DNA from: a virus
Lineage: Duplodnaviria > Caudoviricetes
Virus record (IMG/VR): IMGVR_UViG_3300011116_000623
Location: 1 to 57,194 of that record
DNA: 57,194 bases
Direction: 5' to 3' (one strand)
Part shown: piece by piece, positions 1 through 57,194 of the stretch
Layout: the number at the start of each line of letters is the position of its first letter
How positions within the stretch are numbered: position 1 is the first letter of the stretch
Made by a program: the position numbers and the translations under genes
The notes under the pieces: generated by a model
What the model saw: the letters and a program-made list of their open reading frames with translations, nothing else
What the model was told of the DNA's origin: nothing
The model's database searches: none

Positions 1-538
1 CCACATAGATAGAGCTCTAACTCCTATATCCCCCCGCTTTTAAACATCTCTCTAATAGCCATTTAAAGCCTTTTAAAGCATATTCTAGAGTATATCTATA
101 GATAGATTGACTATTAATTTATCTCTGAATACTATCAATATACTTAAATGAATATACTCATGTAATTGGGCGACCTATTTAAACTCTCCATAATCCTCCA
201 CTTTGCCCCACATATCCCCATATGTACCATATTTGACCCATATTGTCAATAGATTTGCATATAAAAGGCTTATATACATACTATAAATAGTTCAGGGATT
301 CTAGAATATAGCTCGTAAACGAGCAGATTTGCCCACAATTCCTGGAGATTTTCCTAGATAATATATGAATATACTTAGATAAGTATCCTATTTTATTAAA
401 TTCTTCTAAATCTTTCAGGGATTTTAAACATATGGTCGTAAAGGAGAAATTCTGCCCCCAGAAAATATATACAAATGGGACATATACCACAATATGTACA
501 TATAGTACAAATTGGACATATGTCCCAGATGATTGATA

Positions 539-724
539 TTACTTAGATATATATGATATGGTTACTTCTCCACAAAGGGAGTTGTAGCGTTCTTGTTCTG
601 CCGCCTTCTTTGATTTTTCTATCTTCTTCCACTTACGGAAGGAGGCTAGGGCGTAATTCTTGTCCCGTCCCTGAGCTGTCTTCCATTTCTTTGGCTTGCG
701 CTGAGCTGCGCCTACTGGTTTCAT
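539..724 (-). CDS. small basic hypothetical protein (about 61 aa, MKPVGAAQRK...)
   Basis: ORF track gives 539..778. The ATG at 724 overlaps the upstream gene's TAA (TAATG coupling), so it is the more likely start. Confidence 0.55.
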   Translation of the reverse strand: MKPVGAAQRKPKKWKTAQGRDKNYALASFRKWKKIEKSKKAAEQERYNSLCGEVTISYISK

Positions 725-1122
725 TATAGAACCGCCTGGACCTGATTGAATGGGTCCCTGTACTCCTCGTGCAGCCATGAGTACTTGCCTGAATCTGGGG
801 CGGGTTCTGGTAGAGCCTTGATTATATCCTTAGTAGACTTAGGGAGATTAAGATTATTCCACTTATATTTTTTAGATAGGATACTTAGATTAGTATTGAG
901 TTCATTAGATAAGAACAAACCTTCTGATGTTACTCCTTGTTCAAAGTCTGCCTTATATCTTTTGCTATTAAACTTTAAGATATGAGCCAATACTTCGACT
1001 ATCCTATCAATTGTATAATGAGGTTGATTAGATAAGAGATGTGCTAGTATGGCTGGATTAAACCAATGGTCCTCCGCCACATTAGCAAGGTCATCTGCTA
1101 ACTTCTGTTCTCTAGATTTCAT
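724..1122 (-). CDS. hypothetical phage protein
   Basis: 132-aa ORF. Upstream TTGACC-N17-TATAAT promoter (1140-1168) and AGGCGG leader. Confidence 0.7.
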   Translation of the reverse strand: MKSREQKLADDLANVAEDHWFNPAILAHLLSNQPHYTIDRIVEVLAHILKFNSKRYKADFEQGVTSEGLFLSNELNTNLSILSKKYKWNNLNLPKSTKDIIKALPEPAPDSGKYSWLHEEYRDPFNQVQAVL

Positions 1123-1139
1123 ATCCGCCTTTCTAAATC

Positions 1140-1168
1140 ATTATACCAAACAGGGTGGGGAAGGTCAA
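1140..1168 (-). promoter_or_regulatory. housekeeping-sigma-type promoter
   Basis: Minus strand reads TTGACC-N17-TATAAT. Confidence 0.65.
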
Positions 1169-1201
1169 TACCGCTTGGCCCTTGACCCTCCCCAAGATTA
1201 G

Positions 1202-1348
1202 TTACTTAGACTTTACTGGAGTTTCTTTGGTAAACTGTACGCCATTCTTAACAGCTTCTGAGATAGCTTGATTTGCAGCTCCAGAGAAACGTCCACGACG
1301 GCCCACAGTAATGCCCTTGCTTTTTAGGTATTCACGTTTTGTAGTCAT
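1202..1348 (-). CDS. Lsr2-like DNA-binding domain protein, 48 aa (not in ORF track)
   Basis: Translated by hand: MTTKREYLKSKGITVGRRGRFSGAANQAISEAVKNGVQFTKETPVKSK. Resembles the Lsr2 C-terminal R-E-aromatic...G..V..RGR AT-hook motif. SD GAAAGGA at 1354-1360. Confidence 0.65.
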   Translation of the reverse strand: MTTKREYLKSKGITVGRRGRFSGAANQAISEAVKNGVQFTKETPVKSK

Positions 1349-1459
1349 TTTGATCCTTTCATGATCATTTTCATTTTATCATATTTTCGGGGTTTTGTAA
1401 ATAGTTCCGTAAACGAGCTTTGTTGCCCCTATAACCCTGCCGCAAAAAGCGGCAGAATA

Positions 1460-1819
1460 TTATTCTTCTGTATCATCTAACCAAGTATCCTCATCTAAGG
1501 CTACTAGGAAGTTATTATCTATCATCCAATCACGAATAGTTTCTTCAATAATTTCTCCACCAAGATCCATATTCAATCCTAGTTTATCAGTATCTTCCCA
1601 AAACTTATCCCATACTTGTTTAAGGGTAATGCCTTCAGGAACAATCATATCTTCAAATTCACCAGGCTTCTGATAATTTGTGTATATGTCGACAATTATG
1701 TCATATGCCCATAACCACATTAATGAAGGAAATACTGGAAGAGCAGTTATCTTTAATCTAATATCCTCTAGATCTTTAAATACATCATCTCTACGAGTTG
1801 CTTCTTGTAAATCAACCAC
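1460..1819 (-). CDS. acidic hypothetical protein
   Basis: 119-aa ORF in a coupled leftward run. GC hairpin CTGCCGC-AAAAA-GCGGCAG just downstream (1437-1455). Confidence 0.7.
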   Translation of the reverse strand: MVDLQEATRRDDVFKDLEDIRLKITALPVFPSLMWLWAYDIIVDIYTNYQKPGEFEDMIVPEGITLKQVWDKFWEDTDKLGLNMDLGGEIIEETIRDWMIDNNFLVALDEDTWLDDTEE

Positions 1820-2078
1820 GGGCTTTGCTCCTATCAGATATAGCGAATGATAAATTATACGTCATAGCATAGATTTCTGTCAAGGCGTCCATATAGCCTT
1901 GAATATACTGTTTTGTATCGCCTTCAGATATCCCCAATAGAACTTTTTCACATTCATACATTCTATTTTTTAAATGTCCATGCATGATGTCTGTGCCTGA
2001 TTCTCCCATGTCAACAAGTTTTTGAAGACGGGGGTCAAGTTTACTTAAAGATTCATAATCTAAATGCTCATAATTCAT
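1812..2078 (-). CDS. hypothetical protein
   Basis: 88-aa ORF with upstream GGAGG and overlaps to its neighbours. Confidence 0.65.
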   Translation of the reverse strand: MNYEHLDYESLSKLDPRLQKLVDMGESGTDIMHGHLKNRMYECEKVLLGISEGDTKQYIQGYMDALTEIYAMTYNLSFAISDRSKARG

Positions 2079-2229
2079 CTGCTACCTCCAATAGATGTTT
2101 AACTGCATATATCTGTCCTGGTATATCTACTACATTAATAGATTCAGGATTGTCTTGTAAGTCTTGATTAAGACTAATTAAGTATATCTTCATATATTCA
2201 ATTAGTTTATCCGTAGAATGTATTTTCAT
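2068..2229 (-). CDS. small hypothetical protein (53 aa, not in track)
   Basis: Hand-read ORF MKIHSTDKLIEYMK...VADEL fills the gap between coupled genes. Confidence 0.45.
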   Translation of the reverse strand: MKIHSTDKLIEYMKIYLISLNQDLQDNPESINVVDIPGQIYAVKHLLEVADEL

Positions 2230-2374
2230 CTATATACCCTTCTGCTAGTAGGCCTTCGAAGAAATCCCATATGGTTAATAGACCTTGCTTAACGCTAGGG
2301 TCGGTGGCGGAATCAATAGCAACAGTTAAAGCATTACCAAAGTTCTGTATATCTTTATATGTATATCCTAACAT
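2207..2374 (-). CDS. small hypothetical protein (55 aa, not in track)
   Basis: Hand-read ORF MLGYTYKDIQ...FYG with GAGG upstream, overlapping both neighbours. Confidence 0.5.
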   Translation of the reverse strand: MLGYTYKDIQNFGNALTVAIDSATDPSVKQGLLTIWDFFEGLLAEGYIDENTFYG

Positions 2375-2607
2375 TCTATGTAGTATTCCTCTCCTGGCTC
2401 AACCTTCCAATATTCATTAAACCTTTGTTTGACGGAATCATCAGAGCACATATTAGCCATTTCATAATCGGCAATAAACATACCCTCATCTAAATGTCCT
2501 GTTATCCAAGAATCAAATAAATCCTCAGATATCTCTTGAACAACTGCGTCTGTAATATGCTTAGGCATATCATCAAACATGCTAGGTTGATCATTTGAAT
2601 AACCCAT
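2368..2607 (-). CDS. acidic hypothetical protein
   Basis: 79-aa ORF. SD CGAAAGGA and TGTCAG-N10-TATAAT promoter directly upstream. Confidence 0.7.
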   Translation of the reverse strand: MGYSNDQPSMFDDMPKHITDAVVQEISEDLFDSWITGHLDEGMFIADYEMANMCSDDSVKQRFNEYWKVEPGEEYYIEC

Positions 2608-2914
2608 ATATATCCTTTCGCTAGGACCTTAATTATATAACATGCCACTGACATTGTATATAGGATATAGGTGTGTTTCACACCACATGTCCAAGCTGTG
2701 AGATTTCCAGGAAATATATTTGACATCCGTAAAAGAGATATGCTACCCTCAGCTTTTGTGGGCAAAAAGAAACCCCCGTATTAGCTACGGGGGATGGGGA
2801 AGGAAGGGCTGCTAGGACCTCAACGAAAGGAAAAGCCTGCGTTACTTAGCAACTGGACTAGTTGCACCCTTCATAAAATAGGCACCCTGGGCCTGGTAAT
2901 ATTATATCACAATC

Positions 2915-3319
2915 CTAGGTGAGCAGTTTTTCAAACGCATACTTCTCACAGAATGCTGTCAGGTCCATAGTAAATATTGCTTCGTTTCTCATACCTAGAA
3001 CTTTATTTTCTAAATTACGGTGGTCGTCTTGCTCATGCAATGAGAAGGTCTGCTGTTGCCAATTAATAACAGCAATCTTGTGCTCGTTATCTCCAATTGA
3101 ATTTACTTGAAGACCCCAGCCTGTTTCCATATTCCACTGGTCGCCAATCAAATGACTGATAGCAATACGTGTGGCATATGATTCATCATTCCAACGTGGA
3201 CGGGCAGCAATCACAGCATCTGCTAATCTTCCTAGCATATTGTGTCCAGCCCAATGTCCGTATAAACAAATTGTATCGCCTGCTCCATCTACGAATACAA
3301 AGTTTGCTCTGTCTCCCAT
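2915..3319 (-). CDS. hypothetical phage protein (MGDRANF..., LYGHWAG motif)
   Basis: 134-aa ORF with AGGCGG leader. Confidence 0.75.
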   Translation of the reverse strand: MGDRANFVFVDGAGDTICLYGHWAGHNMLGRLADAVIAARPRWNDESYATRIAISHLIGDQWNMETGWGLQVNSIGDNEHKIAVINWQQQTFSLHEQDDHRNLENKVLGMRNEAIFTMDLTAFCEKYAFEKLLT

Positions 3320-3322
3320 ATT

Positions 3323-3520
3323 TTATTCCGCCTTTTCTAGTTGAGGTAGTGCTTCTTCCTTTTTGTCTAATTCTATCATTTCATAGGCCCATTTGTCTAG
3401 GATCTCTGAATTCTTATTTCTGTGATGTCCACAGAATGCTAACTCGCCAGATGTGCTACGAGCCAACCATTTAGCCTGAGCTGAACATTGATCACATTTA
3501 ATCCAGGGTAGGTCTGTCAT
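3323..3520 (-). CDS. small putative Zn-binding protein
   Basis: CDQC...FCGHH metal-ligand pattern. Confidence 0.65.
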   Translation of the reverse strand: MTDLPWIKCDQCSAQAKWLARSTSGELAFCGHHRNKNSEILDKWAYEMIELDKKEEALPQLEKAE

Positions 3521-3663
3521 ATCTTATTGCTCTCAATCATGTCAGCCAGCCTATCAAGAAGCCAGTTATCGATATCGTTAATATCAATCTCCCGTAACTT
3601 CTCCATCATTTCCTCACGGGCAAACTTATACCCATCTTGGAATCCATCCTTATACTCAGACAT
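3517..3663 (-). CDS. small hypothetical protein (48 aa, not in track)
   Basis: Hand-read ORF MSEYKDGFQDGYKFARE...NKI with coupled start/stop overlaps. Confidence 0.55.
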   Translation of the reverse strand: MSEYKDGFQDGYKFAREEMMEKLREIDINDIDNWLLDRLADMIESNKI

Positions 3664-3904
3664 TCAACATCCTATCATATCTGTATGCCAATTCATTATC
3701 AGCATAACTGGTCTCAATTAGAACTTTAAGTTGGTGCTTAGATATTAATCTGCTCACCTTCTCAATGTTACCTGTTCCAATCTCGAAAGTCAAGGCACTG
3801 TAGTCATAATTACTTGGGTCAAGTCCTCCAACCTCAGCGTCCCATACAGAAAACTGGAACGCCTTGGTTGAATTTGCTTTTAACTTATAATACATTAGTT
3901 CCAA
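3656..3904 (-). CDS. hypothetical protein
   Basis: 82-aa ORF. The true start may be the ATG near 3895. Confidence 0.6.
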   Translation of the reverse strand: MELMYYKLKANSTKAFQFSVWDAEVGGLDPSNYDYSALTFEIGTGNIEKVSRLISKHQLKVLIETSYADNELAYRYDRMLNV

Positions 3905-4353
3905 TCCACATCTGTATCTTCAATTAACCATGAGTTAATATCAACTGCGGATGTATTGCTATCTAATGATAGTTCATCACCTAGATAATAATGAGCGTCA
4001 AAGTCTTCAACCTCATCAAGTGGAACATCTATTGTTACTTCAAATGAAATAGTTCCAGTTACAGTAACTTGCTTAGATGGATTAATACCAAAGTATTCGC
4101 ATAGTAAGCGAATTACATCATCTTTGTCATAGTTAGGATTTACCCATTCTATAATTTGCTCTTCAAGACCATCTACCTTATTACGCAGGCTATAGTATTC
4201 AGAGGTACGTTGTCTAGCATTTTCTAGTACCCATTCTAAATCTGTTACTTTTGTAATTGGGAATGTAACAGTGTCTCCATCAATAACCTTGTATTGTACA
4301 AGGGCATTAGGATTATAGGTATCAGGTGTTACGGTTGCTCCATATGTTTCCAT
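3895..4353 (-). CDS. hypothetical protein
   Basis: 152-aa ORF with SD ACGAAAGGA. Confidence 0.75.
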   Translation of the reverse strand: METYGATVTPDTYNPNALVQYKVIDGDTVTFPITKVTDLEWVLENARQRTSEYYSLRNKVDGLEEQIIEWVNPNYDKDDVIRLLCEYFGINPSKQVTVTGTISFEVTIDVPLDEVEDFDAHYYLGDELSLDSNTSAVDINSWLIEDTDVDWN

Positions 4354-4354
4354 G

Positions 4355-5113
4355 TTAGTTTCCTTTCGTTGTGGTAGTGGCTAATTGTACACCATGGGTC
4401 TGACATTGCTTCATTGCTTCCTCATCCTGCCAAGAACCTTGATTACATTCTGAGCAGAATTCACCGCAACCATTATCACAATACTCAATACAATCATAAG
4501 ATTGGCAAGCATAGCAACGATTTTCATATTCTAAGTTTTCTTTAACCTCACCACGGACAATCTCATATTCTCCGCCCCAACCTTGCTCCTCTTCAAATTC
4601 AAGGGTAAGCAAGCAGTTAGGAACAAGATTACTTAGTTTAGTTAATATAGTTACGGCAGGCGACCATGCAGTATTATATTTATATACAAGCCAGTTGTCA
4701 TCACCTTCTGATTCATATTCAAGTAGTTCAGTATCAGGATACTTATCACCGTCTGATACAGCAACATCCCATTTGGTTCCCCAATTAGAATTATTCCATG
4801 AATACCAATCTTTTTGGGTTTTGGCATGTTCAACTGATTTAGCAAACCAGTCAGGATCATTTGTATTTATTTTACTATGATCAGGTTGCTGAACATATTC
4901 CTCCATTGTAATACCATCCTCTAATGGAGAATGTATATTCCAAAATGCAAAGACAGGATTAGAATAAATGGATTCAGTTACTTCCATTTTATTAGTTTCC
5001 ATATTCCAACTGTCATGCCATACAGTAAATGGCTCATTTAGTTTATCTTTAATAAAGTCTATCTCAGACTTAGGACCTTGAATTGTCAAGGTGTTGTATA
5101 CCCAGTTAGGCAT
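4355..5113 (-). CDS. YubB/DUF1281-like ferredoxin-fold protein with C-terminal Cys cluster
   Basis: Family motifs MPNW.., DWY.W...WGTKWD, TAWSP and EE.G..G. Start moved to 5113 because of SD GAAAGGA at 5119-5125. Confidence 0.7.
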   Translation of the reverse strand: MPNWVYNTLTIQGPKSEIDFIKDKLNEPFTVWHDSWNMETNKMEVTESIYSNPVFAFWNIHSPLEDGITMEEYVQQPDHSKINTNDPDWFAKSVEHAKTQKDWYSWNNSNWGTKWDVAVSDGDKYPDTELLEYESEGDDNWLVYKYNTAWSPAVTILTKLSNLVPNCLLTLEFEEEQGWGGEYEIVRGEVKENLEYENRCYACQSYDCIEYCDNGCGEFCSECNQGSWQDEEAMKQCQTHGVQLATTTTKGN

Positions 5114-5271
5114 TTCATTCCTTTCGTTGAATGTCGCAATTGTAGCAGAGTCGAATGACATTATCAAGGATTCTTGGGGTTTTATTTATAGATGCCGTAA
5201 GAGAGCTAGGCTGCCTTCAGCCCTGGGGGCAGCTGGGCCCTATGTGGGGCCCTTTCGGGCCCCGTTAAGGA

Positions 5272-6279
5272 TTAGGCTAGAGCCTTAACCATCTTGAGAA
5301 TTTTATTTTTCTCAGCGGTAATTACAGGATCAAATCCTGAAGCAGCAGCCATTAGCGAATTAGTATTACCAGTTTTAGATGAACGGTAATAATCTAAACG
5401 CTCAGTTAATGCATTAAACGCACCCCAAGCGGTACCCTTAATCATTGAGTTAGTTGGTGAGTTATGATAAAGATCATCAATAACCACAACTTTGTTTTCC
5501 CATACAGTTAAAGCAGCCTTAGTTGCTTGTTCTGGCTTAGGATAAATTGTGCGAATCAAATCTGAAAATTGCTTATCAGTAATTGATTGCTGGAATAATT
5601 CGTTAGCCTGCTTTTGAAATTCATCTGCATATGCAAATGTTAATCCCAATGCTTGACGGGCTTGCACAATTCTGCCTTCGGCAGTTTGTGTGTGGCGAAT
5701 TTTAAATGATTGCTTAGCGGTACGCATTGCAACATTTAGAGTGTTTTGACATACTACACGAACAGGCGTGATCGCTGCCTGAACAGCAACAGAGCCATCA
5801 TGTGATGTCCATACAATTAAATACAACTTAGTTTTATCGTTAACCCCTTGTGGGTCTAATACGATCTCTTTAGGAATATCTAATGAGCCGAATACAATCT
5901 TGCCCTTCTTTAAAGAGCCAGCAGACTCCCATTTAGCAGAATTAGAATCTAGTACATTATCAGCAAATGCAAATAACTCTTCATTCTGAACGGTTTTGTA
6001 TCGCTTGCCAACTACTGACAAAACATCAGTGCCTTGGTCAAATGGATTATCACGAATCACAAAGAAATTATCTGATGTATTTCTCCATGTAGTAGGGATA
6101 TGATCTGCAACATCCGATAAGCGAACATTCCAGTTATTTAACTTTGCTTCTTCAAGCATTGTTTGAGTTGACACATTCTCATCTTGTGAGAATATGCGAT
6201 TAGCAAGATTATGCCAAGCAGGAGCACCACGCAATGCGAATGCCACTTGACCATCTTGCTCTTCTAGATTATGAGCCAT
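5272..6279 (-). CDS. DUF932 / TIGR03299-like phage-plasmid protein
   Basis: Motifs PAWHNL, Y..VQN, ESAGSL..G, SHDGS, TPVRVVCQNTL and IRHT. Start MAHNLE at 6279 behind SD CGAAAGGA. Confidence 0.85.
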   Translation of the reverse strand: MAHNLEEQDGQVAFALRGAPAWHNLANRIFSQDENVSTQTMLEEAKLNNWNVRLSDVADHIPTTWRNTSDNFFVIRDNPFDQGTDVLSVVGKRYKTVQNEELFAFADNVLDSNSAKWESAGSLKKGKIVFGSLDIPKEIVLDPQGVNDKTKLYLIVWTSHDGSVAVQAAITPVRVVCQNTLNVAMRTAKQSFKIRHTQTAEGRIVQARQALGLTFAYADEFQKQANELFQQSITDKQFSDLIRTIYPKPEQATKAALTVWENKVVVIDDLYHNSPTNSMIKGTAWGAFNALTERLDYYRSSKTGNTNSLMAAASGFDPVITAEKNKILKMVKALA

Positions 6280-6358
6280 TTTATCCTTTCGTTTAAGTTG
6301 CCTTATTCTAGCATACTTGACTGACATTTGACAAGATTAGCGTCATTCTTTTCAGGAG

Positions 6359-6390
6359 TTTTCCACAGCTAGCCGTAAGGCTGTGGATAA
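6359..6390. promoter_or_regulatory. inverted pair of DnaA boxes
   Basis: TTTTCCACA (6359-6367) and TGTGGATAA (6382-6390) match TTWTNCACA, 14 bp apart. Confidence 0.6.
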
Positions 6391-6413
6391 CCCCCCACCG
6401 TTGGGGGCGGCGG

Positions 6414-6635
6414 TTACTTAATTAGTCTCCTGGAATCCATTGGATAAAATGCTGCAGCGGTTTTCTTTTTCTTTATTTGATCATATACATATGCTTTAAC
6501 GTTGCCTTTAAATTTTGGCAAGTAAGAGAATAATATTTTAGAAAGAGCTTCTCTCTCTACATTCTCATCTGAATAAATAGTTAAATCGTTTGACTTTATT
6601 TCGTCATACATTTCGATACGGTATCTACTCCGCAT
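6414..6635 (-). CDS. hypothetical protein
   Basis: 73-aa ORF with SD AAAGGA. Confidence 0.65.
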   Translation of the reverse strand: MRSRYRIEMYDEIKSNDLTIYSDENVEREALSKILFSYLPKFKGNVKAYVYDQIKKKKTAAAFYPMDSRRLIK

Positions 6636-6672
6636 TTTGTTCCTTTGTTAGTAGGGATAACTATTTTAACAT

Positions 6673-6698
6673 AGGGGGCTAGATTTTGTCTAGCCCCC
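6673..6698. terminator. GC-rich hairpin, likely terminator overlapping a promoter
   Basis: GGGGGCTAGA-TTTTG-TCTAGCCCCC between two leftward ORFs. Confidence 0.55.
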
Positions 6699-6704
6699 AG
6701 TTAA

Positions 6705-7127
6705 TTACAAGTATCTTGCGATAGCGTTGTAAGTTGAGGTAGAAACTACTTCCTCATCTGTCATCTTGAGGATACGAATAGCATTTTCCAATTCCTCTTT
6801 CATCTCACGATAAGTATGAGTATGGATTACCTCATAATCACGCTCAGGCTCTTTTGGAAAATCTGTTCCATCTGTTGATAGGTCAAAATCAACATTAAGA
6901 GAGTTAGACCATTGACGATAATTAGTGCGTAGGTTTTCTGCTTTGGAAAAGCGGTCAATAGCCCACTTACCAAGTTCCTTCTGCCACTTTTCATGTGCCT
7001 TCTTGTATTTGGCTTCTTTTTCGTCTTGCTTAATATAGTCAGCCTCTACTTGTGCTAACTTTGTTTCTAAGGCTTTAATAACCTTAGCAGTAGCGATTTT
7101 TACGCTGATGGGTTTGCTTCTTGCCAT
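6705..7127 (-). CDS. hypothetical coiled-coil phage protein
   Basis: 140-aa ORF with SD ACGAAAGGA. Confidence 0.75.
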   Translation of the reverse strand: MARSKPISVKIATAKVIKALETKLAQVEADYIKQDEKEAKYKKAHEKWQKELGKWAIDRFSKAENLRTNYRQWSNSLNVDFDLSTDGTDFPKEPERDYEVIHTHTYREMKEELENAIRILKMTDEEVVSTSTYNAIARYL

Positions 7128-7197
7128 TTGTTTCCTTTCGTTAGGTTTATTGGTTGAGCAGTTTTAGTTGTCATGCTCAGGACATTTAGCGTGGTGG

Positions 7198-7356
7198 CTA
7201 ATTCTTTGTAGATACGCTTGTCCAGCGTTCTTTACCATCTACATCTAGCAAAACTCTAGCAGTTCCGCTAGGGTGATTATCTATTGCTTTGATAATCCCT
7301 GTAATACCGCTTTGGGTAGTTGTGTAGGCTTTGCCTACTTCTAGTGTTGTTGTCAT
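7198..7356 (-). CDS. small hypothetical protein (52 aa, not in track)
   Basis: Hand-read ORF MTTTLEVGKAYTTTQSG...WTSVSTKN. SD ACGAAAGGA and promoter 7381-7402. Confidence 0.65.
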   Translation of the reverse strand: MTTTLEVGKAYTTTQSGITGIIKAIDNHPSGTARVLLDVDGKERWTSVSTKN

Positions 7357-7403
7357 TTGTTTCCTTTCGTTTAGGGTTGTATTATAGCACCTGCTACTGA
7401 CAA

Positions 7404-7673
7404 TTAGTAGTCGGTTTCAGGTAGCCACGCTTCTAGGTGATGCGCTTCTATAAGGGCGGATGCGGGTGCTTGATCTCTGCCCTTCCATAGTACGCCTTCA
7501 GGTAGCACGATCATCTTATCGTAGTCCTCCTCATAGTAGGCATCAATAGCCTCTATACAAGGTTGCACCATTGAGGCGGGAACGGGTGGGTAATGATTAC
7601 TTTGTAGGTGTATTAGGATTGCTTGATCTAAGTCAAAACTCTCAGCCAAGTCTAGTGCTGTGTTATATCCCAT
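7404..7673 (-). CDS. hypothetical phage protein (HLQSNHYPPVP motif)
   Basis: 89-aa ORF with GAGGAG SD. Confidence 0.7.
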   Translation of the reverse strand: MGYNTALDLAESFDLDQAILIHLQSNHYPPVPASMVQPCIEAIDAYYEEDYDKMIVLPEGVLWKGRDQAPASALIEAHHLEAWLPETDY

Positions 7674-7949
7674 TTATTCTAACTCCTCTAGTATAGTTTC
7701 TGTTAAGTTATCCATTTCGTTAATTGTATCAATAAGGTCTGACATCTGCGCCTCTGTCAATAAGACTTTGGTAGTTAGGTCTGCCACCTTACTTGCTAAT
7801 GCTACCGAATACATATAGATATATTTAGGGAATTGGCTATCTGTAAGTTCATTTCTACGGGTGTGTAGTTCCCCCGCTAAGCCCATAATTTCCTCATCAA
7901 ATATAGCTTTTTTAGTAGCGTCTGCTACTGCCACCGCTGTTGATAACAT
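7674..7949 (-). CDS. hypothetical protein
   Basis: 91-aa ORF coupled to its neighbours. Confidence 0.65.
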   Translation of the reverse strand: MLSTAVAVADATKKAIFDEEIMGLAGELHTRRNELTDSQFPKYIYMYSVALASKVADLTTKVLLTEAQMSDLIDTINEMDNLTETILEELE

Positions 7950-8155
7950 TATTCCACCACTTTTAATAGAGCGAAAGAATTGTTAGCATTTACCTCATCT
8001 AAAATTGGTTTTAATTTAGGTGCGATTATTGTTTTTAGCATGCCTTCTAGCATAGCAATTTGGCTTTCTTTAGACAAGGCAAGTAGTCGCTTTGCTGTTG
8101 GATCGTTCTCGTCCAGTTCTGTAATAAACTTTAGAGAGTGTTCGATTTGTTTCAT
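7949..8155 (-). CDS. hypothetical protein
   Basis: Start moved to MKQIEH (8155), behind SD ACGAAAGGA and promoter 8181-8202. Confidence 0.65.
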   Translation of the reverse strand: MKQIEHSLKFITELDENDPTAKRLLALSKESQIAMLEGMLKTIIAPKLKPILDEVNANNSFALLKVVE

Positions 8156-8388
8156 TTTTTCCTTTCGTTTGATTAGTGGAATTATATCAGGGCTAACTGA
8201 CATTATTTGCAACACGCCCATATTTTCTAGGGTGATTTATATCACACCCGTAAGGACACGCCCGACCCCGCACACATGTGGGCGCAGCTTCGGCGCTATT
8301 TAAATATAAAATAAAAAAATAATATAAAGGGGGCCGCAATTATCCCAGACAATAGGGCCCCAGTTATTTCACCTAACGTAGTTGCCAT

Positions 8389-9108
8389 TTATTTTTTAGT
8401 AGCAGAAAATCTAATATCTGCTTTTCCATAAACACACAATCCGCAAGATACGCAAGCAGAACCATTAGTAGAAATTAATGGAATGCTTTTATTATTTTCG
8501 GGACATTTAGCGCCAGGCTTACCAATTAATTCTTTCATAGTATTTTCGGTAACGGCAAAAGTCTTTCCTAAATATGCTAATCTAATTTTAGTACCAGTCT
8601 TACGCAGATCATGCGCTATATCCTTATTCTCATCATCCGTAGAATAATAAAGAGATAGATTAGCAATGTTGTCTAGAATAAGCGCAGCAGACTTAACTCG
8701 TGTGTATACCCAAAATTGGATATCTGAATTTTGCAAGATTACATACTGCCATGCACGTGCATAGGTATCATTAAAAAAATCTCCGTCCCAGTGGATACGG
8801 AATAATAATTTAGCATTTTTCTTTTCACAATCTTTTCTAAAATCATTAATCATATTTTCTAATAGGTCTACCATAGTGGGCTCATCAGCGTCTTTTAATA
8901 AATTCCAATTGTGCATGAGCACGTCTCTTACACCTTTATAAACTTTTTCTAATTTGCCAGCATAACACACGCTTTCGCATATACTAGTAGCGCCAGGACA
9001 TGAGAATGCCTTGCCTGCAGGCAGGCCGAATGTATTAGCAATAGCAGGCGTCTTGCCATTTTTAGACACAAGATTAGTAACCTTGCGATCATTAGATCTT
9101 TTTAACAT
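8389..9108 (-). CDS. Gp88-like protein (Cys-rich, radical-SAM-like), probably leaderless
   Basis: Motifs FGLPAG..SCPGAT..C...CYA, FRIH.DGDF, FWVYTR and CVSCGLC. ATG 9108 lies 7 nt after the -10 hexamer with no SD. Confidence 0.7.
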   Translation of the reverse strand: MLKRSNDRKVTNLVSKNGKTPAIANTFGLPAGKAFSCPGATSICESVCYAGKLEKVYKGVRDVLMHNWNLLKDADEPTMVDLLENMINDFRKDCEKKNAKLLFRIHWDGDFFNDTYARAWQYVILQNSDIQFWVYTRVKSAALILDNIANLSLYYSTDDENKDIAHDLRKTGTKIRLAYLGKTFAVTENTMKELIGKPGAKCPENNKSIPLISTNGSACVSCGLCVYGKADIRFSATKK

Positions 9109-9137
9109 GGGGATAATTATAGCAGGCGAGGGTGACA

Positions 9138-9293
9138 TTATAAGTCACCCATCTCAGCATCCGCCATGCGTGTCATAGCCCAATCTTGAGCTAAATCACG
9201 ATCATATACGGCCATGCCTTCCGTAGTATAGCCACGGGCACAAATTGTGCAAATAGAGTGATTAGTACAGTAGCATGAATTGATATCGTTCAT
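9138..9293 (-). CDS. small Cys-rich hypothetical protein
   Basis: Start MNDINSCYC behind SD CGAAAGG and promoter 9320-9341. Confidence 0.55.
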   Translation of the reverse strand: MNDINSCYCTNHSICTICARGYTTEGMAVYDRDLAQDWAMTRMADAEMGDL

Positions 9294-9445
9294 TAGTTGA
9301 CCTTTCGTTAAGTAATGGAATACTAACAGATCACACTGACATTTACAAATCGACACGCCGCAGATTTCGGGGGATTTTTTTAATGTGGCGTAAATCACAA
9401 AATGCCCCCACAGCATATGTGGGCGCCGAACATTTGTTCTAATAA

Positions 9446-9574
9446 TTAATTAGAAGCTTTTTTATGTTTTATTTTTCTAGTATATTTTTTTTTATTGCGA
9501 ATAGGTTGCGCCGCATTTGATCGGCGCAATTCCTGAATACGTTTTACTTTATTTAGAAGAGAAGTTTGGAACAT
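9446..9574 (-). CDS. small very basic peptide (…RRSNAAQPIRNKKKYTRKIKHK)
   Basis: 3' part of track ORF 9446..9631. Start position is uncertain. Confidence 0.45.
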   Translation of the reverse strand: MFQTSLLNKVKRIQELRRSNAAQPIRNKKKYTRKIKHKKASN

Positions 9575-9740
9575 AATAACCGCTTGCATCATAGAATTTT
9601 TTAGCATCAAACCTCGGATTATCTTTAGCAAACATCATTGCAAAATCTACAACTGTTTTAGAAAATAAAGATGGATGAATTTTATCGCTAAGATTTTTCA
9701 TAATCTCAGCGGTAGCAATATAATCTTTGCGACTTTTCAT
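9549..9740 (-). CDS. small phage protein (SRKDY...DNPRFD..KF motif)
   Basis: 63-aa ORF coupled to the upstream ORF. Confidence 0.65.
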   Translation of the reverse strand: MKSRKDYIATAEIMKNLSDKIHPSLFSKTVVDFAMMFAKDNPRFDAKKFYDASGYYVPNFSSK

Positions 9741-9937
9741 TTAGCAGACACCAATCCAATCTGATTAAAGTTTTTAGTATACATTTTGCCATTAGGCATT
9801 TCTAAATTGTAGGTTGCGTATTCATTAGCAAACCCGTGATCTTTACATCTAGCAAAAGCCTCAAACGCCAATAAAGCGTCAGAGAATTGGTGTGTGAATT
9901 CCAATTTTCCGTCATAGTAAGTAAATAATTTATACAT
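9737..9937 (-). CDS. hypothetical protein
   Basis: Track ORF 9737..9958. ATG 9937 behind GTAGGT is the more likely start. Confidence 0.55.
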   Translation of the reverse strand: MYKLFTYYDGKLEFTHQFSDALLAFEAFARCKDHGFANEYATYNLEMPNGKMYTKNFNQIGLVSAK

Positions 9938-10236
9938 TAAGCACCTACGCAATCGCAAGTTTTTACATCAAATTCAGGTTTTAATCCCCAATAGATATAT
10001 CCACGCCCACCACAATCAGCACAATCTAAAATTACGCTGTCCCGCATTTTTTGTTTATTCATTTTTTACCTTTCGTTTTGTTAATGGAATTGTAGCATAG
10101 GGGTCTGACAATTAGTCAAACGCCCCTTCATTAAATAATCCTAACTCTAATTCTAATAAAGTTTCTGCGGGAATATCTGAGAGATCTAGCCAGCCAGCAC
10201 CCTCAGAGTCCATATGAAAAACCTCAATATATCCCA

Positions 10237-10431
10237 CTAATCACCAACTTTCACGCCAATAGTTCGCACCTTGCGGTCTGAACCAATTTCCACTAAATAA
10301 CTTTCGATATTCATTCCGTAGAATGTAGCACGAGGATCTTTTTCGGCAGAAACAATTTCGCCTTCCAAAGTATTTGAGCGATAGTGCTTACCCACTAGCA
10401 GGTTTTCTATTGTGTATATATTTGCAGACAT
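10237..10431 (-). CDS. hypothetical protein
   Basis: 64-aa ORF with SD GAAGG and promoter 10463-10484. Confidence 0.6.
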   Translation of the reverse strand: MSANIYTIENLLVGKHYRSNTLEGEIVSAEKDPRATFYGMNIESYLVEIGSDRKVRTIGVKVGD

Positions 10432-10553
10432 TGCAACCTTCTTTCTTTTTGGTTATGCCGTTATTATACTAGACCCCACCGACAATTTGCATATTACTTG
10501 TGAGTAATTCCAGATATTGAGACGCTCAATCTATGTGTGCTTAATCACATTAG

Positions 10554-10627
10554 TTATCCACGACACGCCCGAAGTTTTCCACAGCTTTCCAGGGTTTATC
10601 CACATCTGTGCGTAAACCTGTGGATAA
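10554..10627. promoter_or_regulatory. cluster of four DnaA-box-like 9-mers
   Basis: TTATCCACG 10554, TTTTCCACA 10575, TTATCCACA 10596 and TGTGGATAA 10619. Confidence 0.7.
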
Positions 10628-10687
10628 CCGCCCTCACCAGCTTGTGGGCGCCGCCGCCTTTGTCAAGGCGACACGCCGTCTATTCTT

Positions 10688-10703
10688 TGTGAGGTTGCTC
10701 ACA
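10688..10703. promoter_or_regulatory. CRP/GlxR-type site TGTGA-N6-TCACA (perfect; one of seven related sites)
   Basis: TGTGAGGTTGCTCACA. Second perfect copy at 11276-11291. Imperfect copies at 2672, 8231, 9384, 10534 and 11636. Confidence 0.6.
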
Positions 10704-11267
10704 TACGCATTTGGTATATGCGCCTGCGTTTAACCTGCCACATTTAGGGCAGGTATAAAATCCGCTAGGGTTAGCCATTGTTTATTTTCTCCATTGTCTT
10801 ATTGACCATGCTAAAGAAATACCGCCAAATAATAACCATGTAGGTATCTCTATCGCAATACCACTAGGATATAAGTTGCTAATATATAGCGCAAAATATT
10901 CTAAGTCTATAGTTAATTCCATTTACTCTGCCCCTTCCCAATCTAGTGTTAATTCATTTTCGATTAACTCATCAAGGCTAACGATATCCTCGTCAAACTC
11001 TGCTTCGGCATTTACTTTGTCTAACGCTTCTAATTCGTCTAAGTGGCGATAAGCGTCTGCCACATCTAGTTGAATAGTGTCCCATTTAGTCATCATTAGT
11101 TGTTGTCCTCGCTTTCATCAATTCCGAACATGTCGCCTAATAATTGGTTAGCCAATTTTAGAGCGTCTATTGCGCTTTGTGTGTTATCCATTTTCTTACC
11201 TTCTTTCGTTTTTGTTATGGTGAAACCTTATCACACCTAACCGACAATCGGCAAGGCGACACACCCT

Positions 11268-11456
11268 TTAGAGGGTGTGAGATACCTCACATGCGGTATC
11301 GCATCTAGGCACATCTGCCATGATTAAGTTTAGCAGACCTACACGCTCAGACTTAGTAAGTCTAAGGCGGGCAACAGTATCAGGCTTGATACCTCCATGA
11401 TTATATTCGAACAATAGTTCGTTATAGATTAAGTCTAGGTTAGACATGTTAGACAT
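11268..11456 (-). CDS. hypothetical protein, first ORF of the leftward block
   Basis: 62-aa ORF with SD GAAGGGA. Confidence 0.55.
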   Translation of the reverse strand: MSNMSNLDLIYNELLFEYNHGGIKPDTVARLRLTKSERVGLLNLIMADVPRCDTACEVSHTL

Positions 11457-11491
11457 TTATTTATCCCTTCTAAGATAATTTTGTTAAGAGC

Positions 11492-11536
11492 GATTATTTG
11501 CTAGGCTCACCTTATCGGATTATTTGCTAGGCTCAC
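11492..11536. repeat. 19-bp perfect direct repeat inside an inverted repeat
   Basis: GATTATTTGCTAGGCTCAC at 11492-11510 and 11518-11536, closed by AGAGCG/CGCTCT. Confidence 0.9.
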
Positions 11537-11791
11537 GCTCTAATTCTTTATTTTGTTATACCTTAATCATATAAGGGGGGACTGACATTTTGCCACTCAC
11601 AAATCGGACATGTCGGACATTTTGAAAATTAATTGTGTGAGTTAAGACACATTAGCCCCATATATGGTCGCTCTATTAGGACAAATCGGACATTTTTAAA
11701 TGCTGCATCATACAAAATAAAATCCTATTAACATTTTCATAGATCTAAAATACTAGTCGACTAAAATATTAAATGATATACTAGATTAAAT

Positions 11792-11864
11792 TGGGGATTA
11801 GCTCAGCAGGCAGAGCGGGAAGCTGTTAACTTCTAGGTCGTAAGTTCGAATCTTACATCTCCAG
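11792..11864 (+). tRNA. tRNA-Asn (GTT)
   Basis: Acceptor TGGGGAT/ATCTCCA with G discriminator. D arm GCTC/GAGC. Anticodon arm GGAAG-CTGTTAA-CTTCT. T loop GTTCGAATC. CCA not encoded. Confidence 0.93.
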
Positions 11865-11910
11865 CAATCATCTCTTGACCTAACAATTTTTCATATGCTA
11901 CAATTCTAGT

Positions 11911-12050
11911 CTTGGACAGTTTTCGGAGATGATATCAAGGGTTTAAACTCCAAGTTCGACAATGACGGAAGTGTTGTCTTTGGCTTATATATCCAATATA
12001 AGTTCAACCGATGAACGGCAGCCTTATAAGCTGGACTGTTTCGGGGTCTC
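11911..12050 (+). ncRNA. candidate structured ncRNA
   Basis: Preceded by TTGACC-N18-TACAAT (11875-11904). No ORF in the track. Several stems, including a GGAA tetraloop hairpin. Confidence 0.45.
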
Positions 12051-12226
12051 TTAAATTAAATTTTAAGGGTATAGGGTTTGTATTCTCTAAATCTGGAAGT
12101 ATCCACTAATATAATAAATAATATATATACTCAAAAATAAAAATTCTATTAACATTTTGTTAAATCTAATATTCTAGTCAACTAAGATATTTATCATCAT
12201 AATAACTTTAATTATATACTTGGTCT

Positions 12227-12511
12227 ATGAAGTCAGAGAAGTCTGAAGTCCGAAGGACCAAGGCATATCTGTCTCGATATATTCAAGATTTAAAAAGCAG
12301 GACTCCATGTATGGATTGTAAGGAATCATATCCATACTACGTTATGGATTTCGATCATGTGCGGGGGCGGAAACATAAAAACGTAATGGAACTAATTCCT
12401 ACCTTGTCCAAAAAGAAAATCGATGAAGAGATAGCTAAATGTGAAATCGTTTGCTCAAATTGTCATCGAGTTCGGACACATAGTAGAAAGAGTCGGAAGA
12501 ATGAAAAGTAG
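12227..12511 (+). CDS. HNH endonuclease (Zn-binding), probably leaderless
   Basis: CMDC...DFDH...CSNCHRVRT. TATACT lies 6 nt before the ATG. Confidence 0.85.
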   Translation: MKSEKSEVRRTKAYLSRYIQDLKSRTPCMDCKESYPYYVMDFDHVRGRKHKNVMELIPTLSKKKIDEEIAKCEIVCSNCHRVRTHSRKSRKNEK

Positions 12512-12574
12512 GTTATTTCTCTCTTGCCTAATCATATGCATAGCTTATGTATTCTTTGCATATATTCTAGTTGA

Positions 12575-12895
12575 CTAAGATTTATTTACTATAAATGAAT
12601 ATGGGTTTAACTCAGGTAGGCGTAGCTTTTTAGCTAACTTGTTATATCTATAAACTAGATCTTCAATATTTGTATTAGCTTTATTTAAATCATATTCGTG
12701 GGCGGATCTAGAATGTGTTAACTCCGTAGATCCTTTAATCATAATATCAGATGTATACTTAATACAATATTGGGCGGAGGCTAGGGAACTTTTCCTTGCA
12801 TATTGCAATTCATCATTAATCATAACCAATCCTAATCCCATTATTATGATTATTGCAACTAATACTATATTAATCTTATTATGCTTATCTTTCAT
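12575..12895 (-). CDS. membrane-anchored hypothetical protein
   Basis: N-terminal hydrophobic segment IVLVAIIIIMGLGLVMI. Confidence 0.6.
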   Translation of the reverse strand: MKDKHNKINIVLVAIIIIMGLGLVMINDELQYARKSSLASAQYCIKYTSDIMIKGSTELTHSRSAHEYDLNKANTNIEDLVYRYNKLAKKLRLPELNPYSFIVNKS

Positions 12896-13116
12896 ATTAT
12901 ATACAGTATATTATTTATATTGGATAAAGTCAATCCTATTTTCACCCCACCCGTCTTTTTTAAAATACCCCAAATTGGCCTTCTAAGGCCTATATGAGAG
13001 ATTTGTAGGGTTATATGGTGGGTAGATGTGAAATATGGTTAAAGGGGGTCTCTATCTCGCCGAGCACTTTTTTCGCACTTTATTTTTCGAAGCACTATAA
13101 TAACTATTAAGTTCGG

Positions 13117-13401
13117 CTAATTTCTTTCTATAACCATAACAGCAATTGTTACCGCAGTATTAGGATCTTCAGATATACCGTATAGTCTATCTTTAAAATT
13201 CATATTTTCTAATATAATTGGGGGGCCATCATGTTCAACCCGAATGCCATAATTTGTAGTAGATACATTTATATCTCCAACTAAGACATGTTTATTAGAG
13301 CTGGTATTTGTTAATATTATAGTGTAGTGAGAGTCTACCTCATCAGAAAATGTTAATTCTATTGGTGTGTTTTGCAAGCTTAAATTTTTAGTTCTAAACA
13401 T
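13117..13401 (-). CDS. hypothetical beta-rich protein, leaderless
   Basis: 94-aa ORF. TATAAT lies 6 nt before the ATG. Confidence 0.65.
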   Translation of the reverse strand: MFRTKNLSLQNTPIELTFSDEVDSHYTIILTNTSSNKHVLVGDINVSTTNYGIRVEHDGPPIILENMNFKDRLYGISEDPNTAVTIAVMVIERN

Positions 13402-13424
13402 AGTCCTATTATACCCTTAATAAA

Positions 13425-13518
13425 CACAAAACCCAATCAGAGGCGGATCCGATTGGGCAGTGTTTACATCTTGCGACGTAATGTACGGGGAACATGTGGG
13501 ATGCTACGACCCGTACTT
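13425..13518 (-). ncRNA. candidate small RNA with own promoter and terminator
   Basis: TTGACT...TATAAT upstream (13523-13550). Three hairpins, the last followed by a U-tract. Confidence 0.55.
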
Positions 13519-13534
13519 AATTATTATAAAATAA

Positions 13535-13780
13535 TTATTTTTCTAAGTCAAGGACATCCTGCGAAAATTCTGTATCATTTTCTTCAGGTTGTGGGGTAAA
13601 GGATGGGGCAGGTCCTAGGAGGAATCCATCATTATGATATTCAACCATCTTAAAGACCTCATCAGCGCCTACCGATTTCTTTGCTATTAGGGTAAGCATG
13701 TCATATATTCTATGAAGCATAATGTAGGTAACCATTGGTAGGTTATCTTCTAAACTTTGAGATTTCTGTTCTTCAGCCAT
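13535..13780 (-). CDS. hypothetical phage protein
   Basis: 81-aa ORF coupled to the upstream ORF. Confidence 0.7.
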   Translation of the reverse strand: MAEEQKSQSLEDNLPMVTYIMLHRIYDMLTLIAKKSVGADEVFKMVEYHNDGFLLGPAPSFTPQPEENDTEFSQDVLDLEK

Positions 13781-13991
13781 TTTCTGCTACCTTTATTTTC
13801 TCTAGTATTTCATCATAGAACTTATTTCCTATGAAATTCTTATAATTACAAGACAAACAATACAAATACTCTTTATCGTCTAAAGTAAGGTTAGGCATCA
13901 GAAGGCCCTGATCCATCGGACATTCAAGTCGTGGAACAAGGCCTTCTTCTGACAAAGCTATATATTTAGATACGGTCTGTATCTTTCTCAA
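13773..13991 (-). CDS. small putative Zn-ribbon protein
   Basis: CPMD...CLSC pattern with GGAG SD. Confidence 0.65.
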   Translation of the reverse strand: MRKIQTVSKYIALSEEGLVPRLECPMDQGLLMPNLTLDDKEYLYCLSCNYKNFIGNKFYDEILEKIKVAENG

Positions 13992-14000
13992 TATTGCTCC

Positions 14001-14567
14001 TTATGATTTAGGAAACTCTGGGATGAGCTCCTTGGCTTTACCTATTGAGTTAGGCCATGATGACCAATCTTTTCCGCCCTTGGTCATATAATACGTTATC
14101 TCTGCGTTCGTTACTGGATCAAATAATTCCTTATTTGAAACTAAATTGAATTTTTCTTTTCTTGTTATGCCAAGTTCCCCTAGCATATTAATTTGAAAAA
14201 TTCCGTAAGATTTATCACCAGTTGATTTATTGTCATTTAAAGCCATCGGTCTCCCATTGGATTCTACACGAGCAATTGACCAAGCTGTTTTTAAAGCAGT
14301 TCCTTCAAATCCTACAGCCCAAAGTAAATCTTTTAAATCCTCTGGTGTAAGCATTTCTGAACTACTATAAGTATCATTGCTGAACTTATTTATTATTTCT
14401 CTTTTTAGTTGTTTTTCGGTTTTCTGTATCTTTTCAGGTACAGTTGTTAAAGCTTGAGTAATAGTTGGCCCAGGCTGGACGGAAAATAAGAATAATGTTA
14501 TCATTCCTATATAAGCCCAGTTATGAGCAACATCGCTCAAACGCAGTTTGATTCTCTCCATTGGCAT
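14001..14567 (-). CDS. lytic transglycosylase (SLT / lysozyme-like) with N-terminal hydrophobic segment
   Basis: Catalytic IARVESNG motif, SYGIFQIN and DPVTNA...W. Confidence 0.8.
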   Translation of the reverse strand: MPMERIKLRLSDVAHNWAYIGMITLFLFSVQPGPTITQALTTVPEKIQKTEKQLKREIINKFSNDTYSSSEMLTPEDLKDLLWAVGFEGTALKTAWSIARVESNGRPMALNDNKSTGDKSYGIFQINMLGELGITRKEKFNLVSNKELFDPVTNAEITYYMTKGGKDWSSWPNSIGKAKELIPEFPKS

Positions 14568-14646
14568 TTCCTCCTTTAGAGATAACGAACTATAATAGTA
14601 GCATTAATTAGCAAAGCGTGTCAACCTGGTTGACCAGAAAGATTTA

Positions 14647-15633
14647 ATGAATATTTCATTTTCTACACCAGTTGTAAACATACGAGGCGAAACTGGATAT
14701 GGATATGCGGGTAGAAGCATAGTTAATTCATTAAACTCTCTAGGACATTTTGTTCCATTTCAAGATCCTAAATCTCCAGTACAATTAAATTTTTCACAAC
14801 CAGACTTATTTAAGTTGCATAGAGGACAATACCAAATTGGTTATACTCCATGGGAATCAACAATTGTTCCTAAGCGATGGCACGACATGATAAATCATTG
14901 TGATGAATTCTGGACAACATCTGATTGGTGTGCAAATGTATTTGAAGATAATGGATTTAAGAATGTTAAAGTTTTTCCTCATGGAATTGACCCTATGTGG
15001 ACTAGTAGAAAAAGACAAAGAAAAGAAACTTTAAAGTTTTTGCATATTGGAGAACCAGCGCCTAGAAAAGGCGGACAAATGGTGGTAGATGCATTTTCAT
15101 ATTTATTTGGAAATAAGCCAGAATACTCTTTAACCATTAAATGTTTTAATCAAAATAGCACTAGAATATATAATAACTATATAGATAAAAATATAATTGG
15201 TCTACCAAATGAGCTATATAACAATATATATATAAACACTAAAGTTTTAAAAGATGAAGAATTAGTAAAGTTATATCATGACCATGATGTTTTAGTCTAT
15301 CCGACCTATGGAGAAGGCTTTGGATTTATTCCTCTACAAGCCTTGGCGACTGGAATGCCAACAATAACAACATATGATTGGGCACAATATCAAAATTATA
15401 TTGGTCCACTAAAATTAAAGTCGGAAATTGTAGACTCACCTTGGGATTATATGCATGAAGGTAAAGTATTTGAGCCAAACTATAAACATCTACTTGAACT
15501 TATGAGAGATATAGATTTAAATTTTAAGGCTTATTCTGCATATTACTATACTCAGTCAACTAAGATACATCAAGAATATAATTGGTTACAGTTGACCAAT
15601 AATGCATTTGATCATATTTTTAAAAAGTTTTAA
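14647..15633 (+). CDS. GT-B fold glycosyltransferase (GT4-like)
   Basis: RKG motif and DVLVYPTYGEGFGFIPLQALATGMPTI. Confidence 0.85.
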   Translation: MNISFSTPVVNIRGETGYGYAGRSIVNSLNSLGHFVPFQDPKSPVQLNFSQPDLFKLHRGQYQIGYTPWESTIVPKRWHDMINHCDEFWTTSDWCANVFEDNGFKNVKVFPHGIDPMWTSRKRQRKETLKFLHIGEPAPRKGGQMVVDAFSYLFGNKPEYSLTIKCFNQNSTRIYNNYIDKNIIGLPNELYNNIYINTKVLKDEELVKLYHDHDVLVYPTYGEGFGFIPLQALATGMPTITTYDWAQYQNYIGPLKLKSEIVDSPWDYMHEGKVFEPNYKHLLELMRDIDLNFKAYSAYYYTQSTKIHQEYNWLQLTNNAFDHIFKKF

Positions 15634-15720
15634 TAACCCCTTCCCTCTATAAAAAAAGTTTGATACACTTAGATCTCACCCAAATTTAAATTAAACCGCA
15701 AGGCGGAGAAAAAGGTCTAT

Positions 15721-17655
15721 ATGTCATCAGTTATTGAAAACCCATACGAAAACTTTATTGCATTGTCAAGATATGCAAGATGGATTCCAGAAGAGAATAG
15801 AAGAGAAACTTGGCAAGAGACTGTAGACAGATATTTTGTTTTTATGTTAGATCATTTATTTCGTGAGCATTCATACGAGCCATCTGAAAAATTAATCAAG
15901 GAATTAAAAGACGCAGTTCTTAAAAGAAATGTTATGCCCTCAATGAGATCGGTAATGACAGCAGGCGCAGCATTAGAGAGAGACCATGTTGCAGGATATA
16001 ATTGCTCATTTGTTCCAGTAGATAATCCACGCTCATTTGATGAAACCATGTATATTCTTATGTGTGGAACTGGAGTAGGATTTTCTGTAGAATATAAATA
16101 TATTAATAAACTTCCAGCAATCCCAGAATCATTTGAAAAATCTACAACAACAATTGTAGTTGAGGATTCTAAGCAAGGTTGGGCAAAAGCATATCGTGAA
16201 TTGCTTGCGCTACTTTGGACAGGACAAATTCCTTCAATTGATGTAAGCAAACTTCGTCCAGCAGGAGCAAGATTAAAAACTATGGGGGGACGCTCATCTG
16301 GACCACAACCATTAATTAATCTTTTTGATTTTACAATTGCTAAATTTAAAAATGCAGCAGGTCGTCAGTTTAAACCAATTGAAGCACATGACATTATGTG
16401 TAAGATTGGTGAGATTGTTGTAGTAGGTGGAGTTCGTAGATCGGCAATGATTTCTCTATCTAATATTAATGACATTGAAATGGCTGCCGCTAAATCAGGT
16501 AATTGGTGGGAAAATAATTCACAAAGAGCATTGTCAAATAACTCTGTTGCGTATTCTCGCAAACCAGAAATGGCTCAATTTATAGCAGAATGGAAAAACC
16601 TATATGACTCAAAGTCAGGAGAACGTGGAATCTATAATGTTGCAGCAGCACAATCACAAGCTGCTAAATATGGACGAAGGGATCCTGAAATACACTATGG
16701 AACCAACCCTTGTTCGGAAATTATTTTACGTCCTTATCAGTTTTGTAATCTTTCAGAAGTCGTATTACGTGAAAAAGATACAGTTGAGGATGTACAAAAT
16801 AAAGTACGCCTTGCTACAATTCTTGGCACCTGGCAATCAACATTAACTGACTTTAAGTATCTTCGTAAAATTTGGAAAGATAATACTGAAGAAGAACGTC
16901 TACTTGGAGTATCTTTAACAGGTCAATTTGGCCACAAATTCTTTTCTGGAAAAGAAGGTTTAGATAAGCTAGAAAAGACTTTAATTGATTTGCGTGAACA
17001 TGCAAGATCTGTAAACAAAGAAGAGGCAGGTAAAATAGGCATATCAGAGTCTGCCGCAATTACTTGTGTTAAGCCTTCGGGAACAGTATCTCAATTGGTT
17101 GGCGTATCTTCAGGAATGCATCCATGGCATTCATCATATTATATTCGTACAGTTCGTGGTTCAAAGGGAGACCCAATTTCTACATTTTTGAAAGAAGTTG
17201 GAATTCCCGTAGAAGATGATGTAATGAAACCAAACGATACATATGTATTTTCATTTCCAGTAAAAGCACCAGAGGGTGCAATTGTTAGAAATGATTTAAC
17301 AGCACTAGATCATTTAAATATTTGGCTGGTATATCAACGTGCTTGGTGTGAGCATAAGCCGTCTATCACAGTTTCTGTAAAAGAAGATGAGTGGATGGAA
17401 GTTGGTGCTTGGGTGTACAAGCATTTTGATGAAGTATCAGGAATCTCGTTCTTGCCACATTCAGATCACTCATATAAGCAAGCTCCATATCAAGAAGTTT
17501 CTGAAATTGAGTATTTGCAATTAGTTGCAAAAATGCCATCCAGTATTAGATGGGAAGATTTATCATTTTATGAAACAGAAGACGGAACATCTGGAACTCA
17601 AACACTTGCCTGTACATCAGATGGCAATTGCGAGATTGTGGATATTTCAGCTTAG
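15721..17655 (+). CDS. nrdJ: class II (adenosylcobalamin-dependent) ribonucleotide reductase
   Basis: Motifs YNC, GTGVG, GGVRRSA, TNPCSEI, CNLSE, TCVKPSGTVS and a C-terminal Cys pair. No adjacent small subunit. Confidence 0.92.
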   Translation: MSSVIENPYENFIALSRYARWIPEENRRETWQETVDRYFVFMLDHLFREHSYEPSEKLIKELKDAVLKRNVMPSMRSVMTAGAALERDHVAGYNCSFVPVDNPRSFDETMYILMCGTGVGFSVEYKYINKLPAIPESFEKSTTTIVVEDSKQGWAKAYRELLALLWTGQIPSIDVSKLRPAGARLKTMGGRSSGPQPLINLFDFTIAKFKNAAGRQFKPIEAHDIMCKIGEIVVVGGVRRSAMISLSNINDIEMAAAKSGNWWENNSQRALSNNSVAYSRKPEMAQFIAEWKNLYDSKSGERGIYNVAAAQSQAAKYGRRDPEIHYGTNPCSEIILRPYQFCNLSEVVLREKDTVEDVQNKVRLATILGTWQSTLTDFKYLRKIWKDNTEEERLLGVSLTGQFGHKFFSGKEGLDKLEKTLIDLREHARSVNKEEAGKIGISESAAITCVKPSGTVSQLVGVSSGMHPWHSSYYIRTVRGSKGDPISTFLKEVGIPVEDDVMKPNDTYVFSFPVKAPEGAIVRNDLTALDHLNIWLVYQRAWCEHKPSITVSVKEDEWMEVGAWVYKHFDEVSGISFLPHSDHSYKQAPYQEVSEIEYLQLVAKMPSSIRWEDLSFYETEDGTSGTQTLACTSDGNCEIVDISA

Positions 17656-17723
17656 TAGTATAATATAGGTATTGGGGTAACACCCAAAATTCCTGGGCAC
17701 CGTGCCCAGAATTAGGAGGTCTT

Positions 17724-17951
17724 ATGTCAAAACAAGATCTTAACAATGATGGAAAGGTAACAATGCAAGAGAAAATTCTAGCAGCGTTGGCAAGCTATGG
17801 TCGTCACTTTTTAGGTGCAGCCATTGCTCTTTACATGACTGGAAACACTGACCCAGGAGATTTAGTCAAGGGTGGTATCGCCGCATGTCTACCAGTTATC
17901 CTAAAGGCTCTCAATCCAAATGAGACGGCTTTCGGATTTACTAAAAAGTAA
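17724..17951 (+). CDS. putative holin / small membrane protein
   Basis: 75 aa with two hydrophobic segments and AGGAGG SD. Confidence 0.5.
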   Translation: MSKQDLNNDGKVTMQEKILAALASYGRHFLGAAIALYMTGNTDPGDLVKGGIAACLPVILKALNPNETAFGFTKK

Positions 17952-18027
17952 TATAAGTTAAACAGATTAGGATCACTCCTGTGCTAAAATAAGCATAGGA
18001 GTTTTCCTATTCAAGGAGTACTAGCAA

Positions 18028-18375
18028 ATGGCAGGACAAAAAAATTTCGAAGTGGATCAAAATGCCACTTTTACCTTTATTGTTGAATATAAAGACAATA
18101 ATGGTTTGCCCATCAACTTAACTGGAGCAACAGCTAAGATGCAAGTTCGTGACACCAAAGGTGGAACAAAATTAGCATTTTCTTTGACGTCTCCAAGTGG
18201 CGGAATTGTAATTGACCCTGTTAACGGCAAACTTACAATAAAGATAACCCCTACACAAACAAATAAGCTTTTCTATCCAAAATCATCTTACGATATTATG
18301 ATAACAGATAGTAATGCTAATAAGATTAAATTACTAGAAGGGTTTATGACCTTAAGCAGGTCGGTAACAATCTAA
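18028..18375 (+). CDS. virion beta-sandwich protein (BppU/LtfC-like)
   Basis: DQ.ATF...D..G.PINLTG.TAKMQVR...YD...LLEG pattern. Confidence 0.6.
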   Translation: MAGQKNFEVDQNATFTFIVEYKDNNGLPINLTGATAKMQVRDTKGGTKLAFSLTSPSGGIVIDPVNGKLTIKITPTQTNKLFYPKSSYDIMITDSNANKIKLLEGFMTLSRSVTI

Positions 18376-18812
18376 TGACAGAAACAGTAATAGTAACTGA
18401 AACCGTAAACGATGTAATAATATCCTCACCAGGACCACAAGGACCTAGAGGAAAAAGTATATTAAATGGTACAGGTGCCCCAGCAGCAAATTTAGGCATG
18501 GAGGGCGATTTTTATTATGATAAAGACACTACAAGATTTTATGGCCCAAAGCCAACAGAAACCTCTTGGAGCGGTGCCATCAGTTATTTGCTAAACATGA
18601 CATTTGAATATACTTGGGAATTAACACAGGTTACTGGGCCATCTCAAGGGGTATATTCGGTACAAATTAATCATAATTTAGGAATGAAGCCAAATGTTAC
18701 TGTTAAATCAAGCGCTGGCGACATATTAGAAACTGGAATAGACTATAATAGTAATAATACAATTACACTGACAATGGCTCAACCATTCTCAGGGACAGCG
18801 TACCTGTCTTAA
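18375..18812 (+). CDS. putative virion protein with short collagen-like stretch
   Basis: PGPQGPRG, G..GDFYYD and HNLG motifs. Confidence 0.6.
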   Translation: MTETVIVTETVNDVIISSPGPQGPRGKSILNGTGAPAANLGMEGDFYYDKDTTRFYGPKPTETSWSGAISYLLNMTFEYTWELTQVTGPSQGVYSVQINHNLGMKPNVTVKSSAGDILETGIDYNSNNTITLTMAQPFSGTAYLS

Positions 18813-18824
18813 GGGAGTTAGAAA

Positions 18825-20255
18825 ATGGCAAGAAAATTTTTAGTTAGCGTTGATCTCAATAAAAATGAGCTTTTAAATGCTAGAATTCAAAACTTAGGAT
18901 CAGCACCTTCCAGTCCCGTAACTGGACAGGTTTATTATGACACATCAAATAACACGATGTACTACTACAACGGATTATCTTCGCCAGATGGTCCATGGAT
19001 GCCGATGTCTGGATCAACAGAGGTTATTCAAGATGTAATCGGCTCATCAGTATTAGCTGGGACAGCTTTAACATCAACATATAATGATGTTGCTGGAACA
19101 ACAACACTTAAGCTTAACGACACAGCAGTAACACCAGGATCATATGGATCTCAAACAGCAATTCCTACATTTACAGTAGACCAACAAGGTAGATTAACAG
19201 CAGCAAGTACCGTAACAGTAGCAACTACTCTTTCAATTGCAGGAGAAACTGGAACAGATACAGTAAATCTACTTACAGATACATTAACTGTAACTGGAGA
19301 TTCAGCTATTGATACAGCTGTAACAAATAATACAATTACAGTAACAGCAAAAGATGCAACTTCATCTCAAAAAGGTGTCGCCTCATTTGATTCTACAGAT
19401 TTTACAGTAACATCTGCAGCAGTAACATTAAATGCTGAAAGAATTCAAGATATTGTTGGAGCAATGGTTACTCCCCCAAATACAGAGTCTGGAATTGCTG
19501 TTACATATGACGATACAAATGGAAAACTTGATTTTGATACAAATGATTTTAGCATTACTCTTACAGGAGATGTAACAGGTTCTGGAACAGTAACAAATCT
19601 TGGAAACGTAAGCTTTGCAGCCACAATTCAACCAAACTCAGTAGCACTTGGAACAGATACAACTGGAGCATATATTGCAACAGTAGCTGGAACAACAAAC
19701 GAAATTGAAGTTTCAGGTTCAGGTGGAGAGACAGCAGCAATTACAATTGGTTTGCCAGATGATGTAACAATTACTAATAACTTAACAGTTGGCGGTAATT
19801 TAAACGTAACTGGAACAATTAACTCAGTAAATACCACTCAGGTAAATATTGTTGATAACAAGATCAATCTTAACACTGATTTTACTGGATCCCCAACAGT
19901 AGATGCTGGTATTCGTGTAGAGCGTGGAACATCATCAGATGTTGAAATTCTATGGAGAGAATCTGCAGGATCAAGTCAGTCTGCAACAACCTGGGGATTA
20001 ACAAATGATGGCACTAACTACCATTCAATTGCACGTAAATGGTCATCAGATATCACAACAACTGTTGTTTCTCCTTACACATTTACAGCAACACATAATT
20101 TAGGAACAAGGGATGTGGTAGTTTCAGTTTATTCAAATTCTTCACCATATGGAGAAGTTGAAGTAGACGTAGACCATACATCAACAAACGTAGTAACATT
20201 AACATTTGCAGCAGCACCAACAGCTGGAGCGTATAGAGTCGTAATCACAGGTTAA
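18825..20255 (+). CDS. Thr/Ser-rich tail-fibre-like structural protein
   Basis: 476 aa. Fibre motifs TPGSYG...TVD.QGRLTAAS and VGGNLNVTGT...V.IVDN. Confidence 0.7.
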   Translation: MARKFLVSVDLNKNELLNARIQNLGSAPSSPVTGQVYYDTSNNTMYYYNGLSSPDGPWMPMSGSTEVIQDVIGSSVLAGTALTSTYNDVAGTTTLKLNDTAVTPGSYGSQTAIPTFTVDQQGRLTAASTVTVATTLSIAGETGTDTVNLLTDTLTVTGDSAIDTAVTNNTITVTAKDATSSQKGVASFDSTDFTVTSAAVTLNAERIQDIVGAMVTPPNTESGIAVTYDDTNGKLDFDTNDFSITLTGDVTGSGTVTNLGNVSFAATIQPNSVALGTDTTGAYIATVAGTTNEIEVSGSGGETAAITIGLPDDVTITNNLTVGGNLNVTGTINSVNTTQVNIVDNKINLNTDFTGSPTVDAGIRVERGTSSDVEILWRESAGSSQSATTWGLTNDGTNYHSIARKWSSDITTTVVSPYTFTATHNLGTRDVVVSVYSNSSPYGEVEVDVDHTSTNVVTLTFAAAPTAGAYRVVITG

Positions 20256-20265
20256 GGAGGGCTAG

Positions 20266-20514
20266 ATGTCTATAAAAAGATTAGTCCCTCTTAATGCATT
20301 AGAATTAACTACGAATCCAACAAATGCACGACGTGGTGATATTTATTATAATACTGTTGTCGATGAACTTCGTGTATACGACGGTACAACTTGGACGCCA
20401 GTAGCAGTAGCAGGAGAACTAGCAGATCATCTACATACATATGATGGTGCAATTTATTCTGTAGGAAACATTACATATCCAATGGATCCCGTTATTGATG
20501 GAGGTACTCCATAA
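20266..20514 (+). CDS. small fibre-associated protein
   Basis: GDIYYNT..DELRVYDGTTW motif. Confidence 0.6.
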   Translation: MSIKRLVPLNALELTTNPTNARRGDIYYNTVVDELRVYDGTTWTPVAVAGELADHLHTYDGAIYSVGNITYPMDPVIDGGTP

Positions 20515-23500
20515 TGGCTACTAGTTATCCTGGTTCTTTAGATAATTTTACAAATCCAACCTCTACCAGCCCAATAAATAGCCCGTCCCATGCAGACCAG
20601 CATTCAAATGCTAATGATGCAATTGAGGCTATTGAAGGTGAATTAGGAACTAATCCAAAAGGCGCTAAAGCAACGGTCAAGGCTCGTTTAGATGATGTTG
20701 ATACTGCAATTGCACTTAAAGCACCTATTGCATCTCCAACATTTACAGGCACTGTAACAATCCCAGCAGGCTCAGCAATCACTGGTGTGCCATATCTTGC
20801 TACTGCTAATACTTTTACTGGTGGCGTTCAGCAAATTACAACCGCAAGTGATGCAACTGTTGGTTTAATTCTTAAACGTGGAACTTCAGGACAAACTGCA
20901 AATATTTTTGAAATAAAAAGACAAGATAACAATAACTATGTCTTTGTTGATGCAGCGGGATTTTTACAGGCACAATCCAGAGGGTTAGTAACAAATACGC
21001 AAGTAGGTGGAGGAACTTCCTTTACGGTTCAAACTGGATTTGCAAGTTCAATTCCTCTACTTGTAAAAGCAGCAGCCTCCCAAACTGCAGACCTGCAACA
21101 GTGGCAGGATAGTGCTGGGAATGTGTTGGCAAGTTTATCTCCTGTAATTTCTTCTAACGTAAGTCTTAAATTTACAGATGCATATTCTTGGAGTATAAAC
21201 TGGGGAAGTAGACCAATACTGTCAACTGCCTCTGGATACCTTACTATAACTCCTTATGACGATTCACGAATTGCATTAACAGTCAAGGGCTATGCCTCTC
21301 AAACCGCCAATCTCCAGGAATGGCAGGGCTCTGGTGGAAATGCATTAACCGTTATAGATGCTTATGGAGCGTTGTATTTAAAAGATACTGCAATGATTGC
21401 ACCAGCCGCAAATTGGGCAGCGGATAGGTTTGCACCTGGTGGATTAACCATTATAAATAGAGGAACTGCTTCACAATTACCATTTGGTGTTCGTGGCGCT
21501 GCCTCTCAAACTGCTAATTTACAAGAGTGGCAGAACTCTGCTGGGACTGTGGTGGCAAATATTAAATCAGATGGGGCATTTAAAACTGGAATATTACAGA
21601 CAGGTCAATTTTATACACTTACAGATACTGGCCCATATCTACTTTCAGACCAATATGGTTGGAGTTTAATAAATAGAAACATAGTTGAAACCAATATTTT
21701 TACAATTAAAGGTATGTCTGGTCAAACTGGAAACCTCCAGGAATGGCGAAACAGTGCTAATACAGTGTTGGTTAAAATTGCTGCAGATGGAAGTACTACC
21801 TTTGCTTCACCAATCGTAGGCTTTGTTGGAAATTCTGGCTCATATTCTTCTACCGCCGTATCTGGCTATAATATAATCCATTTAAGCCAAGGAATGATTC
21901 TTATAAATAGCCAAACTGGCGGAGATTATAATCTGGCTACAAATGCCTATTATAACTCAGGATGGAAATATTTTGAAAGTACTGGCTCAACTCTTATAAA
22001 TTTTGGTAACGGAAGATTTGATTTTAATACTGCTTCATCTGGAACCGCTGGAAACGCAATAACTTATACAAGTAAAATGATTATTGCAAACAGTGGAACT
22101 GTTACTATTAATGGATTTGGTGCAGGTTCTCAAGGTTTAATCGTCAAAGGCGCCGCATCACAAACTGCCAACTTGCAAGAATGGCAGAATAGTGCTGGGA
22201 CAGTTATAGCAAACATTACACCTGCTGGAAAAATAGCAATGAAACATATTAACGGCATAAGCGGAGATATGTTAAGTTTGGGCTCTAATGGTGCATCTGA
22301 TATATTGGTCGTAGGATATGACAACATATCAGCCGCAACATATATTAATGGTGGAAGTTATGGTCCAATTCAGGTTCAACTAAACTCTGCAGCCAATGGA
22401 AAATTTGTAATCAAAGGCGCAGCCTCACAAACTGCAGACCTACAACAATGGCAGAACTCAAGCGGTACTGTGTTGGTAAAAATAAATTCAACAGGTCAAA
22501 TAACCTCTTTGGGTAGTGACCATTATTTTAGTTCTAGTGCTGCATATCGTCCAAATATACATATTACAAATACTACTGCTGATTCAAATGGTTCATATAT
22601 TTTATTTGAAAAATCTAGGGCTGGTTCAGTAGTTGTTGCAAATGATGTTCTCGGAGTTCTTAATTTTACAGGATTTGATACTGCTACGTATGCTGGTTCA
22701 GCAATAATTTATGGTGTTGCTGAAGGAACATTTTCTCCAACATCTCGTCCTGGTAAATTAGTATTTGCAACAGTTCCAAGTGGCAGTACAACTATGACAG
22801 ATAGAATGACTATTGCAAACAGTGGAACTGTTACTATTAATGGATTCGGTGCAGCAGCACAAGGTCTCATCATTAAATCCGCTGCCTCTCAATCTGTCAA
22901 TATTTTTGAAGTTCAAAATTCTGGCGGATATCCGATGGTATATGTTGATGCTTACGGAGCATTAGTAGCACGAGCATCGGGAATGTATGTAGATTCTGGT
23001 TATTCAAGTGGGATTGGTTTGCAAGTTCGTGGCGTAGCCTCACAAACTGCTGACCTACAACAATGGCAGAATAATGCTGTAACGGTGCTAGCTAAAGTAA
23101 ATAATTATGGTGGCGCTGAGTTTATTGACTTAAAAGTTGGAACAACATCTTCTTTAGGTGTATTAAGCGTTACTCCAGGCTTATCTTCACAACTTGGCAT
23201 TATAGTTCGTGGTAGAGCCTCTCAAACTGCAGATTTGCAGCAATGGCAAGATAGTGCTGGTAATGTAGCAGCAAGTATAAATTCAGGTGGAAGTTTAAGT
23301 CTTTCTAGAAGTTTATACACAAGCGCATCACTAGGAGTTTGGGCTTCAGTAAATGCCGACCCTCAAGGCGGTTCTACTGGAAATGCACTAACTGTTCAAA
23401 CATATAACACAACAAGTAAAGGTATTGTAATCGTAGGACAAGCCTCTCAGACCGCTAATCTGCAAGAATGGCAGAATAGTTCTGGAACTGTGTTGGCTTC

Positions 23501-25025
23501 CATATCTTCAGCAGGTAAATTAACCTCTGCAGTTGATGCAAGTATTAATGGTCTCACATTTGGTTTAGGTGCAAGTGCAGTTTCAAGCAATGTTGCAGCA
23601 GGTTCAAATGCGTTGGCAACAAATAGCACTGGTTTAAACAATTCCGCACTTGGCTATCAGGCTCTTTATCTTAATACAACAGGCGCTGGGAATTCTGCAT
23701 TTGGTTACATCTCGTTAACAACAAATACTTCAGGGTATAACAATTCTGCTTTTGGAACGCAGTCACTTACTGGTAATACTACAGGAATAAATAACACCGC
23801 TATTGGAGCGTTTGTTCTTAAGAGTAACACAACAGGTAGCGATAATTCGTCTTTTGGTATTAATTCGCTCTATACAAATACAACTGGGGCTGAAAATACT
23901 GCAATTGGGGCCAATAGTCTTTATTTAAATACAATAGGCATAGGCAACTCGGCGTTTGGAAAAAACTCTTTATATTCCAATACAACAGGCTCATCCAATG
24001 TTGGAATTGGTTATAGCAGCATCTACGCAAATACAACTGGAAGCAATCACGTTGCAGTTGGGTATCAGGCACTGTATAGCAACACCAGCGGAATAGAAAA
24101 CTCTGTTCTTGGTTATCAAGCGCTATACGCCAACACAACGGGTTCTGGAAATACAGGATTTGGAACTGCTGCTTTATATTCTAACACGGGTGGCTATAAC
24201 AATACTGCTGTTGCTTCAAAAGCGTTGTACTCGAATACTAATGGCATTCAGAATGTTGCAATTGGTCAGAGGGCGCTCTATACAAATACAACTGGCGGAA
24301 ATAACACAGCAATTGGTATGCAATCTGGATATCTAAATGTAACTGGTTCATCATCTGTGTTTATAGGCTATCAAGCAGGTTACAATGAAACAGGCTCAAA
24401 CAAACTTTATATTGCAAACACTGATACCGCCACCCCACTTATCGGTGGAGACTTCTCTGCTAAGACTTTAACAGTTGCTGGTAATGCAGCTGTAGTTTCA
24501 CAGGCTACTGGAACTCCTGTTCTTATTGTTAAAGGAACTTCTGGACAACAACAATATTTTTCAATTCAAGATTCAAGCGGATCGGCAGGTATATATGTAG
24601 ATCAATATATGCAAATGATTCACGCTACAAATACTTATTTTAATGGAATATATAATAATTCTGGAAATTGGTCTATTAATAATTCTGGAAGTTTAAGTAT
24701 TAAACAAATAGCTTCTAATATATCATCTACTGTTTCTATAAATACCGCCTCAACAATAGATACAGTTGCTCTTTCATCATTTACAAGTATGGAATATACA
24801 CTTTCAATTAAGCAGGGATCCAAGATTAGAAGCTCTAAGGTTCTTGTTCATACCGACGGAACTTCTGTGGACTCTACAGAATACGGAATTATGGAAATGG
24901 GAGGGGGAATCACAGGAATCCTAGTAACAGCCTCAGTATCTAGCACAAATGCTATTTTACAAGTAACAATTACAGATGCAGCTACTACAAATGCCACAGT
25001 TAAGTTAATTAAAACAATGTTATAA
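20514..25025 (+). CDS. giant modular fibre/adhesin-like protein 1 (1503 aa)
   Basis: About 9 canonical and 3 degenerate SQTA(N/D)LQ(E/Q)WQ repeats, plus a block of 17-aa N-x-A-x-G-x-x-AL-x-x-NTTG repeats. Confidence 0.8.
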   Translation: MATSYPGSLDNFTNPTSTSPINSPSHADQHSNANDAIEAIEGELGTNPKGAKATVKARLDDVDTAIALKAPIASPTFTGTVTIPAGSAITGVPYLATANTFTGGVQQITTASDATVGLILKRGTSGQTANIFEIKRQDNNNYVFVDAAGFLQAQSRGLVTNTQVGGGTSFTVQTGFASSIPLLVKAAASQTADLQQWQDSAGNVLASLSPVISSNVSLKFTDAYSWSINWGSRPILSTASGYLTITPYDDSRIALTVKGYASQTANLQEWQGSGGNALTVIDAYGALYLKDTAMIAPAANWAADRFAPGGLTIINRGTASQLPFGVRGAASQTANLQEWQNSAGTVVANIKSDGAFKTGILQTGQFYTLTDTGPYLLSDQYGWSLINRNIVETNIFTIKGMSGQTGNLQEWRNSANTVLVKIAADGSTTFASPIVGFVGNSGSYSSTAVSGYNIIHLSQGMILINSQTGGDYNLATNAYYNSGWKYFESTGSTLINFGNGRFDFNTASSGTAGNAITYTSKMIIANSGTVTINGFGAGSQGLIVKGAASQTANLQEWQNSAGTVIANITPAGKIAMKHINGISGDMLSLGSNGASDILVVGYDNISAATYINGGSYGPIQVQLNSAANGKFVIKGAASQTADLQQWQNSSGTVLVKINSTGQITSLGSDHYFSSSAAYRPNIHITNTTADSNGSYILFEKSRAGSVVVANDVLGVLNFTGFDTATYAGSAIIYGVAEGTFSPTSRPGKLVFATVPSGSTTMTDRMTIANSGTVTINGFGAAAQGLIIKSAASQSVNIFEVQNSGGYPMVYVDAYGALVARASGMYVDSGYSSGIGLQVRGVASQTADLQQWQNNAVTVLAKVNNYGGAEFIDLKVGTTSSLGVLSVTPGLSSQLGIIVRGRASQTADLQQWQDSAGNVAASINSGGSLSLSRSLYTSASLGVWASVNADPQGGSTGNALTVQTYNTTSKGIVIVGQASQTANLQEWQNSSGTVLASISSAGKLTSAVDASINGLTFGLGASAVSSNVAAGSNALATNSTGLNNSALGYQALYLNTTGAGNSAFGYISLTTNTSGYNNSAFGTQSLTGNTTGINNTAIGAFVLKSNTTGSDNSSFGINSLYTNTTGAENTAIGANSLYLNTIGIGNSAFGKNSLYSNTTGSSNVGIGYSSIYANTTGSNHVAVGYQALYSNTSGIENSVLGYQALYANTTGSGNTGFGTAALYSNTGGYNNTAVASKALYSNTNGIQNVAIGQRALYTNTTGGNNTAIGMQSGYLNVTGSSSVFIGYQAGYNETGSNKLYIANTDTATPLIGGDFSAKTLTVAGNAAVVSQATGTPVLIVKGTSGQQQYFSIQDSSGSAGIYVDQYMQMIHATNTYFNGIYNNSGNWSINNSGSLSIKQIASNISSTVSINTASTIDTVALSSFTSMEYTLSIKQGSKIRSSKVLVHTDGTSVDSTEYGIMEMGGGITGILVTASVSSTNAILQVTITDAATTNATVKLIKTML

Positions 25026-25059
25026 TTAAACTATATATTATGGGGAAATGTGAACCAAT

Positions 25060-28000
25060 ATGAGCGATAAAAACTTTAAAGTTAAAAACGGTATAGACTC
25101 AACAGGTCCCGTTACAATTACCACTCCCAATACATCAACAACTGGATTGGTTATAAATGTTCCAGTTGGAGGAAAAGCTGTTGAATTTTTAAGAAATGGT
25201 TCTTATGTTGGAGCGATTGACGATTGGGGTGGACTTAATACTACTCAAGGAATTAATGCTGCTGGATTTTGGTTTACAAGATCTCCAGGAATAGAAGCAC
25301 AATCATTTTTTTGGGCGGGATCATCTATAAGATCAGCAGCAGGTTTTGGTGGAACAAGTACTGGAACAAACCCAGTAATATATATATCTTCTCATAGTAC
25401 AGGTACAAATGATTTAACTCAATGGCTTAAACCAGACAATACAATTGTTGCAAAAGTAGACTATCTTGGAAATATAACAGCAAATGATTTAACGTTAGCT
25501 GGTAATTTAACTGTAAATGGAACAACTACAAATCTTAATTCTACTAACCTTATTATAGAAGATAAAAATATTATTATTGCAGATGTTGCAACACCAAGTG
25601 ATACTACCGCCGATGGAGCGGGAATTACAGTAAAGGGAGCCACGGATAAAACATTTAATTGGGTACAATCAACAAAGTCATTTACAACATCTGATCCATT
25701 AATTATAAATAATACATCAACAACAACAGTCCCATTGATAGCAAAAGGCTATGCCTCTCAAACTGCTAATCATTTTGAAGTTCAAGATTCTGCAGGAAAT
25801 AAAATGTTTGTTGTTAATCCGCCTGCTGGTACATTACAACCCTTAGAATATTTTTTTGTTAGACCAGGAGGCACTGGCGGAACTGCAACTATTGGAACAA
25901 ATTCATATTCATTTAGAGTAGTTGCTGCGAACGGTAATTCTGTAAGCTTTGGAACCCCAGGTGGTGGAACTTCATTGCAAGTTTTTACAAGTGATACATT
26001 TAATAGATATAAAATTATTGGATCTGGTACAGGAATAGCTCCTACATTTACAACTGATGGTAATGATGCAAATGTAAATATGTATGTTACTGCAAAAGGT
26101 GCAGGTAAAATTGGAATTAATACAACATCTCCAACTGGATATGTTCATGCTGTAAGTTCTAGTTCTTCAACCGTAGGTTTAATTGTTGAAGGCGCTTCTG
26201 GACAAACATCTACAAATATATTTGAAGTACAAAGGGCAGGTGGTGGAGACCCATCATTTACCGTTTCTCATAATTACATTGACTTAAATAGAAATACCAC
26301 CGCAGCAGCATCTATGACAGTTTATGGTGCTAATTCTAATCAAACTCCATTACAGATAAAAGGTCGTGCTTCTCAAACTGCTGATTTAGTATCAATTCAA
26401 CAATCATCAGGCTTTGCTCTAGCTAGATTTGATGCAAACGCAAATATTGTTTTAGGTAATACAAATGTTGATTCAAATAACTATTTATCATTTATAAAAG
26501 CAGGCGGTGCTGTTGGAGGAAATGCTGGAATTAGATTCGGTAATGATGCTGATGGAACAAATCAACATACATTAACAGTTAATACATCAAATGCTGATTT
26601 AACGTTAGAACATAAAAATGTTAATTCTAGATTTATAGTTAAAGGCGCCACTTCCCAAACTGCCAACCTGCAAGAGTGGCAAGATAGTGCTGGTAACCTG
26701 CTGTCAGCAATTAGAAGCGATGGCGTATTAAGAGTTTCACAAATTATTTCAAAGGAAAATTACAGTTCTTATTTTAGTTTTTCAAGTGGTAGTCCGATTC
26801 AAGTAAATCCGCTTACCAGCGGAACTGTTGGTTTAGTTGTAAAAGCAGTAACCTCCCAAACTGCCAACCTGCAGGAGTGGCAGAATAGTAGCGGCGGTGT
26901 AGACACTGCCGTAACTTCAACAGGAAGACTATCTGTTCGTACTACACTTGCAAATGCTGGATTAAATGTTGGAGCACCATCTGCGGCAACTGTCGCTGCA
27001 ATCATTCGTGGTGTAGCCTCACAAACTGCTGACTTATTACAATTACAAAATAGCGCTGGAACTGCAATTGCTTTAATTAATGCATCAGGAGATTTTGTAG
27101 CAAGAAATATTTATGCTAGCGCAAGTGCGAATTACTATACAGCACAAGTTAATATTCTTCCTGATTCTGCAGCAAAAGCAGGAATAGTTATTCGTGGTGT
27201 AGCCTCCCAAACTGCTAATCTTCAGGAGTGGCAGAACAGTTCTGGTACAGTGTTGGCGAAGGTTGATAGTTCTGGAAGCATTACATCAAATATATCTTTT
27301 GCAGTAAACAACACAAGCGGCAACGCAATATTTTCGGTAAGCCCGTATTCAGAAGTTTCTATACCAGGTGTAATATATGCTGGCCTATATGCAACTGCAA
27401 AATTAAATCTTTTAACAAATAATACTTCTATGATTGGTGCAATCATTCGTGGGCAAACCTCTCAAACCGCAGACCTTCAGCAATGGCAGGATGGTGCTGG
27501 AACCGTTGGAGCATATGTAGCCTCGGATGGAAGTTTTATTACTCGTGGTTCACTTATTGGTGGTTCATATTCTGGAAGTGCTTTATTTGGAGTTCAAAAC
27601 TATTCAACAACTCAAGTTGTAGCAGTAGTCAAAGGCGCCGCCTCACAAACTGCCAATCTTCAAGAATGGCAAAATTCCGCAGGTGGAGTACTTAGTTACA
27701 TAACCGCATCTGGAGCATTGCGTGTAAACAGTTCATTCGGTGGAACTCAAGCAGCAATTACTGCGGGCTCTGCAGCAACTGTAGGCGTAATAGTACGTGG
27801 TGCAGCCTCCCAAACTGCCGACTTGCAACAGTGGCAGGATAGTGCTGGAACTGTACTTGCTAGAGTGTACAATAATGGTGTTCTTTCTGTTGGCTCTCTT
27901 TATGCCGCAACTGGCGACTTGTCTGTTGCGTATGGTGGCTATTTTGGTGGCGGTACTGCTGGTGGATATATTGGCGCTGCTGTTTCCGTAATTCCTTGGA

Positions 28001-28419
28001 CAACTGCTGTTGTTGGCGTCATTGTTCGTGGTCGTGCCTCCCAAACTGCCAATCTTCAAGAGTGGCAAAATTCTAGCGGCACTATGCTTTCTAAAATTGA
28101 TAAAGATGGAATAATTACTGTACCTGCTATTAATGTAGTAGGACAATCAATATCTTCTAATACCACTATGATTGCAGGCTATAGATATTTTGTTGATACC
28201 TCTGCTTCTAGAACTTTAACACTCCCATCTTCTGCAACAATTGGTGACGAAATTCAAATATTTGATTCAACAAATACAGCTGGAACAAATAATATAACAA
28301 TAAATTCAAATAATGGTAAAATAGAGGGAGTAGTAGAATCTTATATAATTGATGTAAATGGGGCAGCAATAGTAATGACTTATACTGGATCAACATATGG
28401 CTGGAAGGTGAGAATGTGA
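25060..28419 (+). CDS. giant modular fibre/adhesin-like protein 2 (1119 aa)
   Basis: About 7 canonical and 5 degenerate repeats. C-terminal YFVDTS...TLTLP...GD.I.I.D adaptor-type domain. Confidence 0.8.
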   Translation: MSDKNFKVKNGIDSTGPVTITTPNTSTTGLVINVPVGGKAVEFLRNGSYVGAIDDWGGLNTTQGINAAGFWFTRSPGIEAQSFFWAGSSIRSAAGFGGTSTGTNPVIYISSHSTGTNDLTQWLKPDNTIVAKVDYLGNITANDLTLAGNLTVNGTTTNLNSTNLIIEDKNIIIADVATPSDTTADGAGITVKGATDKTFNWVQSTKSFTTSDPLIINNTSTTTVPLIAKGYASQTANHFEVQDSAGNKMFVVNPPAGTLQPLEYFFVRPGGTGGTATIGTNSYSFRVVAANGNSVSFGTPGGGTSLQVFTSDTFNRYKIIGSGTGIAPTFTTDGNDANVNMYVTAKGAGKIGINTTSPTGYVHAVSSSSSTVGLIVEGASGQTSTNIFEVQRAGGGDPSFTVSHNYIDLNRNTTAAASMTVYGANSNQTPLQIKGRASQTADLVSIQQSSGFALARFDANANIVLGNTNVDSNNYLSFIKAGGAVGGNAGIRFGNDADGTNQHTLTVNTSNADLTLEHKNVNSRFIVKGATSQTANLQEWQDSAGNLLSAIRSDGVLRVSQIISKENYSSYFSFSSGSPIQVNPLTSGTVGLVVKAVTSQTANLQEWQNSSGGVDTAVTSTGRLSVRTTLANAGLNVGAPSAATVAAIIRGVASQTADLLQLQNSAGTAIALINASGDFVARNIYASASANYYTAQVNILPDSAAKAGIVIRGVASQTANLQEWQNSSGTVLAKVDSSGSITSNISFAVNNTSGNAIFSVSPYSEVSIPGVIYAGLYATAKLNLLTNNTSMIGAIIRGQTSQTADLQQWQDGAGTVGAYVASDGSFITRGSLIGGSYSGSALFGVQNYSTTQVVAVVKGAASQTANLQEWQNSAGGVLSYITASGALRVNSSFGGTQAAITAGSAATVGVIVRGAASQTADLQQWQDSAGTVLARVYNNGVLSVGSLYAATGDLSVAYGGYFGGGTAGGYIGAAVSVIPWTTAVVGVIVRGRASQTANLQEWQNSSGTMLSKIDKDGIITVPAINVVGQSISSNTTMIAGYRYFVDTSASRTLTLPSSATIGDEIQIFDSTNTAGTNNITINSNNGKIEGVVESYIIDVNGAAIVMTYTGSTYGWKVRM

Positions 28420-30557
28420 GAAAATATTCTGATAGTTTTTTAAATAATACAACTGTCGTATCTCAAAATGTTTCAAATTTAATGGATGATATTAGAGCAG
28501 AAGATATCTTAAAATCAGCTCCGTATTACATAGATGCAAAAAACAGTTTGTCTTCAACTACTTATGCTGAAAATTTGGGAACTGCAAAAGAAATATTTCC
28601 AACATCATTTTATAATAATCCTAAATATTTAGATTGGTCTGGAACAAATTATATTTATTTCCCAGGCGTAGCATCAAATTATTTGTCTGGTCCACCTACT
28701 GATACAGCATTGGTTCCAACTACAGATATTGATTATAGAATAAAAATTGCTTCAACATCATATACCCCTTCGTCAAATCAAGTGCTAATGTACACCTATT
28801 TTGAAAGATTTGCACTTGCTGGAGGCAACGCAACACCATATTTTCAATGGGATAATGGAACAAGTTTTTTTACATCTAATTCTACAGTATCCTTATCTTC
28901 GCTTTTTTCTGCAGGACAAACTATCTGGGTTAGAATGACGTTTGTTGCAAATAATGGCGCAGGCGGAAATGATACAAAGTTTTATTATTCTTTAGATGAT
29001 GCAGCAACTTGGACACAATTAGGTTCAACTGTAACAAAAAGTGGAACCTCCTCATTTAATTCATATCCATCAAGAGGCCTAACTCTTGGAACACAAGATT
29101 TAACTGCTTATATGTATGATGGAAAAATATATAAATCTAAAGCATATGTTAATGGATCATTGATATATGACATTGATACATCCGTAATAAAGTCAGGATC
29201 TGATACAACATTTAAAGCTTTAACTGGTCAAACTATGACAATAAATAGATCTTCAACTCCAGAATTTAGAACTGTTGCAGTAACCCAACCATGTTGGTTA
29301 ACTAATGTTTCAGCATATTCAAGAGTTGCTAATTTATTTATGGAACATACTGGAGTAAATTATTTATATCTTCCAGGATCTAATGGTAATTATGCATCTT
29401 CTCCAGATTCTAATGCATTAGATATTACGGGAGATTTAGATGTAAGAGTTAAGGTTGCTTTAGATGATTGGACTCCAGGTTCTGCAAATTTATTATTAGC
29501 AAAATGGTCTGGTTCTGGAAACTATTCATATTATTTATATATTAATAGTGGCGGAGCCCCTTCTATTCAGTGGTCTCCAAATGGTACTGATGCATCAAAA
29601 AGTGCAACTGGAGCTGCATTAAACTTAAAAGATGGATCAATAAAATGGATACGTTGGGTATTAGATGTAGATAACGCCGCTGGAGGGAATGATAATAAAT
29701 TTTATACTTCTGATGATGGAATAAATTGGACTCAATTAGGATCAACAATTACTCAATCAGGAACAACAAGTATCTATGCTGGAACAGCCCCACTTGAACT
29801 TGGAAGTTATAATGGTGGAAATACAACAATGACTGGAAAACTATATCGTGCACAAGTATTTAATGGGATAGGTGGAACCCTAGCATTTGATGCTAATTTT
29901 GAATCAGGAATAACCAGCGGATTACAAACAACATTTGTAGAATCTTCTTCAAATGCAGCAACTGTTACTATTAATAGAGCTAATACATGGTTTAGATCTT
30001 ATGGAGTAACAAGTCCTGGGTACCTTTACACTGGAGCAACTAATGGATTTATATCTAGTTCAAAAAGTTTTTTTGATGTTCAAAAAGATGAAGGATTTAC
30101 CGCAGTCGTTGTTTGTAGATTATGGTTTCCTCAACCTACATATTCTGGCTCTTTAGGAAAATATGGACCACAATGGGCAGCAGCAGGAAGCGGTTTTATT
30201 ATAAGCAATTGGGCTGTCGATGGCCAAGTTGCATTTACGATATCAGATGGTACTAATTCATATTCAACCTCATCTGTTCAAACATCTACATATTCATCTG
30301 GAGAACTTTCAGTTTTTGGTGGTATTAAAGATAGAAAAAATAATAATATTTACATGACAATAAATGGATTAAATTCTTCTAGTTTAGTATCTACTCCGTT
30401 GCTTGGAGATGTTATAAATGACTCATTATTAGGAATAAATTCATGGAATGGCGGGCATGTACCGATGGAACTATATGCTGCTGCAATATTTAATAGAACT
30501 CTTTCTAATTTAGAATTGAAATCAATATATGATTATTTTACAAGGAGATCATTATAA
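28416..30557 (+). CDS. putative carbohydrate-binding virion protein with an internally duplicated LamG/ConA-like domain
   Basis: Two homologous units (NY.Y.PG...NY.S...D.D.R.K.A...NGAGGND.KFY.S.D...WTQLGST) and a C-terminal ..IFNRTLS. Confidence 0.6.
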   Translation: MRKYSDSFLNNTTVVSQNVSNLMDDIRAEDILKSAPYYIDAKNSLSSTTYAENLGTAKEIFPTSFYNNPKYLDWSGTNYIYFPGVASNYLSGPPTDTALVPTTDIDYRIKIASTSYTPSSNQVLMYTYFERFALAGGNATPYFQWDNGTSFFTSNSTVSLSSLFSAGQTIWVRMTFVANNGAGGNDTKFYYSLDDAATWTQLGSTVTKSGTSSFNSYPSRGLTLGTQDLTAYMYDGKIYKSKAYVNGSLIYDIDTSVIKSGSDTTFKALTGQTMTINRSSTPEFRTVAVTQPCWLTNVSAYSRVANLFMEHTGVNYLYLPGSNGNYASSPDSNALDITGDLDVRVKVALDDWTPGSANLLLAKWSGSGNYSYYLYINSGGAPSIQWSPNGTDASKSATGAALNLKDGSIKWIRWVLDVDNAAGGNDNKFYTSDDGINWTQLGSTITQSGTTSIYAGTAPLELGSYNGGNTTMTGKLYRAQVFNGIGGTLAFDANFESGITSGLQTTFVESSSNAATVTINRANTWFRSYGVTSPGYLYTGATNGFISSSKSFFDVQKDEGFTAVVVCRLWFPQPTYSGSLGKYGPQWAAAGSGFIISNWAVDGQVAFTISDGTNSYSTSSVQTSTYSSGELSVFGGIKDRKNNNIYMTINGLNSSSLVSTPLLGDVINDSLLGINSWNGGHVPMELYAAAIFNRTLSNLELKSIYDYFTRRSL

Positions 30558-30730
30558 TGGAAAGATTAATTTTAACACATAATATTCCTTCAAATACAAT
30601 AATTAATGATGTGGAAATAGGCAATCCAGTAAAATTAATAAAAGGAGTATTTATTTGGCATAAAGATAATTTTCCAAATGCTTTTATTAATGAAGATTTA
30701 ACTCTTGAATATGAGGAGGTTCAACAATAA
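30557..30730 (+). CDS. small hypothetical protein (57 aa, not in track)
   Basis: TAATG-coupled at both ends, with AGGAG SD. Confidence 0.6.
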   Translation: MERLILTHNIPSNTIINDVEIGNPVKLIKGVFIWHKDNFPNAFINEDLTLEYEEVQQ

Positions 30731-33700
30731 TGGCACTATCAGTATCTACCTCACCAGAATTATCAACATTAAAATTTTCTGATCAAGGAACTTTGATTCT
30801 TTCATCTTCTGAAACAAAAAAAGGTAATTCTGCAATAAATAGTTCTGATGTTTTTCAAATTTTTGCAACATATGCATTGAGCACTGTTAGAGTTTCGGTA
30901 GACCCATATGGAGGATTTTGGTCAAGAACATATATTAATGCTTCTCCTGATTGGAGTGGTGGAACTCCATTATATGTGAGTGCAATAAGTGGTCAAACAG
31001 GAGATTTAACAAAATGGCAAAATTCTGCTGGTACAGTGCTTGCAAACGTTGACGCTAATGGAAAAATAGCAGCACCAATATTTCAATCAACCGTTGCGGG
31101 AACCGCTTATATTGTAACTGGTTCTAACAACAACGCTATTAGAGTTCAAACTAATGGAACTACAAATGTTGGTTTAATTATTCGTGGTGAAGCCTCTCAA
31201 ACTGCAAACCTACAGGAGTGGCAGAATAGTGATGGTACGGTACTTTCTAAGATTGATGCTAATGGATTAATTTCTCTGCCTGGAGGTTCTTGGCATTTAA
31301 TGAATGGCCAACAAACTTGGTATAAAAATAGTACTTCTTTTTATCAAAAAGGACCAAGCCATACATTTAGACGACAAAGTGATGATACTGATTTGTTTAC
31401 AATTGGTGGTAATGGAAATACTTCTGTTTTACTTCAATCAGCATCTGCAGTTGGTTTAATAGTAAAATCTGCAGCATCACAAACTGCAGATTTGCAGCAA
31501 TGGCAAAACAGCGCTGGGTCAGTCACAGCAAAAGTTTCATCTTCTGGAGCAATTTCTTCTAGTGCAGGAGGATTTTTTGGCTCAACAGATGCTGCAGCAA
31601 GTGGCGTAAATTATCTTGCAGTAAGAGGGTGGGCCGCAGACCATGTTCCATTCGCTGTAAAAGGATTCACTGCACAAACAGGAGACTTAACAAGATGGAT
31701 AAATGATGCTGGGACGGTGCTTACATCCATATCTTCAGCAGGTAAATTAACCTCTGCCGTTGATGCAAGTATTAATGGAATTACTTTAGGACGAGGCGCA
31801 GGTAATATTTCAACCAACATAGCAAGTGGTGGTGGCGCCCTACTTTCTAACACCACAGGTATTTACAACTCAGCATTTGGTGAGAACGCCCTAGGTCTCA
31901 ACACCACAGGTAGTAACAACACAGCAAGTGGTGTGGCCCTACGCTCTAACACCACAGGTAGTAACAACACAGCAAGTGGTGGTGGCGCCCTATATTCCAA
32001 CACCACAGGTAATGACAACACAGCATTTGGTGTGGACGCCCTACTTTCCAACAACATAGGTAATTACAACACAGCAAGTGGTGAGAGCGCCCTACGCTCT
32101 AACACCACAGGTAGTTACAACACAGCAAGTGGTTTGAGCGCCCTACGCTTGAACACCACAGGTAATAACAACACAGCACTTGGTTTCGGTGCAGGTTACA
32201 GCAATACAACTAGCGGCGCCTCTGTGTTTATAGGCTATCAAGCGGGTTACAATGAAACAGGCTCAAACAAACTTTATATTGCAAACACTGATACCGCCAC
32301 CCCACTTATCGGTGGAGACTTCTCTGCCAAGACTCTAACCTTTGCTGGTAATGCAACTGTAGTTTCGCAGGCGGCAGCAACACAAGGTTTAATCGTCAAA
32401 GGAGCCGCCTCACAAACTGCTGACCTGCAGCAATGGCAAGATGTCTCAGGTTCTACTAGGGTGGCAGTAAGTTCTTATGGAACATTATTTTCATACACAG
32501 AAGCCGTATTCAGTAATCAACTTAATGGAAATGGAACTGCACTTCTTGCTAAAACAAATAATGCTGGTGGAAAGCCTCTAATCGTTAAAGGTGCTGCATC
32601 ACAAACCGCTAATCTAACAGAATGGCAGGATAGTGCTGGTACTGTACTTGTTAAAGTTGCTGCAGATGGTGTAGTTACGGCTGGAAATTTAATTACAAAC
32701 ATTTTTAGCACACAATCATTTGGCACTGGTTCTTTATCTTTTTATGGAATTGCTTACAATGGATTTTCAAACCCTTCTGGTGTGACAACTTTACCTACAT
32801 TAGTAATTAAAGGTATTGCCTCTCAAACAGCCAACCTGCAGGAATGGCAGGATAGTGCTGGTACGGTACTTGCATCCATCTCTTCAGCAGGCAAACTAAC
32901 CTCTGCTGTTGATGCAAGTATTAATGGAGTTACTGTTGGTATGGGGGCTGGTTCAGCCTCAACCAATACAGTTACTGGGCTTAATGCACTTATTTCAAAT
33001 ACTACAGGCACTTATAACACAGCATTTGGAAATCAATCTCTTCAACTTAATACATCTGGAACTCAAAACACTGCTTTTGGACAGGGGGCTTTATATAATA
33101 ACAGAACTGGTTGGTATAATACTGCTTTTGGACAAGGGGCTTTATATAATAATAATACTGCATATAGCAATACCGCAATAGGTGCAAATGCGCTAGTTAA
33201 CAATTCTAGTGGCAGTAATAATATTGCAGTTGGAATTCAAAGTTTATTAGGCAATAATTCTGGAGGTAATAATATAGGATTAGGGTCCGATGCTGGATAT
33301 TCAAATGTAACTGGTTCGTCAAATATATTTATTGGCCATCAAGCAGGATACTACGAAACAGGCTCAAACAAACTTTATATTGCAAATTCTAATACCACCA
33401 CCCCACTTATCGGTGGAGACTTCTCTGCCAAGACTCTAACCTTTGCTGGTAATGCAACTGTAGTTTCGCAGGCGGCAGCAACACAAGGTCTCATCATCAA
33501 AGGTGCCGCCTCCCAAACTGCAGACTTACAGCAATGGCAGGACAGTGCAGGTACGGTATTAGCAAAAATTATGAGCAATGGTTCACTATTTGTTAATTCT
33601 ACTGGAACAGCCAATGACCCAATAACAATCCAGAGAGCATCAGCAACTAGATTTAAAGTTGACCCATATGGTAACGTATTTGCAGTTGCGCTAACTGCTG

Positions 33701-34263
33701 GAAATGTGGTTAATTCAATTGCAGGAACAGCTGCTGGAATATACGCAACTTCAGCATCTACTATTGGCGCAGTTATTCGTGGTGCCGCTTCCCAATCTGC
33801 CAACCTACAAGAATGGCAGAATAGCAGTGGTACTGTTTTATCATCTATTACTAATAATGGATTTTTAAATACTCCAGCAATATTAGAAAATCCAACAATT
33901 TCAGCAACAGCAGCAACTGGAACAATTAATTATGACTTGCTAACAAATAAATCAGTTACATATTATACATCTAATGCTTCCGCTAACTGGACATTAAATA
34001 TTCGTGGAAATTCATCAACCACACTTGATTCATTAATGGCGGTTGGACAATCTTTAACAATAGCATTTTTAGTAACTCAAGGATCTACTGCATATTATCA
34101 ATCTGGATTACAAATTGATGGAACATCTGTTACTCCAAAATGGCAGGGAGGCGTTGCTCCAACATTTGGAAATGCTTCTGGAGTAGATTCTTATTCTATT
34201 ACAATTATGAAAACTGCCAGCGCAACATTTACAGTATTTGAATCTCAAACGAGGTTTGCATAA
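30730..34263 (+). CDS. giant modular fibre/adhesin-like protein 3 (1177 aa)
   Basis: About 9 repeats and two NTTG beta-roll-type blocks. Confidence 0.8.
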   Translation: MALSVSTSPELSTLKFSDQGTLILSSSETKKGNSAINSSDVFQIFATYALSTVRVSVDPYGGFWSRTYINASPDWSGGTPLYVSAISGQTGDLTKWQNSAGTVLANVDANGKIAAPIFQSTVAGTAYIVTGSNNNAIRVQTNGTTNVGLIIRGEASQTANLQEWQNSDGTVLSKIDANGLISLPGGSWHLMNGQQTWYKNSTSFYQKGPSHTFRRQSDDTDLFTIGGNGNTSVLLQSASAVGLIVKSAASQTADLQQWQNSAGSVTAKVSSSGAISSSAGGFFGSTDAAASGVNYLAVRGWAADHVPFAVKGFTAQTGDLTRWINDAGTVLTSISSAGKLTSAVDASINGITLGRGAGNISTNIASGGGALLSNTTGIYNSAFGENALGLNTTGSNNTASGVALRSNTTGSNNTASGGGALYSNTTGNDNTAFGVDALLSNNIGNYNTASGESALRSNTTGSYNTASGLSALRLNTTGNNNTALGFGAGYSNTTSGASVFIGYQAGYNETGSNKLYIANTDTATPLIGGDFSAKTLTFAGNATVVSQAAATQGLIVKGAASQTADLQQWQDVSGSTRVAVSSYGTLFSYTEAVFSNQLNGNGTALLAKTNNAGGKPLIVKGAASQTANLTEWQDSAGTVLVKVAADGVVTAGNLITNIFSTQSFGTGSLSFYGIAYNGFSNPSGVTTLPTLVIKGIASQTANLQEWQDSAGTVLASISSAGKLTSAVDASINGVTVGMGAGSASTNTVTGLNALISNTTGTYNTAFGNQSLQLNTSGTQNTAFGQGALYNNRTGWYNTAFGQGALYNNNTAYSNTAIGANALVNNSSGSNNIAVGIQSLLGNNSGGNNIGLGSDAGYSNVTGSSNIFIGHQAGYYETGSNKLYIANSNTTTPLIGGDFSAKTLTFAGNATVVSQAAATQGLIIKGAASQTADLQQWQDSAGTVLAKIMSNGSLFVNSTGTANDPITIQRASATRFKVDPYGNVFAVALTAGNVVNSIAGTAAGIYATSASTIGAVIRGAASQSANLQEWQNSSGTVLSSITNNGFLNTPAILENPTISATAATGTINYDLLTNKSVTYYTSNASANWTLNIRGNSSTTLDSLMAVGQSLTIAFLVTQGSTAYYQSGLQIDGTSVTPKWQGGVAPTFGNASGVDSYSITIMKTASATFTVFESQTRFA
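31837..32190 (+). repeat. 7 tandem in-frame units of about 51 bp
   Basis: Unit GCCCTA-nnnnnn-AACACCACAGGT-nnTnAC-AACACAGCA-nnT-GGT-nnnnnn. One unit is 48 bp. Confidence 0.9.
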
Positions 34264-34264
34264 A

Positions 34265-34795
34265 ATGCCAGCACTGGCATCATTTGCGGCAGGTTCGGCA
34301 AAAAGTTACGGTCAATTTAAATTTAGACCACTTCCAGCAAGATATTTTATATTACAAGTATTAGATATTAGAAGTCCATCTACTCAAAATATAGTTCAGA
34401 TATCTGAATTTAACTTAATGAATGTTTCTACAAGATTAACGGCATCTACTTATTATAACTGGAATTTATCTTTTACATCTGCCGCTAACTTATCAGATGC
34501 CTCAAATTCTCCAACAAATGAAGAGCCATACAGAGCAAACGATGCAGATGTTAATACAAAATGGTTAGATTTTAGAGGAACGGGCGGAGGATTATGGATT
34601 GATTTAGGTTCTAATCAAGAATCTACTGGTTATCAATGGTATACTGCAAATGATGCCGATTGGAGAGATCCAAAGACATGGAGAGTTTGGGCGAGTCAAG
34701 ATGATAAAACTTGGTTTTTATTAAGTGATATATCTGGATTTACAGCACCATCTGCTAGATATACTTATGCAGGATCCTGGGATTGGATAAAATAA
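34265..34795 (+). CDS. discoidin / galactose-binding-like domain protein
   Basis: DADVNTKW and YQWYTAND...RDPKTWRVWAS. Start MPALAS follows the upstream stop. Confidence 0.6.
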   Translation: MPALASFAAGSAKSYGQFKFRPLPARYFILQVLDIRSPSTQNIVQISEFNLMNVSTRLTASTYYNWNLSFTSAANLSDASNSPTNEEPYRANDADVNTKWLDFRGTGGGLWIDLGSNQESTGYQWYTANDADWRDPKTWRVWASQDDKTWFLLSDISGFTAPSARYTYAGSWDWIK

Positions 34796-34859
34796 TTTAT
34801 TGCCTCAGAACAGTTATTTTGATATACTACAAGTAAATAAATTATAGGATAGGGTAAAT

Positions 34860-37800
34860 ATGACAAGTAGAATCTTATTAAGAAGAGGAACGGCAGCTCA
34901 ATGGGCTTCCGCCAACCCCATTCTTGGATCAGGCGAACTTGGCGTAGAAACAGATACCCTTAAATTTAAAATAGGTAATGGAACTAGTACTTGGACTCAA
35001 CTTACTAGTTATGCAAATATAACACCATCTGATTTAACTTCAGCTATTAATGGTTTAATTAATGCCGCCCCCTCTGCTTTAGACACATTAAATGAATTAG
35101 CGGCGGCAATCAATAATGATTCATCTTTTTCAACTACAGTAAATAATCTTTTAACAGGTAAGGTATCTAAATCTGGTGGAGATACAATTACACCAGCAAC
35201 TACATCAACAACTGGATTGACTCTTGCATCTCCCGTAGGTCAAACAGCACATTTGCTTTATGCAAGTGGTGGTACAAGAATACCTGCTGGTGGCAACTAT
35301 CTTGTTACCCCAGGATTAACAGTTAGTTACACTTCTGATTTTAATGCAGGGGCTGCAAATATAACCCCTATCTATGTAAAAGGTGCCGCCTCCCAAACCG
35401 CTAACCTTCAGGAGTGGCAGAACAGTGCAGGTACTTTAGTTGCAAGTATGGATGTTAGTGGAAAGTTAATAGTACCAACACTTCGTGGACCAGCTGGTAA
35501 TGTAATTACATTAGGTGTTGATGGCAACCCTTACTCACTATCTATTTCTGCTACACAGTTTGATTCTTATGGACCAGTACCCTGGCGCCCATATAACGCA
35601 AGTATGGTTGGGTTTATTGTTAAAGGACAAGCCTCCCAAACTGCAGACCTGCAACAGTGGCAGAACTCTGCTGGCGATACTTTGGGATTTGTAGATTCAG
35701 ATGGAAAGGCGTACTTCTCACATTCTAGCACAAATACTAACTTATTTGGAGTACACGGAAATTTAAGATTAAGAAATAGAAACAATACAACTAATAATTA
35801 CTCTTCAATAGACGCACAGTCGGCTAGTGGAATTATATCTTCAGGTATTTTATTTATAAATTCTGACCATACTAACTCATACGGAAGAATAGTTTTTGGA
35901 ACTCGCTCTGCCGCTGGATTTAATTCCAATGCATTTGCAATAAATTCTAGCGGAGGAATTTCAACTACTTTAATGTCGGCTTCTAGTGTTGGTTTAATTG
36001 TCAAGGCCGCTGCCTCCCAAACTGCCAACCTGCAGGAGTGGCAGAACTCAAGCGGGACAGTATTGGCAAATGTTGATAGTGCTGGAAACTTTAAAGCGGC
36101 AAGTATTGCAACAGCAAGATACATTGCAGATTTAACTAGTACAACTCCATATTTAGACTTTAGTTCTAACAAACTATTAGTCAATTCACGCAATGCTTCT
36201 TATGTGGGCTTTATAGTTCAAGGTTCTGCTTCGCAAACTGCAGACCTTCAAGAGTGGCAAGATAGTGCTGGTACTGCACTAACAAAAATAGATAATAATG
36301 CTGGTTTCTATGCTCAATATATTGAAGCAAAAAATACTGCTGGAGTTTTAGTTAGCGGAGAATCTCAAATTAAAATAGCAAGTCCAGATGGACTAAAAGA
36401 TATTCGTTTTTGGAATAGAAATGATGCTGGTGGTCTATATTATTATAATTCTAGCGGTGGTTCTAAAAATATATTAAGAATTGCTCATTCTACCGATCCT
36501 AGAATTGTCACACAAACCTGGCAAGATTTTACATCTGGTAGTTCAGCAAATTATGGTGGAAGAGTAAATATTGATACATCAATAACTACTGCAATTGGTA
36601 TGGTCATTCGTGGCGTAGCCTCCCAAACCGCAAATTTGCAAGAATGGCAAGACAGTTCAGGAACAATACTTTCTAAAATTGACGTTTCTGGAAACATAAC
36701 AGCTCCTTCATATAATTTATCTGACTCAAAATATTTATTAAGAAAAACAATCAAGAAAACTGTAGATCCAGCTCAAAATGCTGTAGCAAATAATACATAC
36801 GATTTATTTGATATGAACTTTTCTTCATCATTGCAAGGAACATTTTATATTCAAGCAAGTATTAGAGGTGGCGGCTATGGACAAAATTTAACTTATTCTT
36901 TACCTGCAACATATGTAATGGACTGGATAAATCTATATCCAATTACAAATCCATTTACAAACAGCACCACTTGGGTAGATTTAACTCCATTAACATTTTC
37001 TCCAAGACATTTGATGACAAATGATTATTTTAAATTACAGGCGAAAGTTAATGCAAATCAAATATCATTTAGAATTAAATTAACAGGCACATTAACTGGA
37101 GCCCCAGTATTTGATATTTATATTCAACATAGCGAAGAATTTGCTAATTCTACAATTACAGAATTAAATACAACTGGAACAGATTCTACTACATCCAATG
37201 TAATGCCTAACTTTTTATCATCAAAAGCGGGATTATCTGCAATATTTAATCCAATAACTTTATATTCAAATTCTGCATCTAATATACCGTTAACTATAAA
37301 AGGATTTGCTTCTCAATCTGCTAACCTTCAAGAATGGCAAAACAGTAGCGGTACTGTGTTGGCTAAGGTAAATCCTAATGGTGTATTTCATACCTTTGGG
37401 TCTGTTTATACTCCTTATATTCAACCAGCATCACCAACTGGCGTTAATGCATTTATTGCATTAGACAATACAACGGTTCTCGTAGATGGTTGGTCTGCAT
37501 CTACTGTAAAACTCACCGTTAAAGGTTACGCCTCACAAACTGCTAACCTGCAAGAATGGCAGAATAGTGCTGGCACTATATTAGGTGCTATCGTAGCAAA
37601 TGGAGATGTTTTATTTCCTAGTAAACTATTTAACTCAAGATATGGAAGATTCGGTACTGATGGCGCATATACTGACGACACAGTACTAAGAATTACCAAT
37701 ACATCTGCTTCTTTTGTACCATTAATTGTTAAAGGTATTACAAGCCAAACAGCAAATCTTCAACAGTGGCAAGATAGTACTGGGACGGTATTGGCTAAGG

Positions 37801-39350
37801 TTGATGCTAGTGGAAACTTAACAGCACCTACAGCAACACTTACAATTCCAGCATCAGGCACAACACCTGCAATAGTTGCCAAAGGTGAATCAACTTATGC
37901 AACAAACATTGCAGAGTTTAGAGATACTGGCAACAATCTTGTAACCAGAGTCACGGGATATGGTTCATTGATTACAAGTTCGTTTGCAGTTGGTCCTAGC
38001 CCTTCGTCCTTCACTGGGTTTGCTTCGACTACGGCAAGTATTAAAACTCTAAGTGCCAGTTTTCCAGGACTCATTATCCAAGGAGCATCTTCACAATCTG
38101 CCAACTTGCAAGAATGGCAAAGAAGCGATGGTTTTGTTTTATTAAATGTTTCTAAAGATGGAGATGTAACTGCTGGTAGTGGTTCATCAACTGCAATTCG
38201 TTTTAGATATTTTGACGGAATCAATATTACTGGAACATATTGGGATACTGTAGAAACAAATTCTGCAACATTTATTGGTCGTTCCACAACTGCTACTACT
38301 ATGGTTGTTCGAGCCGCAGCCTCTCAAACTGCTAATCTTCAGGAATGGCAAGTATCATCAGGTGCGATTGTGGCACAGGTAACAACATCTGTAGTTCAGA
38401 TTGGACCAAATGATGCTTATCCAGCACGTTTAATGCTTGGTGGAGCCGATACCTCTGCTTTACTAAGCATTTCTACACATAGCACAACAGAAGTTGGCGC
38501 TGTTATACGTGGTAAAGCCTCCCAAACCGCTGACCTACAACAATGGCAGAATAGTGCTGGTAGCGTAGTTGCTAGTATTGCTAATACTGGTTCGTTAACA
38601 ACTGGCAATCTAACTTTAGGAACAAATGGCTTAATTATTGACGCTTCTTCAGCGAGCCCTTATATTGCCTTTGGGTCAAACACGATAACTATTAATACTC
38701 GGAACGCTGCATACAAAGGTTTAATTGTAAAAGGCGCAGCCTCTCAAACTGCCAACCTTCAGGAGTGGCAATCTTCTTCTGGTGAAGTAGGCATGTTGTT
38801 TAATATGGGAAATGCAGGAGACCCAAGTACTTTAGGATTTTCAGTTTCAAGGGCTTGGGGAATTAAATGGGGTGCTGAAAAAATTCTTAGCACCGACGGT
38901 GGCAGTCTAATAGTTACTCCATACACAACAGATAGAAAAGTATTAATTGTCAAGGGCGTAGCATCCCAAACCGCTAATCTTCAAGAATGGCAAAATTCAA
39001 GCGGTACTGTCCTTACTAAAATAAACTCTGCTGGAGAATTAACAACCCCAAATATTGCTTTAGCAGCCCTTGGTGGTATCTATGGTGCTGGCGGGCCTTA
39101 CATAACATTAAATTATACGGATGTTAGAATTGTAACAGCAGGTCTTTCAGTAGGTGCTACATCAGTTACCCCATCTGCTCAATTGCAAGTTACCAACAAT
39201 GTTGCAGGTACAACCGCAATGATTGTCAAAGCCGCCGCCTCCCAAACAGCAAACCTGCAAGAATGGCAAGATAGTAGCGGTTTAGTAATCTCCGCTATGG
39301 GTCCTTATCAAAATCTTGGACTTGGTGGCGCTCCTAACAACCTTTCATAG
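34860..39350 (+). CDS. giant modular fibre protein 4, N-terminal part (Mtd-N-like N-terminus)
   Basis: RILLRRGTAAQW..ANPIL..GELGVETDT.KFKIG.G, then AP.ALDTLNELAAA..ND..F and about 14 canonical repeats. Ends at a TAG in mid-module. Confidence 0.8.
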   Translation: MTSRILLRRGTAAQWASANPILGSGELGVETDTLKFKIGNGTSTWTQLTSYANITPSDLTSAINGLINAAPSALDTLNELAAAINNDSSFSTTVNNLLTGKVSKSGGDTITPATTSTTGLTLASPVGQTAHLLYASGGTRIPAGGNYLVTPGLTVSYTSDFNAGAANITPIYVKGAASQTANLQEWQNSAGTLVASMDVSGKLIVPTLRGPAGNVITLGVDGNPYSLSISATQFDSYGPVPWRPYNASMVGFIVKGQASQTADLQQWQNSAGDTLGFVDSDGKAYFSHSSTNTNLFGVHGNLRLRNRNNTTNNYSSIDAQSASGIISSGILFINSDHTNSYGRIVFGTRSAAGFNSNAFAINSSGGISTTLMSASSVGLIVKAAASQTANLQEWQNSSGTVLANVDSAGNFKAASIATARYIADLTSTTPYLDFSSNKLLVNSRNASYVGFIVQGSASQTADLQEWQDSAGTALTKIDNNAGFYAQYIEAKNTAGVLVSGESQIKIASPDGLKDIRFWNRNDAGGLYYYNSSGGSKNILRIAHSTDPRIVTQTWQDFTSGSSANYGGRVNIDTSITTAIGMVIRGVASQTANLQEWQDSSGTILSKIDVSGNITAPSYNLSDSKYLLRKTIKKTVDPAQNAVANNTYDLFDMNFSSSLQGTFYIQASIRGGGYGQNLTYSLPATYVMDWINLYPITNPFTNSTTWVDLTPLTFSPRHLMTNDYFKLQAKVNANQISFRIKLTGTLTGAPVFDIYIQHSEEFANSTITELNTTGTDSTTSNVMPNFLSSKAGLSAIFNPITLYSNSASNIPLTIKGFASQSANLQEWQNSSGTVLAKVNPNGVFHTFGSVYTPYIQPASPTGVNAFIALDNTTVLVDGWSASTVKLTVKGYASQTANLQEWQNSAGTILGAIVANGDVLFPSKLFNSRYGRFGTDGAYTDDTVLRITNTSASFVPLIVKGITSQTANLQQWQDSTGTVLAKVDASGNLTAPTATLTIPASGTTPAIVAKGESTYATNIAEFRDTGNNLVTRVTGYGSLITSSFAVGPSPSSFTGFASTTASIKTLSASFPGLIIQGASSQSANLQEWQRSDGFVLLNVSKDGDVTAGSGSSTAIRFRYFDGINITGTYWDTVETNSATFIGRSTTATTMVVRAAASQTANLQEWQVSSGAIVAQVTTSVVQIGPNDAYPARLMLGGADTSALLSISTHSTTEVGAVIRGKASQTADLQQWQNSAGSVVASIANTGSLTTGNLTLGTNGLIIDASSASPYIAFGSNTITINTRNAAYKGLIVKGAASQTANLQEWQSSSGEVGMLFNMGNAGDPSTLGFSVSRAWGIKWGAEKILSTDGGSLIVTPYTTDRKVLIVKGVASQTANLQEWQNSSGTVLTKINSAGELTTPNIALAALGGIYGAGGPYITLNYTDVRIVTAGLSVGATSVTPSAQLQVTNNVAGTTAMIVKAAASQTANLQEWQDSSGLVISAMGPYQNLGLGGAPNNLS

Positions 39351-40157
39351 TTGGCAGTTTCAAATAGAAGTGCTACCAATATTGGCGCAGTAATTAAAGG
39401 CGCCCCAAGCCAGACTGCCAACTTAACTGAATGGCAGGATAGTAGCGGTACTATATTAACAAGAGTAACAAGTAGTGGAGTTTTGGGCACTTCTGCTGGA
39501 GTCTATTCCCCGTATTATCAAGGTCATAATGGTGTAGGCGGAGCCATTGCATTTGCAAACGCAACTGCAATAACAATTACCCCTCAGTCCGCATCCGTTG
39601 CATCTTTGATTGTCAAAGGTGCTGCTTCACAAACCGCTAACCTTCAGGAATGGCAAAATAGTAGTGGTACGGTACTGGCATTTGTAGATAGTTCAGGAAA
39701 TATAAATACAACAAGCAAACTTATTGCTGGTAATATCTTAGATGTAACACAGAGTTCTGCTACAGCAACTGGTTATGGGACAAGCGTTGTTGGAGATAAA
39801 ATTGCTTTATTTGGTTCAACTTCTCTTCCATATTACTATGGTTTTGGTGTTCAAAATTCAAGACTTGTTGCATATGTTGATTCTGGCCAAGCGTTTGCTG
39901 TTAGAGTTGCTTCCTCATCTGGAGCAAAATCATCAGGTTCTGATTCTGTAATTTTATATGGTACAGGTGCAGGTTCATTCCTACTTAACTCAGCATCTAC
40001 CGTCGGCCTCATCGTCAAGGCTGCCGCCTCCCAAACTGCAGACCTACAACAGTGGCAAAACTCAAGCGGAACAGTGCTTGCAGAAATTACAGCATCTGGA
40101 TCATTAGAATTAAACGGAAAAGATATAGAATTAATGAATATTATGGGAGCATTTTAA
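39351..40157 (+). CDS. in-frame continuation of fibre protein 4 beyond TAG
   Basis: Same frame, begins right after the TAG, no obvious SD, 3 more repeats. Confidence 0.7.
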   Translation: MAVSNRSATNIGAVIKGAPSQTANLTEWQDSSGTILTRVTSSGVLGTSAGVYSPYYQGHNGVGGAIAFANATAITITPQSASVASLIVKGAASQTANLQEWQNSSGTVLAFVDSSGNINTTSKLIAGNILDVTQSSATATGYGTSVVGDKIALFGSTSLPYYYGFGVQNSRLVAYVDSGQAFAVRVASSSGAKSSGSDSVILYGTGAGSFLLNSASTVGLIVKAAASQTADLQQWQNSSGTVLAEITASGSLELNGKDIELMNIMGAF

Positions 40158-40190
40158 TATGCTATACTATAAAGATAGGAGGGTTAAATA

Positions 40191-40496
40191 ATGGCAACAA
40201 CAGTTAAAGCACTATATAGAGGTGCAGCAACAACTAATACTGCAACTACACTTTATACAGTTCCCGCCGCAACAACGGCGGTAATTACAAACATTGTAAT
40301 TACAAATACTTCTGGTTCTCTTCAAACTTATTCTTTGTCACTTGATGGAGTAAGCATTGCTACAACAGTAGCTATCTCAGCAACAGACTCAGTTGTAATT
40401 GATATGAAGCAGGTACTAGGAGCAACTAAAATTATTGCAGGCGGAGCCTCAGCAACATCTGTTAATATTCATATTTCAGGAGTTGAAATAGCATAA
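40191..40496 (+). CDS. small beta-rich virion-associated protein
   Basis: TLYTVPA.TTAVI..I...N...ISGVEI pattern with AGGAGG SD. Confidence 0.65.
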   Translation: MATTVKALYRGAATTNTATTLYTVPAATTAVITNIVITNTSGSLQTYSLSLDGVSIATTVAISATDSVVIDMKQVLGATKIIAGGASATSVNIHISGVEIA

Positions 40497-41605
40497 TGTT
40501 TATAAAAAGACTTAAAACTATAGGCGGCCTATCGTCTTTAACTAGATATGTAAATATGCTATCTGGTCTTGCGCCGTATATTCCTACAACTGACTCTACT
40601 GCTGTATTCCTTCCAGTTAACGCAAGCCCTTATATGCAAGTTCAAAATTGGTTTAATGGAAGTACTACTGGTTTTAACAGCAAATATGCAAATCCAGCAG
40701 TAATGATAGATTATTTTGCAAGAGACTCTTCATGGAGTAGATCCAAAGGATATCTGTCCGTAGTATGGTCCTTTTCACCTTATCTTAGAACATATACATT
40801 TAATGATTCAACAGGATTTGGAACCGCATTTTCAAGCCCAGGAACAATTCCCGCTGGCAGTGGTAATTCTGTTGATTTGCAACTTGATGATTCTCTTATT
40901 TTTATAGCACATGATACAACTCCTTATATGTCAGGATATCCTTTTAGCACAGCTTCGGGATACGGAACTAAGTTTGCAGACCCAGCAACAACAATTGGAA
41001 GCAATGGAAAAGGAATTAAATTTTTTAATGAAACATTACTTGTTGCTTCAAATTCAACTCCATTTTTACATGCTTATCAATTTTCACTGAGTCAACAAGC
41101 GTACGGAACAAAGTATGCAGACCCAGCAACACTTCCAACATATGGAGGATATCTTGCAACAGTTCACCCGTCAGGTGACGCAGTATCAACAGGCGGTATA
41201 TCTGGTGCTTACACATACGCATGGTCAAAAACAAATGGTTTTGGAACAAAATATGCACAACCATCAGGTAATCCATATGCATATTCTTTAGATTTTTCTT
41301 CAACAGGCAATACAGTATTAATGTCGGCGGATAGCACCCCATTTATAAATGCCTATACATTTACAGTTGCAGGAGGATATGGTTCAAAATTTAGTAATCC
41401 TGCAACGTTACCAGTAGGCAGTGTTCCATATTACAATGCTTCAGCATTCAGCTATGGTGCACAGGCAGCAGCAGTTCTTTCAACATCTTCCCCATATGTT
41501 TACGCCTATGCTTTTTCAGAAGCTACAGGATTTGGATCAAAGTATAGTAATCCTGTAGGGTTGCTAGCTACTGGATCTTTTACTGGTGGAATTAATTTTA
41601 ATTAA
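40496..41605 (+). CDS. repeat protein, probable beta-propeller
   Basis: About 7 copies of (S/T)P(Y/F)..AY.F....G(F/Y)G(T/S)K(Y/F)A(D/N)P.TLP. Confidence 0.65.
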   Translation: MFIKRLKTIGGLSSLTRYVNMLSGLAPYIPTTDSTAVFLPVNASPYMQVQNWFNGSTTGFNSKYANPAVMIDYFARDSSWSRSKGYLSVVWSFSPYLRTYTFNDSTGFGTAFSSPGTIPAGSGNSVDLQLDDSLIFIAHDTTPYMSGYPFSTASGYGTKFADPATTIGSNGKGIKFFNETLLVASNSTPFLHAYQFSLSQQAYGTKYADPATLPTYGGYLATVHPSGDAVSTGGISGAYTYAWSKTNGFGTKYAQPSGNPYAYSLDFSSTGNTVLMSADSTPFINAYTFTVAGGYGSKFSNPATLPVGSVPYYNASAFSYGAQAAAVLSTSSPYVYAYAFSEATGFGSKYSNPVGLLATGSFTGGINFN

Positions 41606-41627
41606 AAAATAGAAAAGGAGAAATAAA

Positions 41628-41930
41628 ATGACAGATACACCAATGACACCACTACAGGCAAGACAAGCCGAGGTGGCACAATACGAAGCAAACATTGCTA
41701 TGTACACAGCAATTATTGCAACACTGCCTACAGAGTGGCCAACACGTCTACTTGATTATCGTAATTCAGCAGATAAGCATGCAGCAATTGCATCAGTTGC
41801 TGATATGGCAGATGTAGAGCTTTTGTCAAATCTATGGTATGCAGATCAATGCTATGCGGCAATTCGTTCTGAAACTGTAGAAATGAGCAAGGCTAAGGCC
41901 ATCCTTGCAGTTCTTCAGTCTATGGCTTAA
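41628..41930 (+). CDS. helical hypothetical protein (possible fibre chaperone)
   Basis: 100-aa Ala-rich ORF with AAGGAG SD. Confidence 0.6.
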   Translation: MTDTPMTPLQARQAEVAQYEANIAMYTAIIATLPTEWPTRLLDYRNSADKHAAIASVADMADVELLSNLWYADQCYAAIRSETVEMSKAKAILAVLQSMA

Positions 41931-42024
41931 GCCGATTGCCCAATATATATATATTTGGTATAATAATGATATTCCATGATAAATATCATGGTTTTACGTA
42001 AAATACATGAAGGAGAAAAAAAAT

Positions 42025-42264
42025 ATGGCAATTGACTATTCAGGTCTATTAACCGATGAGCAGAAACGATCAATTCTGTCACAGCGACTAACACAGTTCG
42101 CCGCAGAAGCTTATCAACATGAAATCAACAAGCAGGTAGCGGACGCTGCAGATAATGAAGAGGGAACAAAGGCAGCAACAGACGCCCTTGCAATTCTTGA
42201 TTCTGCAATTACAGTACATCAAGCCGAGCTTGCAAAACTTCCAGCAGCACCTGCTGCAGAGTAA
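42025..42264 (+). CDS. helical hypothetical protein
   Basis: Start MAIDYS behind AAGGAG. Confidence 0.6.
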   Translation: MAIDYSGLLTDEQKRSILSQRLTQFAAEAYQHEINKQVADAADNEEGTKAATDALAILDSAITVHQAELAKLPAAPAAE

Positions 42265-42270
42265 ATAAAT

Positions 42271-42310
42271 AATAAAGGTATGAGTAAATATTTTTACTCA
42301 TACCTTTATT
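42271..42310. terminator. long inverted repeat, possible bidirectional terminator
   Basis: AATAAAGGTATGAGTAAA ... TTTACTCATACCTTTATT. Confidence 0.65.
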
Positions 42311-42389
42311 TATTTAATTAGATATAGAAAATAAATGATATTTCATATGGTAAGTTTACCGCATACTCAAATTAAGGTATAATCTAAAT

Positions 42390-44162
42390 ATGTCATATAA
42401 ACTAAAAGTAATAAAAGACTCACCAGTAGGGTTTTGGATGTTGGATGAAACATCTGGCACTACCGCTAATGATATATCTGGATGCGGTAATAATGGAGTA
42501 TATCAAGGAGACCTAGTAGATGTTTTTCTTCCCCTAACATCTGGTGGTAGCCATGCTGCCAATATAACAAATACAAATTATATGACTGTTCCAGTAACAT
42601 ATGATTACTATGGCTCCACCGCCTCTGGCGGATTAGGAACAAAGTATACCTCAGACAATGATTTTACTTTAGAGGCCTGGATATATACTAGAATATCTAC
42701 AACCAATATAGCAACTATATTTGCAGATCCTACAAATAACGTAGGGCTATTCTGGCAACGTGGAAATTTAATATTTAAATTAAACGCTGAAGTCTTAAAC
42801 TATACAGTTCCAAATTTTAAAAAGTCTTTACATATAGTAGCAGTATATTCAGTTACGGCTATGTCTATATATGTGGATGGTCAAATAGTAGCAACTAAAT
42901 ATTTATCAGATTTTGAGTTTACCAATACATCTTTAAATCTACAAATTGGTACTACAGGACATGCCTCTGATTCTTTTATTGTAGATGATCCAGCGGTATA
43001 TAGATATGCCCTCAGTTCATCTCAAATATTAAATCATTATAATGATAACGGATTTGTAAATCCTATTCAAATTGCTTATCCAGATGGCGGACAACTATTT
43101 GAATTTTATGACAATGGTATAAACAGACAATATAGATATAGTTATCCAGCAAATAAATCCTGGGATTATTTTTTAACAAGTGACTTATATTATGATGGAA
43201 TAGAAAATTCTATAGCCATCGCATATTCAGCATCTGCAGTATCTAAAACGGTATACTTAACAGATCTAGTGTCCATTCCATTGGGTATAACTATGGACTC
43301 TTCTAAAATTGAATGGGAGGGTGATAATGGAATAATGGTAGAAACAAGTATAGATAATTCTACTTGGGTTCAATGCATGAATGGAGAATCTATACCTCAA
43401 TATAAATTAGGAAGTTTCAATTCATCAGGCCTTGTCTATATTAAAGTAACTATGTCTACAACTGACAATAGTAAATATCTACCTAAGCTTTATAATTTAA
43501 CCCTTTCTTTTTATAATGATCAGGTAGTATATGCTCAAAATGCTGGAAGCTATATGTCGACATTTGATGGATTAGCTGGGGTAAGTAATCCAGCAATTAG
43601 TCTAGGCCAAGATAAGTATCCTATACTTTCTAGAAATTTTAAAAATGGGCTTAGGGTGTCTACGGATGCTGGTTTTTATATTAATGCTAATATTCCAGTT
43701 AAGACTATAGAATTTTTTTATACCCCAGATGACCTAACAAATAGCGGACTAGTAAATTCAACTGCTACCAACGGGTATGCTGCTTCAAACTATTCTTGGA
43801 ATAATGCGGGAGCAATTAGTAAAACTAATATAAATTCAATATATGTTAATGGTGTCAATAAAACATCTGCTACAAGCGTCTCAGACGTCTTTACAGCCGA
43901 CGATCTCCATCATGTAGTCATAACATATACCTCAGCCATTTCAGGGGCTATAAGGTTCAGTTACTCCTTAATTGGAACGGTAGGATCATTAATACAGAAT
44001 TTAGGACTATACGAAACTCAGTTTACTGGTAGCCAAATATTAAACCACTATGATCTATATATTAGCAAAGCTTCTGCTATAGCCGAAGATTCTACAATTA
44101 CCTTGACAGAAAATTCAGTTGAGGCCTATAATAATGAATGGTTGGTAATTCAAAACGTATAA
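42390..44162 (+). CDS. minor tail protein with LamG/ConA-like domains
   Basis: PVGFW.LDE.SGT.A.D.SG..N.G, FTLEAWI, HIVAVY...IYVDG and D.PAVY..ALS..QI..HY. Confidence 0.75.
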   Translation: MSYKLKVIKDSPVGFWMLDETSGTTANDISGCGNNGVYQGDLVDVFLPLTSGGSHAANITNTNYMTVPVTYDYYGSTASGGLGTKYTSDNDFTLEAWIYTRISTTNIATIFADPTNNVGLFWQRGNLIFKLNAEVLNYTVPNFKKSLHIVAVYSVTAMSIYVDGQIVATKYLSDFEFTNTSLNLQIGTTGHASDSFIVDDPAVYRYALSSSQILNHYNDNGFVNPIQIAYPDGGQLFEFYDNGINRQYRYSYPANKSWDYFLTSDLYYDGIENSIAIAYSASAVSKTVYLTDLVSIPLGITMDSSKIEWEGDNGIMVETSIDNSTWVQCMNGESIPQYKLGSFNSSGLVYIKVTMSTTDNSKYLPKLYNLTLSFYNDQVVYAQNAGSYMSTFDGLAGVSNPAISLGQDKYPILSRNFKNGLRVSTDAGFYINANIPVKTIEFFYTPDDLTNSGLVNSTATNGYAASNYSWNNAGAISKTNINSIYVNGVNKTSATSVSDVFTADDLHHVVITYTSAISGAIRFSYSLIGTVGSLIQNLGLYETQFTGSQILNHYDLYISKASAIAEDSTITLTENSVEAYNNEWLVIQNV

Positions 44163-44224
44163 TTTGTCACAGAGCTTGACAAAATCTGGACTTTAACTTA
44201 AAAGAATGGTAAAATGAATACCTG

Positions 44225-44560
44225 ATGGATATTAAAAGAGTAAAGCAAAGTGTTGTAGAAGAGACTACCCTAGGAATTTATGTGTGGGAAATTGATGGTA
44301 AATGGGTGGGAGATGATGAAGGCAACTATTTATCCGTCACCTCTAAAAAGGGCAATAGAGAAAGAATTGAGCAATTAAGAAAAGCCGTTGCTCATTATGG
44401 TATTAATAGAGGCGAACCAAAGTTTTTAGCAGGACGTAGAAAAATTGATGACGAGGAATATCAGTATCAGCAACAAAGATTAAAGTGGGGTTTAACACCA
44501 GATCCTCTGGATATAGGTGAATACAAAGATCAAATGAGAGCAGCAAAAGGGGCTAAGTAA
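44225..44560 (+). CDS. hypothetical protein upstream of portal
   Basis: 111-aa ORF abutting the portal gene. Confidence 0.7.
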   Translation: MDIKRVKQSVVEETTLGIYVWEIDGKWVGDDEGNYLSVTSKKGNRERIEQLRKAVAHYGINRGEPKFLAGRRKIDDEEYQYQQQRLKWGLTPDPLDIGEYKDQMRAAKGAK

Positions 44561-46144
44561 ATGGAATTCATTGAAGACAACGAAGAAGTATCCAATCAAA
44601 TAAATATTTCAGATCAATCTGATTGGATTAAATTTAACAATAAGCCAGTCGTTGTAACTGACCCATTTAAAATTGAAGGCGAAGAATTAAAAAAGGTTAA
44701 TGGATTAAGTCCATCATTTCGTCGTAAAGTGTCAAGAGATTTACAAAAACGATTTGTAGGTCAAGAAGGAACCGCTACTCAACAAAATTTAATGGCACAA
44801 GCCGTAACTGGCTATGCAATGTTCGATCTTATCGAGCCACCATATAATCTAGAATACCTTTCACGTATTTATGAATTTTCACCATACAACTATGCAGCAA
44901 TTAATGCCAAGGTAGCAAATATCGTTGGCCTAGGATTTTCTTTTGTTGAAACACGTAAAGCAAATGAAGCACTAGATAATATTACAGATGAAAGACAATT
45001 AGAAAGAGCTCGTCGTAAACTAAATAAACTTCGTCAGGATCTTGAATCTTGGCTAGAAGAAACAAATGAGGAAGAAACATTTACAGAAACTTTAATTAAA
45101 GCATACGTAGACCTTGAAGCAACAGGTAATGGTTATATTGAAATTGGAAGAACAACAGCAGGTAATATAGGATATATCGGACATATCCCTTCAAAGACAA
45201 TGCGTGTTCGTCGTTTACGTGATGGATTTATTCAATTGCTTTATGGTAAGGCAGTATTCTTCCGCAATTTTGGAGATCAAGAAACACCTAATCCAATTTC
45301 AGACGGATCAGATAGACCAAATGAGATTATTCATCTAAAGAAATATACACCAATGAATAACTACTACGGTATTGCAGACATTGTAGCGGCTCAAAATGCT
45401 ATGGCTGGAAATGAGTTTGCTGGTAAATACAACCTTGATTACTTTGAGAACAAGGCGGTCCCAAGATATATTATTACAGTAAAAGGTGCAAAACTTTCTC
45501 CTGAGTCTGAGCGTAAATTATTAGAATTTTTCCAGGTGGGACTAAGAGGAAAAAATCATAGATCATTATATGTTCCCCTGCCAGCAGATAGTCCTGATTC
45601 AAAAGTAGAATTTAAGATGGAGCCAATAGAGGCAAACGCCCAAGAGTCTTCATTTAACGTATATCGTAAATCCAATAGAGATGAAATTCTTTTGGCACAC
45701 AGAGTACCTATTAGCAAAATTGGTTTACCTGAAGGAGTTAATTTAGCTTCAGCCAGAGATTCAGATAAAATGTTTAAAGAGCAGGTATGTCGTCCAGCCC
45801 AAGATATTTTAGAAAAGAAATTAAATAAAATTATTGAGGAAAAGACAGATGTTCTATTAATTAAATTTAATGAGTTAACTTTGACCGATGAGGATACTCA
45901 GTCTAAGATAGATGAGAGATATTTAAGGATGCAGGTAATTACTCCTAATGAGGTAAGAATTAGAAAAGGCATGGTTCCAATTGATGGTGGAGATTCAATA
46001 GTTCAATTAAAGCCACAACAGGCTGCCGAGCAAACCGCACAAGCTATGAACTCTCGTCAAAGAACTCAGGAACGGGATGCTAATTCTCCAGATATTTCTG
46101 GGGAGGCTAGAAATCCAAAAGGCGAAGGTAGAGTAACCGCTTAA
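44561..46144 (+). CDS. portal protein
   Basis: DLEATGNGYIE, NEIIH.K...P...YYG, YFEN.AVP, I..AHRVP and ITPNEVR...G..P. Position before protease and capsid. Confidence 0.88.
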   Translation: MEFIEDNEEVSNQINISDQSDWIKFNNKPVVVTDPFKIEGEELKKVNGLSPSFRRKVSRDLQKRFVGQEGTATQQNLMAQAVTGYAMFDLIEPPYNLEYLSRIYEFSPYNYAAINAKVANIVGLGFSFVETRKANEALDNITDERQLERARRKLNKLRQDLESWLEETNEEETFTETLIKAYVDLEATGNGYIEIGRTTAGNIGYIGHIPSKTMRVRRLRDGFIQLLYGKAVFFRNFGDQETPNPISDGSDRPNEIIHLKKYTPMNNYYGIADIVAAQNAMAGNEFAGKYNLDYFENKAVPRYIITVKGAKLSPESERKLLEFFQVGLRGKNHRSLYVPLPADSPDSKVEFKMEPIEANAQESSFNVYRKSNRDEILLAHRVPISKIGLPEGVNLASARDSDKMFKEQVCRPAQDILEKKLNKIIEEKTDVLLIKFNELTLTDEDTQSKIDERYLRMQVITPNEVRIRKGMVPIDGGDSIVQLKPQQAAEQTAQAMNSRQRTQERDANSPDISGEARNPKGEGRVTA

Positions 46145-46199
46145 TTATTAGGCAACCAGTTATTTGCCTTTTGATGTATACAAAGATAAAATTAAGCAT

Positions 46200-47534
46200 A
46201 TGAATATTGAAAAATCCAATTGGTCGTCTAATGGCGATAACATTGTTTTATCTGTTCCATTCACAAAAGTTAATCGTGAAAAGAGAACGGTATCTGGATT
46301 TGCAACACTAGATAATCTAGATCAAACTGGCGATGTAGTAACAGCAGAAGCAAGCCTAAAAGCATTTGAAAGCTTTAGAGGTAATCTTCGTGAGATGCAT
46401 CAACCAATGGCGGTTGGTAAAGTTGTTTCATTTAAACCAGAAACATACTATGATCCAAAATCAAAAGAATTTTTTAACGGAGTATATGTAGATGCATATA
46501 TCTCAAAGGGTGCCCAGGATACTTGGGAAAAAGTTCTAGACGGAACTTTAGCAGGATTTTCAATTGGCGGAAAAATCAAAGAGTCTGATAATGAAGTAAA
46601 TAAAGCAACAGGACAGACCGTTAGATTTATTAAAGATTATGATCTTATGGAGTTATCAATTGTAGATTCTCCAGCGAATGAATTATGTAACATTCTTTCT
46701 ATTCAGAAAGTAAATGGACAATTAGTATTTAAAGGTATGGCCGCAGAGGTCGTAACCGAAAACATTTTTTATTGTGAAGAGAGTGATTCTGTATTTATCT
46801 CAACAGATAAAACATATGAATCACCAGTGTCTGGTAAGCCAGCAGAGTTAATTGGTTGGGTTGAAAGCTCAGACGTTAACAAATCAAAAGAGATCGATAG
46901 AATTCTTGCTTCATTTAAGAAGACAAGATTACCGTTGCCTGCAATACAAACAATTGCAAAACAGGCAAACGCAGAAGGAGGTAATGAAGTGTCAGAAAAC
47001 ACAGAAAACGTAGTTGTGGAAGATGCAGTTGCAGAAGCAGCAGCACCAGAAGCAGCCGTAGAAACTCCAGCAGTTGCAGAAGATGCAGCAGTTGAGAACG
47101 CACCTGTAGAGAATACAGATGCAGACGCTTCTGCCGAGACTCTGGAAAAGGCAGCCGACGTATCAGAAGTTGAGGTTGATGAACCTGATTTTGCAAAGAT
47201 GCTAGGTGACCTAAAAGGCTTTTTCTCAGAAACTTTAAATAAAGCTTCAGAGATTAACGCAGCTCAGGTTTCAACAATTAAAGAAACAGTAGAAACATTC
47301 AGCAAGAGCGTTGACAGCCGAATTTCAGAATTGGCAGAACAACACACGGCATTAAGCAATGCTGTAACAGAAATACGCAACACCATTAATGGTGTAGAAA
47401 AGCGTGTTGATGCAGTAGAAAATGAGACTGCAATTAAGAAGTCCTCAGACCTTGGCGGGTCTCAGGAAGTAACAATTAAAAAATCTAAATGGAACGGTTC
47501 TTTCCTCGGTTCCGTACAGGAAATTTTCAATTAA
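46200..47534 (+). CDS. HK97-type prohead protease fused to acidic/coiled-coil scaffold
   Basis: R.VSGFAT.D..D..GD, REMH, GFSIGG, ELSIVD.PAN and an Ala/Glu-rich tail. Confidence 0.85.
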   Translation: MNIEKSNWSSNGDNIVLSVPFTKVNREKRTVSGFATLDNLDQTGDVVTAEASLKAFESFRGNLREMHQPMAVGKVVSFKPETYYDPKSKEFFNGVYVDAYISKGAQDTWEKVLDGTLAGFSIGGKIKESDNEVNKATGQTVRFIKDYDLMELSIVDSPANELCNILSIQKVNGQLVFKGMAAEVVTENIFYCEESDSVFISTDKTYESPVSGKPAELIGWVESSDVNKSKEIDRILASFKKTRLPLPAIQTIAKQANAEGGNEVSENTENVVVEDAVAEAAAPEAAVETPAVAEDAAVENAPVENTDADASAETLEKAADVSEVEVDEPDFAKMLGDLKGFFSETLNKASEINAAQVSTIKETVETFSKSVDSRISELAEQHTALSNAVTEIRNTINGVEKRVDAVENETAIKKSSDLGGSQEVTIKKSKWNGSFLGSVQEIFN

Positions 47535-47553
47535 AAAAAAGGTAGGTAAAATA

Positions 47554-48606
47554 ATGAGTAATGAAACATTAGAAAAGTCAGTAGCCGCTAATACTCACGT
47601 AACCGCTAATATGACTGGGTCTGCAGTAGCAAACACAGGCGTACACATCGGTTCCGAGGGTGAGGGTGGATTACTTAACCCAGAACAATCAGCTCGTTTT
47701 CTAGACTACATGTTCGATGCAACCGTAATTGGTAAAGTCGCACGTACAGTTAGAATGAAGTCTGATACAACTGAAATTGATCGTATGTCCGTAGGCGAGA
47801 AGCTTATGAAACTTGCGACAGAAGCAGATGACACTTCAGCAAACGCTGCAGTATCATTCTCAAAGATTTCTTTGACAACAAAGAAATTACGCCTAGATTG
47901 GGAACTATCAACAGAGTCTCTAGAAGACAACATTGAGGGTCCAGATCTAGAAGACCATATTGCACGTATGATGGCAACACAAGCAGGAAATGATATTGAA
48001 GATGTAGTTCTTAACGGAAATACAGCTCTAACATCAGATGCTTTGTATAAGTCATTTGACGGTGTAGTAAAGAAAGCAAAGGCAAACGGACGTGTTGTAG
48101 ATGCTGGTGGAGCTGGAGTAAGCCGTGCTGTATTTAACAGCGCCCTTAAAGCACTTCCACGTAAGTACAAGCAACGTCGTTCAGACCTTCGCTTCTTGGC
48201 AGGTTCAAACCTAATCCAAGACTTCCTATATGCTAATAGCATCGGAACAAACCAAACAATTCCACAAGATATTGCTTCAAGCATTATCCGTGGACAAGAG
48301 GTACAACCTCTAGGTGGTCCAGCAGGATATGTTGCACCATTTGCATTTGGTATTCCAATCGTTGAAGTTCCACTTCTTCCAGAAGCACAGAATGGCGATT
48401 ACTCAGGACAGACAGGAAACCACGGAGACATCCACTTGACATTCCCAAATAACGTAGTTATTGGAATCAAGCGTGATGTAACTGTTTACCGTTTCTTCTG
48501 GCCACGTAAGGACTCTATTGAGTACACAATGTATACTCGTGTTGGTGTTCAAATCGAGCAGGCAGATGCCTGGGTCGTAGTCAAGAATGTAAAAGTGGCC
48601 AGCTAA
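47554..48606 (+). CDS. major capsid protein (HK97 fold)
   Basis: GGLLNPEQ..RF, LEDNIEG, D.E...LNG..., FDG and LP.KY. Position after the protease. Confidence 0.88.
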   Translation: MSNETLEKSVAANTHVTANMTGSAVANTGVHIGSEGEGGLLNPEQSARFLDYMFDATVIGKVARTVRMKSDTTEIDRMSVGEKLMKLATEADDTSANAAVSFSKISLTTKKLRLDWELSTESLEDNIEGPDLEDHIARMMATQAGNDIEDVVLNGNTALTSDALYKSFDGVVKKAKANGRVVDAGGAGVSRAVFNSALKALPRKYKQRRSDLRFLAGSNLIQDFLYANSIGTNQTIPQDIASSIIRGQEVQPLGGPAGYVAPFAFGIPIVEVPLLPEAQNGDYSGQTGNHGDIHLTFPNNVVIGIKRDVTVYRFFWPRKDSIEYTMYTRVGVQIEQADAWVVVKNVKVAS

Positions 48607-48675
48607 TACATAGCAATCCGCTTTATGATATAATGGGTCTAGGAAACTAGGCCCATTAATCATTTAGGAGTAAAC

Positions 48676-49275
48676 TTGGAAAAGTATAAATTAAGATCAC
48701 GTTGGGTAAAAATGTTGTCACGTTGTGAAGATCCAGATTATCCACAATATAAAGATTATGGCGGTAGAGGAATTAAAGTATGTAAAGATTGGCATGACTT
48801 TAATAAATTTTATATGTGGTGTATAAAAAATGGAGTTAAACCAGATTTATTTATTGACAGAATAAATAACGATGGAGACTATAGTCCATCTAATTGTAGA
48901 TTTGTTACTAGAAAAGAAAATAATAATAATAAATCAAATAATACATGGGTATTTGCATTTAATGAAAATAAAACTTTAAGTCAATGGATAGATGATAAAA
49001 GATGTTATGTTAAAAAAGGAACCCTTCAAAGAAGGCTCCGTCTTGGCTGGGACCCAGAAGAAGCAATATCAGCCAAGCCTCTTTCTAAACGCCATTATAA
49101 GCCTAAAAAAGGAATAAAAAAATACAAGGCATTTGGTGAAAGCAAAACCTTATTTCAATGGGCTCAGGATGAAAGATGTAAGCCTTCATATAAGATGTTA
49201 TGGCAAAGAGTAGAGATCCATGGGTGGGATATAAAAAAAGCTATTATTAAGGCCCCGAAAGAGCTTTCCAAATAA
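48676..49275 (+). CDS. free-standing HNH homing-endonuclease-like protein
   Basis: M..RC...Y..YGGRGI.VC..W..F and IDRI.NDG.Y.P.NCRF...N..N. Duplicated C-terminal AF.E.KTL.QW..D.RC module. Confidence 0.8.
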   Translation: MEKYKLRSRWVKMLSRCEDPDYPQYKDYGGRGIKVCKDWHDFNKFYMWCIKNGVKPDLFIDRINNDGDYSPSNCRFVTRKENNNNKSNNTWVFAFNENKTLSQWIDDKRCYVKKGTLQRRLRLGWDPEEAISAKPLSKRHYKPKKGIKKYKAFGESKTLFQWAQDERCKPSYKMLWQRVEIHGWDIKKAIIKAPKELSK

Positions 49276-49319
49276 TAGTCTTAATGCTATAATTAAATAA
49301 CTTAGACTAAGGAGAATGT

Positions 49320-49718
49320 ATGTCATTTGACACATTAAAGATATCAGAGTTAAAGAAGATCGCTGAAGATTTCGGCGTAAGCACAGATCAATTAAAAAAT
49401 AAGAATGATGTAATTGCCGCTCTAACAGAAGAAGGCGTGACATGGGCAGTATATCAAAAGACAGTTAAAGATATTGAAGATAATTTAGAAGAGGCCCCAG
49501 AGCCACAAGCTAAGTTTGATCCAAAGAAAGAAATTTCAGAGGATAGTGTTTTGGTAAGAATGACCAGAGCAAATTTCAGATACGATATTTTAGGTTTTAC
49601 TTTTACAAAAGAGCACCCATTTGTCGCAATGAAAAAAGATCAAGCGCAAGCAATTTTTGACAAGGAGGAAGGTTTTAGATTAGCTAACCCAAAGGAAGTA
49701 CAAGAGTTTTATAGCTAA
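49320..49718 (+). CDS. protein with N-terminal Rho-N/HeH-like helical domain
   Basis: LKISELKKIAEDFGV......K.D.I.AL. Confidence 0.55.
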   Translation: MSFDTLKISELKKIAEDFGVSTDQLKNKNDVIAALTEEGVTWAVYQKTVKDIEDNLEEAPEPQAKFDPKKEISEDSVLVRMTRANFRYDILGFTFTKEHPFVAMKKDQAQAIFDKEEGFRLANPKEVQEFYS

Positions 49719-49731
49719 TTAAAATCTCATA

Positions 49732-50718
49732 ATGGCAGAGATTTATGTAAATAGTAATTCCCCAATTAAAACAAAGATTTATTGGGCTGGAGAGTTAACA
49801 GTACCAGACGGCAATGTAACAGCAACACTATATGATGTTACAGAAGACCCAGCTATTGATCCAGCCATAAATCCAGCAACACCTATAACAACACTTACAG
49901 CAAGTGCAGTTGAAACAGATATAGGAACTTATCAAATAGTCCTTCCATTTTCTTATTCAGTAAGAAATAGAAAATTTAAAATAGTTTGGTCTTATGTTGT
50001 TAGTGGATCTAATGGTACACACACCACTTATACAGAAGTAGTAACTCCTTATGCCAATATAATTGAGGCTATAGAAGATTTACAACTAGGCTCAGATCCA
50101 AGTGATCCTAATTATAAAACATATCATGAGTTACAAATGGCAGAAAAATATGCCAGAAAGATAATTGAAAATTATTGTAATCAATCATTTTATTTATATA
50201 ATGATGTACAAATAGCCTACGGCTCTGGATCAGATATACTTCCATTACCATTTAAGCTAAATACATTACATGAGTTATATGGAAATGATATATTATTAGT
50301 AGATAATATTAATGAAGTAAATAACTGGATGTTTGAGCCATTGATTTCAGAAACTGGATTCGGTTTAAGAGTAGACAGAACATCTTCAATAGATAATACA
50401 GTTTATGTGGCTAACGGAATAATTCCTCCAACTATTAATGATACAGGTGGATTCGGAGCTTTTGGAAAAGATGTTAGATATAGAGTACAAGGCGTATTTG
50501 GCTGGGACACAGTGCCAGATAATGTTGAGCAAGCATGTATTCAGCTAATGGGAGACTACTTTGCTAAAGATAAGGTTTGGTCAAATAAGTATGTAAAGAA
50601 TATTCAAACATTTGACTGGCAATTTGAGTATAGCTCAGACGCTTATCGTGGTACTGGTAATGCCTATGCGGATCAATTATTAAATGCATATGTCGTGAAC
50701 GGAATGGTTGTTATTTAA
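49732..50718 (+). CDS. head-tail connector/adaptor
   Basis: A...IENYCNQ.F, G.G...L.LP, FGW..VP..V.QA and TGN..AD.LL..Y. Gene position fits. Confidence 0.65.
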   Translation: MAEIYVNSNSPIKTKIYWAGELTVPDGNVTATLYDVTEDPAIDPAINPATPITTLTASAVETDIGTYQIVLPFSYSVRNRKFKIVWSYVVSGSNGTHTTYTEVVTPYANIIEAIEDLQLGSDPSDPNYKTYHELQMAEKYARKIIENYCNQSFYLYNDVQIAYGSGSDILPLPFKLNTLHELYGNDILLVDNINEVNNWMFEPLISETGFGLRVDRTSSIDNTVYVANGIIPPTINDTGGFGAFGKDVRYRVQGVFGWDTVPDNVEQACIQLMGDYFAKDKVWSNKYVKNIQTFDWQFEYSSDAYRGTGNAYADQLLNAYVVNGMVVI

Positions 50719-51146
50719 TGCTAGATCTAGTTCAGTCTGTCTTGTTGATGAAACTAGATGTTTACAAGCAAATAGATACACAGAATCCAGACACAGGGGC
50801 CATAATTAAAGAATGGCAATTCTATAAAACTTTAGATTGCCACGCAAAAGGCGTCATAAGTAATTCTGCCACAACAAGAAGTAGCGATAAACAAATATTT
50901 AATAATAAATATATTAATGATCAAATCATTCAAGTTAGAACTGAAGACAGACTAACAAGCAGAGAAAAAGTAACTAATATTAGAGATATGCAAGGAAACT
51001 ATATTTGGGTTGAATTAGATTTTCCAACCGATACCCCAACCGTATTTGAGGTTATGGGTACTACCCCAATAACAGATCCTTTTGGCAGGGTCATAGGATA
51101 TAACTCTTCAATGAAGAGATCGGAGAATCAACAAATTGGATTCTAG
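50718..51146 (+). CDS. putative head-closure protein
   Basis: Size and position in the neck module. Confidence 0.5.
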   Translation: MLDLVQSVLLMKLDVYKQIDTQNPDTGAIIKEWQFYKTLDCHAKGVISNSATTRSSDKQIFNNKYINDQIIQVRTEDRLTSREKVTNIRDMQGNYIWVELDFPTDTPTVFEVMGTTPITDPFGRVIGYNSSMKRSENQQIGF

Positions 51147-51924
51147 CGCTATGTTAATTACCACAGCCTCTGGCCTAGAAAGATTAATGGTCGGTGGACC
51201 TAAAGATGCTATTTTAAGAGATAGCAATGTAGCACAAATATCTGCTGCCTTATACTACCAATCTAATGTTGTAGCTAAATTAACTACAAGTACAGCATTT
51301 AAAAATAAATTTAAGAAGACACTGTATACTCAGATAAATAAAGACTTTGGAGAGTATATGGATGCTCAAGCTAGAATAAAACCAAGATCCTTGCACCATG
51401 TGTATGAGTGGAAAAAGGCTGGTAACGCCCAGTCTAGATTATTTAAATTAAATATGATTGATACTCCTGGAATTTCATTTAAGGTAGATTTTGAATTTAA
51501 GCCTTCTAAAAGTCCCGTTCCAGCTAAAAAAAGTAGACGTAGACATGTATTTATAAATAAAGCGTCTGTGATGGAGGCTGGAATGCCTCTAATAATTGCT
51601 CCAAGGGCCGCAGAGCGTCTAGTATTCGAAACTGATACTGGAACAGTCTTTATGCCAAAAGGGGCCTCAGTGACCGTTAAAAGGCCTGGAGGAAGCGGAG
51701 TTAAAAATCAATTTACATTATATTATAGTCGATGGTTTAGCGGAGACCTAGTAAATCAATCAATTAAGAGATCTGGATTTCAACAGATATTTAATCTAGC
51801 AATGTCTAAGTCCCTTAAATTGCCTTCAGTTATTAAAAGGGTACAATATTCTTTCTCGCCAAATTCAATTAAACAGATGGCTGATTCTTCCGTAGAAGCA
51901 GCATTTGGAGGGTCAATGATATGA
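51136..51924 (+). CDS. putative neck / tail-completion protein
   Basis: Position. LHHVYEW and KA.VME.G motifs. Confidence 0.45.
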   Translation: MDSSAMLITTASGLERLMVGGPKDAILRDSNVAQISAALYYQSNVVAKLTTSTAFKNKFKKTLYTQINKDFGEYMDAQARIKPRSLHHVYEWKKAGNAQSRLFKLNMIDTPGISFKVDFEFKPSKSPVPAKKSRRRHVFINKASVMEAGMPLIIAPRAAERLVFETDTGTVFMPKGASVTVKRPGGSGVKNQFTLYYSRWFSGDLVNQSIKRSGFQQIFNLAMSKSLKLPSVIKRVQYSFSPNSIKQMADSSVEAAFGGSMI

Positions 51925-52433
51925 CAGCTAATTATAAATTAGACGCAATGCTAGAACTAAGAAAATTCCTATGGAATAAATTAGTAGCAGCAAGCATATT
52001 TGATGATACTGAATACTATAGTGATAATCTAGGAGAGTCTTTAGTTCCTATTATTCCAGTCCAGCAATCAGCAGAGATGAATCAATTTTTGAGCGGGAAG
52101 AAACATATAGTCTACGATAAGATAGGTTTATCCTATGAAGACAATTGGCTTATATGCTGTGAGCAAATCCTATTTACCATATATTCAACAGACGTCTCTG
52201 AGATTAATGAGATCAGAAACTTTATGACAGATGAGTTTAGACGCATGGACGACTCTGCCAAGGATGTAAATAAATTCCCTACCTTATCAAACAAATTTAA
52301 ATTTCATAGCATATTTGTAGCGGATATATCCCCAACAGCTCCATCAGAGGAATTACAGGGTTTTCTATCGGCAGACGTAATACTTGAGATCAAATATTCT
52401 AGAATAACAGACCTAGTAGGCCGCTTCTCATAA
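51921..52433 (+). CDS. putative tail terminator
   Basis: 170-aa acidic ORF immediately before the major tail gene. Confidence 0.5.
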   Translation: MTANYKLDAMLELRKFLWNKLVAASIFDDTEYYSDNLGESLVPIIPVQQSAEMNQFLSGKKHIVYDKIGLSYEDNWLICCEQILFTIYSTDVSEINEIRNFMTDEFRRMDDSAKDVNKFPTLSNKFKFHSIFVADISPTAPSEELQGFLSADVILEIKYSRITDLVGRFS

Positions 52434-52543
52434 TTTGCCTTATGGCTTAAAATGGCCTAAAATTGGTCTTGAGGAAAGAAAAGCCTAGCCAGCTTAGATT
52501 TTTTAAATATATATATATATTTAACACAGGAGGAAAATAAACT

Positions 52544-53251
52544 ATGGCACAATCCGTAGGTAATGCTAAAAACATTCTCGTTGGTGCATCTCCATTGTTT
52601 TTGTCAACTATTGACGTAAACGATGCAGATTACATCGCTAACGCAGAACCAGGTGTAGCAATTGCTGCAGGTTCAGGTACAGTTGGAGTTCCAGCTTTCG
52701 TATCACAAGAATCATACACAACTACACTTAATGGTGTAAACCAAACATCAGGATTATTTGGATATCGTAACGTTGGTTTTACTAACAATTGTCTTCAAAT
52801 TACATACAAACCAACATATGATTCAGTAACAGTCGATCAGTTGCTTGATACAGCTAAGCTGTTTAAGTCTGCGATGGAGGTTATGATTGCAACAGAAATG
52901 TCAGAAGGTACTCTCGAGAATAGCGTAGCAGTATTCGGACAAAATGCATCATCTCTATCAACCACAGGAACTGGACTAACTAAGAAAGACACTCTAGGTC
53001 TTGAGGCAGGTTCCCTAGGAGCCGCTCCAACAGAGCGTCAATTGATTGCAGTTGGACACGCTCCAACATCAGCAAACACAGCAACTGAGCGTGTATACTA
53101 TGCACGTCGAGTATTGTCTGTACAACAGTCACAATTCTCACTTGCTCGTACTACTCCAACCACATTCCCAGTAACCTTCCGTCTTCTACCAGATGCTAAC
53201 TATTCTGGCTCAGAATACGGCAAGATTATTGACCGTGTACTAGTAGCATAA
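52544..53251 (+). CDS. major tail (tube) protein
   Basis: Strong AGGAGG SD. NI.VGA, VG.T, V.VDQL.D and FPV.FRLLPD motifs. Followed by a terminator, chaperones and tape measure. Confidence 0.75.
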   Translation: MAQSVGNAKNILVGASPLFLSTIDVNDADYIANAEPGVAIAAGSGTVGVPAFVSQESYTTTLNGVNQTSGLFGYRNVGFTNNCLQITYKPTYDSVTVDQLLDTAKLFKSAMEVMIATEMSEGTLENSVAVFGQNASSLSTTGTGLTKKDTLGLEAGSLGAAPTERQLIAVGHAPTSANTATERVYYARRVLSVQQSQFSLARTTPTTFPVTFRLLPDANYSGSEYGKIIDRVLVA

Positions 53252-53273
53252 TAAATTTAATTTATTAATAGAT

Positions 53274-53297
53274 ACCCCCAAGAAATTGGGGGTTTTC
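53274..53297 (+). terminator. intrinsic terminator
   Basis: ACCCCCAA-GAAA-TTGGGGGT followed by TTT. Confidence 0.8.
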
Positions 53298-53357
53298 TAT
53301 TTGTGTTAGTAATATCAATTTGTTATAATAATTAAGACTATCCAAGGAGGATATAAA

Positions 53358-53690
53358 TTGGCTACAACCATATACAATGTAGAAGAGATCGAGCTCCAAA
53401 ATGGGGCTAAGGTTAAACTAAAACCATTAACAATCAAAGAGCTAAGAAAGTTTATGGAGGCTATCCAAAAAACTTCTGAGTCTAAAACAGAGAATGAAAC
53501 ATTAACTATATTAATTGATGCCTGTGCAGTGGCATTAGAAAAACAATTACCAGATTTGGTAAAAGATCGAGATGCATTAGAAGATGCGTTGGACGTTCCC
53601 ACAATCAATCGTATACTTGAAGTATGCGGTGGGATTAAGATGGACGACCCAAACCTTCTAGCGGCAGCGGTTCTGGCTGGTCAGAACTAG
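53358..53690 (+). CDS. tail assembly chaperone (G-type)
   Basis: Lies between major tail and tape measure and contains slippery CCCAAAC. Confidence 0.75.
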   Translation: MATTIYNVEEIELQNGAKVKLKPLTIKELRKFMEAIQKTSESKTENETLTILIDACAVALEKQLPDLVKDRDALEDALDVPTINRILEVCGGIKMDDPNLLAAAVLAGQN

Positions 53691-54013
53691 ATTTAGCCGC
53701 TTTGCTAGGAGAGGTTTTTCTTTTAGGTAATTGGAAAAATTACGAAGAACTAGAAGATAGCCTTTCAATGCCAGAGTTAATACAAACTTTTAAGTCGATG
53801 CAGAAAACTGAAGAAGAGAAAAGAAAATTCTTAGCTATGCTTCAGGGCGTTAACTTAGATGAAGAAAAAACAGAAGGTCCAACCTTCGAAGATATCAGAA
53901 GAAAGGCTTTAGGTATAAATGCTAGTGGAGACGACGTACTTTCCCTACAAGGACCATTTGCCGCAGAGTCTGGATTTGGAATCAACGCAGGTTTAGGATA
54001 CTCTAAGGAGTAA
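53648..54013 (+). CDS. -1 frameshift extension (GT-type chaperone)
   Basis: C CCA AAC at 53648-53654 is in register. The -1 frame is open from 53639 and continues into track ORF 53702..54013. Confidence 0.75.
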   Translation, partial: PKPSSGSGSGWSELDLAALLGEVFLLGNWKNYEELEDSLSMPELIQTFKSMQKTEEEKRKFLAMLQGVNLDEEKTEGPTFEDIRRKALGINASGDDVLSLQGPFAAESGFGINAGLGYSKE

Positions 54014-54024
54014 TATAAATATAA

Positions 54025-57000
54025 ATGGCTGATGAAAATATAGTCACCAATATAGTCGCTAAATCCGACTTTTCAAATCTTATTTCTGATTTAAATAAGG
54101 TCTCTTTTTCATTAACCAAATTACAAGATCAATTAGTAGCAACCAACAAAACATTAGCTGCCCAGGTTTCAGTAATGAACCGTTCATTTGCGGATACATT
54201 AAGAAGCACTGGGCAGTATTCAACACACTTTGTTAGCCTTACGTCAGACGTAGATAAATTTGGATCTCAACTAGATAAAGGCCAGTTAAAATTAAGTAAA
54301 TTTTTTCAGGTCTATTCACAACATGCTAAAACAAGTGGCGGAATAATAAGAGATTTAGCAAGACAACAAGTACAGCTTCAACAAGCAATCCTTCAACCAC
54401 TAGGCAAAAATGCTGAAGGATTAATGCAATATAATGTTCATATTCCAAGAGGTTTAGATTTAGTTAAACATAAAACAGCTATAGCAAAACAAGAATTAAT
54501 GATTATGAACAAAGTTGTTCAAGAAGGCGCTAATCAATTAATTAACTGGGGTAAAAATACTCAATGGGCAGGACGTCAATTAACAGTAGGATTAACTGTA
54601 CCCCTTGCAGCATTTGGAAAAGCATCGGCAGATGCATTTAGACAAGCTGATGAACAACTTGTTCGTTTAACCAAAGTTTATGGTGGAGTAGCACAAACAA
54701 GTGCTAAAGAATTAGGAAAAGTTAGAGAAGATGTTTCTAAAACTGCAGCAGATCTAGCTAAGTCATATGGATCTGCATTTAAAGATACTTTAGCGCTAGC
54801 CGCCGATATTGCCGCAACTGGAAAACAAGGAAACGATTTACTAGGAGCAATTAAAGAAACTACAAGATTATCAGTGCTTGGTGAAGTAGACAGACAAGAT
54901 GCTATGAAAGCCACCCTGGCAATTCAAACTGCATTTAAACAAAATACAGAAGAACTATCAGATTCTATTAACTTTTTAAACGCAGTTGAAAACCAAACAT
55001 CAACAACTCTTAATGATTTAGTAGAAGCAATTCCAAAAGCAGGACCTATTATTAAAGGTCTTGGCGGAAGCGTACAAGATTTAGCATTATATTTAACTGC
55101 AATGAGAGAAGGTGGAATTAATGCTACAGAGGGAGCAAACGCTTTAAAGTCAGCCCTTGCTTCTTTAATTAATCCAACAAATGTTGCAGTAGCTAAATTT
55201 CAAACATTTGGAATAGACCTTCTTGGAATAGTTAATAGTAATGCAGGAAATGTAACTGGAACATTATTAGAATTACAGTCAGCTTTAGACAAGCTAGATC
55301 CACTTCAAAAACAACAGGCTATTGAACAATTATTTGGTAAATTTCAATTTTCTAGATTAAATGCTTTATTTGAGAATTTAGGTAGACAAGGCAGCCAAAC
55401 ATTACAAGTTTTAGATTTAATGAAAACAAGCTCAAAAGATTTAGGGGCATTGGCAGATCGAGAATTAGCACAAGTAACAGAGTCAGCTTCTGGTAAATAT
55501 CGTAGAGCCGTAGAAGGATTAAAAGCAGATTTGGCTGGCATAGGAGATCAATTCTTAAGAATTAATACTAGTTTAATTAACTTTGTTGACGGAATAATTA
55601 AGTTTGTTCAAAAGCTTCCTGATCCTATTAAACAGGCATTAGGCTTTATGGGAATGTTAACAGCAGCAGCTGGTCCATTGATTATGTTAACTGGTGTACT
55701 TGGTAACTTCTTTGGATATATTATTAAAGGCGCATATCATTTTAAATCATTATTTAAAGGTGGAGAAGGCTGGAAGTTATTAACACCAGAAATTCTTGCA
55801 GCACAAAAAGCTGGTAATTTAGTAGAACAAACATTTTATAGTGATGCTAAAGCTGCAGCAGTACTAAAACAAGCAATTGCTGGATTAACAGCAGAATTTA
55901 CTTTATTACAACAAAGAGCAGCATCGGCTGCAATGACAGTAAATCCTGGAATATCTACGGTTGCAGGATCAAATATTCTTGCAGGAAGAGTTGTAAATCC
56001 TATGAGTCCATATGTAGGAAAAGAAGGAACAAGAGCAGCTGGACATCATATTCCAAGATCTACAATGACTGAACAACAAAGACTTGCACAAACAATTCAT
56101 TCATTTACACCAGTACCAATTCCATTAAATCAAAAAATAGGAGTTGCTCCACAAATATTTACTGAAGGTGATCTTCCAAGAATTCCTGGGTTAACAACTT
56201 CAGGCGGAGTATCGACTGGTATTGTTGCTGGAGAGGCAGCAAAATGGCATTCTCTCATGGGTACATTATCAATGATGACAAAACGAGAAATTTCAGATTT
56301 AAAGAAAGAAATTGCTAGAACTGGAACATTTAGTACAGAAATAAATAGTACGTTTGGACAACTGCTTCCAGCAATGACAAAGTTAACAAGTAATGCAGCT
56401 GCAGAATCGGCATTAATTGTTCAACAATTGCAAGCAGGAAAAATTACTGTAGAATCTGCTCGTGCAAAAATTATTGCAATAAATGCACAACTAGAAGCTA
56501 TGATGGCTCAAACTACTACACAAGTGGCTACTAGTTTAGGTAGAACTGCAGACTTAACACAGGTACCTCTAATTAGCCAGCCAATTGTTAGCCCAACTGG
56601 TAAAGCAAATATTAAAGAAATTTTTAGGCCTAATAGACCATCTGCAAAAATTATTGATAAGATTGCAAGAGCATTAGGAGTTAGAACTTGGGGTGGAGGA
56701 TATTCTACAGAAACCACTATGCCAAAAAGATTCGCTTCAGGAGGAAGAGTATTTGGTGGTCCTAGATCAGATACAACAGACACACAATTTCAATATTTAC
56801 CAGAAGGCGCATTTGTATTAAATAGAAAAGCTTCAGATGCTTTACTAGGATTTAATCGTGGCGGAATGGTTCCAGCAATGGTAACCCCTGGAGAAATTTT
56901 AATTGAAAATCCTACTCAACAAGAAACTGCAATGCTCGAAGCGTATAATAATCAATTTGCTGTAGGCGGAAAGGTTGTTGGATCAAAGAATAACTATGGA

Positions 57001-57194
57001 GTAGTAAATTTAGCACAACTTCAAAGAATGCTTCCTAGTTTTAGAGGAGCTCTGCCTTCCTATAAAATAAAGCCAACATCTGGAGTTTATATTGGAGATG
57101 TTGTGGATCCAAATATTGTTAATAAATATGGAAATAAAAAACAAATAGAGCAAGGAAAAATAAGTAGAGTTAGTATTAATAATTCAATGATACA
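54025..57194 (+). CDS. tape measure protein (runs off the window end; not in ORF track)
   Basis: ATG 54025 behind AAGGAG. Hand-read parts give TP901-like helical core (L.KVYGG, INFLNAVENQT, EGANALKS) and later FASGG-type motifs. Confidence 0.85.
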   Translation, partial: MADENIVTNIVAKSDFSNLISDLNKVSFSLTKLQDQLVATNKTLAAQVSVMNRSFADTLRSTGQYSTHFVSLTSDVDKFGSQLDKGQLKLSKFFQVYSQHAKTSGGIIRDLARQQVQLQQAILQPLGKNAEGLMQYNVHIPRGLDLVKHKTAIAKQELMIMNKVVQEGANQLINWGKNTQWAGRQLTVGLTVPLAAFGKASADAFRQADEQLVRLTKVYGGVAQTSAKELGKVREDVSKTAADLAKSYGSAFKDTLALAADIAATGKQGNDLLGAIKETTRLSVLGEVDRQDAMKATLAIQTAFKQNTEELSDSINFLNAVENQTSTTLNDLVEAIPKAGPIIKGLGGSVQDLALYLTAMREGGINATEGANALKSALASLINPTNVAVAKFQTFGIDLLGIVNSNAGNVTGTLLELQSALDKLDPLQKQQAIEQLFGKFQFSRLNALFENLGRQGSQTLQVLDLMKTSSKDLGALADRELAQVTESASGKYRRAVEGLKADLAGIGDQFLRINTSLINFVDGIIKFVQKLPDPIKQALGFMGMLTAAAGPLIMLTGVLGNFFGYIIKGAYHFKSLFKGGEGWKLLTPEILAAQKAGNLVEQTFYSDAKAAAVLKQAIAGLTAEFTLLQQRAASAAMTVNPGISTVAGSNILAGRVVNPMSPYVGKEGTRAAGHHIPRSTMTEQQRLAQTIHSFTPVPIPLNQKIGVAPQIFTEGDLPRIPGLTTSGGVSTGIVAGEAAKWHSLMGTLSMMTKREISDLKKEIARTGTFSTEINSTFGQLLPAMTKLTSNAAAESALIVQQLQAGKITVESARAKIIAINAQLEAMMAQTTTQVATSLGRTADLTQVPLISQPIVSPTGKANIKEIFRPNRPSAKIIDKIARALGVRTWGGGYSTETTMPKRFASGGRVFGGPRSDTTDTQFQYLPEGAFVLNRKASDALLGFNRGGMVPAMVTPGEILIENPTQQETAMLEAYNNQFAVGGKVVGSKNNYGVVNLAQLQRMLPSFRGALPSYKIKPTSGVYIGDVVDPNIVNKYGNKKQIEQGKISRVSINNSMI

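Follow-up and report, generated by a model that had tools for sequence, protein, structure and literature searches.

About a dozen PafBC-like early promoters suggest that freshwater phages start infection through a host alarm system

Background

In mycobacteria and further actinobacteria, PafBC-dependent (RecA-NDp) promoters operate through sigma adaptation, and transcription from them starts 6-8 nt past the -10 hexamer. To our knowledge, PafBC sigma adaptation has been known only as a chromosomal DNA-damage response. The published motif, tGTCgg(N10)tA(N3)T, places its element at -28 to -23, ahead of a canonical -10 and in the absence of a -35; residues R46 and R50 of PafB read the GTC of this element (PMC8635444). 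An example from Streptomyces coelicolor, quoted in a primer, reads TGTCAGTGG...TACGGT and is followed by a leaderless ATG (PMC5087735). A second WYL activator, SiwR of M. smegmatis, also needs a -26 element (PMC10693628), and a parallel between PafBC promoters and the MotA/AsiA promoters of T4 has been drawn in PMC8635444. No paper on phage promoters of this kind was found in the literature, and PMC12817590 and PMC7771536 make no mention of them. The window analysed here, meaning the whole stretch of 57,194 nt in IMG/VR record IMGVR_UViG_3300011116_000623, has a GC content of 37% and comes from an uncultured freshwater phage.

Results

In the whole window, the pattern TGTCRG-N10-TANNNT occurred 11 times against 0.89 expected, with no more than 4 matches in any shuffle and none of 100 shuffles reaching 11, which bears out the exact 10-nt gap to TANNNT in the original prediction. 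All 11 strict matches lie on the minus strand between 2632 and 11587. The looser pattern TGTCR-N11-TANNNT gave 14 matches against 4.89 expected, again a number reached by 0 of 100 shuffles; 13 are on the minus strand (2632-11587) and the other, at 1878-1899 on the plus strand, looks like chance. The 13 sites comprise nine TGTCAG, two TGTCGG, one TGTCAC and one TGTCAT. The leftward orientation claimed earlier holds for every one of them; the count of 11, seven of them TGTCAG, was too low. A weight matrix trained on relatives alone, with the window excluded, found 12 sites above a cut-off of 12 bits, all on the minus strand (2653-11587), and 0 in the rest of the 57 kb, as expected if the motif is missing from the structural region; in 20 shuffles the average was 0.3 such sites and the top score 15.1. 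Promoters of the form TTGCC-N~18-TANNNT, which had been proposed for the structural region, are not supported, with 15 matches against 14.4 expected. Other promoters of the phage that were picked out by eye had ordinary -35 elements.

The putative promoters are numbered from the first of the arm and all lie on the minus strand. Promoter 1 (11566-11587) reads TGTCAG-N10-TATGAT, scores 27.8 bits and is preceded by three ATGTCCGA repeats, and promoter 2 (11225-11246), TGTCGG-N10-TAAGGT, has a weak -10 and falls below 12 bits in the matrix scan. They are followed by promoter 3 (10463-10484; TGTCGGTGG..TATAAT, 24.5 bits), promoter 4 (10089-10110; TGTCAGACC..TGcTACAAT, 30.7 bits) and promoter 5 (9320-9341; TGTCAGTG..TGtTAGTAT, 25.5 bits). 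Promoter 6 (9116-9137), the TGTCAC variant with TGcTATAAT (18.4 bits), lies ahead of the GP88-family gene, whose ATG starts 7 nt past the -10, so that its message would be leaderless. Promoter 7 (8181-8202) reads TGTCAGTT..TGaTATAAT (26.1 bits), and promoter 8 (7723-7744; TGTCAGACC..TGaTACAAT, 20.4 bits) is located within the open-reading frame at 7674-7949, upstream of the gene for an acidic 89-aa protein. Promoter 9 (7381-7402; TGTCAGTAG..TGcTATAAT, 28.0 bits) is followed by promoter 10 (6305-6326; TGTCAGTC..TGcTAGAAT, 27.7 bits), upstream of the DUF932 gene, promoter 11 (5139-5160), the TGTCAT variant with TGcTACAAT (23.8 bits), promoter 12 (4384-4405; TGTCAGACC..TACAAT, 23.8 bits) and promoter 13 (2632-2653; TGTCAGTGG..TATAAT, 29.0 bits). 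A GAAAGG/GAAGG-type ribosome site and an ATG follow about 15-35 nt downstream in 11 of the 13, in agreement with the earlier statement that most are followed by such a site and an open-reading frame; the two exceptions are promoters 6 and 8.

The scan of related phage genomes that the original prediction had proposed was carried out on loci fetched with the DUF932 gene as query, and more than 30 related IMG/VR contigs proved to carry the same element, with its strict 10-nt spacing, extended -10 and no -35, at 6-18 copies per locus. Three complete relatives (~105-112 kb) have it in a single gene arm of ~10-12 kb and nowhere else. The consensus of 313 unique sites is AA-TGTC-(A 70%/G 30%)-G-T-(G/C)(G/C)...T.TG.TAtAAT, where the flanking A-1, A-2 and T+7 are also conserved; part of the GTC invariance comes from the search pattern, which fixed TGTC. 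The two variant sites of the window (TGTCAC, TGTCAT) and the matrix scan show that the sites have no other core. On the gene strand 400 sites have a spacing of 10, any other spacing from 6 to 15 yields at most 34, and the opposite strand has 2. This fixed register fits co-recognition with RNA polymerase better than a free operator. No position of the -35 region, from -30 to -3 relative to TGTC, carries more than 0.35 bit of information, and TGn precedes the -10 in 267 of the 313 sites (85%). In 29 of 317 sites the ATG lies 6-7 nt past the -10, indicating that TANNNT is probably a working -10; actinobacteria commonly have leaderless messages, and nearly all relatives have a leaderless GP88 gene. 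One relative, G009, has 15 motif sites in the equivalent arm and few early genes in common (5 of ~40 early-arm ORFs), and its distance from the complete relative G001 is as large as that of the Streptomyces phages. Another, G007, has unrelated structural genes yet carries motif sites. Judged by these two genomes, the motif is conserved across deep divergence.

The sites lie in a leftward arm of ~35 small genes (1-11587, minus strand), the counterpart of 76.2-88.3 kb in G001, which is the only long stretch of that genome coded opposite to the rest. Its minus-strand genes include a GP88-family gene (8389-9108; PF17338, E 1.9e-54), with homologues in 283 Mycobacterium and 99 Streptomyces phage records, the DUF932 gene (5272-6279; PF06067, E 5.7e-58) and the gene of the acidic 89-aa protein (7404-7673). 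This conserved, predicted early protein (NHYPPVP...HHL..WLPE) has a net charge of about -13 and is present in every motif-bearing lineage examined, missing in Coruscant and Wakanda, and a search for a solved structural relative found none. In the Streptomyces phage Coruscant, GP88 and DUF932 homologues lie within the 12,244-bp direct terminal repeat, and for this reason the arm of the window is plausibly an early region.

The closest cultured kin are found in 127 Streptomyces and 9 Rhodococcus phage records, with a common gene order. The protease shares 44-46% identity with those of Coruscant and Wakanda across 96% of its length, the order glycosyltransferase-RNR-...-portal-protease-capsid-...-tape measure is the same as in these two phages, and eight core proteins of G001 are 43-67% identical to theirs. 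On these sequence comparisons the phage is a low-GC freshwater relative of the Streptomyces phages of the Stanwilliamsviridae; it is Stanwilliamsviridae-like by core genes and gene order. WhiB was found in four of five clade records, including both complete ones, and among 14 control genomes in Corynebacterium alone. From this kinship and the WhiB of the complete relatives, we infer an actinobacterial host. With 37% GC in the window and a freshwater origin, M. smegmatis and C. glutamicum are both excluded as hosts. A scan of genome contigs relating to host PafB/PafC returned a Pedobacter locus only, one narrow scan of metagenomes for the motif ahead of recA gave only chance-like, non-actinobacterial matches and carries little weight, and freshwater actinobacteria with streamlined genomes may be without pafBC.

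As predicted, the phage appears to be without a WYL activator of its own, the WYL domain (PF13280) being found in 0 of 10 records (the window and nine relatives, G000-G005 and G007-G010; four relatives complete), where the control was positive in 7 of 14 genomes. For sigma region 4, nothing in the window and relatives exceeded the cut-off. AsiA/MotA homologues (PF09010, PF09158; E<=0.1) were found in 0 of 5 records (G000, G001, G002, G009, G007), a weak negative as the controls were silent too. An HTH turned up neither in 38 ORFs of the window, taken from the early arm and its neighbourhood, nor in 10 from G001. Several small ORFs, among them 1510-1989, 8283-8606 and 103130-103699 of G001, occur in every complete genome that has the motif but not in the Streptomyces phages; the acidic 89-aa protein belongs to an early trio with this distribution.

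The motif counts of four cultured actinophages (Coruscant 3, Wakanda 1, Mandalore 3, XianYue 1) equal those of reversed-pattern controls. Their hosts are reported to use PafBC. In the absence of enrichment in these four, the PafBC-type promoter strategy is not general. Streptomyces- and Mycobacterium-infecting kin that were scanned are without the motif and have ordinary -35/-10 early promoters, indicating that early promoters in this phage family are host-type.

Discussion

The agreement with the PafBC motif in sequence, exact 10-nt spacing and missing -35 makes reading by PafBC-type sigma adaptation the leading explanation, one that we consider somewhat more probable than all its rivals together. 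The 13 sites would be the promoters of the early, host-takeover arm, each with a housekeeping-sigma -10 (TAtAAT, mostly extended by TGn) and a -26 element, AA-TGTC(A/G)G-T, replacing the -35. They would be read by host RNA polymerase with the primary sigma and a PafBC-type WYL activator of the host, which would wedge itself between the DNA and sigma region 4 and recognise GTC there. PafBC is always present and is activated by single-stranded DNA, so that we propose strong transcription of the first genes without any phage-made factor. A stress-activated factor would serve a lytic phage only if something switches it on during infection; the trigger may be single-stranded DNA made as the linear genome enters or pre-existing damage in the cell, in which sense DNA damage would be the on-switch of the early genes. 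Reading by PafBC, the presence of PafBC in the host, first expression of the arm and the nature of the activating signal are our inference, whereas the motif with its geometry, conservation and confinement to one arm, the actinophage identity and the lack of a phage WYL protein were observed. With an extended -10 in 85% of sites, the promoters may also fire without the activator.

The broadest form of this explanation is more tentative, and we place it a little short of even. It holds that a widespread and deeply diverged radiation of ~100-kb freshwater actinophages swapped each host-takeover -35 for the PafBC -26, so that the LexA-independent single-stranded DNA alarm of the host, activated by the entering linear genome or by UV damage, would ignite infection through ~14 promoters at once; the acidic 89-aa protein may tune the circuit, for example through sigma region 4 or PafBC.

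The best-surviving alternative, unlikely but deserving attention, is that another adaptor reads the -26 element, either a phage protein of unknown family, comparable to MotA/AsiA and either carried in by the virion or expressed from other promoters, or a different host factor such as another WYL/HTH activator. SiwR acts at -26 through a GGA triplet (PMC10693628), canonical promoters elsewhere in the phage could come first in time, and the small ORFs common to the motif-bearing complete genomes provide candidates. The motif is unused by cultured relatives with PafBC-bearing hosts, which also favors a different reader. However, such an adaptor would have to match the PafBC element by coincidence in both sequence and exact register, and the searches for WYL, HTH, sigma, AsiA and MotA homologues described above found none. 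The sole protein tracking the motif is the acidic 89-aa protein, whose charge makes it implausible as a DNA reader and for which no solved structural relative was found. Nor could a factor encoded in the arm set off transcription there, as the arm opens with a promoter of this same type.

It is more doubtful still that these are plain extended -10 promoters used by the primary sigma alone, with TGTCRG as a regulatory site, for example of a phage early shut-off protein, or as a spacer-shape element. The frequency of TGn and the near-consensus -10 fit this reading, as an extended -10 promoter can function when no -35 is present, and phages commonly turn off early transcription at sites that lie within promoters. 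A repressor site, however, needs no one-base register over hundreds of sites in deeply diverged lineages, the element is not palindromic, the HTH search of the early-arm ORFs of the window and of the G001 ORFs detected no DNA-binding protein, and the identity with the PafBC element would be left unexplained. Chance or composition, to which only the lone plus-strand match at 1878 speaks, was rejected as almost inconceivable on the shuffles, the confinement to one strand and one region, and conservation in more than 30 loci.

If phages rest their whole early programme on PafBC, this would be the first natural case of a virus that borrows a host sigma-adaptation activator, where T4 brings MotA/AsiA, and it would tie phage infection to host sensing of single-stranded DNA, so that UV or other DNA damage is predicted to alter phage success in lakes. 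The more than 300 natural promoter variants would form a compact set for dissecting PafBC recognition, and the motif would serve as a signature by which uncultured phages could be matched to actinobacterial hosts.

Among known systems, PafBC (RecA-NDp) promoters share with the phage TGTC(A/G)G placed 10 nt before TANNNT, an invariant GTC, the lack of a -35 and a housekeeping -10. The phage promoters differ in being AT-rich, with a TGn extended -10 and A favored over G at position 5, in numbering 13-15 per genome packed into ~10 kb, and in driving small early genes, not DNA-repair genes. The SiwR element differs in its conserved GGA triplet, not GTC, within a 19-bp imperfect palindrome (PMC10693628). 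In the Streptomyces phage Mandalore, of the same family, a homologous arm around GP88 likewise has many copies of a promoter, and a short operon and then a hairpin come after each one, but these promoters have a -35-like TTGTCA, a 17-nt spacer and (TG)TAGACT, and are preceded by a conserved GCGCCCGGCGCACAAGATG... element in 14 copies; with three motif matches in 120 kb, as many as in the control, Mandalore lacks the N10 geometry. The host-takeover modules in the terminal repeats of SPO1 and T5 are ~12 kb long, with many small genes and a strong early promoter per group. The arm of the window resembles them as a ~12-kb block of many small genes with homologues in the Coruscant terminal repeat, whereas their promoters are ordinary host-sigma ones. 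T4 middle promoters combine a MotA box at about -30 with a -10 and are read through MotA/AsiA sigma appropriation; as in the window, the role of the -35 passes to an element lying between the -35 and -10 positions, and in T4 an adaptor bridges to sigma region 4. The MotA box differs in sequence from the phage element, the T4 promoters are middle and not first promoters, and T4 encodes its own adaptors, whereas searches here, which had no positive control, found no AsiA/MotCF homologues and the adaptor would be that of the host.

Motif promoters in the window

The motif TGTCRG-N10-TANNNT, an upstream element joined to a -10 hexamer, was found 11 times in the window against 0.89 expected, a count reached by none of 100 shuffles, and all 11 strict sites are minus-strand and fall within 2632-11587. 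Relaxing the sixth base of the element added TGTCAC (9137) and TGTCAT (5160), bringing the total to 13 sites, where the original prediction had counted 11 promoters. A single plus-strand match at 1878 is chance-like. A weight matrix made from relatives only and applied to the window at a threshold of 12 bits recovered 12 of the 13 sites and gave no other match, compared with 0.3 matches in each shuffle. The confinement of these promoters to one strand and one region is borne out. The TTGCC-type promoter class proposed for the remainder did not rise above chance (15 matches, 14.4 expected). In the direction of the genes, each site leads into a short leader with a ribosome site of the AACGAAAGGA type and then an ATG, except at 9137, where the ATG of a GP88-family gene begins 7 nt past the -10, and at 7744, which lies within an ORF.

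Conservation and geometry in related phages

Using the DUF932 protein of the early arm as query, 41 IMG/VR loci were collected, and in 33 of these (L004-L036, with 64-92% identity) the motif recurs at 4-18 copies per locus, almost all on the gene strand. The 313 unique sites from these loci and the window gave the consensus AA-TGTC-(A 219/G 94)-G-T(249)-(G/C)(G/C)...T.T-G(267)-c-TA-t-A-A-T. Across the 313 sites, information at positions -30 to -3 relative to TGTC never exceeds 0.35 bit, and a -35 hexamer is therefore missing. The 10-nt spacing is found at 400 gene-strand sites and at only 2 sites on the opposite strand; none of the other spacings in the range 6 to 15 exceeds 34 sites. Because the register is fixed and the -35 is missing, these data indicate that the element would be read jointly with RNA polymerase.

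The gap between the -10 and the next long ORF has two modes, a main one at 23-31 nt and a second at 6-7 nt (29 of 317 sites), the latter being a predicted leaderless class; 266 of the 317 sites have a word resembling a ribosome site. The GP88-family gene (window 9106-9137) is leaderless in the relatives as well, with the ATG 7 nt, or rarely 6 nt, past the -10 in nearly all of them.

Phage identity and host

The window, an IMG/VR virus record of 57,194 bases and ~ 37% GC, was estimated by CheckV to be 53% complete. From 14.6 kb on, its plus-strand genes encode a glycosyltransferase, ribonucleotide reductase and large tail and virion proteins, along with the portal, capsid protease, major capsid protein, head-tail adaptor, major tail protein and the start of the tape measure. 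The capsid protease matched 137 cultured phage records, every one below 60% identity, from phages of Streptomyces (127), Rhodococcus (9) and Alicyclobacillus (1), the best at 44-46% identity across 96% of the protein. Gene order around the protease is the same in the Streptomyces phages Coruscant and Wakanda (Stanwilliamsviridae). Megablast with 10-kb and 20-kb queries found no nucleotide-level relative among cultured phages, and more than half of the sampled window words were present in riverine, lake water and other aquatic metagenome runs from several studies.

WhiB (PF02467), which is taken as an actinophage marker (PMC10202952, PMC6802176), is encoded by the related phage records G001, G002 (three copies), G003 and G004, and among 14 control genomes the WhiB profile matched in Corynebacterium only. 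In G002, a WhiB gene in the early arm (88547-88784; 72-aa frame, E 5e-20) starts 25 nt past a motif promoter, while the WhiB copy common to Streptomyces phages sits elsewhere in that genome. The window itself lacks WhiB because the WhiB gene of G001 sits in the part missing from the window. From the kinship of the phage and the WhiB genes of its relatives, we infer an actinobacterial host. When genome contigs were scanned with the DUF932 protein, the sole match was a Pedobacter locus (36% identity); there were also plasmid matches in Streptomyces and Mycobacterium. In metagenomes, a narrow search for the motif ahead of recA, which required TANAAT, a distance of 66-96 nt to a back-translated RecA peptide, a short leader and a serine in that peptide, gave 6 stretches in 3 groups, with proteobacterial-, SAR11- and Bacteroidota-like RecA N-termini and GC of 32-60%. 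One of the 6 overlaps a canonical -35 and one a ribosome site, and given the number of recA genes in the collection, the 6 fit chance.

The motif-bearing, probably early arm in whole genomes

The complete genome G001 (110,973 bp) has 14 sites, every one at 76.2-85.8 kb and on a single strand, and its region from 76.2 to ~ 89 kb is the sole long plus-strand coding block, the rest of the genome being opposite. In G002 (104,393 bp), 14 of 16 sites lie at 80.7-92.5 kb. Since the window's left end matches position 88.3 kb of G001, nearly the whole arm is inside the window. Besides its GP88 and DUF932 genes, the window arm contains minus-strand ORFs with matches to DUF1281_C (Api92-like ferredoxin-like domain; 4355-5113, E 1e-6) and DUF7455 (3323-3520, E 1e-12).

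Coruscant has an exact 12,244-bp direct terminal repeat (1-12244 = 121454-133697) with GP88 and DUF932 homologues inside. In other large phages such as SPO1 and T5, the corresponding region holds the first-expressed genes for host takeover. Since the homologues lie in the Coruscant repeat and the SPO1 and T5 repeats hold first-expressed genes, the motif-bearing arm is plausibly early. The direct terminal repeats annotated for G001 and G002 are a 127-bp overlap, and that of the complete genome G009 is 219 bp; these look like assembly overlaps, and a collapsed long terminal repeat in the three genomes is possible.

Other elements were observed in and near the arm. Four DnaA-box-like words fall within 74 bp in a non-coding gap (window 10554-10627), including two perfect TTATCCACA in opposite orientation, and another two at 6359-6390; across the whole window, however many such words were counted (19), they show no enrichment over the 20.8 expected. 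Repeats of ATGTCCGA lie directly upstream of the first early promoter (11611, 11620 and 11693, minus strand), an arrangement conserved in G001 (76142, 76223). G002 has 5 forward copies, four inside the early arm, and Coruscant has 8 forward and 0 reverse, all within the terminal repeats (812-11189 and its repeat); ATGTCCGA may be a family-wide regulatory site. Words resembling GGCGTGTCG with at most 1 mismatch number 6 on the minus strand at 8210-11265, against 1.78 expected, with 2 of 100 shuffles reaching 6; several of these words precede motif promoters by 10-60 nt. The divergent control region carries a plus-strand tRNA-Asn(GTT) at 11792-11865. An AT-rich direct repeat of ~ 50 bp, recognized by eye, has one copy on either side of this gene, at ~ 11.70-11.76 and 12.14-12.20 kb, and a rightward promoter that looks canonical, TTGACC-N18-TACAAT, follows the gene.

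Distribution across phages

When IMG/VR was scanned with a tightened motif, at least 120 stretches matched; among the 80 matches listed, most carry ORFs of the clade and 4-16 sites, while the listed loci with no common ORF have one site each. G009 (112,370 bp) has 15 sites across its assembly junction, mainly TGTCGGTGG or TGTCGGTAGG. Eight core proteins (4,233 columns) were compared among G001, G002, G009, Coruscant and Wakanda. Identity to G001 was 32-55% for G009 and 43-67% for the Streptomyces phages, making G009 about equally distant, and the unrooted five-taxon tree, which has no outgroup, paired G001 with G002 and Coruscant with Wakanda (each 100/100) and placed G009 on a long branch. 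Only ~ 5 of ~ 40 early-arm ORFs are common to G001 and G009. The phage record G007 has 12 of 59 ORFs in common with any reference, none of them among its large structural ORFs, and carries 8 motif sites, five with a good -10.

No enrichment of the motif was found in the cultured relatives Coruscant (3, control 5), Wakanda (1), Mandalore (3, control 4) and XianYue (1). The homologous arm of the Streptomyces phage Mandalore (locus L056, 51578-64276) instead has a -35-like TTGTCA, a 17-nt spacer and TAGACT with a conserved element upstream, in fourteen copies of GCGCCCGGCGCACAAGATG...TACA.CTATTCTTGTCA-N17-TAGACT on one strand with a hairpin before each, and the arm of the mycobacteriophage XianYue has abundant CTTGACAT. 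With the motif present in the diverged G009 and G007 and not enriched in cultured relatives, promoter type tracks habitat or host and not phage gene content, which is the behavior expected of a host-determined promoter.

Search for a phage-encoded reader

No WYL domain was found in any of 10 phage records (G000-G005, G007-G010; four complete). Sigma region 4 gave nothing above cut-off, AsiA and MotCF gave no match in searches run without a positive control, and no Pfam DNA-binding domain was detected in 38 early-arm and neighboring window ORFs or in 10 ORFs of G001. Few ORFs are common to G001, G002 and G009 yet missing from Coruscant and Wakanda, and these are uncharacterized. One of them encodes an 89-aa protein (window 7404-7673, minus strand) with the signature NHYPPVP...HHL..WLPE (alignment A1, 44 sequences). 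Of 117 loci carrying 4 or more motifs, 87 have this protein, and it occurs in each of the five lineages examined, G007 included. The confident model of its structure (pLDDT 91.5) has no relative among solved structures (best Foldseek E 1.5) and resembles only uncharacterized viral proteins, and a profile search against PDB sequences gave no match. With ~ 16 acidic and 3 basic residues, the protein is unlikely to be a DNA reader; it could be a modulator. We regard it as rather unlikely that an adaptor other than PafBC, from phage or host, reads the element.

Comparison with PafBC promoters

The promoter class is already known; what is new is that a phage lineage uses it wholesale. According to passages of PMC8635444, the motif of PafBC in vivo is tGTCgg(N10)tA(N3)T, whose 5' part (the '-26 element') spans -28 to -23 and whose 3' part is the SigA -10, with no -35; its GTC triplet is contacted by PafB R46 and R50 and strictly conserved in actinobacterial recA promoters. 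The RecA-NDp motif also occurs in other actinobacteria (PMC8223512), and a Streptomyces coelicolor primer contains TGTCAGTGG...TACGGT followed by a leaderless ATG (PMC5087735).

Host PafBC is the best candidate for the reader, and on balance we favor it, because the phage element is identical with that of PafBC, the phages are those of actinobacteria and no WYL protein was found in them. It seems improbable to us that the sites work through an extended -10 that is active by itself, in which case TGTCRG would have some other function. PafBC is constitutively present and is activated by ssDNA on its WYL domains (PMC11804915, PMC10693628). If host PafBC is the reader, its activation at infection could come from ssDNA formed as incoming linear DNA is processed, or alternatively from replication intermediates or earlier UV damage. 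According to a passage of PMC12848934, which cites Rafique et al. 2025 (ACS Infect Dis), PafBC has been linked to mycobacteriophage resistance. A literature search mostly of titles returned no phage promoter read by PafBC. Prophage genes may be touched on in the PafBC regulon tables of Muller et al. (2018).

The likeness between the phage element and the published PafBC motif, on which the original prediction was built, extends to sequence, register and the absence of a -35. The older RecA-NDp consensus has gtg after TGTCR. SiwR, a related activator, also acts at -26 but through GGA (PMC10693628), whereas the phage element has a GTC core; since SiwR uses GGA, this core points to PafBC as the probable reader and not to WYL activators in general.

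Follow-up and report, generated by a model that had tools for sequence, protein, structure and literature searches.

The window analysed here, a 57,194-nt contig from an uncultured freshwater tailed phage (IMG/VR record IMGVR_UViG_3300011116_000623; estimated completeness only ~53%), probably encodes four very long homotrimeric virion fibre proteins that trade single cassettes at conserved joints. We give this reading a probability of about 70%. The repeat-and-cassette array that a sequence-only reading of this DNA had described is real: the locus carries a repeat family that is conserved at the protein level, its cassettes are shared among phages as a mosaic, and the shared blocks begin and end inside the conserved unit. 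The wider interpretation in that reading (a module family spread through four fibre scaffolds, with the repeat as both structural joint and crossover point) is supported in part. The plan of the locus is very regular, with one conserved joint and one exchangeable cassette per module, ~48 times per genome. Fibre proteins for host recognition set the host range of phages, and their diversification in uncultured environmental phages is poorly documented. The array is flanked by nucleotide-metabolism genes on one side and the portal gene on the other, and downstream of it are a head module (portal, protease, and HK97-type capsid) and a tape-measure gene.

With a loose regular expression, we found 45 units (9, 10, 9, and 14+3 across four genes). 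A profile built from these units and run against the window in six frames found 48 units (i-E < 0.01; 11, 11, 9, and 14+3), all in four + strand genes, and 2 further weak units (i-E 0.03–0.05); elsewhere in the window, there were no units in any of the six frames (best other score, i-E 2.7). The counts made by eye in the sequence-only reading (9, 7, 9, and 17, or ~50 with degenerate copies) were close to these, but the repeat is not ~22 aa long as proposed: the conserved unit is ~42 aa (consensus AxxxGLIVKGxASQTANLQEWQNSAGTVLxxxxxxG), and the 22 aa are only its core (ASQTANLQEWQNSAGTVLA). The core spans ~60 nt, the unit contains a near-invariant Trp, and the median period from unit start to unit start is 74 aa (139 intervals in three phages).

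Judging from codon choice, the unit is kept at the protein level while its synonymous codons are near-random. The same codon is found at 44.7% of identical residues, versus 40.9% expected from codon usage, and the longest exact in-register run between two units has a median of 9 nt and a maximum of 34 nt (990 pairs). The cores of different units are on average 63% identical in bases over 63 nt, with a median longest exact run of 8 nt, and only 2.6% of core pairs share at least 20 exact bases. Because of this low identity, classical homologous recombination between non-orthologous units is expected to be inefficient. Two in-frame microhomologies, TCNCAAACTGC and TGGCA, are present in nearly all units. 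In the core, GC3 reaches 0.32, compared with 0.16 for the unit flanks, 0.19 for the cassettes, and 0.20 for other genes.

The unit has no Pfam family above threshold (the best, CSN7a_helixI, reached at most 25.6 bits against a cutoff of 26 and is a chance match), no NCBIfam match, and no match among PDB sequences. A single unit has a weak PHROG match (phrog_31435, E 9.8e-5), and tblastn against isolated phages (50,697 phage records) gave no match to the repeat. The profile nevertheless matches 10,336 protein clusters, and a repeat that is this common and lacks a curated family or structure points to a large uncharacterised class of virion fibres. Among the matches listed, 118 of 118 homologues of gene 2 contain units (median 11, maximum 23).

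Table 1. Features of the array, with positions in the window (unit starts are first aligned residues in the profile search).
Feature	Position	Strand	Description
Fibre gene 1	20514..25025	+	1503-aa ORF; own N-terminal domain, 11 units, NTTG domain, own C-terminal domain
Gene 1 unit starts	20853, 21042, 21264, 21468, 21690, 22122, 22389, 22851, 23007, 23187, 23409; weak one 24510	+	Profile
Exchanged block, core–34-aa cassette–core	23216..23498	+	89.4% nt identity to G002 over 283 nt; flanks unrelated
NTTG domain of gene 1	23532..24506	+	aa 1007-1331; 51-nt (17-aa) periodic repeats
Fibre gene 2	25060..28419	+	1119-aa ORF; conserved N-terminal domain (aa 1-214), 11 units, own C-terminal domain
Gene 2 unit starts	25720, 26164, 26338, 26626, 26821, 26983, 27169, 27424, 27607, 27772, 28006; weak one 25405	+	Profile
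Repeat-free 713-aa gene	28416..30557	+	ORF inside array; only PHROG 5313 (family without assigned function)
Fibre gene 4	30730..34263	+	1177-aa ORF; 9 units, two NTTG domains, own C-terminal domain
Gene 4 unit starts	30961, 31159, 31441, 31636, 32374, 32563, 32794, 33475, 33754	+	Profile
Gene 4 NTTG domains	31759-32373, 32908-33474	+	
185-aa ORF	34238..34795	+	Overlaps end of gene 4
Fibre gene 5, first part	34860..39350	+	1496-aa ORF; Mtd_N-type N-terminus, 14 units, inserted beta-sandwich domain
Gene 5 unit starts, first part	35355, 35598, 35979, 36195, 36585, 37275, 37497, 37707, 38055, 38286, 38484, 38706, 38934, 39204	+	Profile
Inserted 186-aa domain	36711..37268	+	Gene 5 aa 618-803; mobile cassette
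Exchanged block, other gene of relative	37333..37580	+	89.1% nt identity to G002; unit positions 20 to 28
Exchanged block, small third gene of relative	38089..38350	+	85.5% nt identity to G001; unit positions 12 to 22
In-frame TAG	39348..39350	+	Splits gene 5 from last 268 codons; read in sequence; inside cassette, not unit
Fibre gene 5, last part	39351..40157	+	268-aa ORF; 3 units (39372, 39591, 39993), conserved C-terminus

The sequence-only reading had placed the array at 20514-40157, in four giant genes with unrelated termini and some whole inserted domains. The unit-bearing fibre genes are indeed there and the 48 profile units form one module family across them, but the same stretch also contains a repeat-free 713-aa gene and a 185-aa ORF, and the fourth fibre gene (gene 5) is two ORFs in one frame, split by a TAG. 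With the units masked, the N- and C-termini of the four genes have no similarity to each other at E < 1e-5. As for inserted domains, gene 1 contains one NTTG domain, gene 4 contains two, and gene 5 contains a beta-sandwich.

In gene 1, both ends are conserved in the relatives G001 and G002 (87–93% identity to their first fibre gene for aa 1-112, and 79–87% for aa 1379/1404-1503), and the middle differs. Its NTTG domain includes the direct repeat families D5, D6, and D9 (spacing 51 nt), matches PHROGs 6002, 4636, and 23837 (annotated as virion structural or tail spike protein), and is 44–60% identical to both gene 4 copies and to copies in G001 and G002. Residues 1-214 of gene 2 are 72–73% identical to gene b of G001 and G002, and aa 1029-1117 are 43% identical to a putative tail fibre of Pelagibacter phage Mosig. 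The 713-aa gene has no units, no Pfam or NCBIfam match, and no HSP to G001 or G002 that reaches 120 nt and 70% identity. Gene 4 shares aa 727-915 with gene c of G002 (aa 518-706, 81% identity), and its C-terminus (aa 1046-1176) matches PHROG 5906. The 185-aa ORF had no PHROG or NCBIfam match, and in Pfam only a sub-threshold one (F5_F8_type_C_2, 21 bits against a cutoff of 27.8).

Gene 5 begins with a Pfam Mtd_N domain (PF18454, E 6.4e-13); it also matches PDB 9d93 ("tail collar fibers gp4", E 9.5e-5) and, at aa 3-113, tail fibre PHROGs. It is the only one of the four with a match to a known tail-fibre-type N-terminal anchor. Its inserted 186-aa domain shares 72–74% identity with aa 817-1002 of G001 gene f and aa 517-702 of G002 gene d. 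The domain is found in 20 of 223 fetched proteins (this gene 5 included) at 54–100% identity, with starts that range from 290 to 1646. In an AF2 model, its residues 14-150 are predicted to form a beta-sandwich (pLDDT ~70–85; 58 overall), and the domain had no fold match at E ≤ 0.001. In G001 and G002, the orthologous proteins share the N- and C-termini of gene 5 and are each encoded by one uninterrupted ORF (1641 and 1936 aa, respectively). If TAG is read as a sense codon, no other large genes fuse, and TAG serves as the stop of other genes.

These annotations bear on where the proteins sit. We infer that the fibres are on the tail. They might instead be head or neck fibres, or decorative filaments, whose variability would serve adherence to particles or mucus or the evasion of host-made binders. 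This is possible, if on balance doubtful. The array is upstream of the portal gene and not after the tape-measure gene, the usual place for tail fibres; the upstream gene and a motif at the N-terminus of gene 2 match proteins with a head-decoration label; the category of PHROGs 6002 and 23837 is head and packaging; and giant ORFs in Patescibacteria and Planctomycetes genome bins contain the same repeat unit. However, these annotations are database labels and not experiments, the N-terminus of gene 5 is similar to Mtd_N, tail collar fibre, and tail fibre families, and the C-terminus of gene 2 resembles a putative tail fibre.

The array is far more variable than its surroundings. HSPs to G001 and G002 (at least 120 nt, at least 70% identity) cover only 14% and 23% of the array, compared with 85–100% of the flanking genes. 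Related contigs contain 0, 12, 45, and 56 units, and the relative closest by the upstream gene (90% amino acid identity), an 81-kb contig of 75% completeness, lacks units altogether. Single cassettes recur at 83–100% amino acid identity in other genes or positions of relatives, next to unrelated neighbours. A match of at least 60% in other proteins, with many different partners, was found for 29 of the window's 44 cassettes, and within the window only one pair of cassettes is paralogous (at least 60% identical).

It is conceivable that nothing is shuffled and that the cassettes are fast-evolving loops, inherited vertically, with divergence and gain or loss of units. Termini and some blocks are colinear, as in gene 2, where aa 1-679/742 match P0007-P0010 at 64–73% identity. 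We surveyed 225 proteins with 2,166 cassettes for collinear runs at 85% identity or more. Ordinal position differs between the two proteins in 854 of the 1,019 shared runs (it is the same in 165), and 922 of the runs are one cassette long. Also, two proteins join segments of different genes: P0027 combines a segment from gene 2 (93%) with one from gene 4 (79%), and P0062 has an N-terminus of the gene-2 type together with the C-terminus of gene 1 (88%). Along with the cassettes of 83–100% identity among unrelated neighbours, this makes purely vertical inheritance hardly credible.

Another concern is that contigs of co-occurring strains were misjoined at shared repeats, so that the array or its order is false. 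The data are metagenomic contigs throughout, related contigs often stop within the array (L009 and L012), and 19–43% of the contigs that match the array continue into unlike sequence. Among the matches listed, none spans the whole array, and the longest piece is 3.6 kb. We nevertheless consider an assembly artefact very improbable. The longest exact in-register repeat between units, at 34 nt, is too short to mislead assemblers that use longer words, and the frames stay open for 1,100–1,765 codons. Three independent contigs have the same gene order between the same flanking genes, and contigs from two other studies match pieces of 465–1,359 nt distributed along the array, most of them without a difference and the rest with at most 5. 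Finally, misjoins would be expected inside identical cassettes, whereas the boundaries lie in diverged cores.

The three exchanged blocks in Table 1 illustrate where the boundaries fall. The block in gene 1 has its left end at unit position 11 and its right end at position 30; its cassette is identical at 34 of 34 residues (aa 932-965 here, aa 330-363 in the G002 protein). The cassette of the second block (gene 5 aa 846-879) recurs at 97% identity in the gene-2-like protein of G002 (aa 739-772), and that of the third (aa 1107-1142) recurs at 83% identity in G001 gene e (aa 157-192). At the end of the array, bases 40026-40157 are 80–91% identical to L089, L092, and L093, with HSPs that begin at unit positions 12–14. 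Across 10 arrays, 57 of 118 unique HSP ends (at least 80% identity) fall in core positions 7–32, which make up 19.7% of the sequence (binomial p 2.9e-12), although this test is biased in that HSP ends tend to run into any conserved core. The left ends cluster at unit positions 9–13 and the right ends at 18–30. A count that is free of the bias comes from the collinear runs: just 68 of 1,617 internal run ends (4.2%) extend into the adjacent cassette, even though cassettes are 69% of the length. Therefore the exchange boundaries sit in the conserved unit. Both sets of figures are counts of pairs and not of independent events.

These results bear out the idea that breakpoints map to the repeat. 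The related claim, that the repeat is an in-frame crossover point, holds insofar as shared blocks begin and end in the unit and in frame, but some boundaries are at conserved termini. Examples outside the repeat are the boundaries in gene 1 at aa 41-107 and at aa 1403, at conserved N- and C-terminal domains. In addition, a pair of contigs with 99.86% identity over 10,048 nt part ways 18 codons into the homologue of gene 2, past its conserved N-terminus.

As to the role of the conserved unit, we used structure prediction on a segment with four units and three cassettes (38286..39053, + strand; three copies, a 28-row alignment of our own), which is predicted to be an intertwined homotrimer with its interface on the cores. 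The prediction had an ipSAE of 0.82 in 3/3 runs, versus 0.00 for the best of 3 controls; in calibration, which used two copies where we used three, the mark was reached by 20/30 solved pairs and 1/23 single chains. At least 97% of contacts recur between runs, partner pLDDT is at least 87, and the predicted interface residues (8-24, 69-90, 142-164, and 217-238) fall on the four unit cores. The score is unlikely to come from the model's memory because the segment has no solved relative by sequence. A monomer model of gene 2 reached a pLDDT of only 37.3. The trimer, and the core as its interface, are thus claims from modelling, and they favour the sequence-only proposal of a structural joint, for which it had suggested this kind of trimer prediction.

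We propose that the N-terminal anchor domain and the C-terminal tip would be particular to each fibre, with a shaft of ~74-aa modules between them, each module being one conserved beta unit plus a variable cassette, in place of which a whole inserted domain sometimes occurs. The strands GLIVKG, NLQEWQ, and TVLAKI and the near-invariant Trp would make the contacts between the three chains. Every joint would have the same fold and the same reading frame, and because of this, a recombination with both ends in ~60-nt cores should give an in-frame, in-register fibre. Single cassettes would then move between positions, between the four genes, and between phages across the population, and the outcome would be a large shared cassette library and a hyperplastic island within an otherwise conserved genome. 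The cassettes may face outward and contact structures on the host surface, and the crossovers may use the short microhomologies of the core instead of being random events sorted by selection.

A stronger form of this proposal, which we offer tentatively and would not bet on, is that the 60-nt core might be a population-wide, enzyme-free recombination joint, with its in-frame microhomology (TCNCAAACTGC...TGGCA) and locally raised GC3, through which trimeric surface fibres draw single cassettes from a common library. Alternatively, the repeat could be a structural joint only: recombination would be illegitimate or random, selection would leave junctions at equivalent points, and the clustering would be a survivor effect. 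The near-random synonymous sites and short exact matches between units are what one would expect from this, as are the boundaries at other conserved domain edges, and an intertwined trimer fold, if the model is right, would reject out-of-register joints. However, the microhomologies are common to nearly all units, and the block ends lie within the core rather than at its edges. Also, GC3 is raised in the core only, as would be expected from repeated heteroduplex repair, though ancestry or codon selection are alternative explanations. We think it unlikely that the repeat is a structural joint and nothing more.

If the trimer model is right, the unit is a natural, portable scaffold whose rules for junctions could be put to the test in laboratory phages, for instance by swapping cassettes at the core. 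The locus could also serve to track recombination and strain turnover in freshwater viromes.

How does this array compare with known systems of diversification? The Mtd protein of Bordetella phage BPP-1 is a trimeric, diversifying fibre protein, and gene 5 resembles it in starting with Mtd_N. Unlike in the BPP-1 DGR target, variation here is by replacement of whole cassettes and not by adenine-directed point changes. No reverse transcriptase was found by Pfam or PHROGs in the scanned ORFs of at least 150 aa (on a contig that is ~53% complete). Nor is there a near-identical template/variable repeat pair in 20000-40500, where the direct repeat families are 60–81% identical cores and NTTG repeats and the closest long pairs are 79–81% identical. 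In invertible tail fibre segments and shufflons (of the Gin, Cin, or Rci type), alternative fibre ends come from a set of DNA segments, and the fibres here are also built from such a set. In contrast to those systems, all units and genes here are on one (+) strand, and the variation is between genomes and not by inversion within one. The same ORFs of this incomplete contig contained no invertase or other site-specific recombinase family, so the proposal of shuffling without a DGR or invertase agrees with what was scanned. A third comparison is with gp34, the proximal long tail fibre of T4, a long homotrimeric shaft of serial small domains with a distinct anchor and tip. The array proteins would share this architecture if they are homotrimeric shafts as modelled, but their unit is without a match in PDB sequences.

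The building principle is already known from the adhesins of T-even phages. According to one account (PMC3157838, which cites Tetart et al. 1996 and 1998), short, highly conserved motifs (glycine-rich in gp38) form the structural core of gp37/gp38 and separate hypervariable segments, and gp38 is a small adhesin with 4 segments and 5 motifs. Here too, conserved motifs alternate with variable segments (48 units with 44 cassettes), and the recombinant junctions are in the conserved motifs (57/118 HSP ends; 68/1,617 run ends into cassettes). There was no homology to gp37/gp38 among the Pfam, PHROG, NCBIfam, and PDB sequence matches, and effects on host range have been shown for T-even phages, whereas the fibre array is known from sequence and a model. 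The array also differs in scale, with ~48 joints per genome in four proteins of 1,100–1,765 aa. Its joint is a predicted trimer interface, and the exchanged piece is usually one cassette, which moves between positions and genes. If the core does act as a recombination joint, then thousands of freshwater phages, and possibly the giant proteins of Patescibacteria and Planctomycetes, would draw cassettes from a library of well over a thousand types, and the effect would be comparable to that of DGRs or antigenic-variation cassettes, but between genomes.

The array is built on a repeat unit of ~42 aa with the consensus AxxxGLIVKGxASQTANLQEWQNSAGTVLxxxxxxG. A loose regular expression, applied to the six translated ORFs of the array region, yielded 45 units, from which we built a 42-column profile. 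The profile finds 48 units at i-E < 0.01 (11, 11, 9, and 14 + 3 across the four repeat-bearing genes) and, across six frames of the window, nothing better than i-E 2.7 outside the array genes. Q14 of the unit is invariant, and S13, T15, A16, L18, W21, Q22, S24, and G26 are at least 90% conserved. The median distance from the start of one unit to the start of the next is 74 aa (interquartile range 67-117; 139 intervals in three phages); we refer to the variable segments between units as cassettes. With the units masked, the NTTG domain of genes 1 and 4 is the only similarity among the window's four repeat proteins, so the termini of the four genes are unrelated. The sequence-only reading had described a repeat array in four genes with unrelated termini, and this description is borne out, with some corrections: the ~22-aa repeat described there is the core of the ~42-aa unit, the region also contains a repeat-free 713-aa gene and a 185-aa ORF (34238-34795), and the fourth repeat-bearing gene consists of two ORFs in one frame.

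Features of the array and its surroundings
Feature	Coordinates	Remarks
Glycosyltransferase	14647-15633	
Class II-like ribonucleotide reductase	15721-17655	
476-aa gene	18825-20255	C-terminus matches 'head decoration' PHROG
Repeat array	20514-40157	
Gene 1	20514-25025	repeat-bearing
NTTG domain, gene 1	23532-24506	
Gene 2	25060-28419	repeat-bearing
80-aa motif of gene 2	25463-25701	gene 2 aa 135-214
Gene 3	28416-30557	repeat-free; no family
Gene 4	30730-34263	repeat-bearing
NTTG domain, gene 4	31759-32373, 32908-33474	
Gene 5, first ORF	34860-39350	repeat-bearing
TAG of gene 5	39348-39350	separates the two ORFs, which share one frame
Gene 5, second ORF	39351-40157	last 268 aa
369-aa gene	40496-41605	no family
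340-nt stretch	41930-42268	
590-aa Laminin_G_3 protein	42390-44162	3' of array
Portal, prohead protease, HK97-type capsid genes	44561-48606	
HNH endonuclease	48676-49275	between capsid gene and head-tail adaptor gene
Head-tail adaptor gene		after HNH endonuclease
Tape-measure gene	54025-57192	runs off contig end

Two other elements of the array genes have repeats or relatives of their own. The NTTG domain is a tandem array of 51-nt (17-aa) repeats that ends in a conserved ...GSNKLYIAN..TPLIGGDFSAKTLT... segment, which runs directly into a unit; the PHROGs that the domain matches carry the names tail spike or virion structural protein. The 80-aa motif of gene 2, GNLTVNGTTTNLNSTNL[IV]IEDKNIIIADV...KGATDKT, occurs very widely (of 599 pattern matches in IMG/VR, 522 were confirmed). 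It also lies midway in the first fiber gene of two matched contigs, L009 and L012, and cyanophage proteins with the annotation head decoration or structural protein contain it too.

The conserved unit is predicted to hold chains together. The AF2 monomer of full-length gene 2 (13-row alignment) had a pLDDT of 37.3, which is too low for a fold search, and formed only a small three-stranded meander at each core (the most conserved central part of the unit). We also modeled gene 5 aa 1143-1398, a stretch of four units with three cassettes, in three copies, using a 28-row alignment of in-register four-unit segments from the window phage and related phages. The ipSAE was 0.82 in three of three runs, versus 0.00 for the best of three controls. 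(Of the proteins in our calibration set, 20 of the 30 with structures solved as pairs scored this high, as did 1 of the 23 solved as single chains; because the calibration was made with two copies and other alignments, these counts are only approximate for the trimer.) At least 97% of the contacts agree among the runs, the partner pLDDT is at least 87, and the confident predicted interface residues (8-24, 69-90, 142-164, and 217-238) are the four cores. The tightest predicted contacts place the LQEWQ strand and its Trp against the GAVIR strand (GLIVKG position) of another chain. The trimer model supports, but does not establish, an intertwined homotrimer in which the conserved unit would be the joint, a structural role that had been suggested for the repeat from sequence. 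Among PDB sequences, the unit profile gave only a chance hit (E = 2.6), and our PDB sequence searches returned no sequence-related solved structure. The domain inserted in gene 5 (aa 618-803) was modeled by AF2 with a pLDDT of 58, and Foldseek found no PDB match to it at E ≤ 0.001 (best TM 0.26), so the domain was given no fold assignment. An ESM Atlas search returned unnamed viral clusters (0.89-0.90) plus bactofilin or hexapeptide-type clusters (0.88).

Complete arrays lie between the same flanking genes in two related contigs, G001 (28.8 kb) and G002 (36 kb). HSPs to these contigs (at least 120 nt and at least 70% identity) span 85-100% of the flanking genes, whereas their coverage of the array is only 14% for G001 and 23% for G002. 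The common parts of the array are the N- and C-terminal domains of genes 1, 2, and 5, the inserted domains, and isolated cassettes. The repeat-bearing ORFs have 1454, 1797, 305, and 1641 aa in G001 and 2064, 1536, 1027, and 1936 aa in G002, and the repeat-free genes between them differ in size among the window and these two contigs. Isolated segments recur in other contexts. For example, with units masked, gene 1 aa 932-965 is identical to aa 330-363 of gene a of G002 (34/34 aa); gene 5 aa 846-879 has a 97% match in a gene-2-like protein of G002; and gene 5 aa 1107-1142 has an 83% match in the 305-aa protein of G001. Also, the database protein P0027 combines a gene-2 segment (93%) with a gene-4 segment (79%), and another, P0062, joins a gene-2-type N-terminus to the C-terminus of gene 1 (88%).

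More broadly, IMG/VR contains over 583 relatives of the gene upstream of the array and five of the gene downstream; a related-locus search of IMG/VR found no relative of the repeat-free gene 3. Four related contigs hold 45, 56, 12, and 0 units. The one without units (G004, the contig behind L094) is ~81.5 kb long, and its upstream gene is 90% identical at the amino acid level; it is the relative with the most similar upstream gene, and its likeness to the window ends exactly at the end of that gene. Two further differences concern sequence that lies 3' of the array in the window: the 340-nt stretch that follows the 369-aa gene in the window is just 5' of the gene-5 homologue in G001 and G002 (78-79%), and G002 carries the 369-aa gene twice in tandem.

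Where do the shared blocks end? In the cassette blocks described above, followed base by base, identity begins at about the ASQT of the unit before a cassette and is lost in the next unit, somewhere from QEWQ to TVLA; beyond these points the sequences are unrelated. We then took HSPs of at least 80% identity and at least 100 nt among 10 arrays (118 unique ends). Core positions 7-32, which are 19.7% of the sequence, contained 57 of the 118 ends (binomial P = 2.9e-12), although this count may be inflated because alignments extend into any conserved core. Left ends cluster at unit positions 9-13 and right ends at 18-30.

A second test, which is free of the core-extension bias, used runs of cassettes in 225 proteins (four that are identical to G001 or G002 proteins were left out). 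These proteins contain 2,394 units and 2,166 cassettes, which fall into 1,216 clusters, 881 of them singletons. Cassette pairs with at least 85% identity and at least 90% coverage defined 1,019 collinear runs; 922 comprise one cassette, 58 comprise two, and the longest comprises 13. In 854 of the 1,019 runs, the ordinal position differs between the two proteins. At internal run ends, similarity continues for at least 8 aa into the next cassette in just 68 of 1,617 cases (4.2%), versus the 69% of the length that cassettes occupy, and several of these 68 are near-full matches just under the threshold. (The run and run-end figures are pair counts and not independent events, but the effect is large.) The shared blocks thus stop between one cassette and the next, within the conserved unit. 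Shuffled cassette order among relatives and breakpoints at the repeat had both been envisaged in the sequence-only reading. Its further proposal, that the unit could serve as an in-frame crossover point, agrees with where the block ends lie.

Conserved termini are used as well. L009 (1-10048) and L012 (3410-13457) are 99.86% identical over 10,048 nt, and they diverge 18 codons into the gene-2 homologue (the second fiber gene), just past MSDKNFKVKNGIDANG. Here, all sequence beyond a conserved N-terminal peptide has been exchanged recently. Similarly, the likeness of gene 1 to its relatives stops at aa 41-107 and restarts at aa 1403. Given these edges and the L009/L012 divergence point, the conserved terminal domains are also exchange points, which is common in many phage fiber genes.

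The units themselves have diverged considerably. Over 990 unit pairs, mean identity is 45% for amino acids and 53% for nucleotides; the same codon is used at 44.7% of identical residues, versus 40.9% expected from codon usage; and the longest stretch of exact in-register identity per pair measures 9 nt at the median and 34 nt at most. Units of the same gene are no closer in nucleotide identity than units of different genes (0.537 vs. 0.532). The near-random codon match, the short exact runs, and the equal identity within and between genes indicate that the units are old and maintained by selection on the protein, rather than homogenized by recent gene conversion. Within the 63-nt core, identity between units is 63% and 8.3% of pairs share at least 15 exact bases; TCNCAAACTGC and TGGCA are retained, always in one frame, by almost all units. 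Codon choice in the core is strongly unlike the rest of the same genes: GC3 is 0.32 in the core (unit positions 10-30) versus 0.16 in the unit flanks, 0.19 in cassettes, and 0.20 in other genes, and GCC, TCC, ACC, CTG, GTG, and CAG, which are rare elsewhere, are enriched at fixed core positions. Possible causes of the raised GC3 are biased gene conversion, ancestry, or translational pausing.

The TAG in gene 5 sits in a cassette. Two related contigs carry the gene as one uninterrupted ORF (1641 or 1936 aa) that shares the N-terminus (MSSKILLRRGTAAEW...) and C-terminus (...ELMNIMGAY) of the window's gene. We considered genome-wide recoding of TAG and rejected it: reading TAG as Q joins only gene 5 and its tail. 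Because no other large genes are merged, because the reductase and other window genes terminate at TAG, and because tRNA-Asn is the sole tRNA in the window, the TAG at 39348 is an isolated nonsense codon, which may reflect recent mutation, strain variation, faulty assembly, or local read-through. Two public contigs cover the site (39264-40157 in run X1 and 38979-40013 in run X4), and each has one letter unlike the window somewhere along its length. The DNA adjoining the TAG had no exact match in IMG/VR or metagenome contigs. The last 268 aa of gene 5, which contain three units, have no close relative in IMG/VR (the best are 43-51% identical) and no tblastn match in 50,697 phage records, even at E ≤ 1.

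Could the array be an assembly artifact? Exact repeats between units do not exceed 34 nt, and Logan contigs of four public runs cover 30 of 30 bins of the array. Runs of two other studies contain pieces of 465-1,359 nt, most with no differences from the window. None of the listed public contigs spans the whole array; the full order given here is that of the window contig. Also, 19-43% of the public contigs matched to the array continue into unlike sequence, a pattern that co-occurring mosaic relatives would produce, and some parts of the array have low contig depth in single runs. Apparent joints of distant units in the four public runs (27 of 30 listed joint ends were in cores) were discounted because each side measures just 21-60 nt at 90% likeness and is probably a core of another phage.

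The repeat family is widespread. Among 1.84 billion cluster representatives, the unit profile matches 10,336 at E ≤ 0.001, 4,297 at 1e-10, and 1,268 at 1e-30. A search with gene 2 found 999 proteins among 8,000 candidates scored; the 120 listed are named 'hypothetical protein' or not named at all by their sources, and units are present in all 118 listed matches other than the window's own proteins. Pattern matches to the unit were confirmed for 360 of 375 in IMG/VR and for 116 of 132 among prokaryotic genomes (one per species). Many of the latter (L176-L255) are in bins labeled Saccharibacteria, Peribacteria, Paceibacterota, other Patescibacteria, or Planctomycetes, and the Planctomycetes matches include two complete Planctomicrobium genomes. 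The ORFs in these bins have 1,000-3,400 aa and up to 11 units; these ORFs may belong to prophages or binned phage contigs, or may encode cell proteins. No family in Pfam-A or NCBIfam covers the unit, and one 68-position PHROG family matches one unit weakly. Among the 50,697 phage records, gene 2 matches only outside its units, gene 5 matches 892 records (the 40 listed are confined to its N-terminal 108 aa or less), and the N-terminus of gene 1 matches one unannotated record by tblastn. The core motif strings were absent from the texts of 8.4 million searchable papers, and our search of the literature on cassette recombination in tail fibers found nothing specific to this repeat.

The window, a linear virus contig from IMG/VR, has 57,194 bases and an estimated completeness of 53%. 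As it encodes portal, protease, HK97-type capsid, head-tail adaptor, and tape-measure proteins, it derives from a tailed phage. Neither the array nor the head module had a megablast match among the 50,697 phage records. The public runs in which the 3' part of the array occurs come from 7 studies of riverine, lake, aquaculture, and drinking-water metagenomes. A gene-2-like fiber of G002 (identical in sequence to P0037) has a precomputed Laminin_G_3 hit; with the 590-aa protein 3' of the array, this implies that lectin-like domains accompany the array. The window ORFs scanned, those of at least 150 aa, include no recombinase, reverse transcriptase, or invertase that we could find; the window is about half of the genome.

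These data are best read as a homotrimeric fiber scaffold: an invariant joint between the chains, alternating with cassettes that can be exchanged. We infer that the cassettes bind receptors and that the fibers sit on the tail. Recombination with both ends in cores would yield in-frame, in-register fiber products. The cores may guide crossover via microhomology, or selection may simply retain products of this kind. Some guidance is favored by the in-frame microhomologies, which are universal, and by the locally raised GC3, while the low overall identity of the cores argues against classical homologous exchange.

The principle is already known. According to PMC3157838, which cites Tetart et al. 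(1996, 1998), conserved motifs in the adhesins of T-even phages form the structural core, separate hypervariable segments, and host recombination junctions. New here are the unit, its predicted function as the joint of a trimer, the scale, and the exchange of cassettes one at a time.
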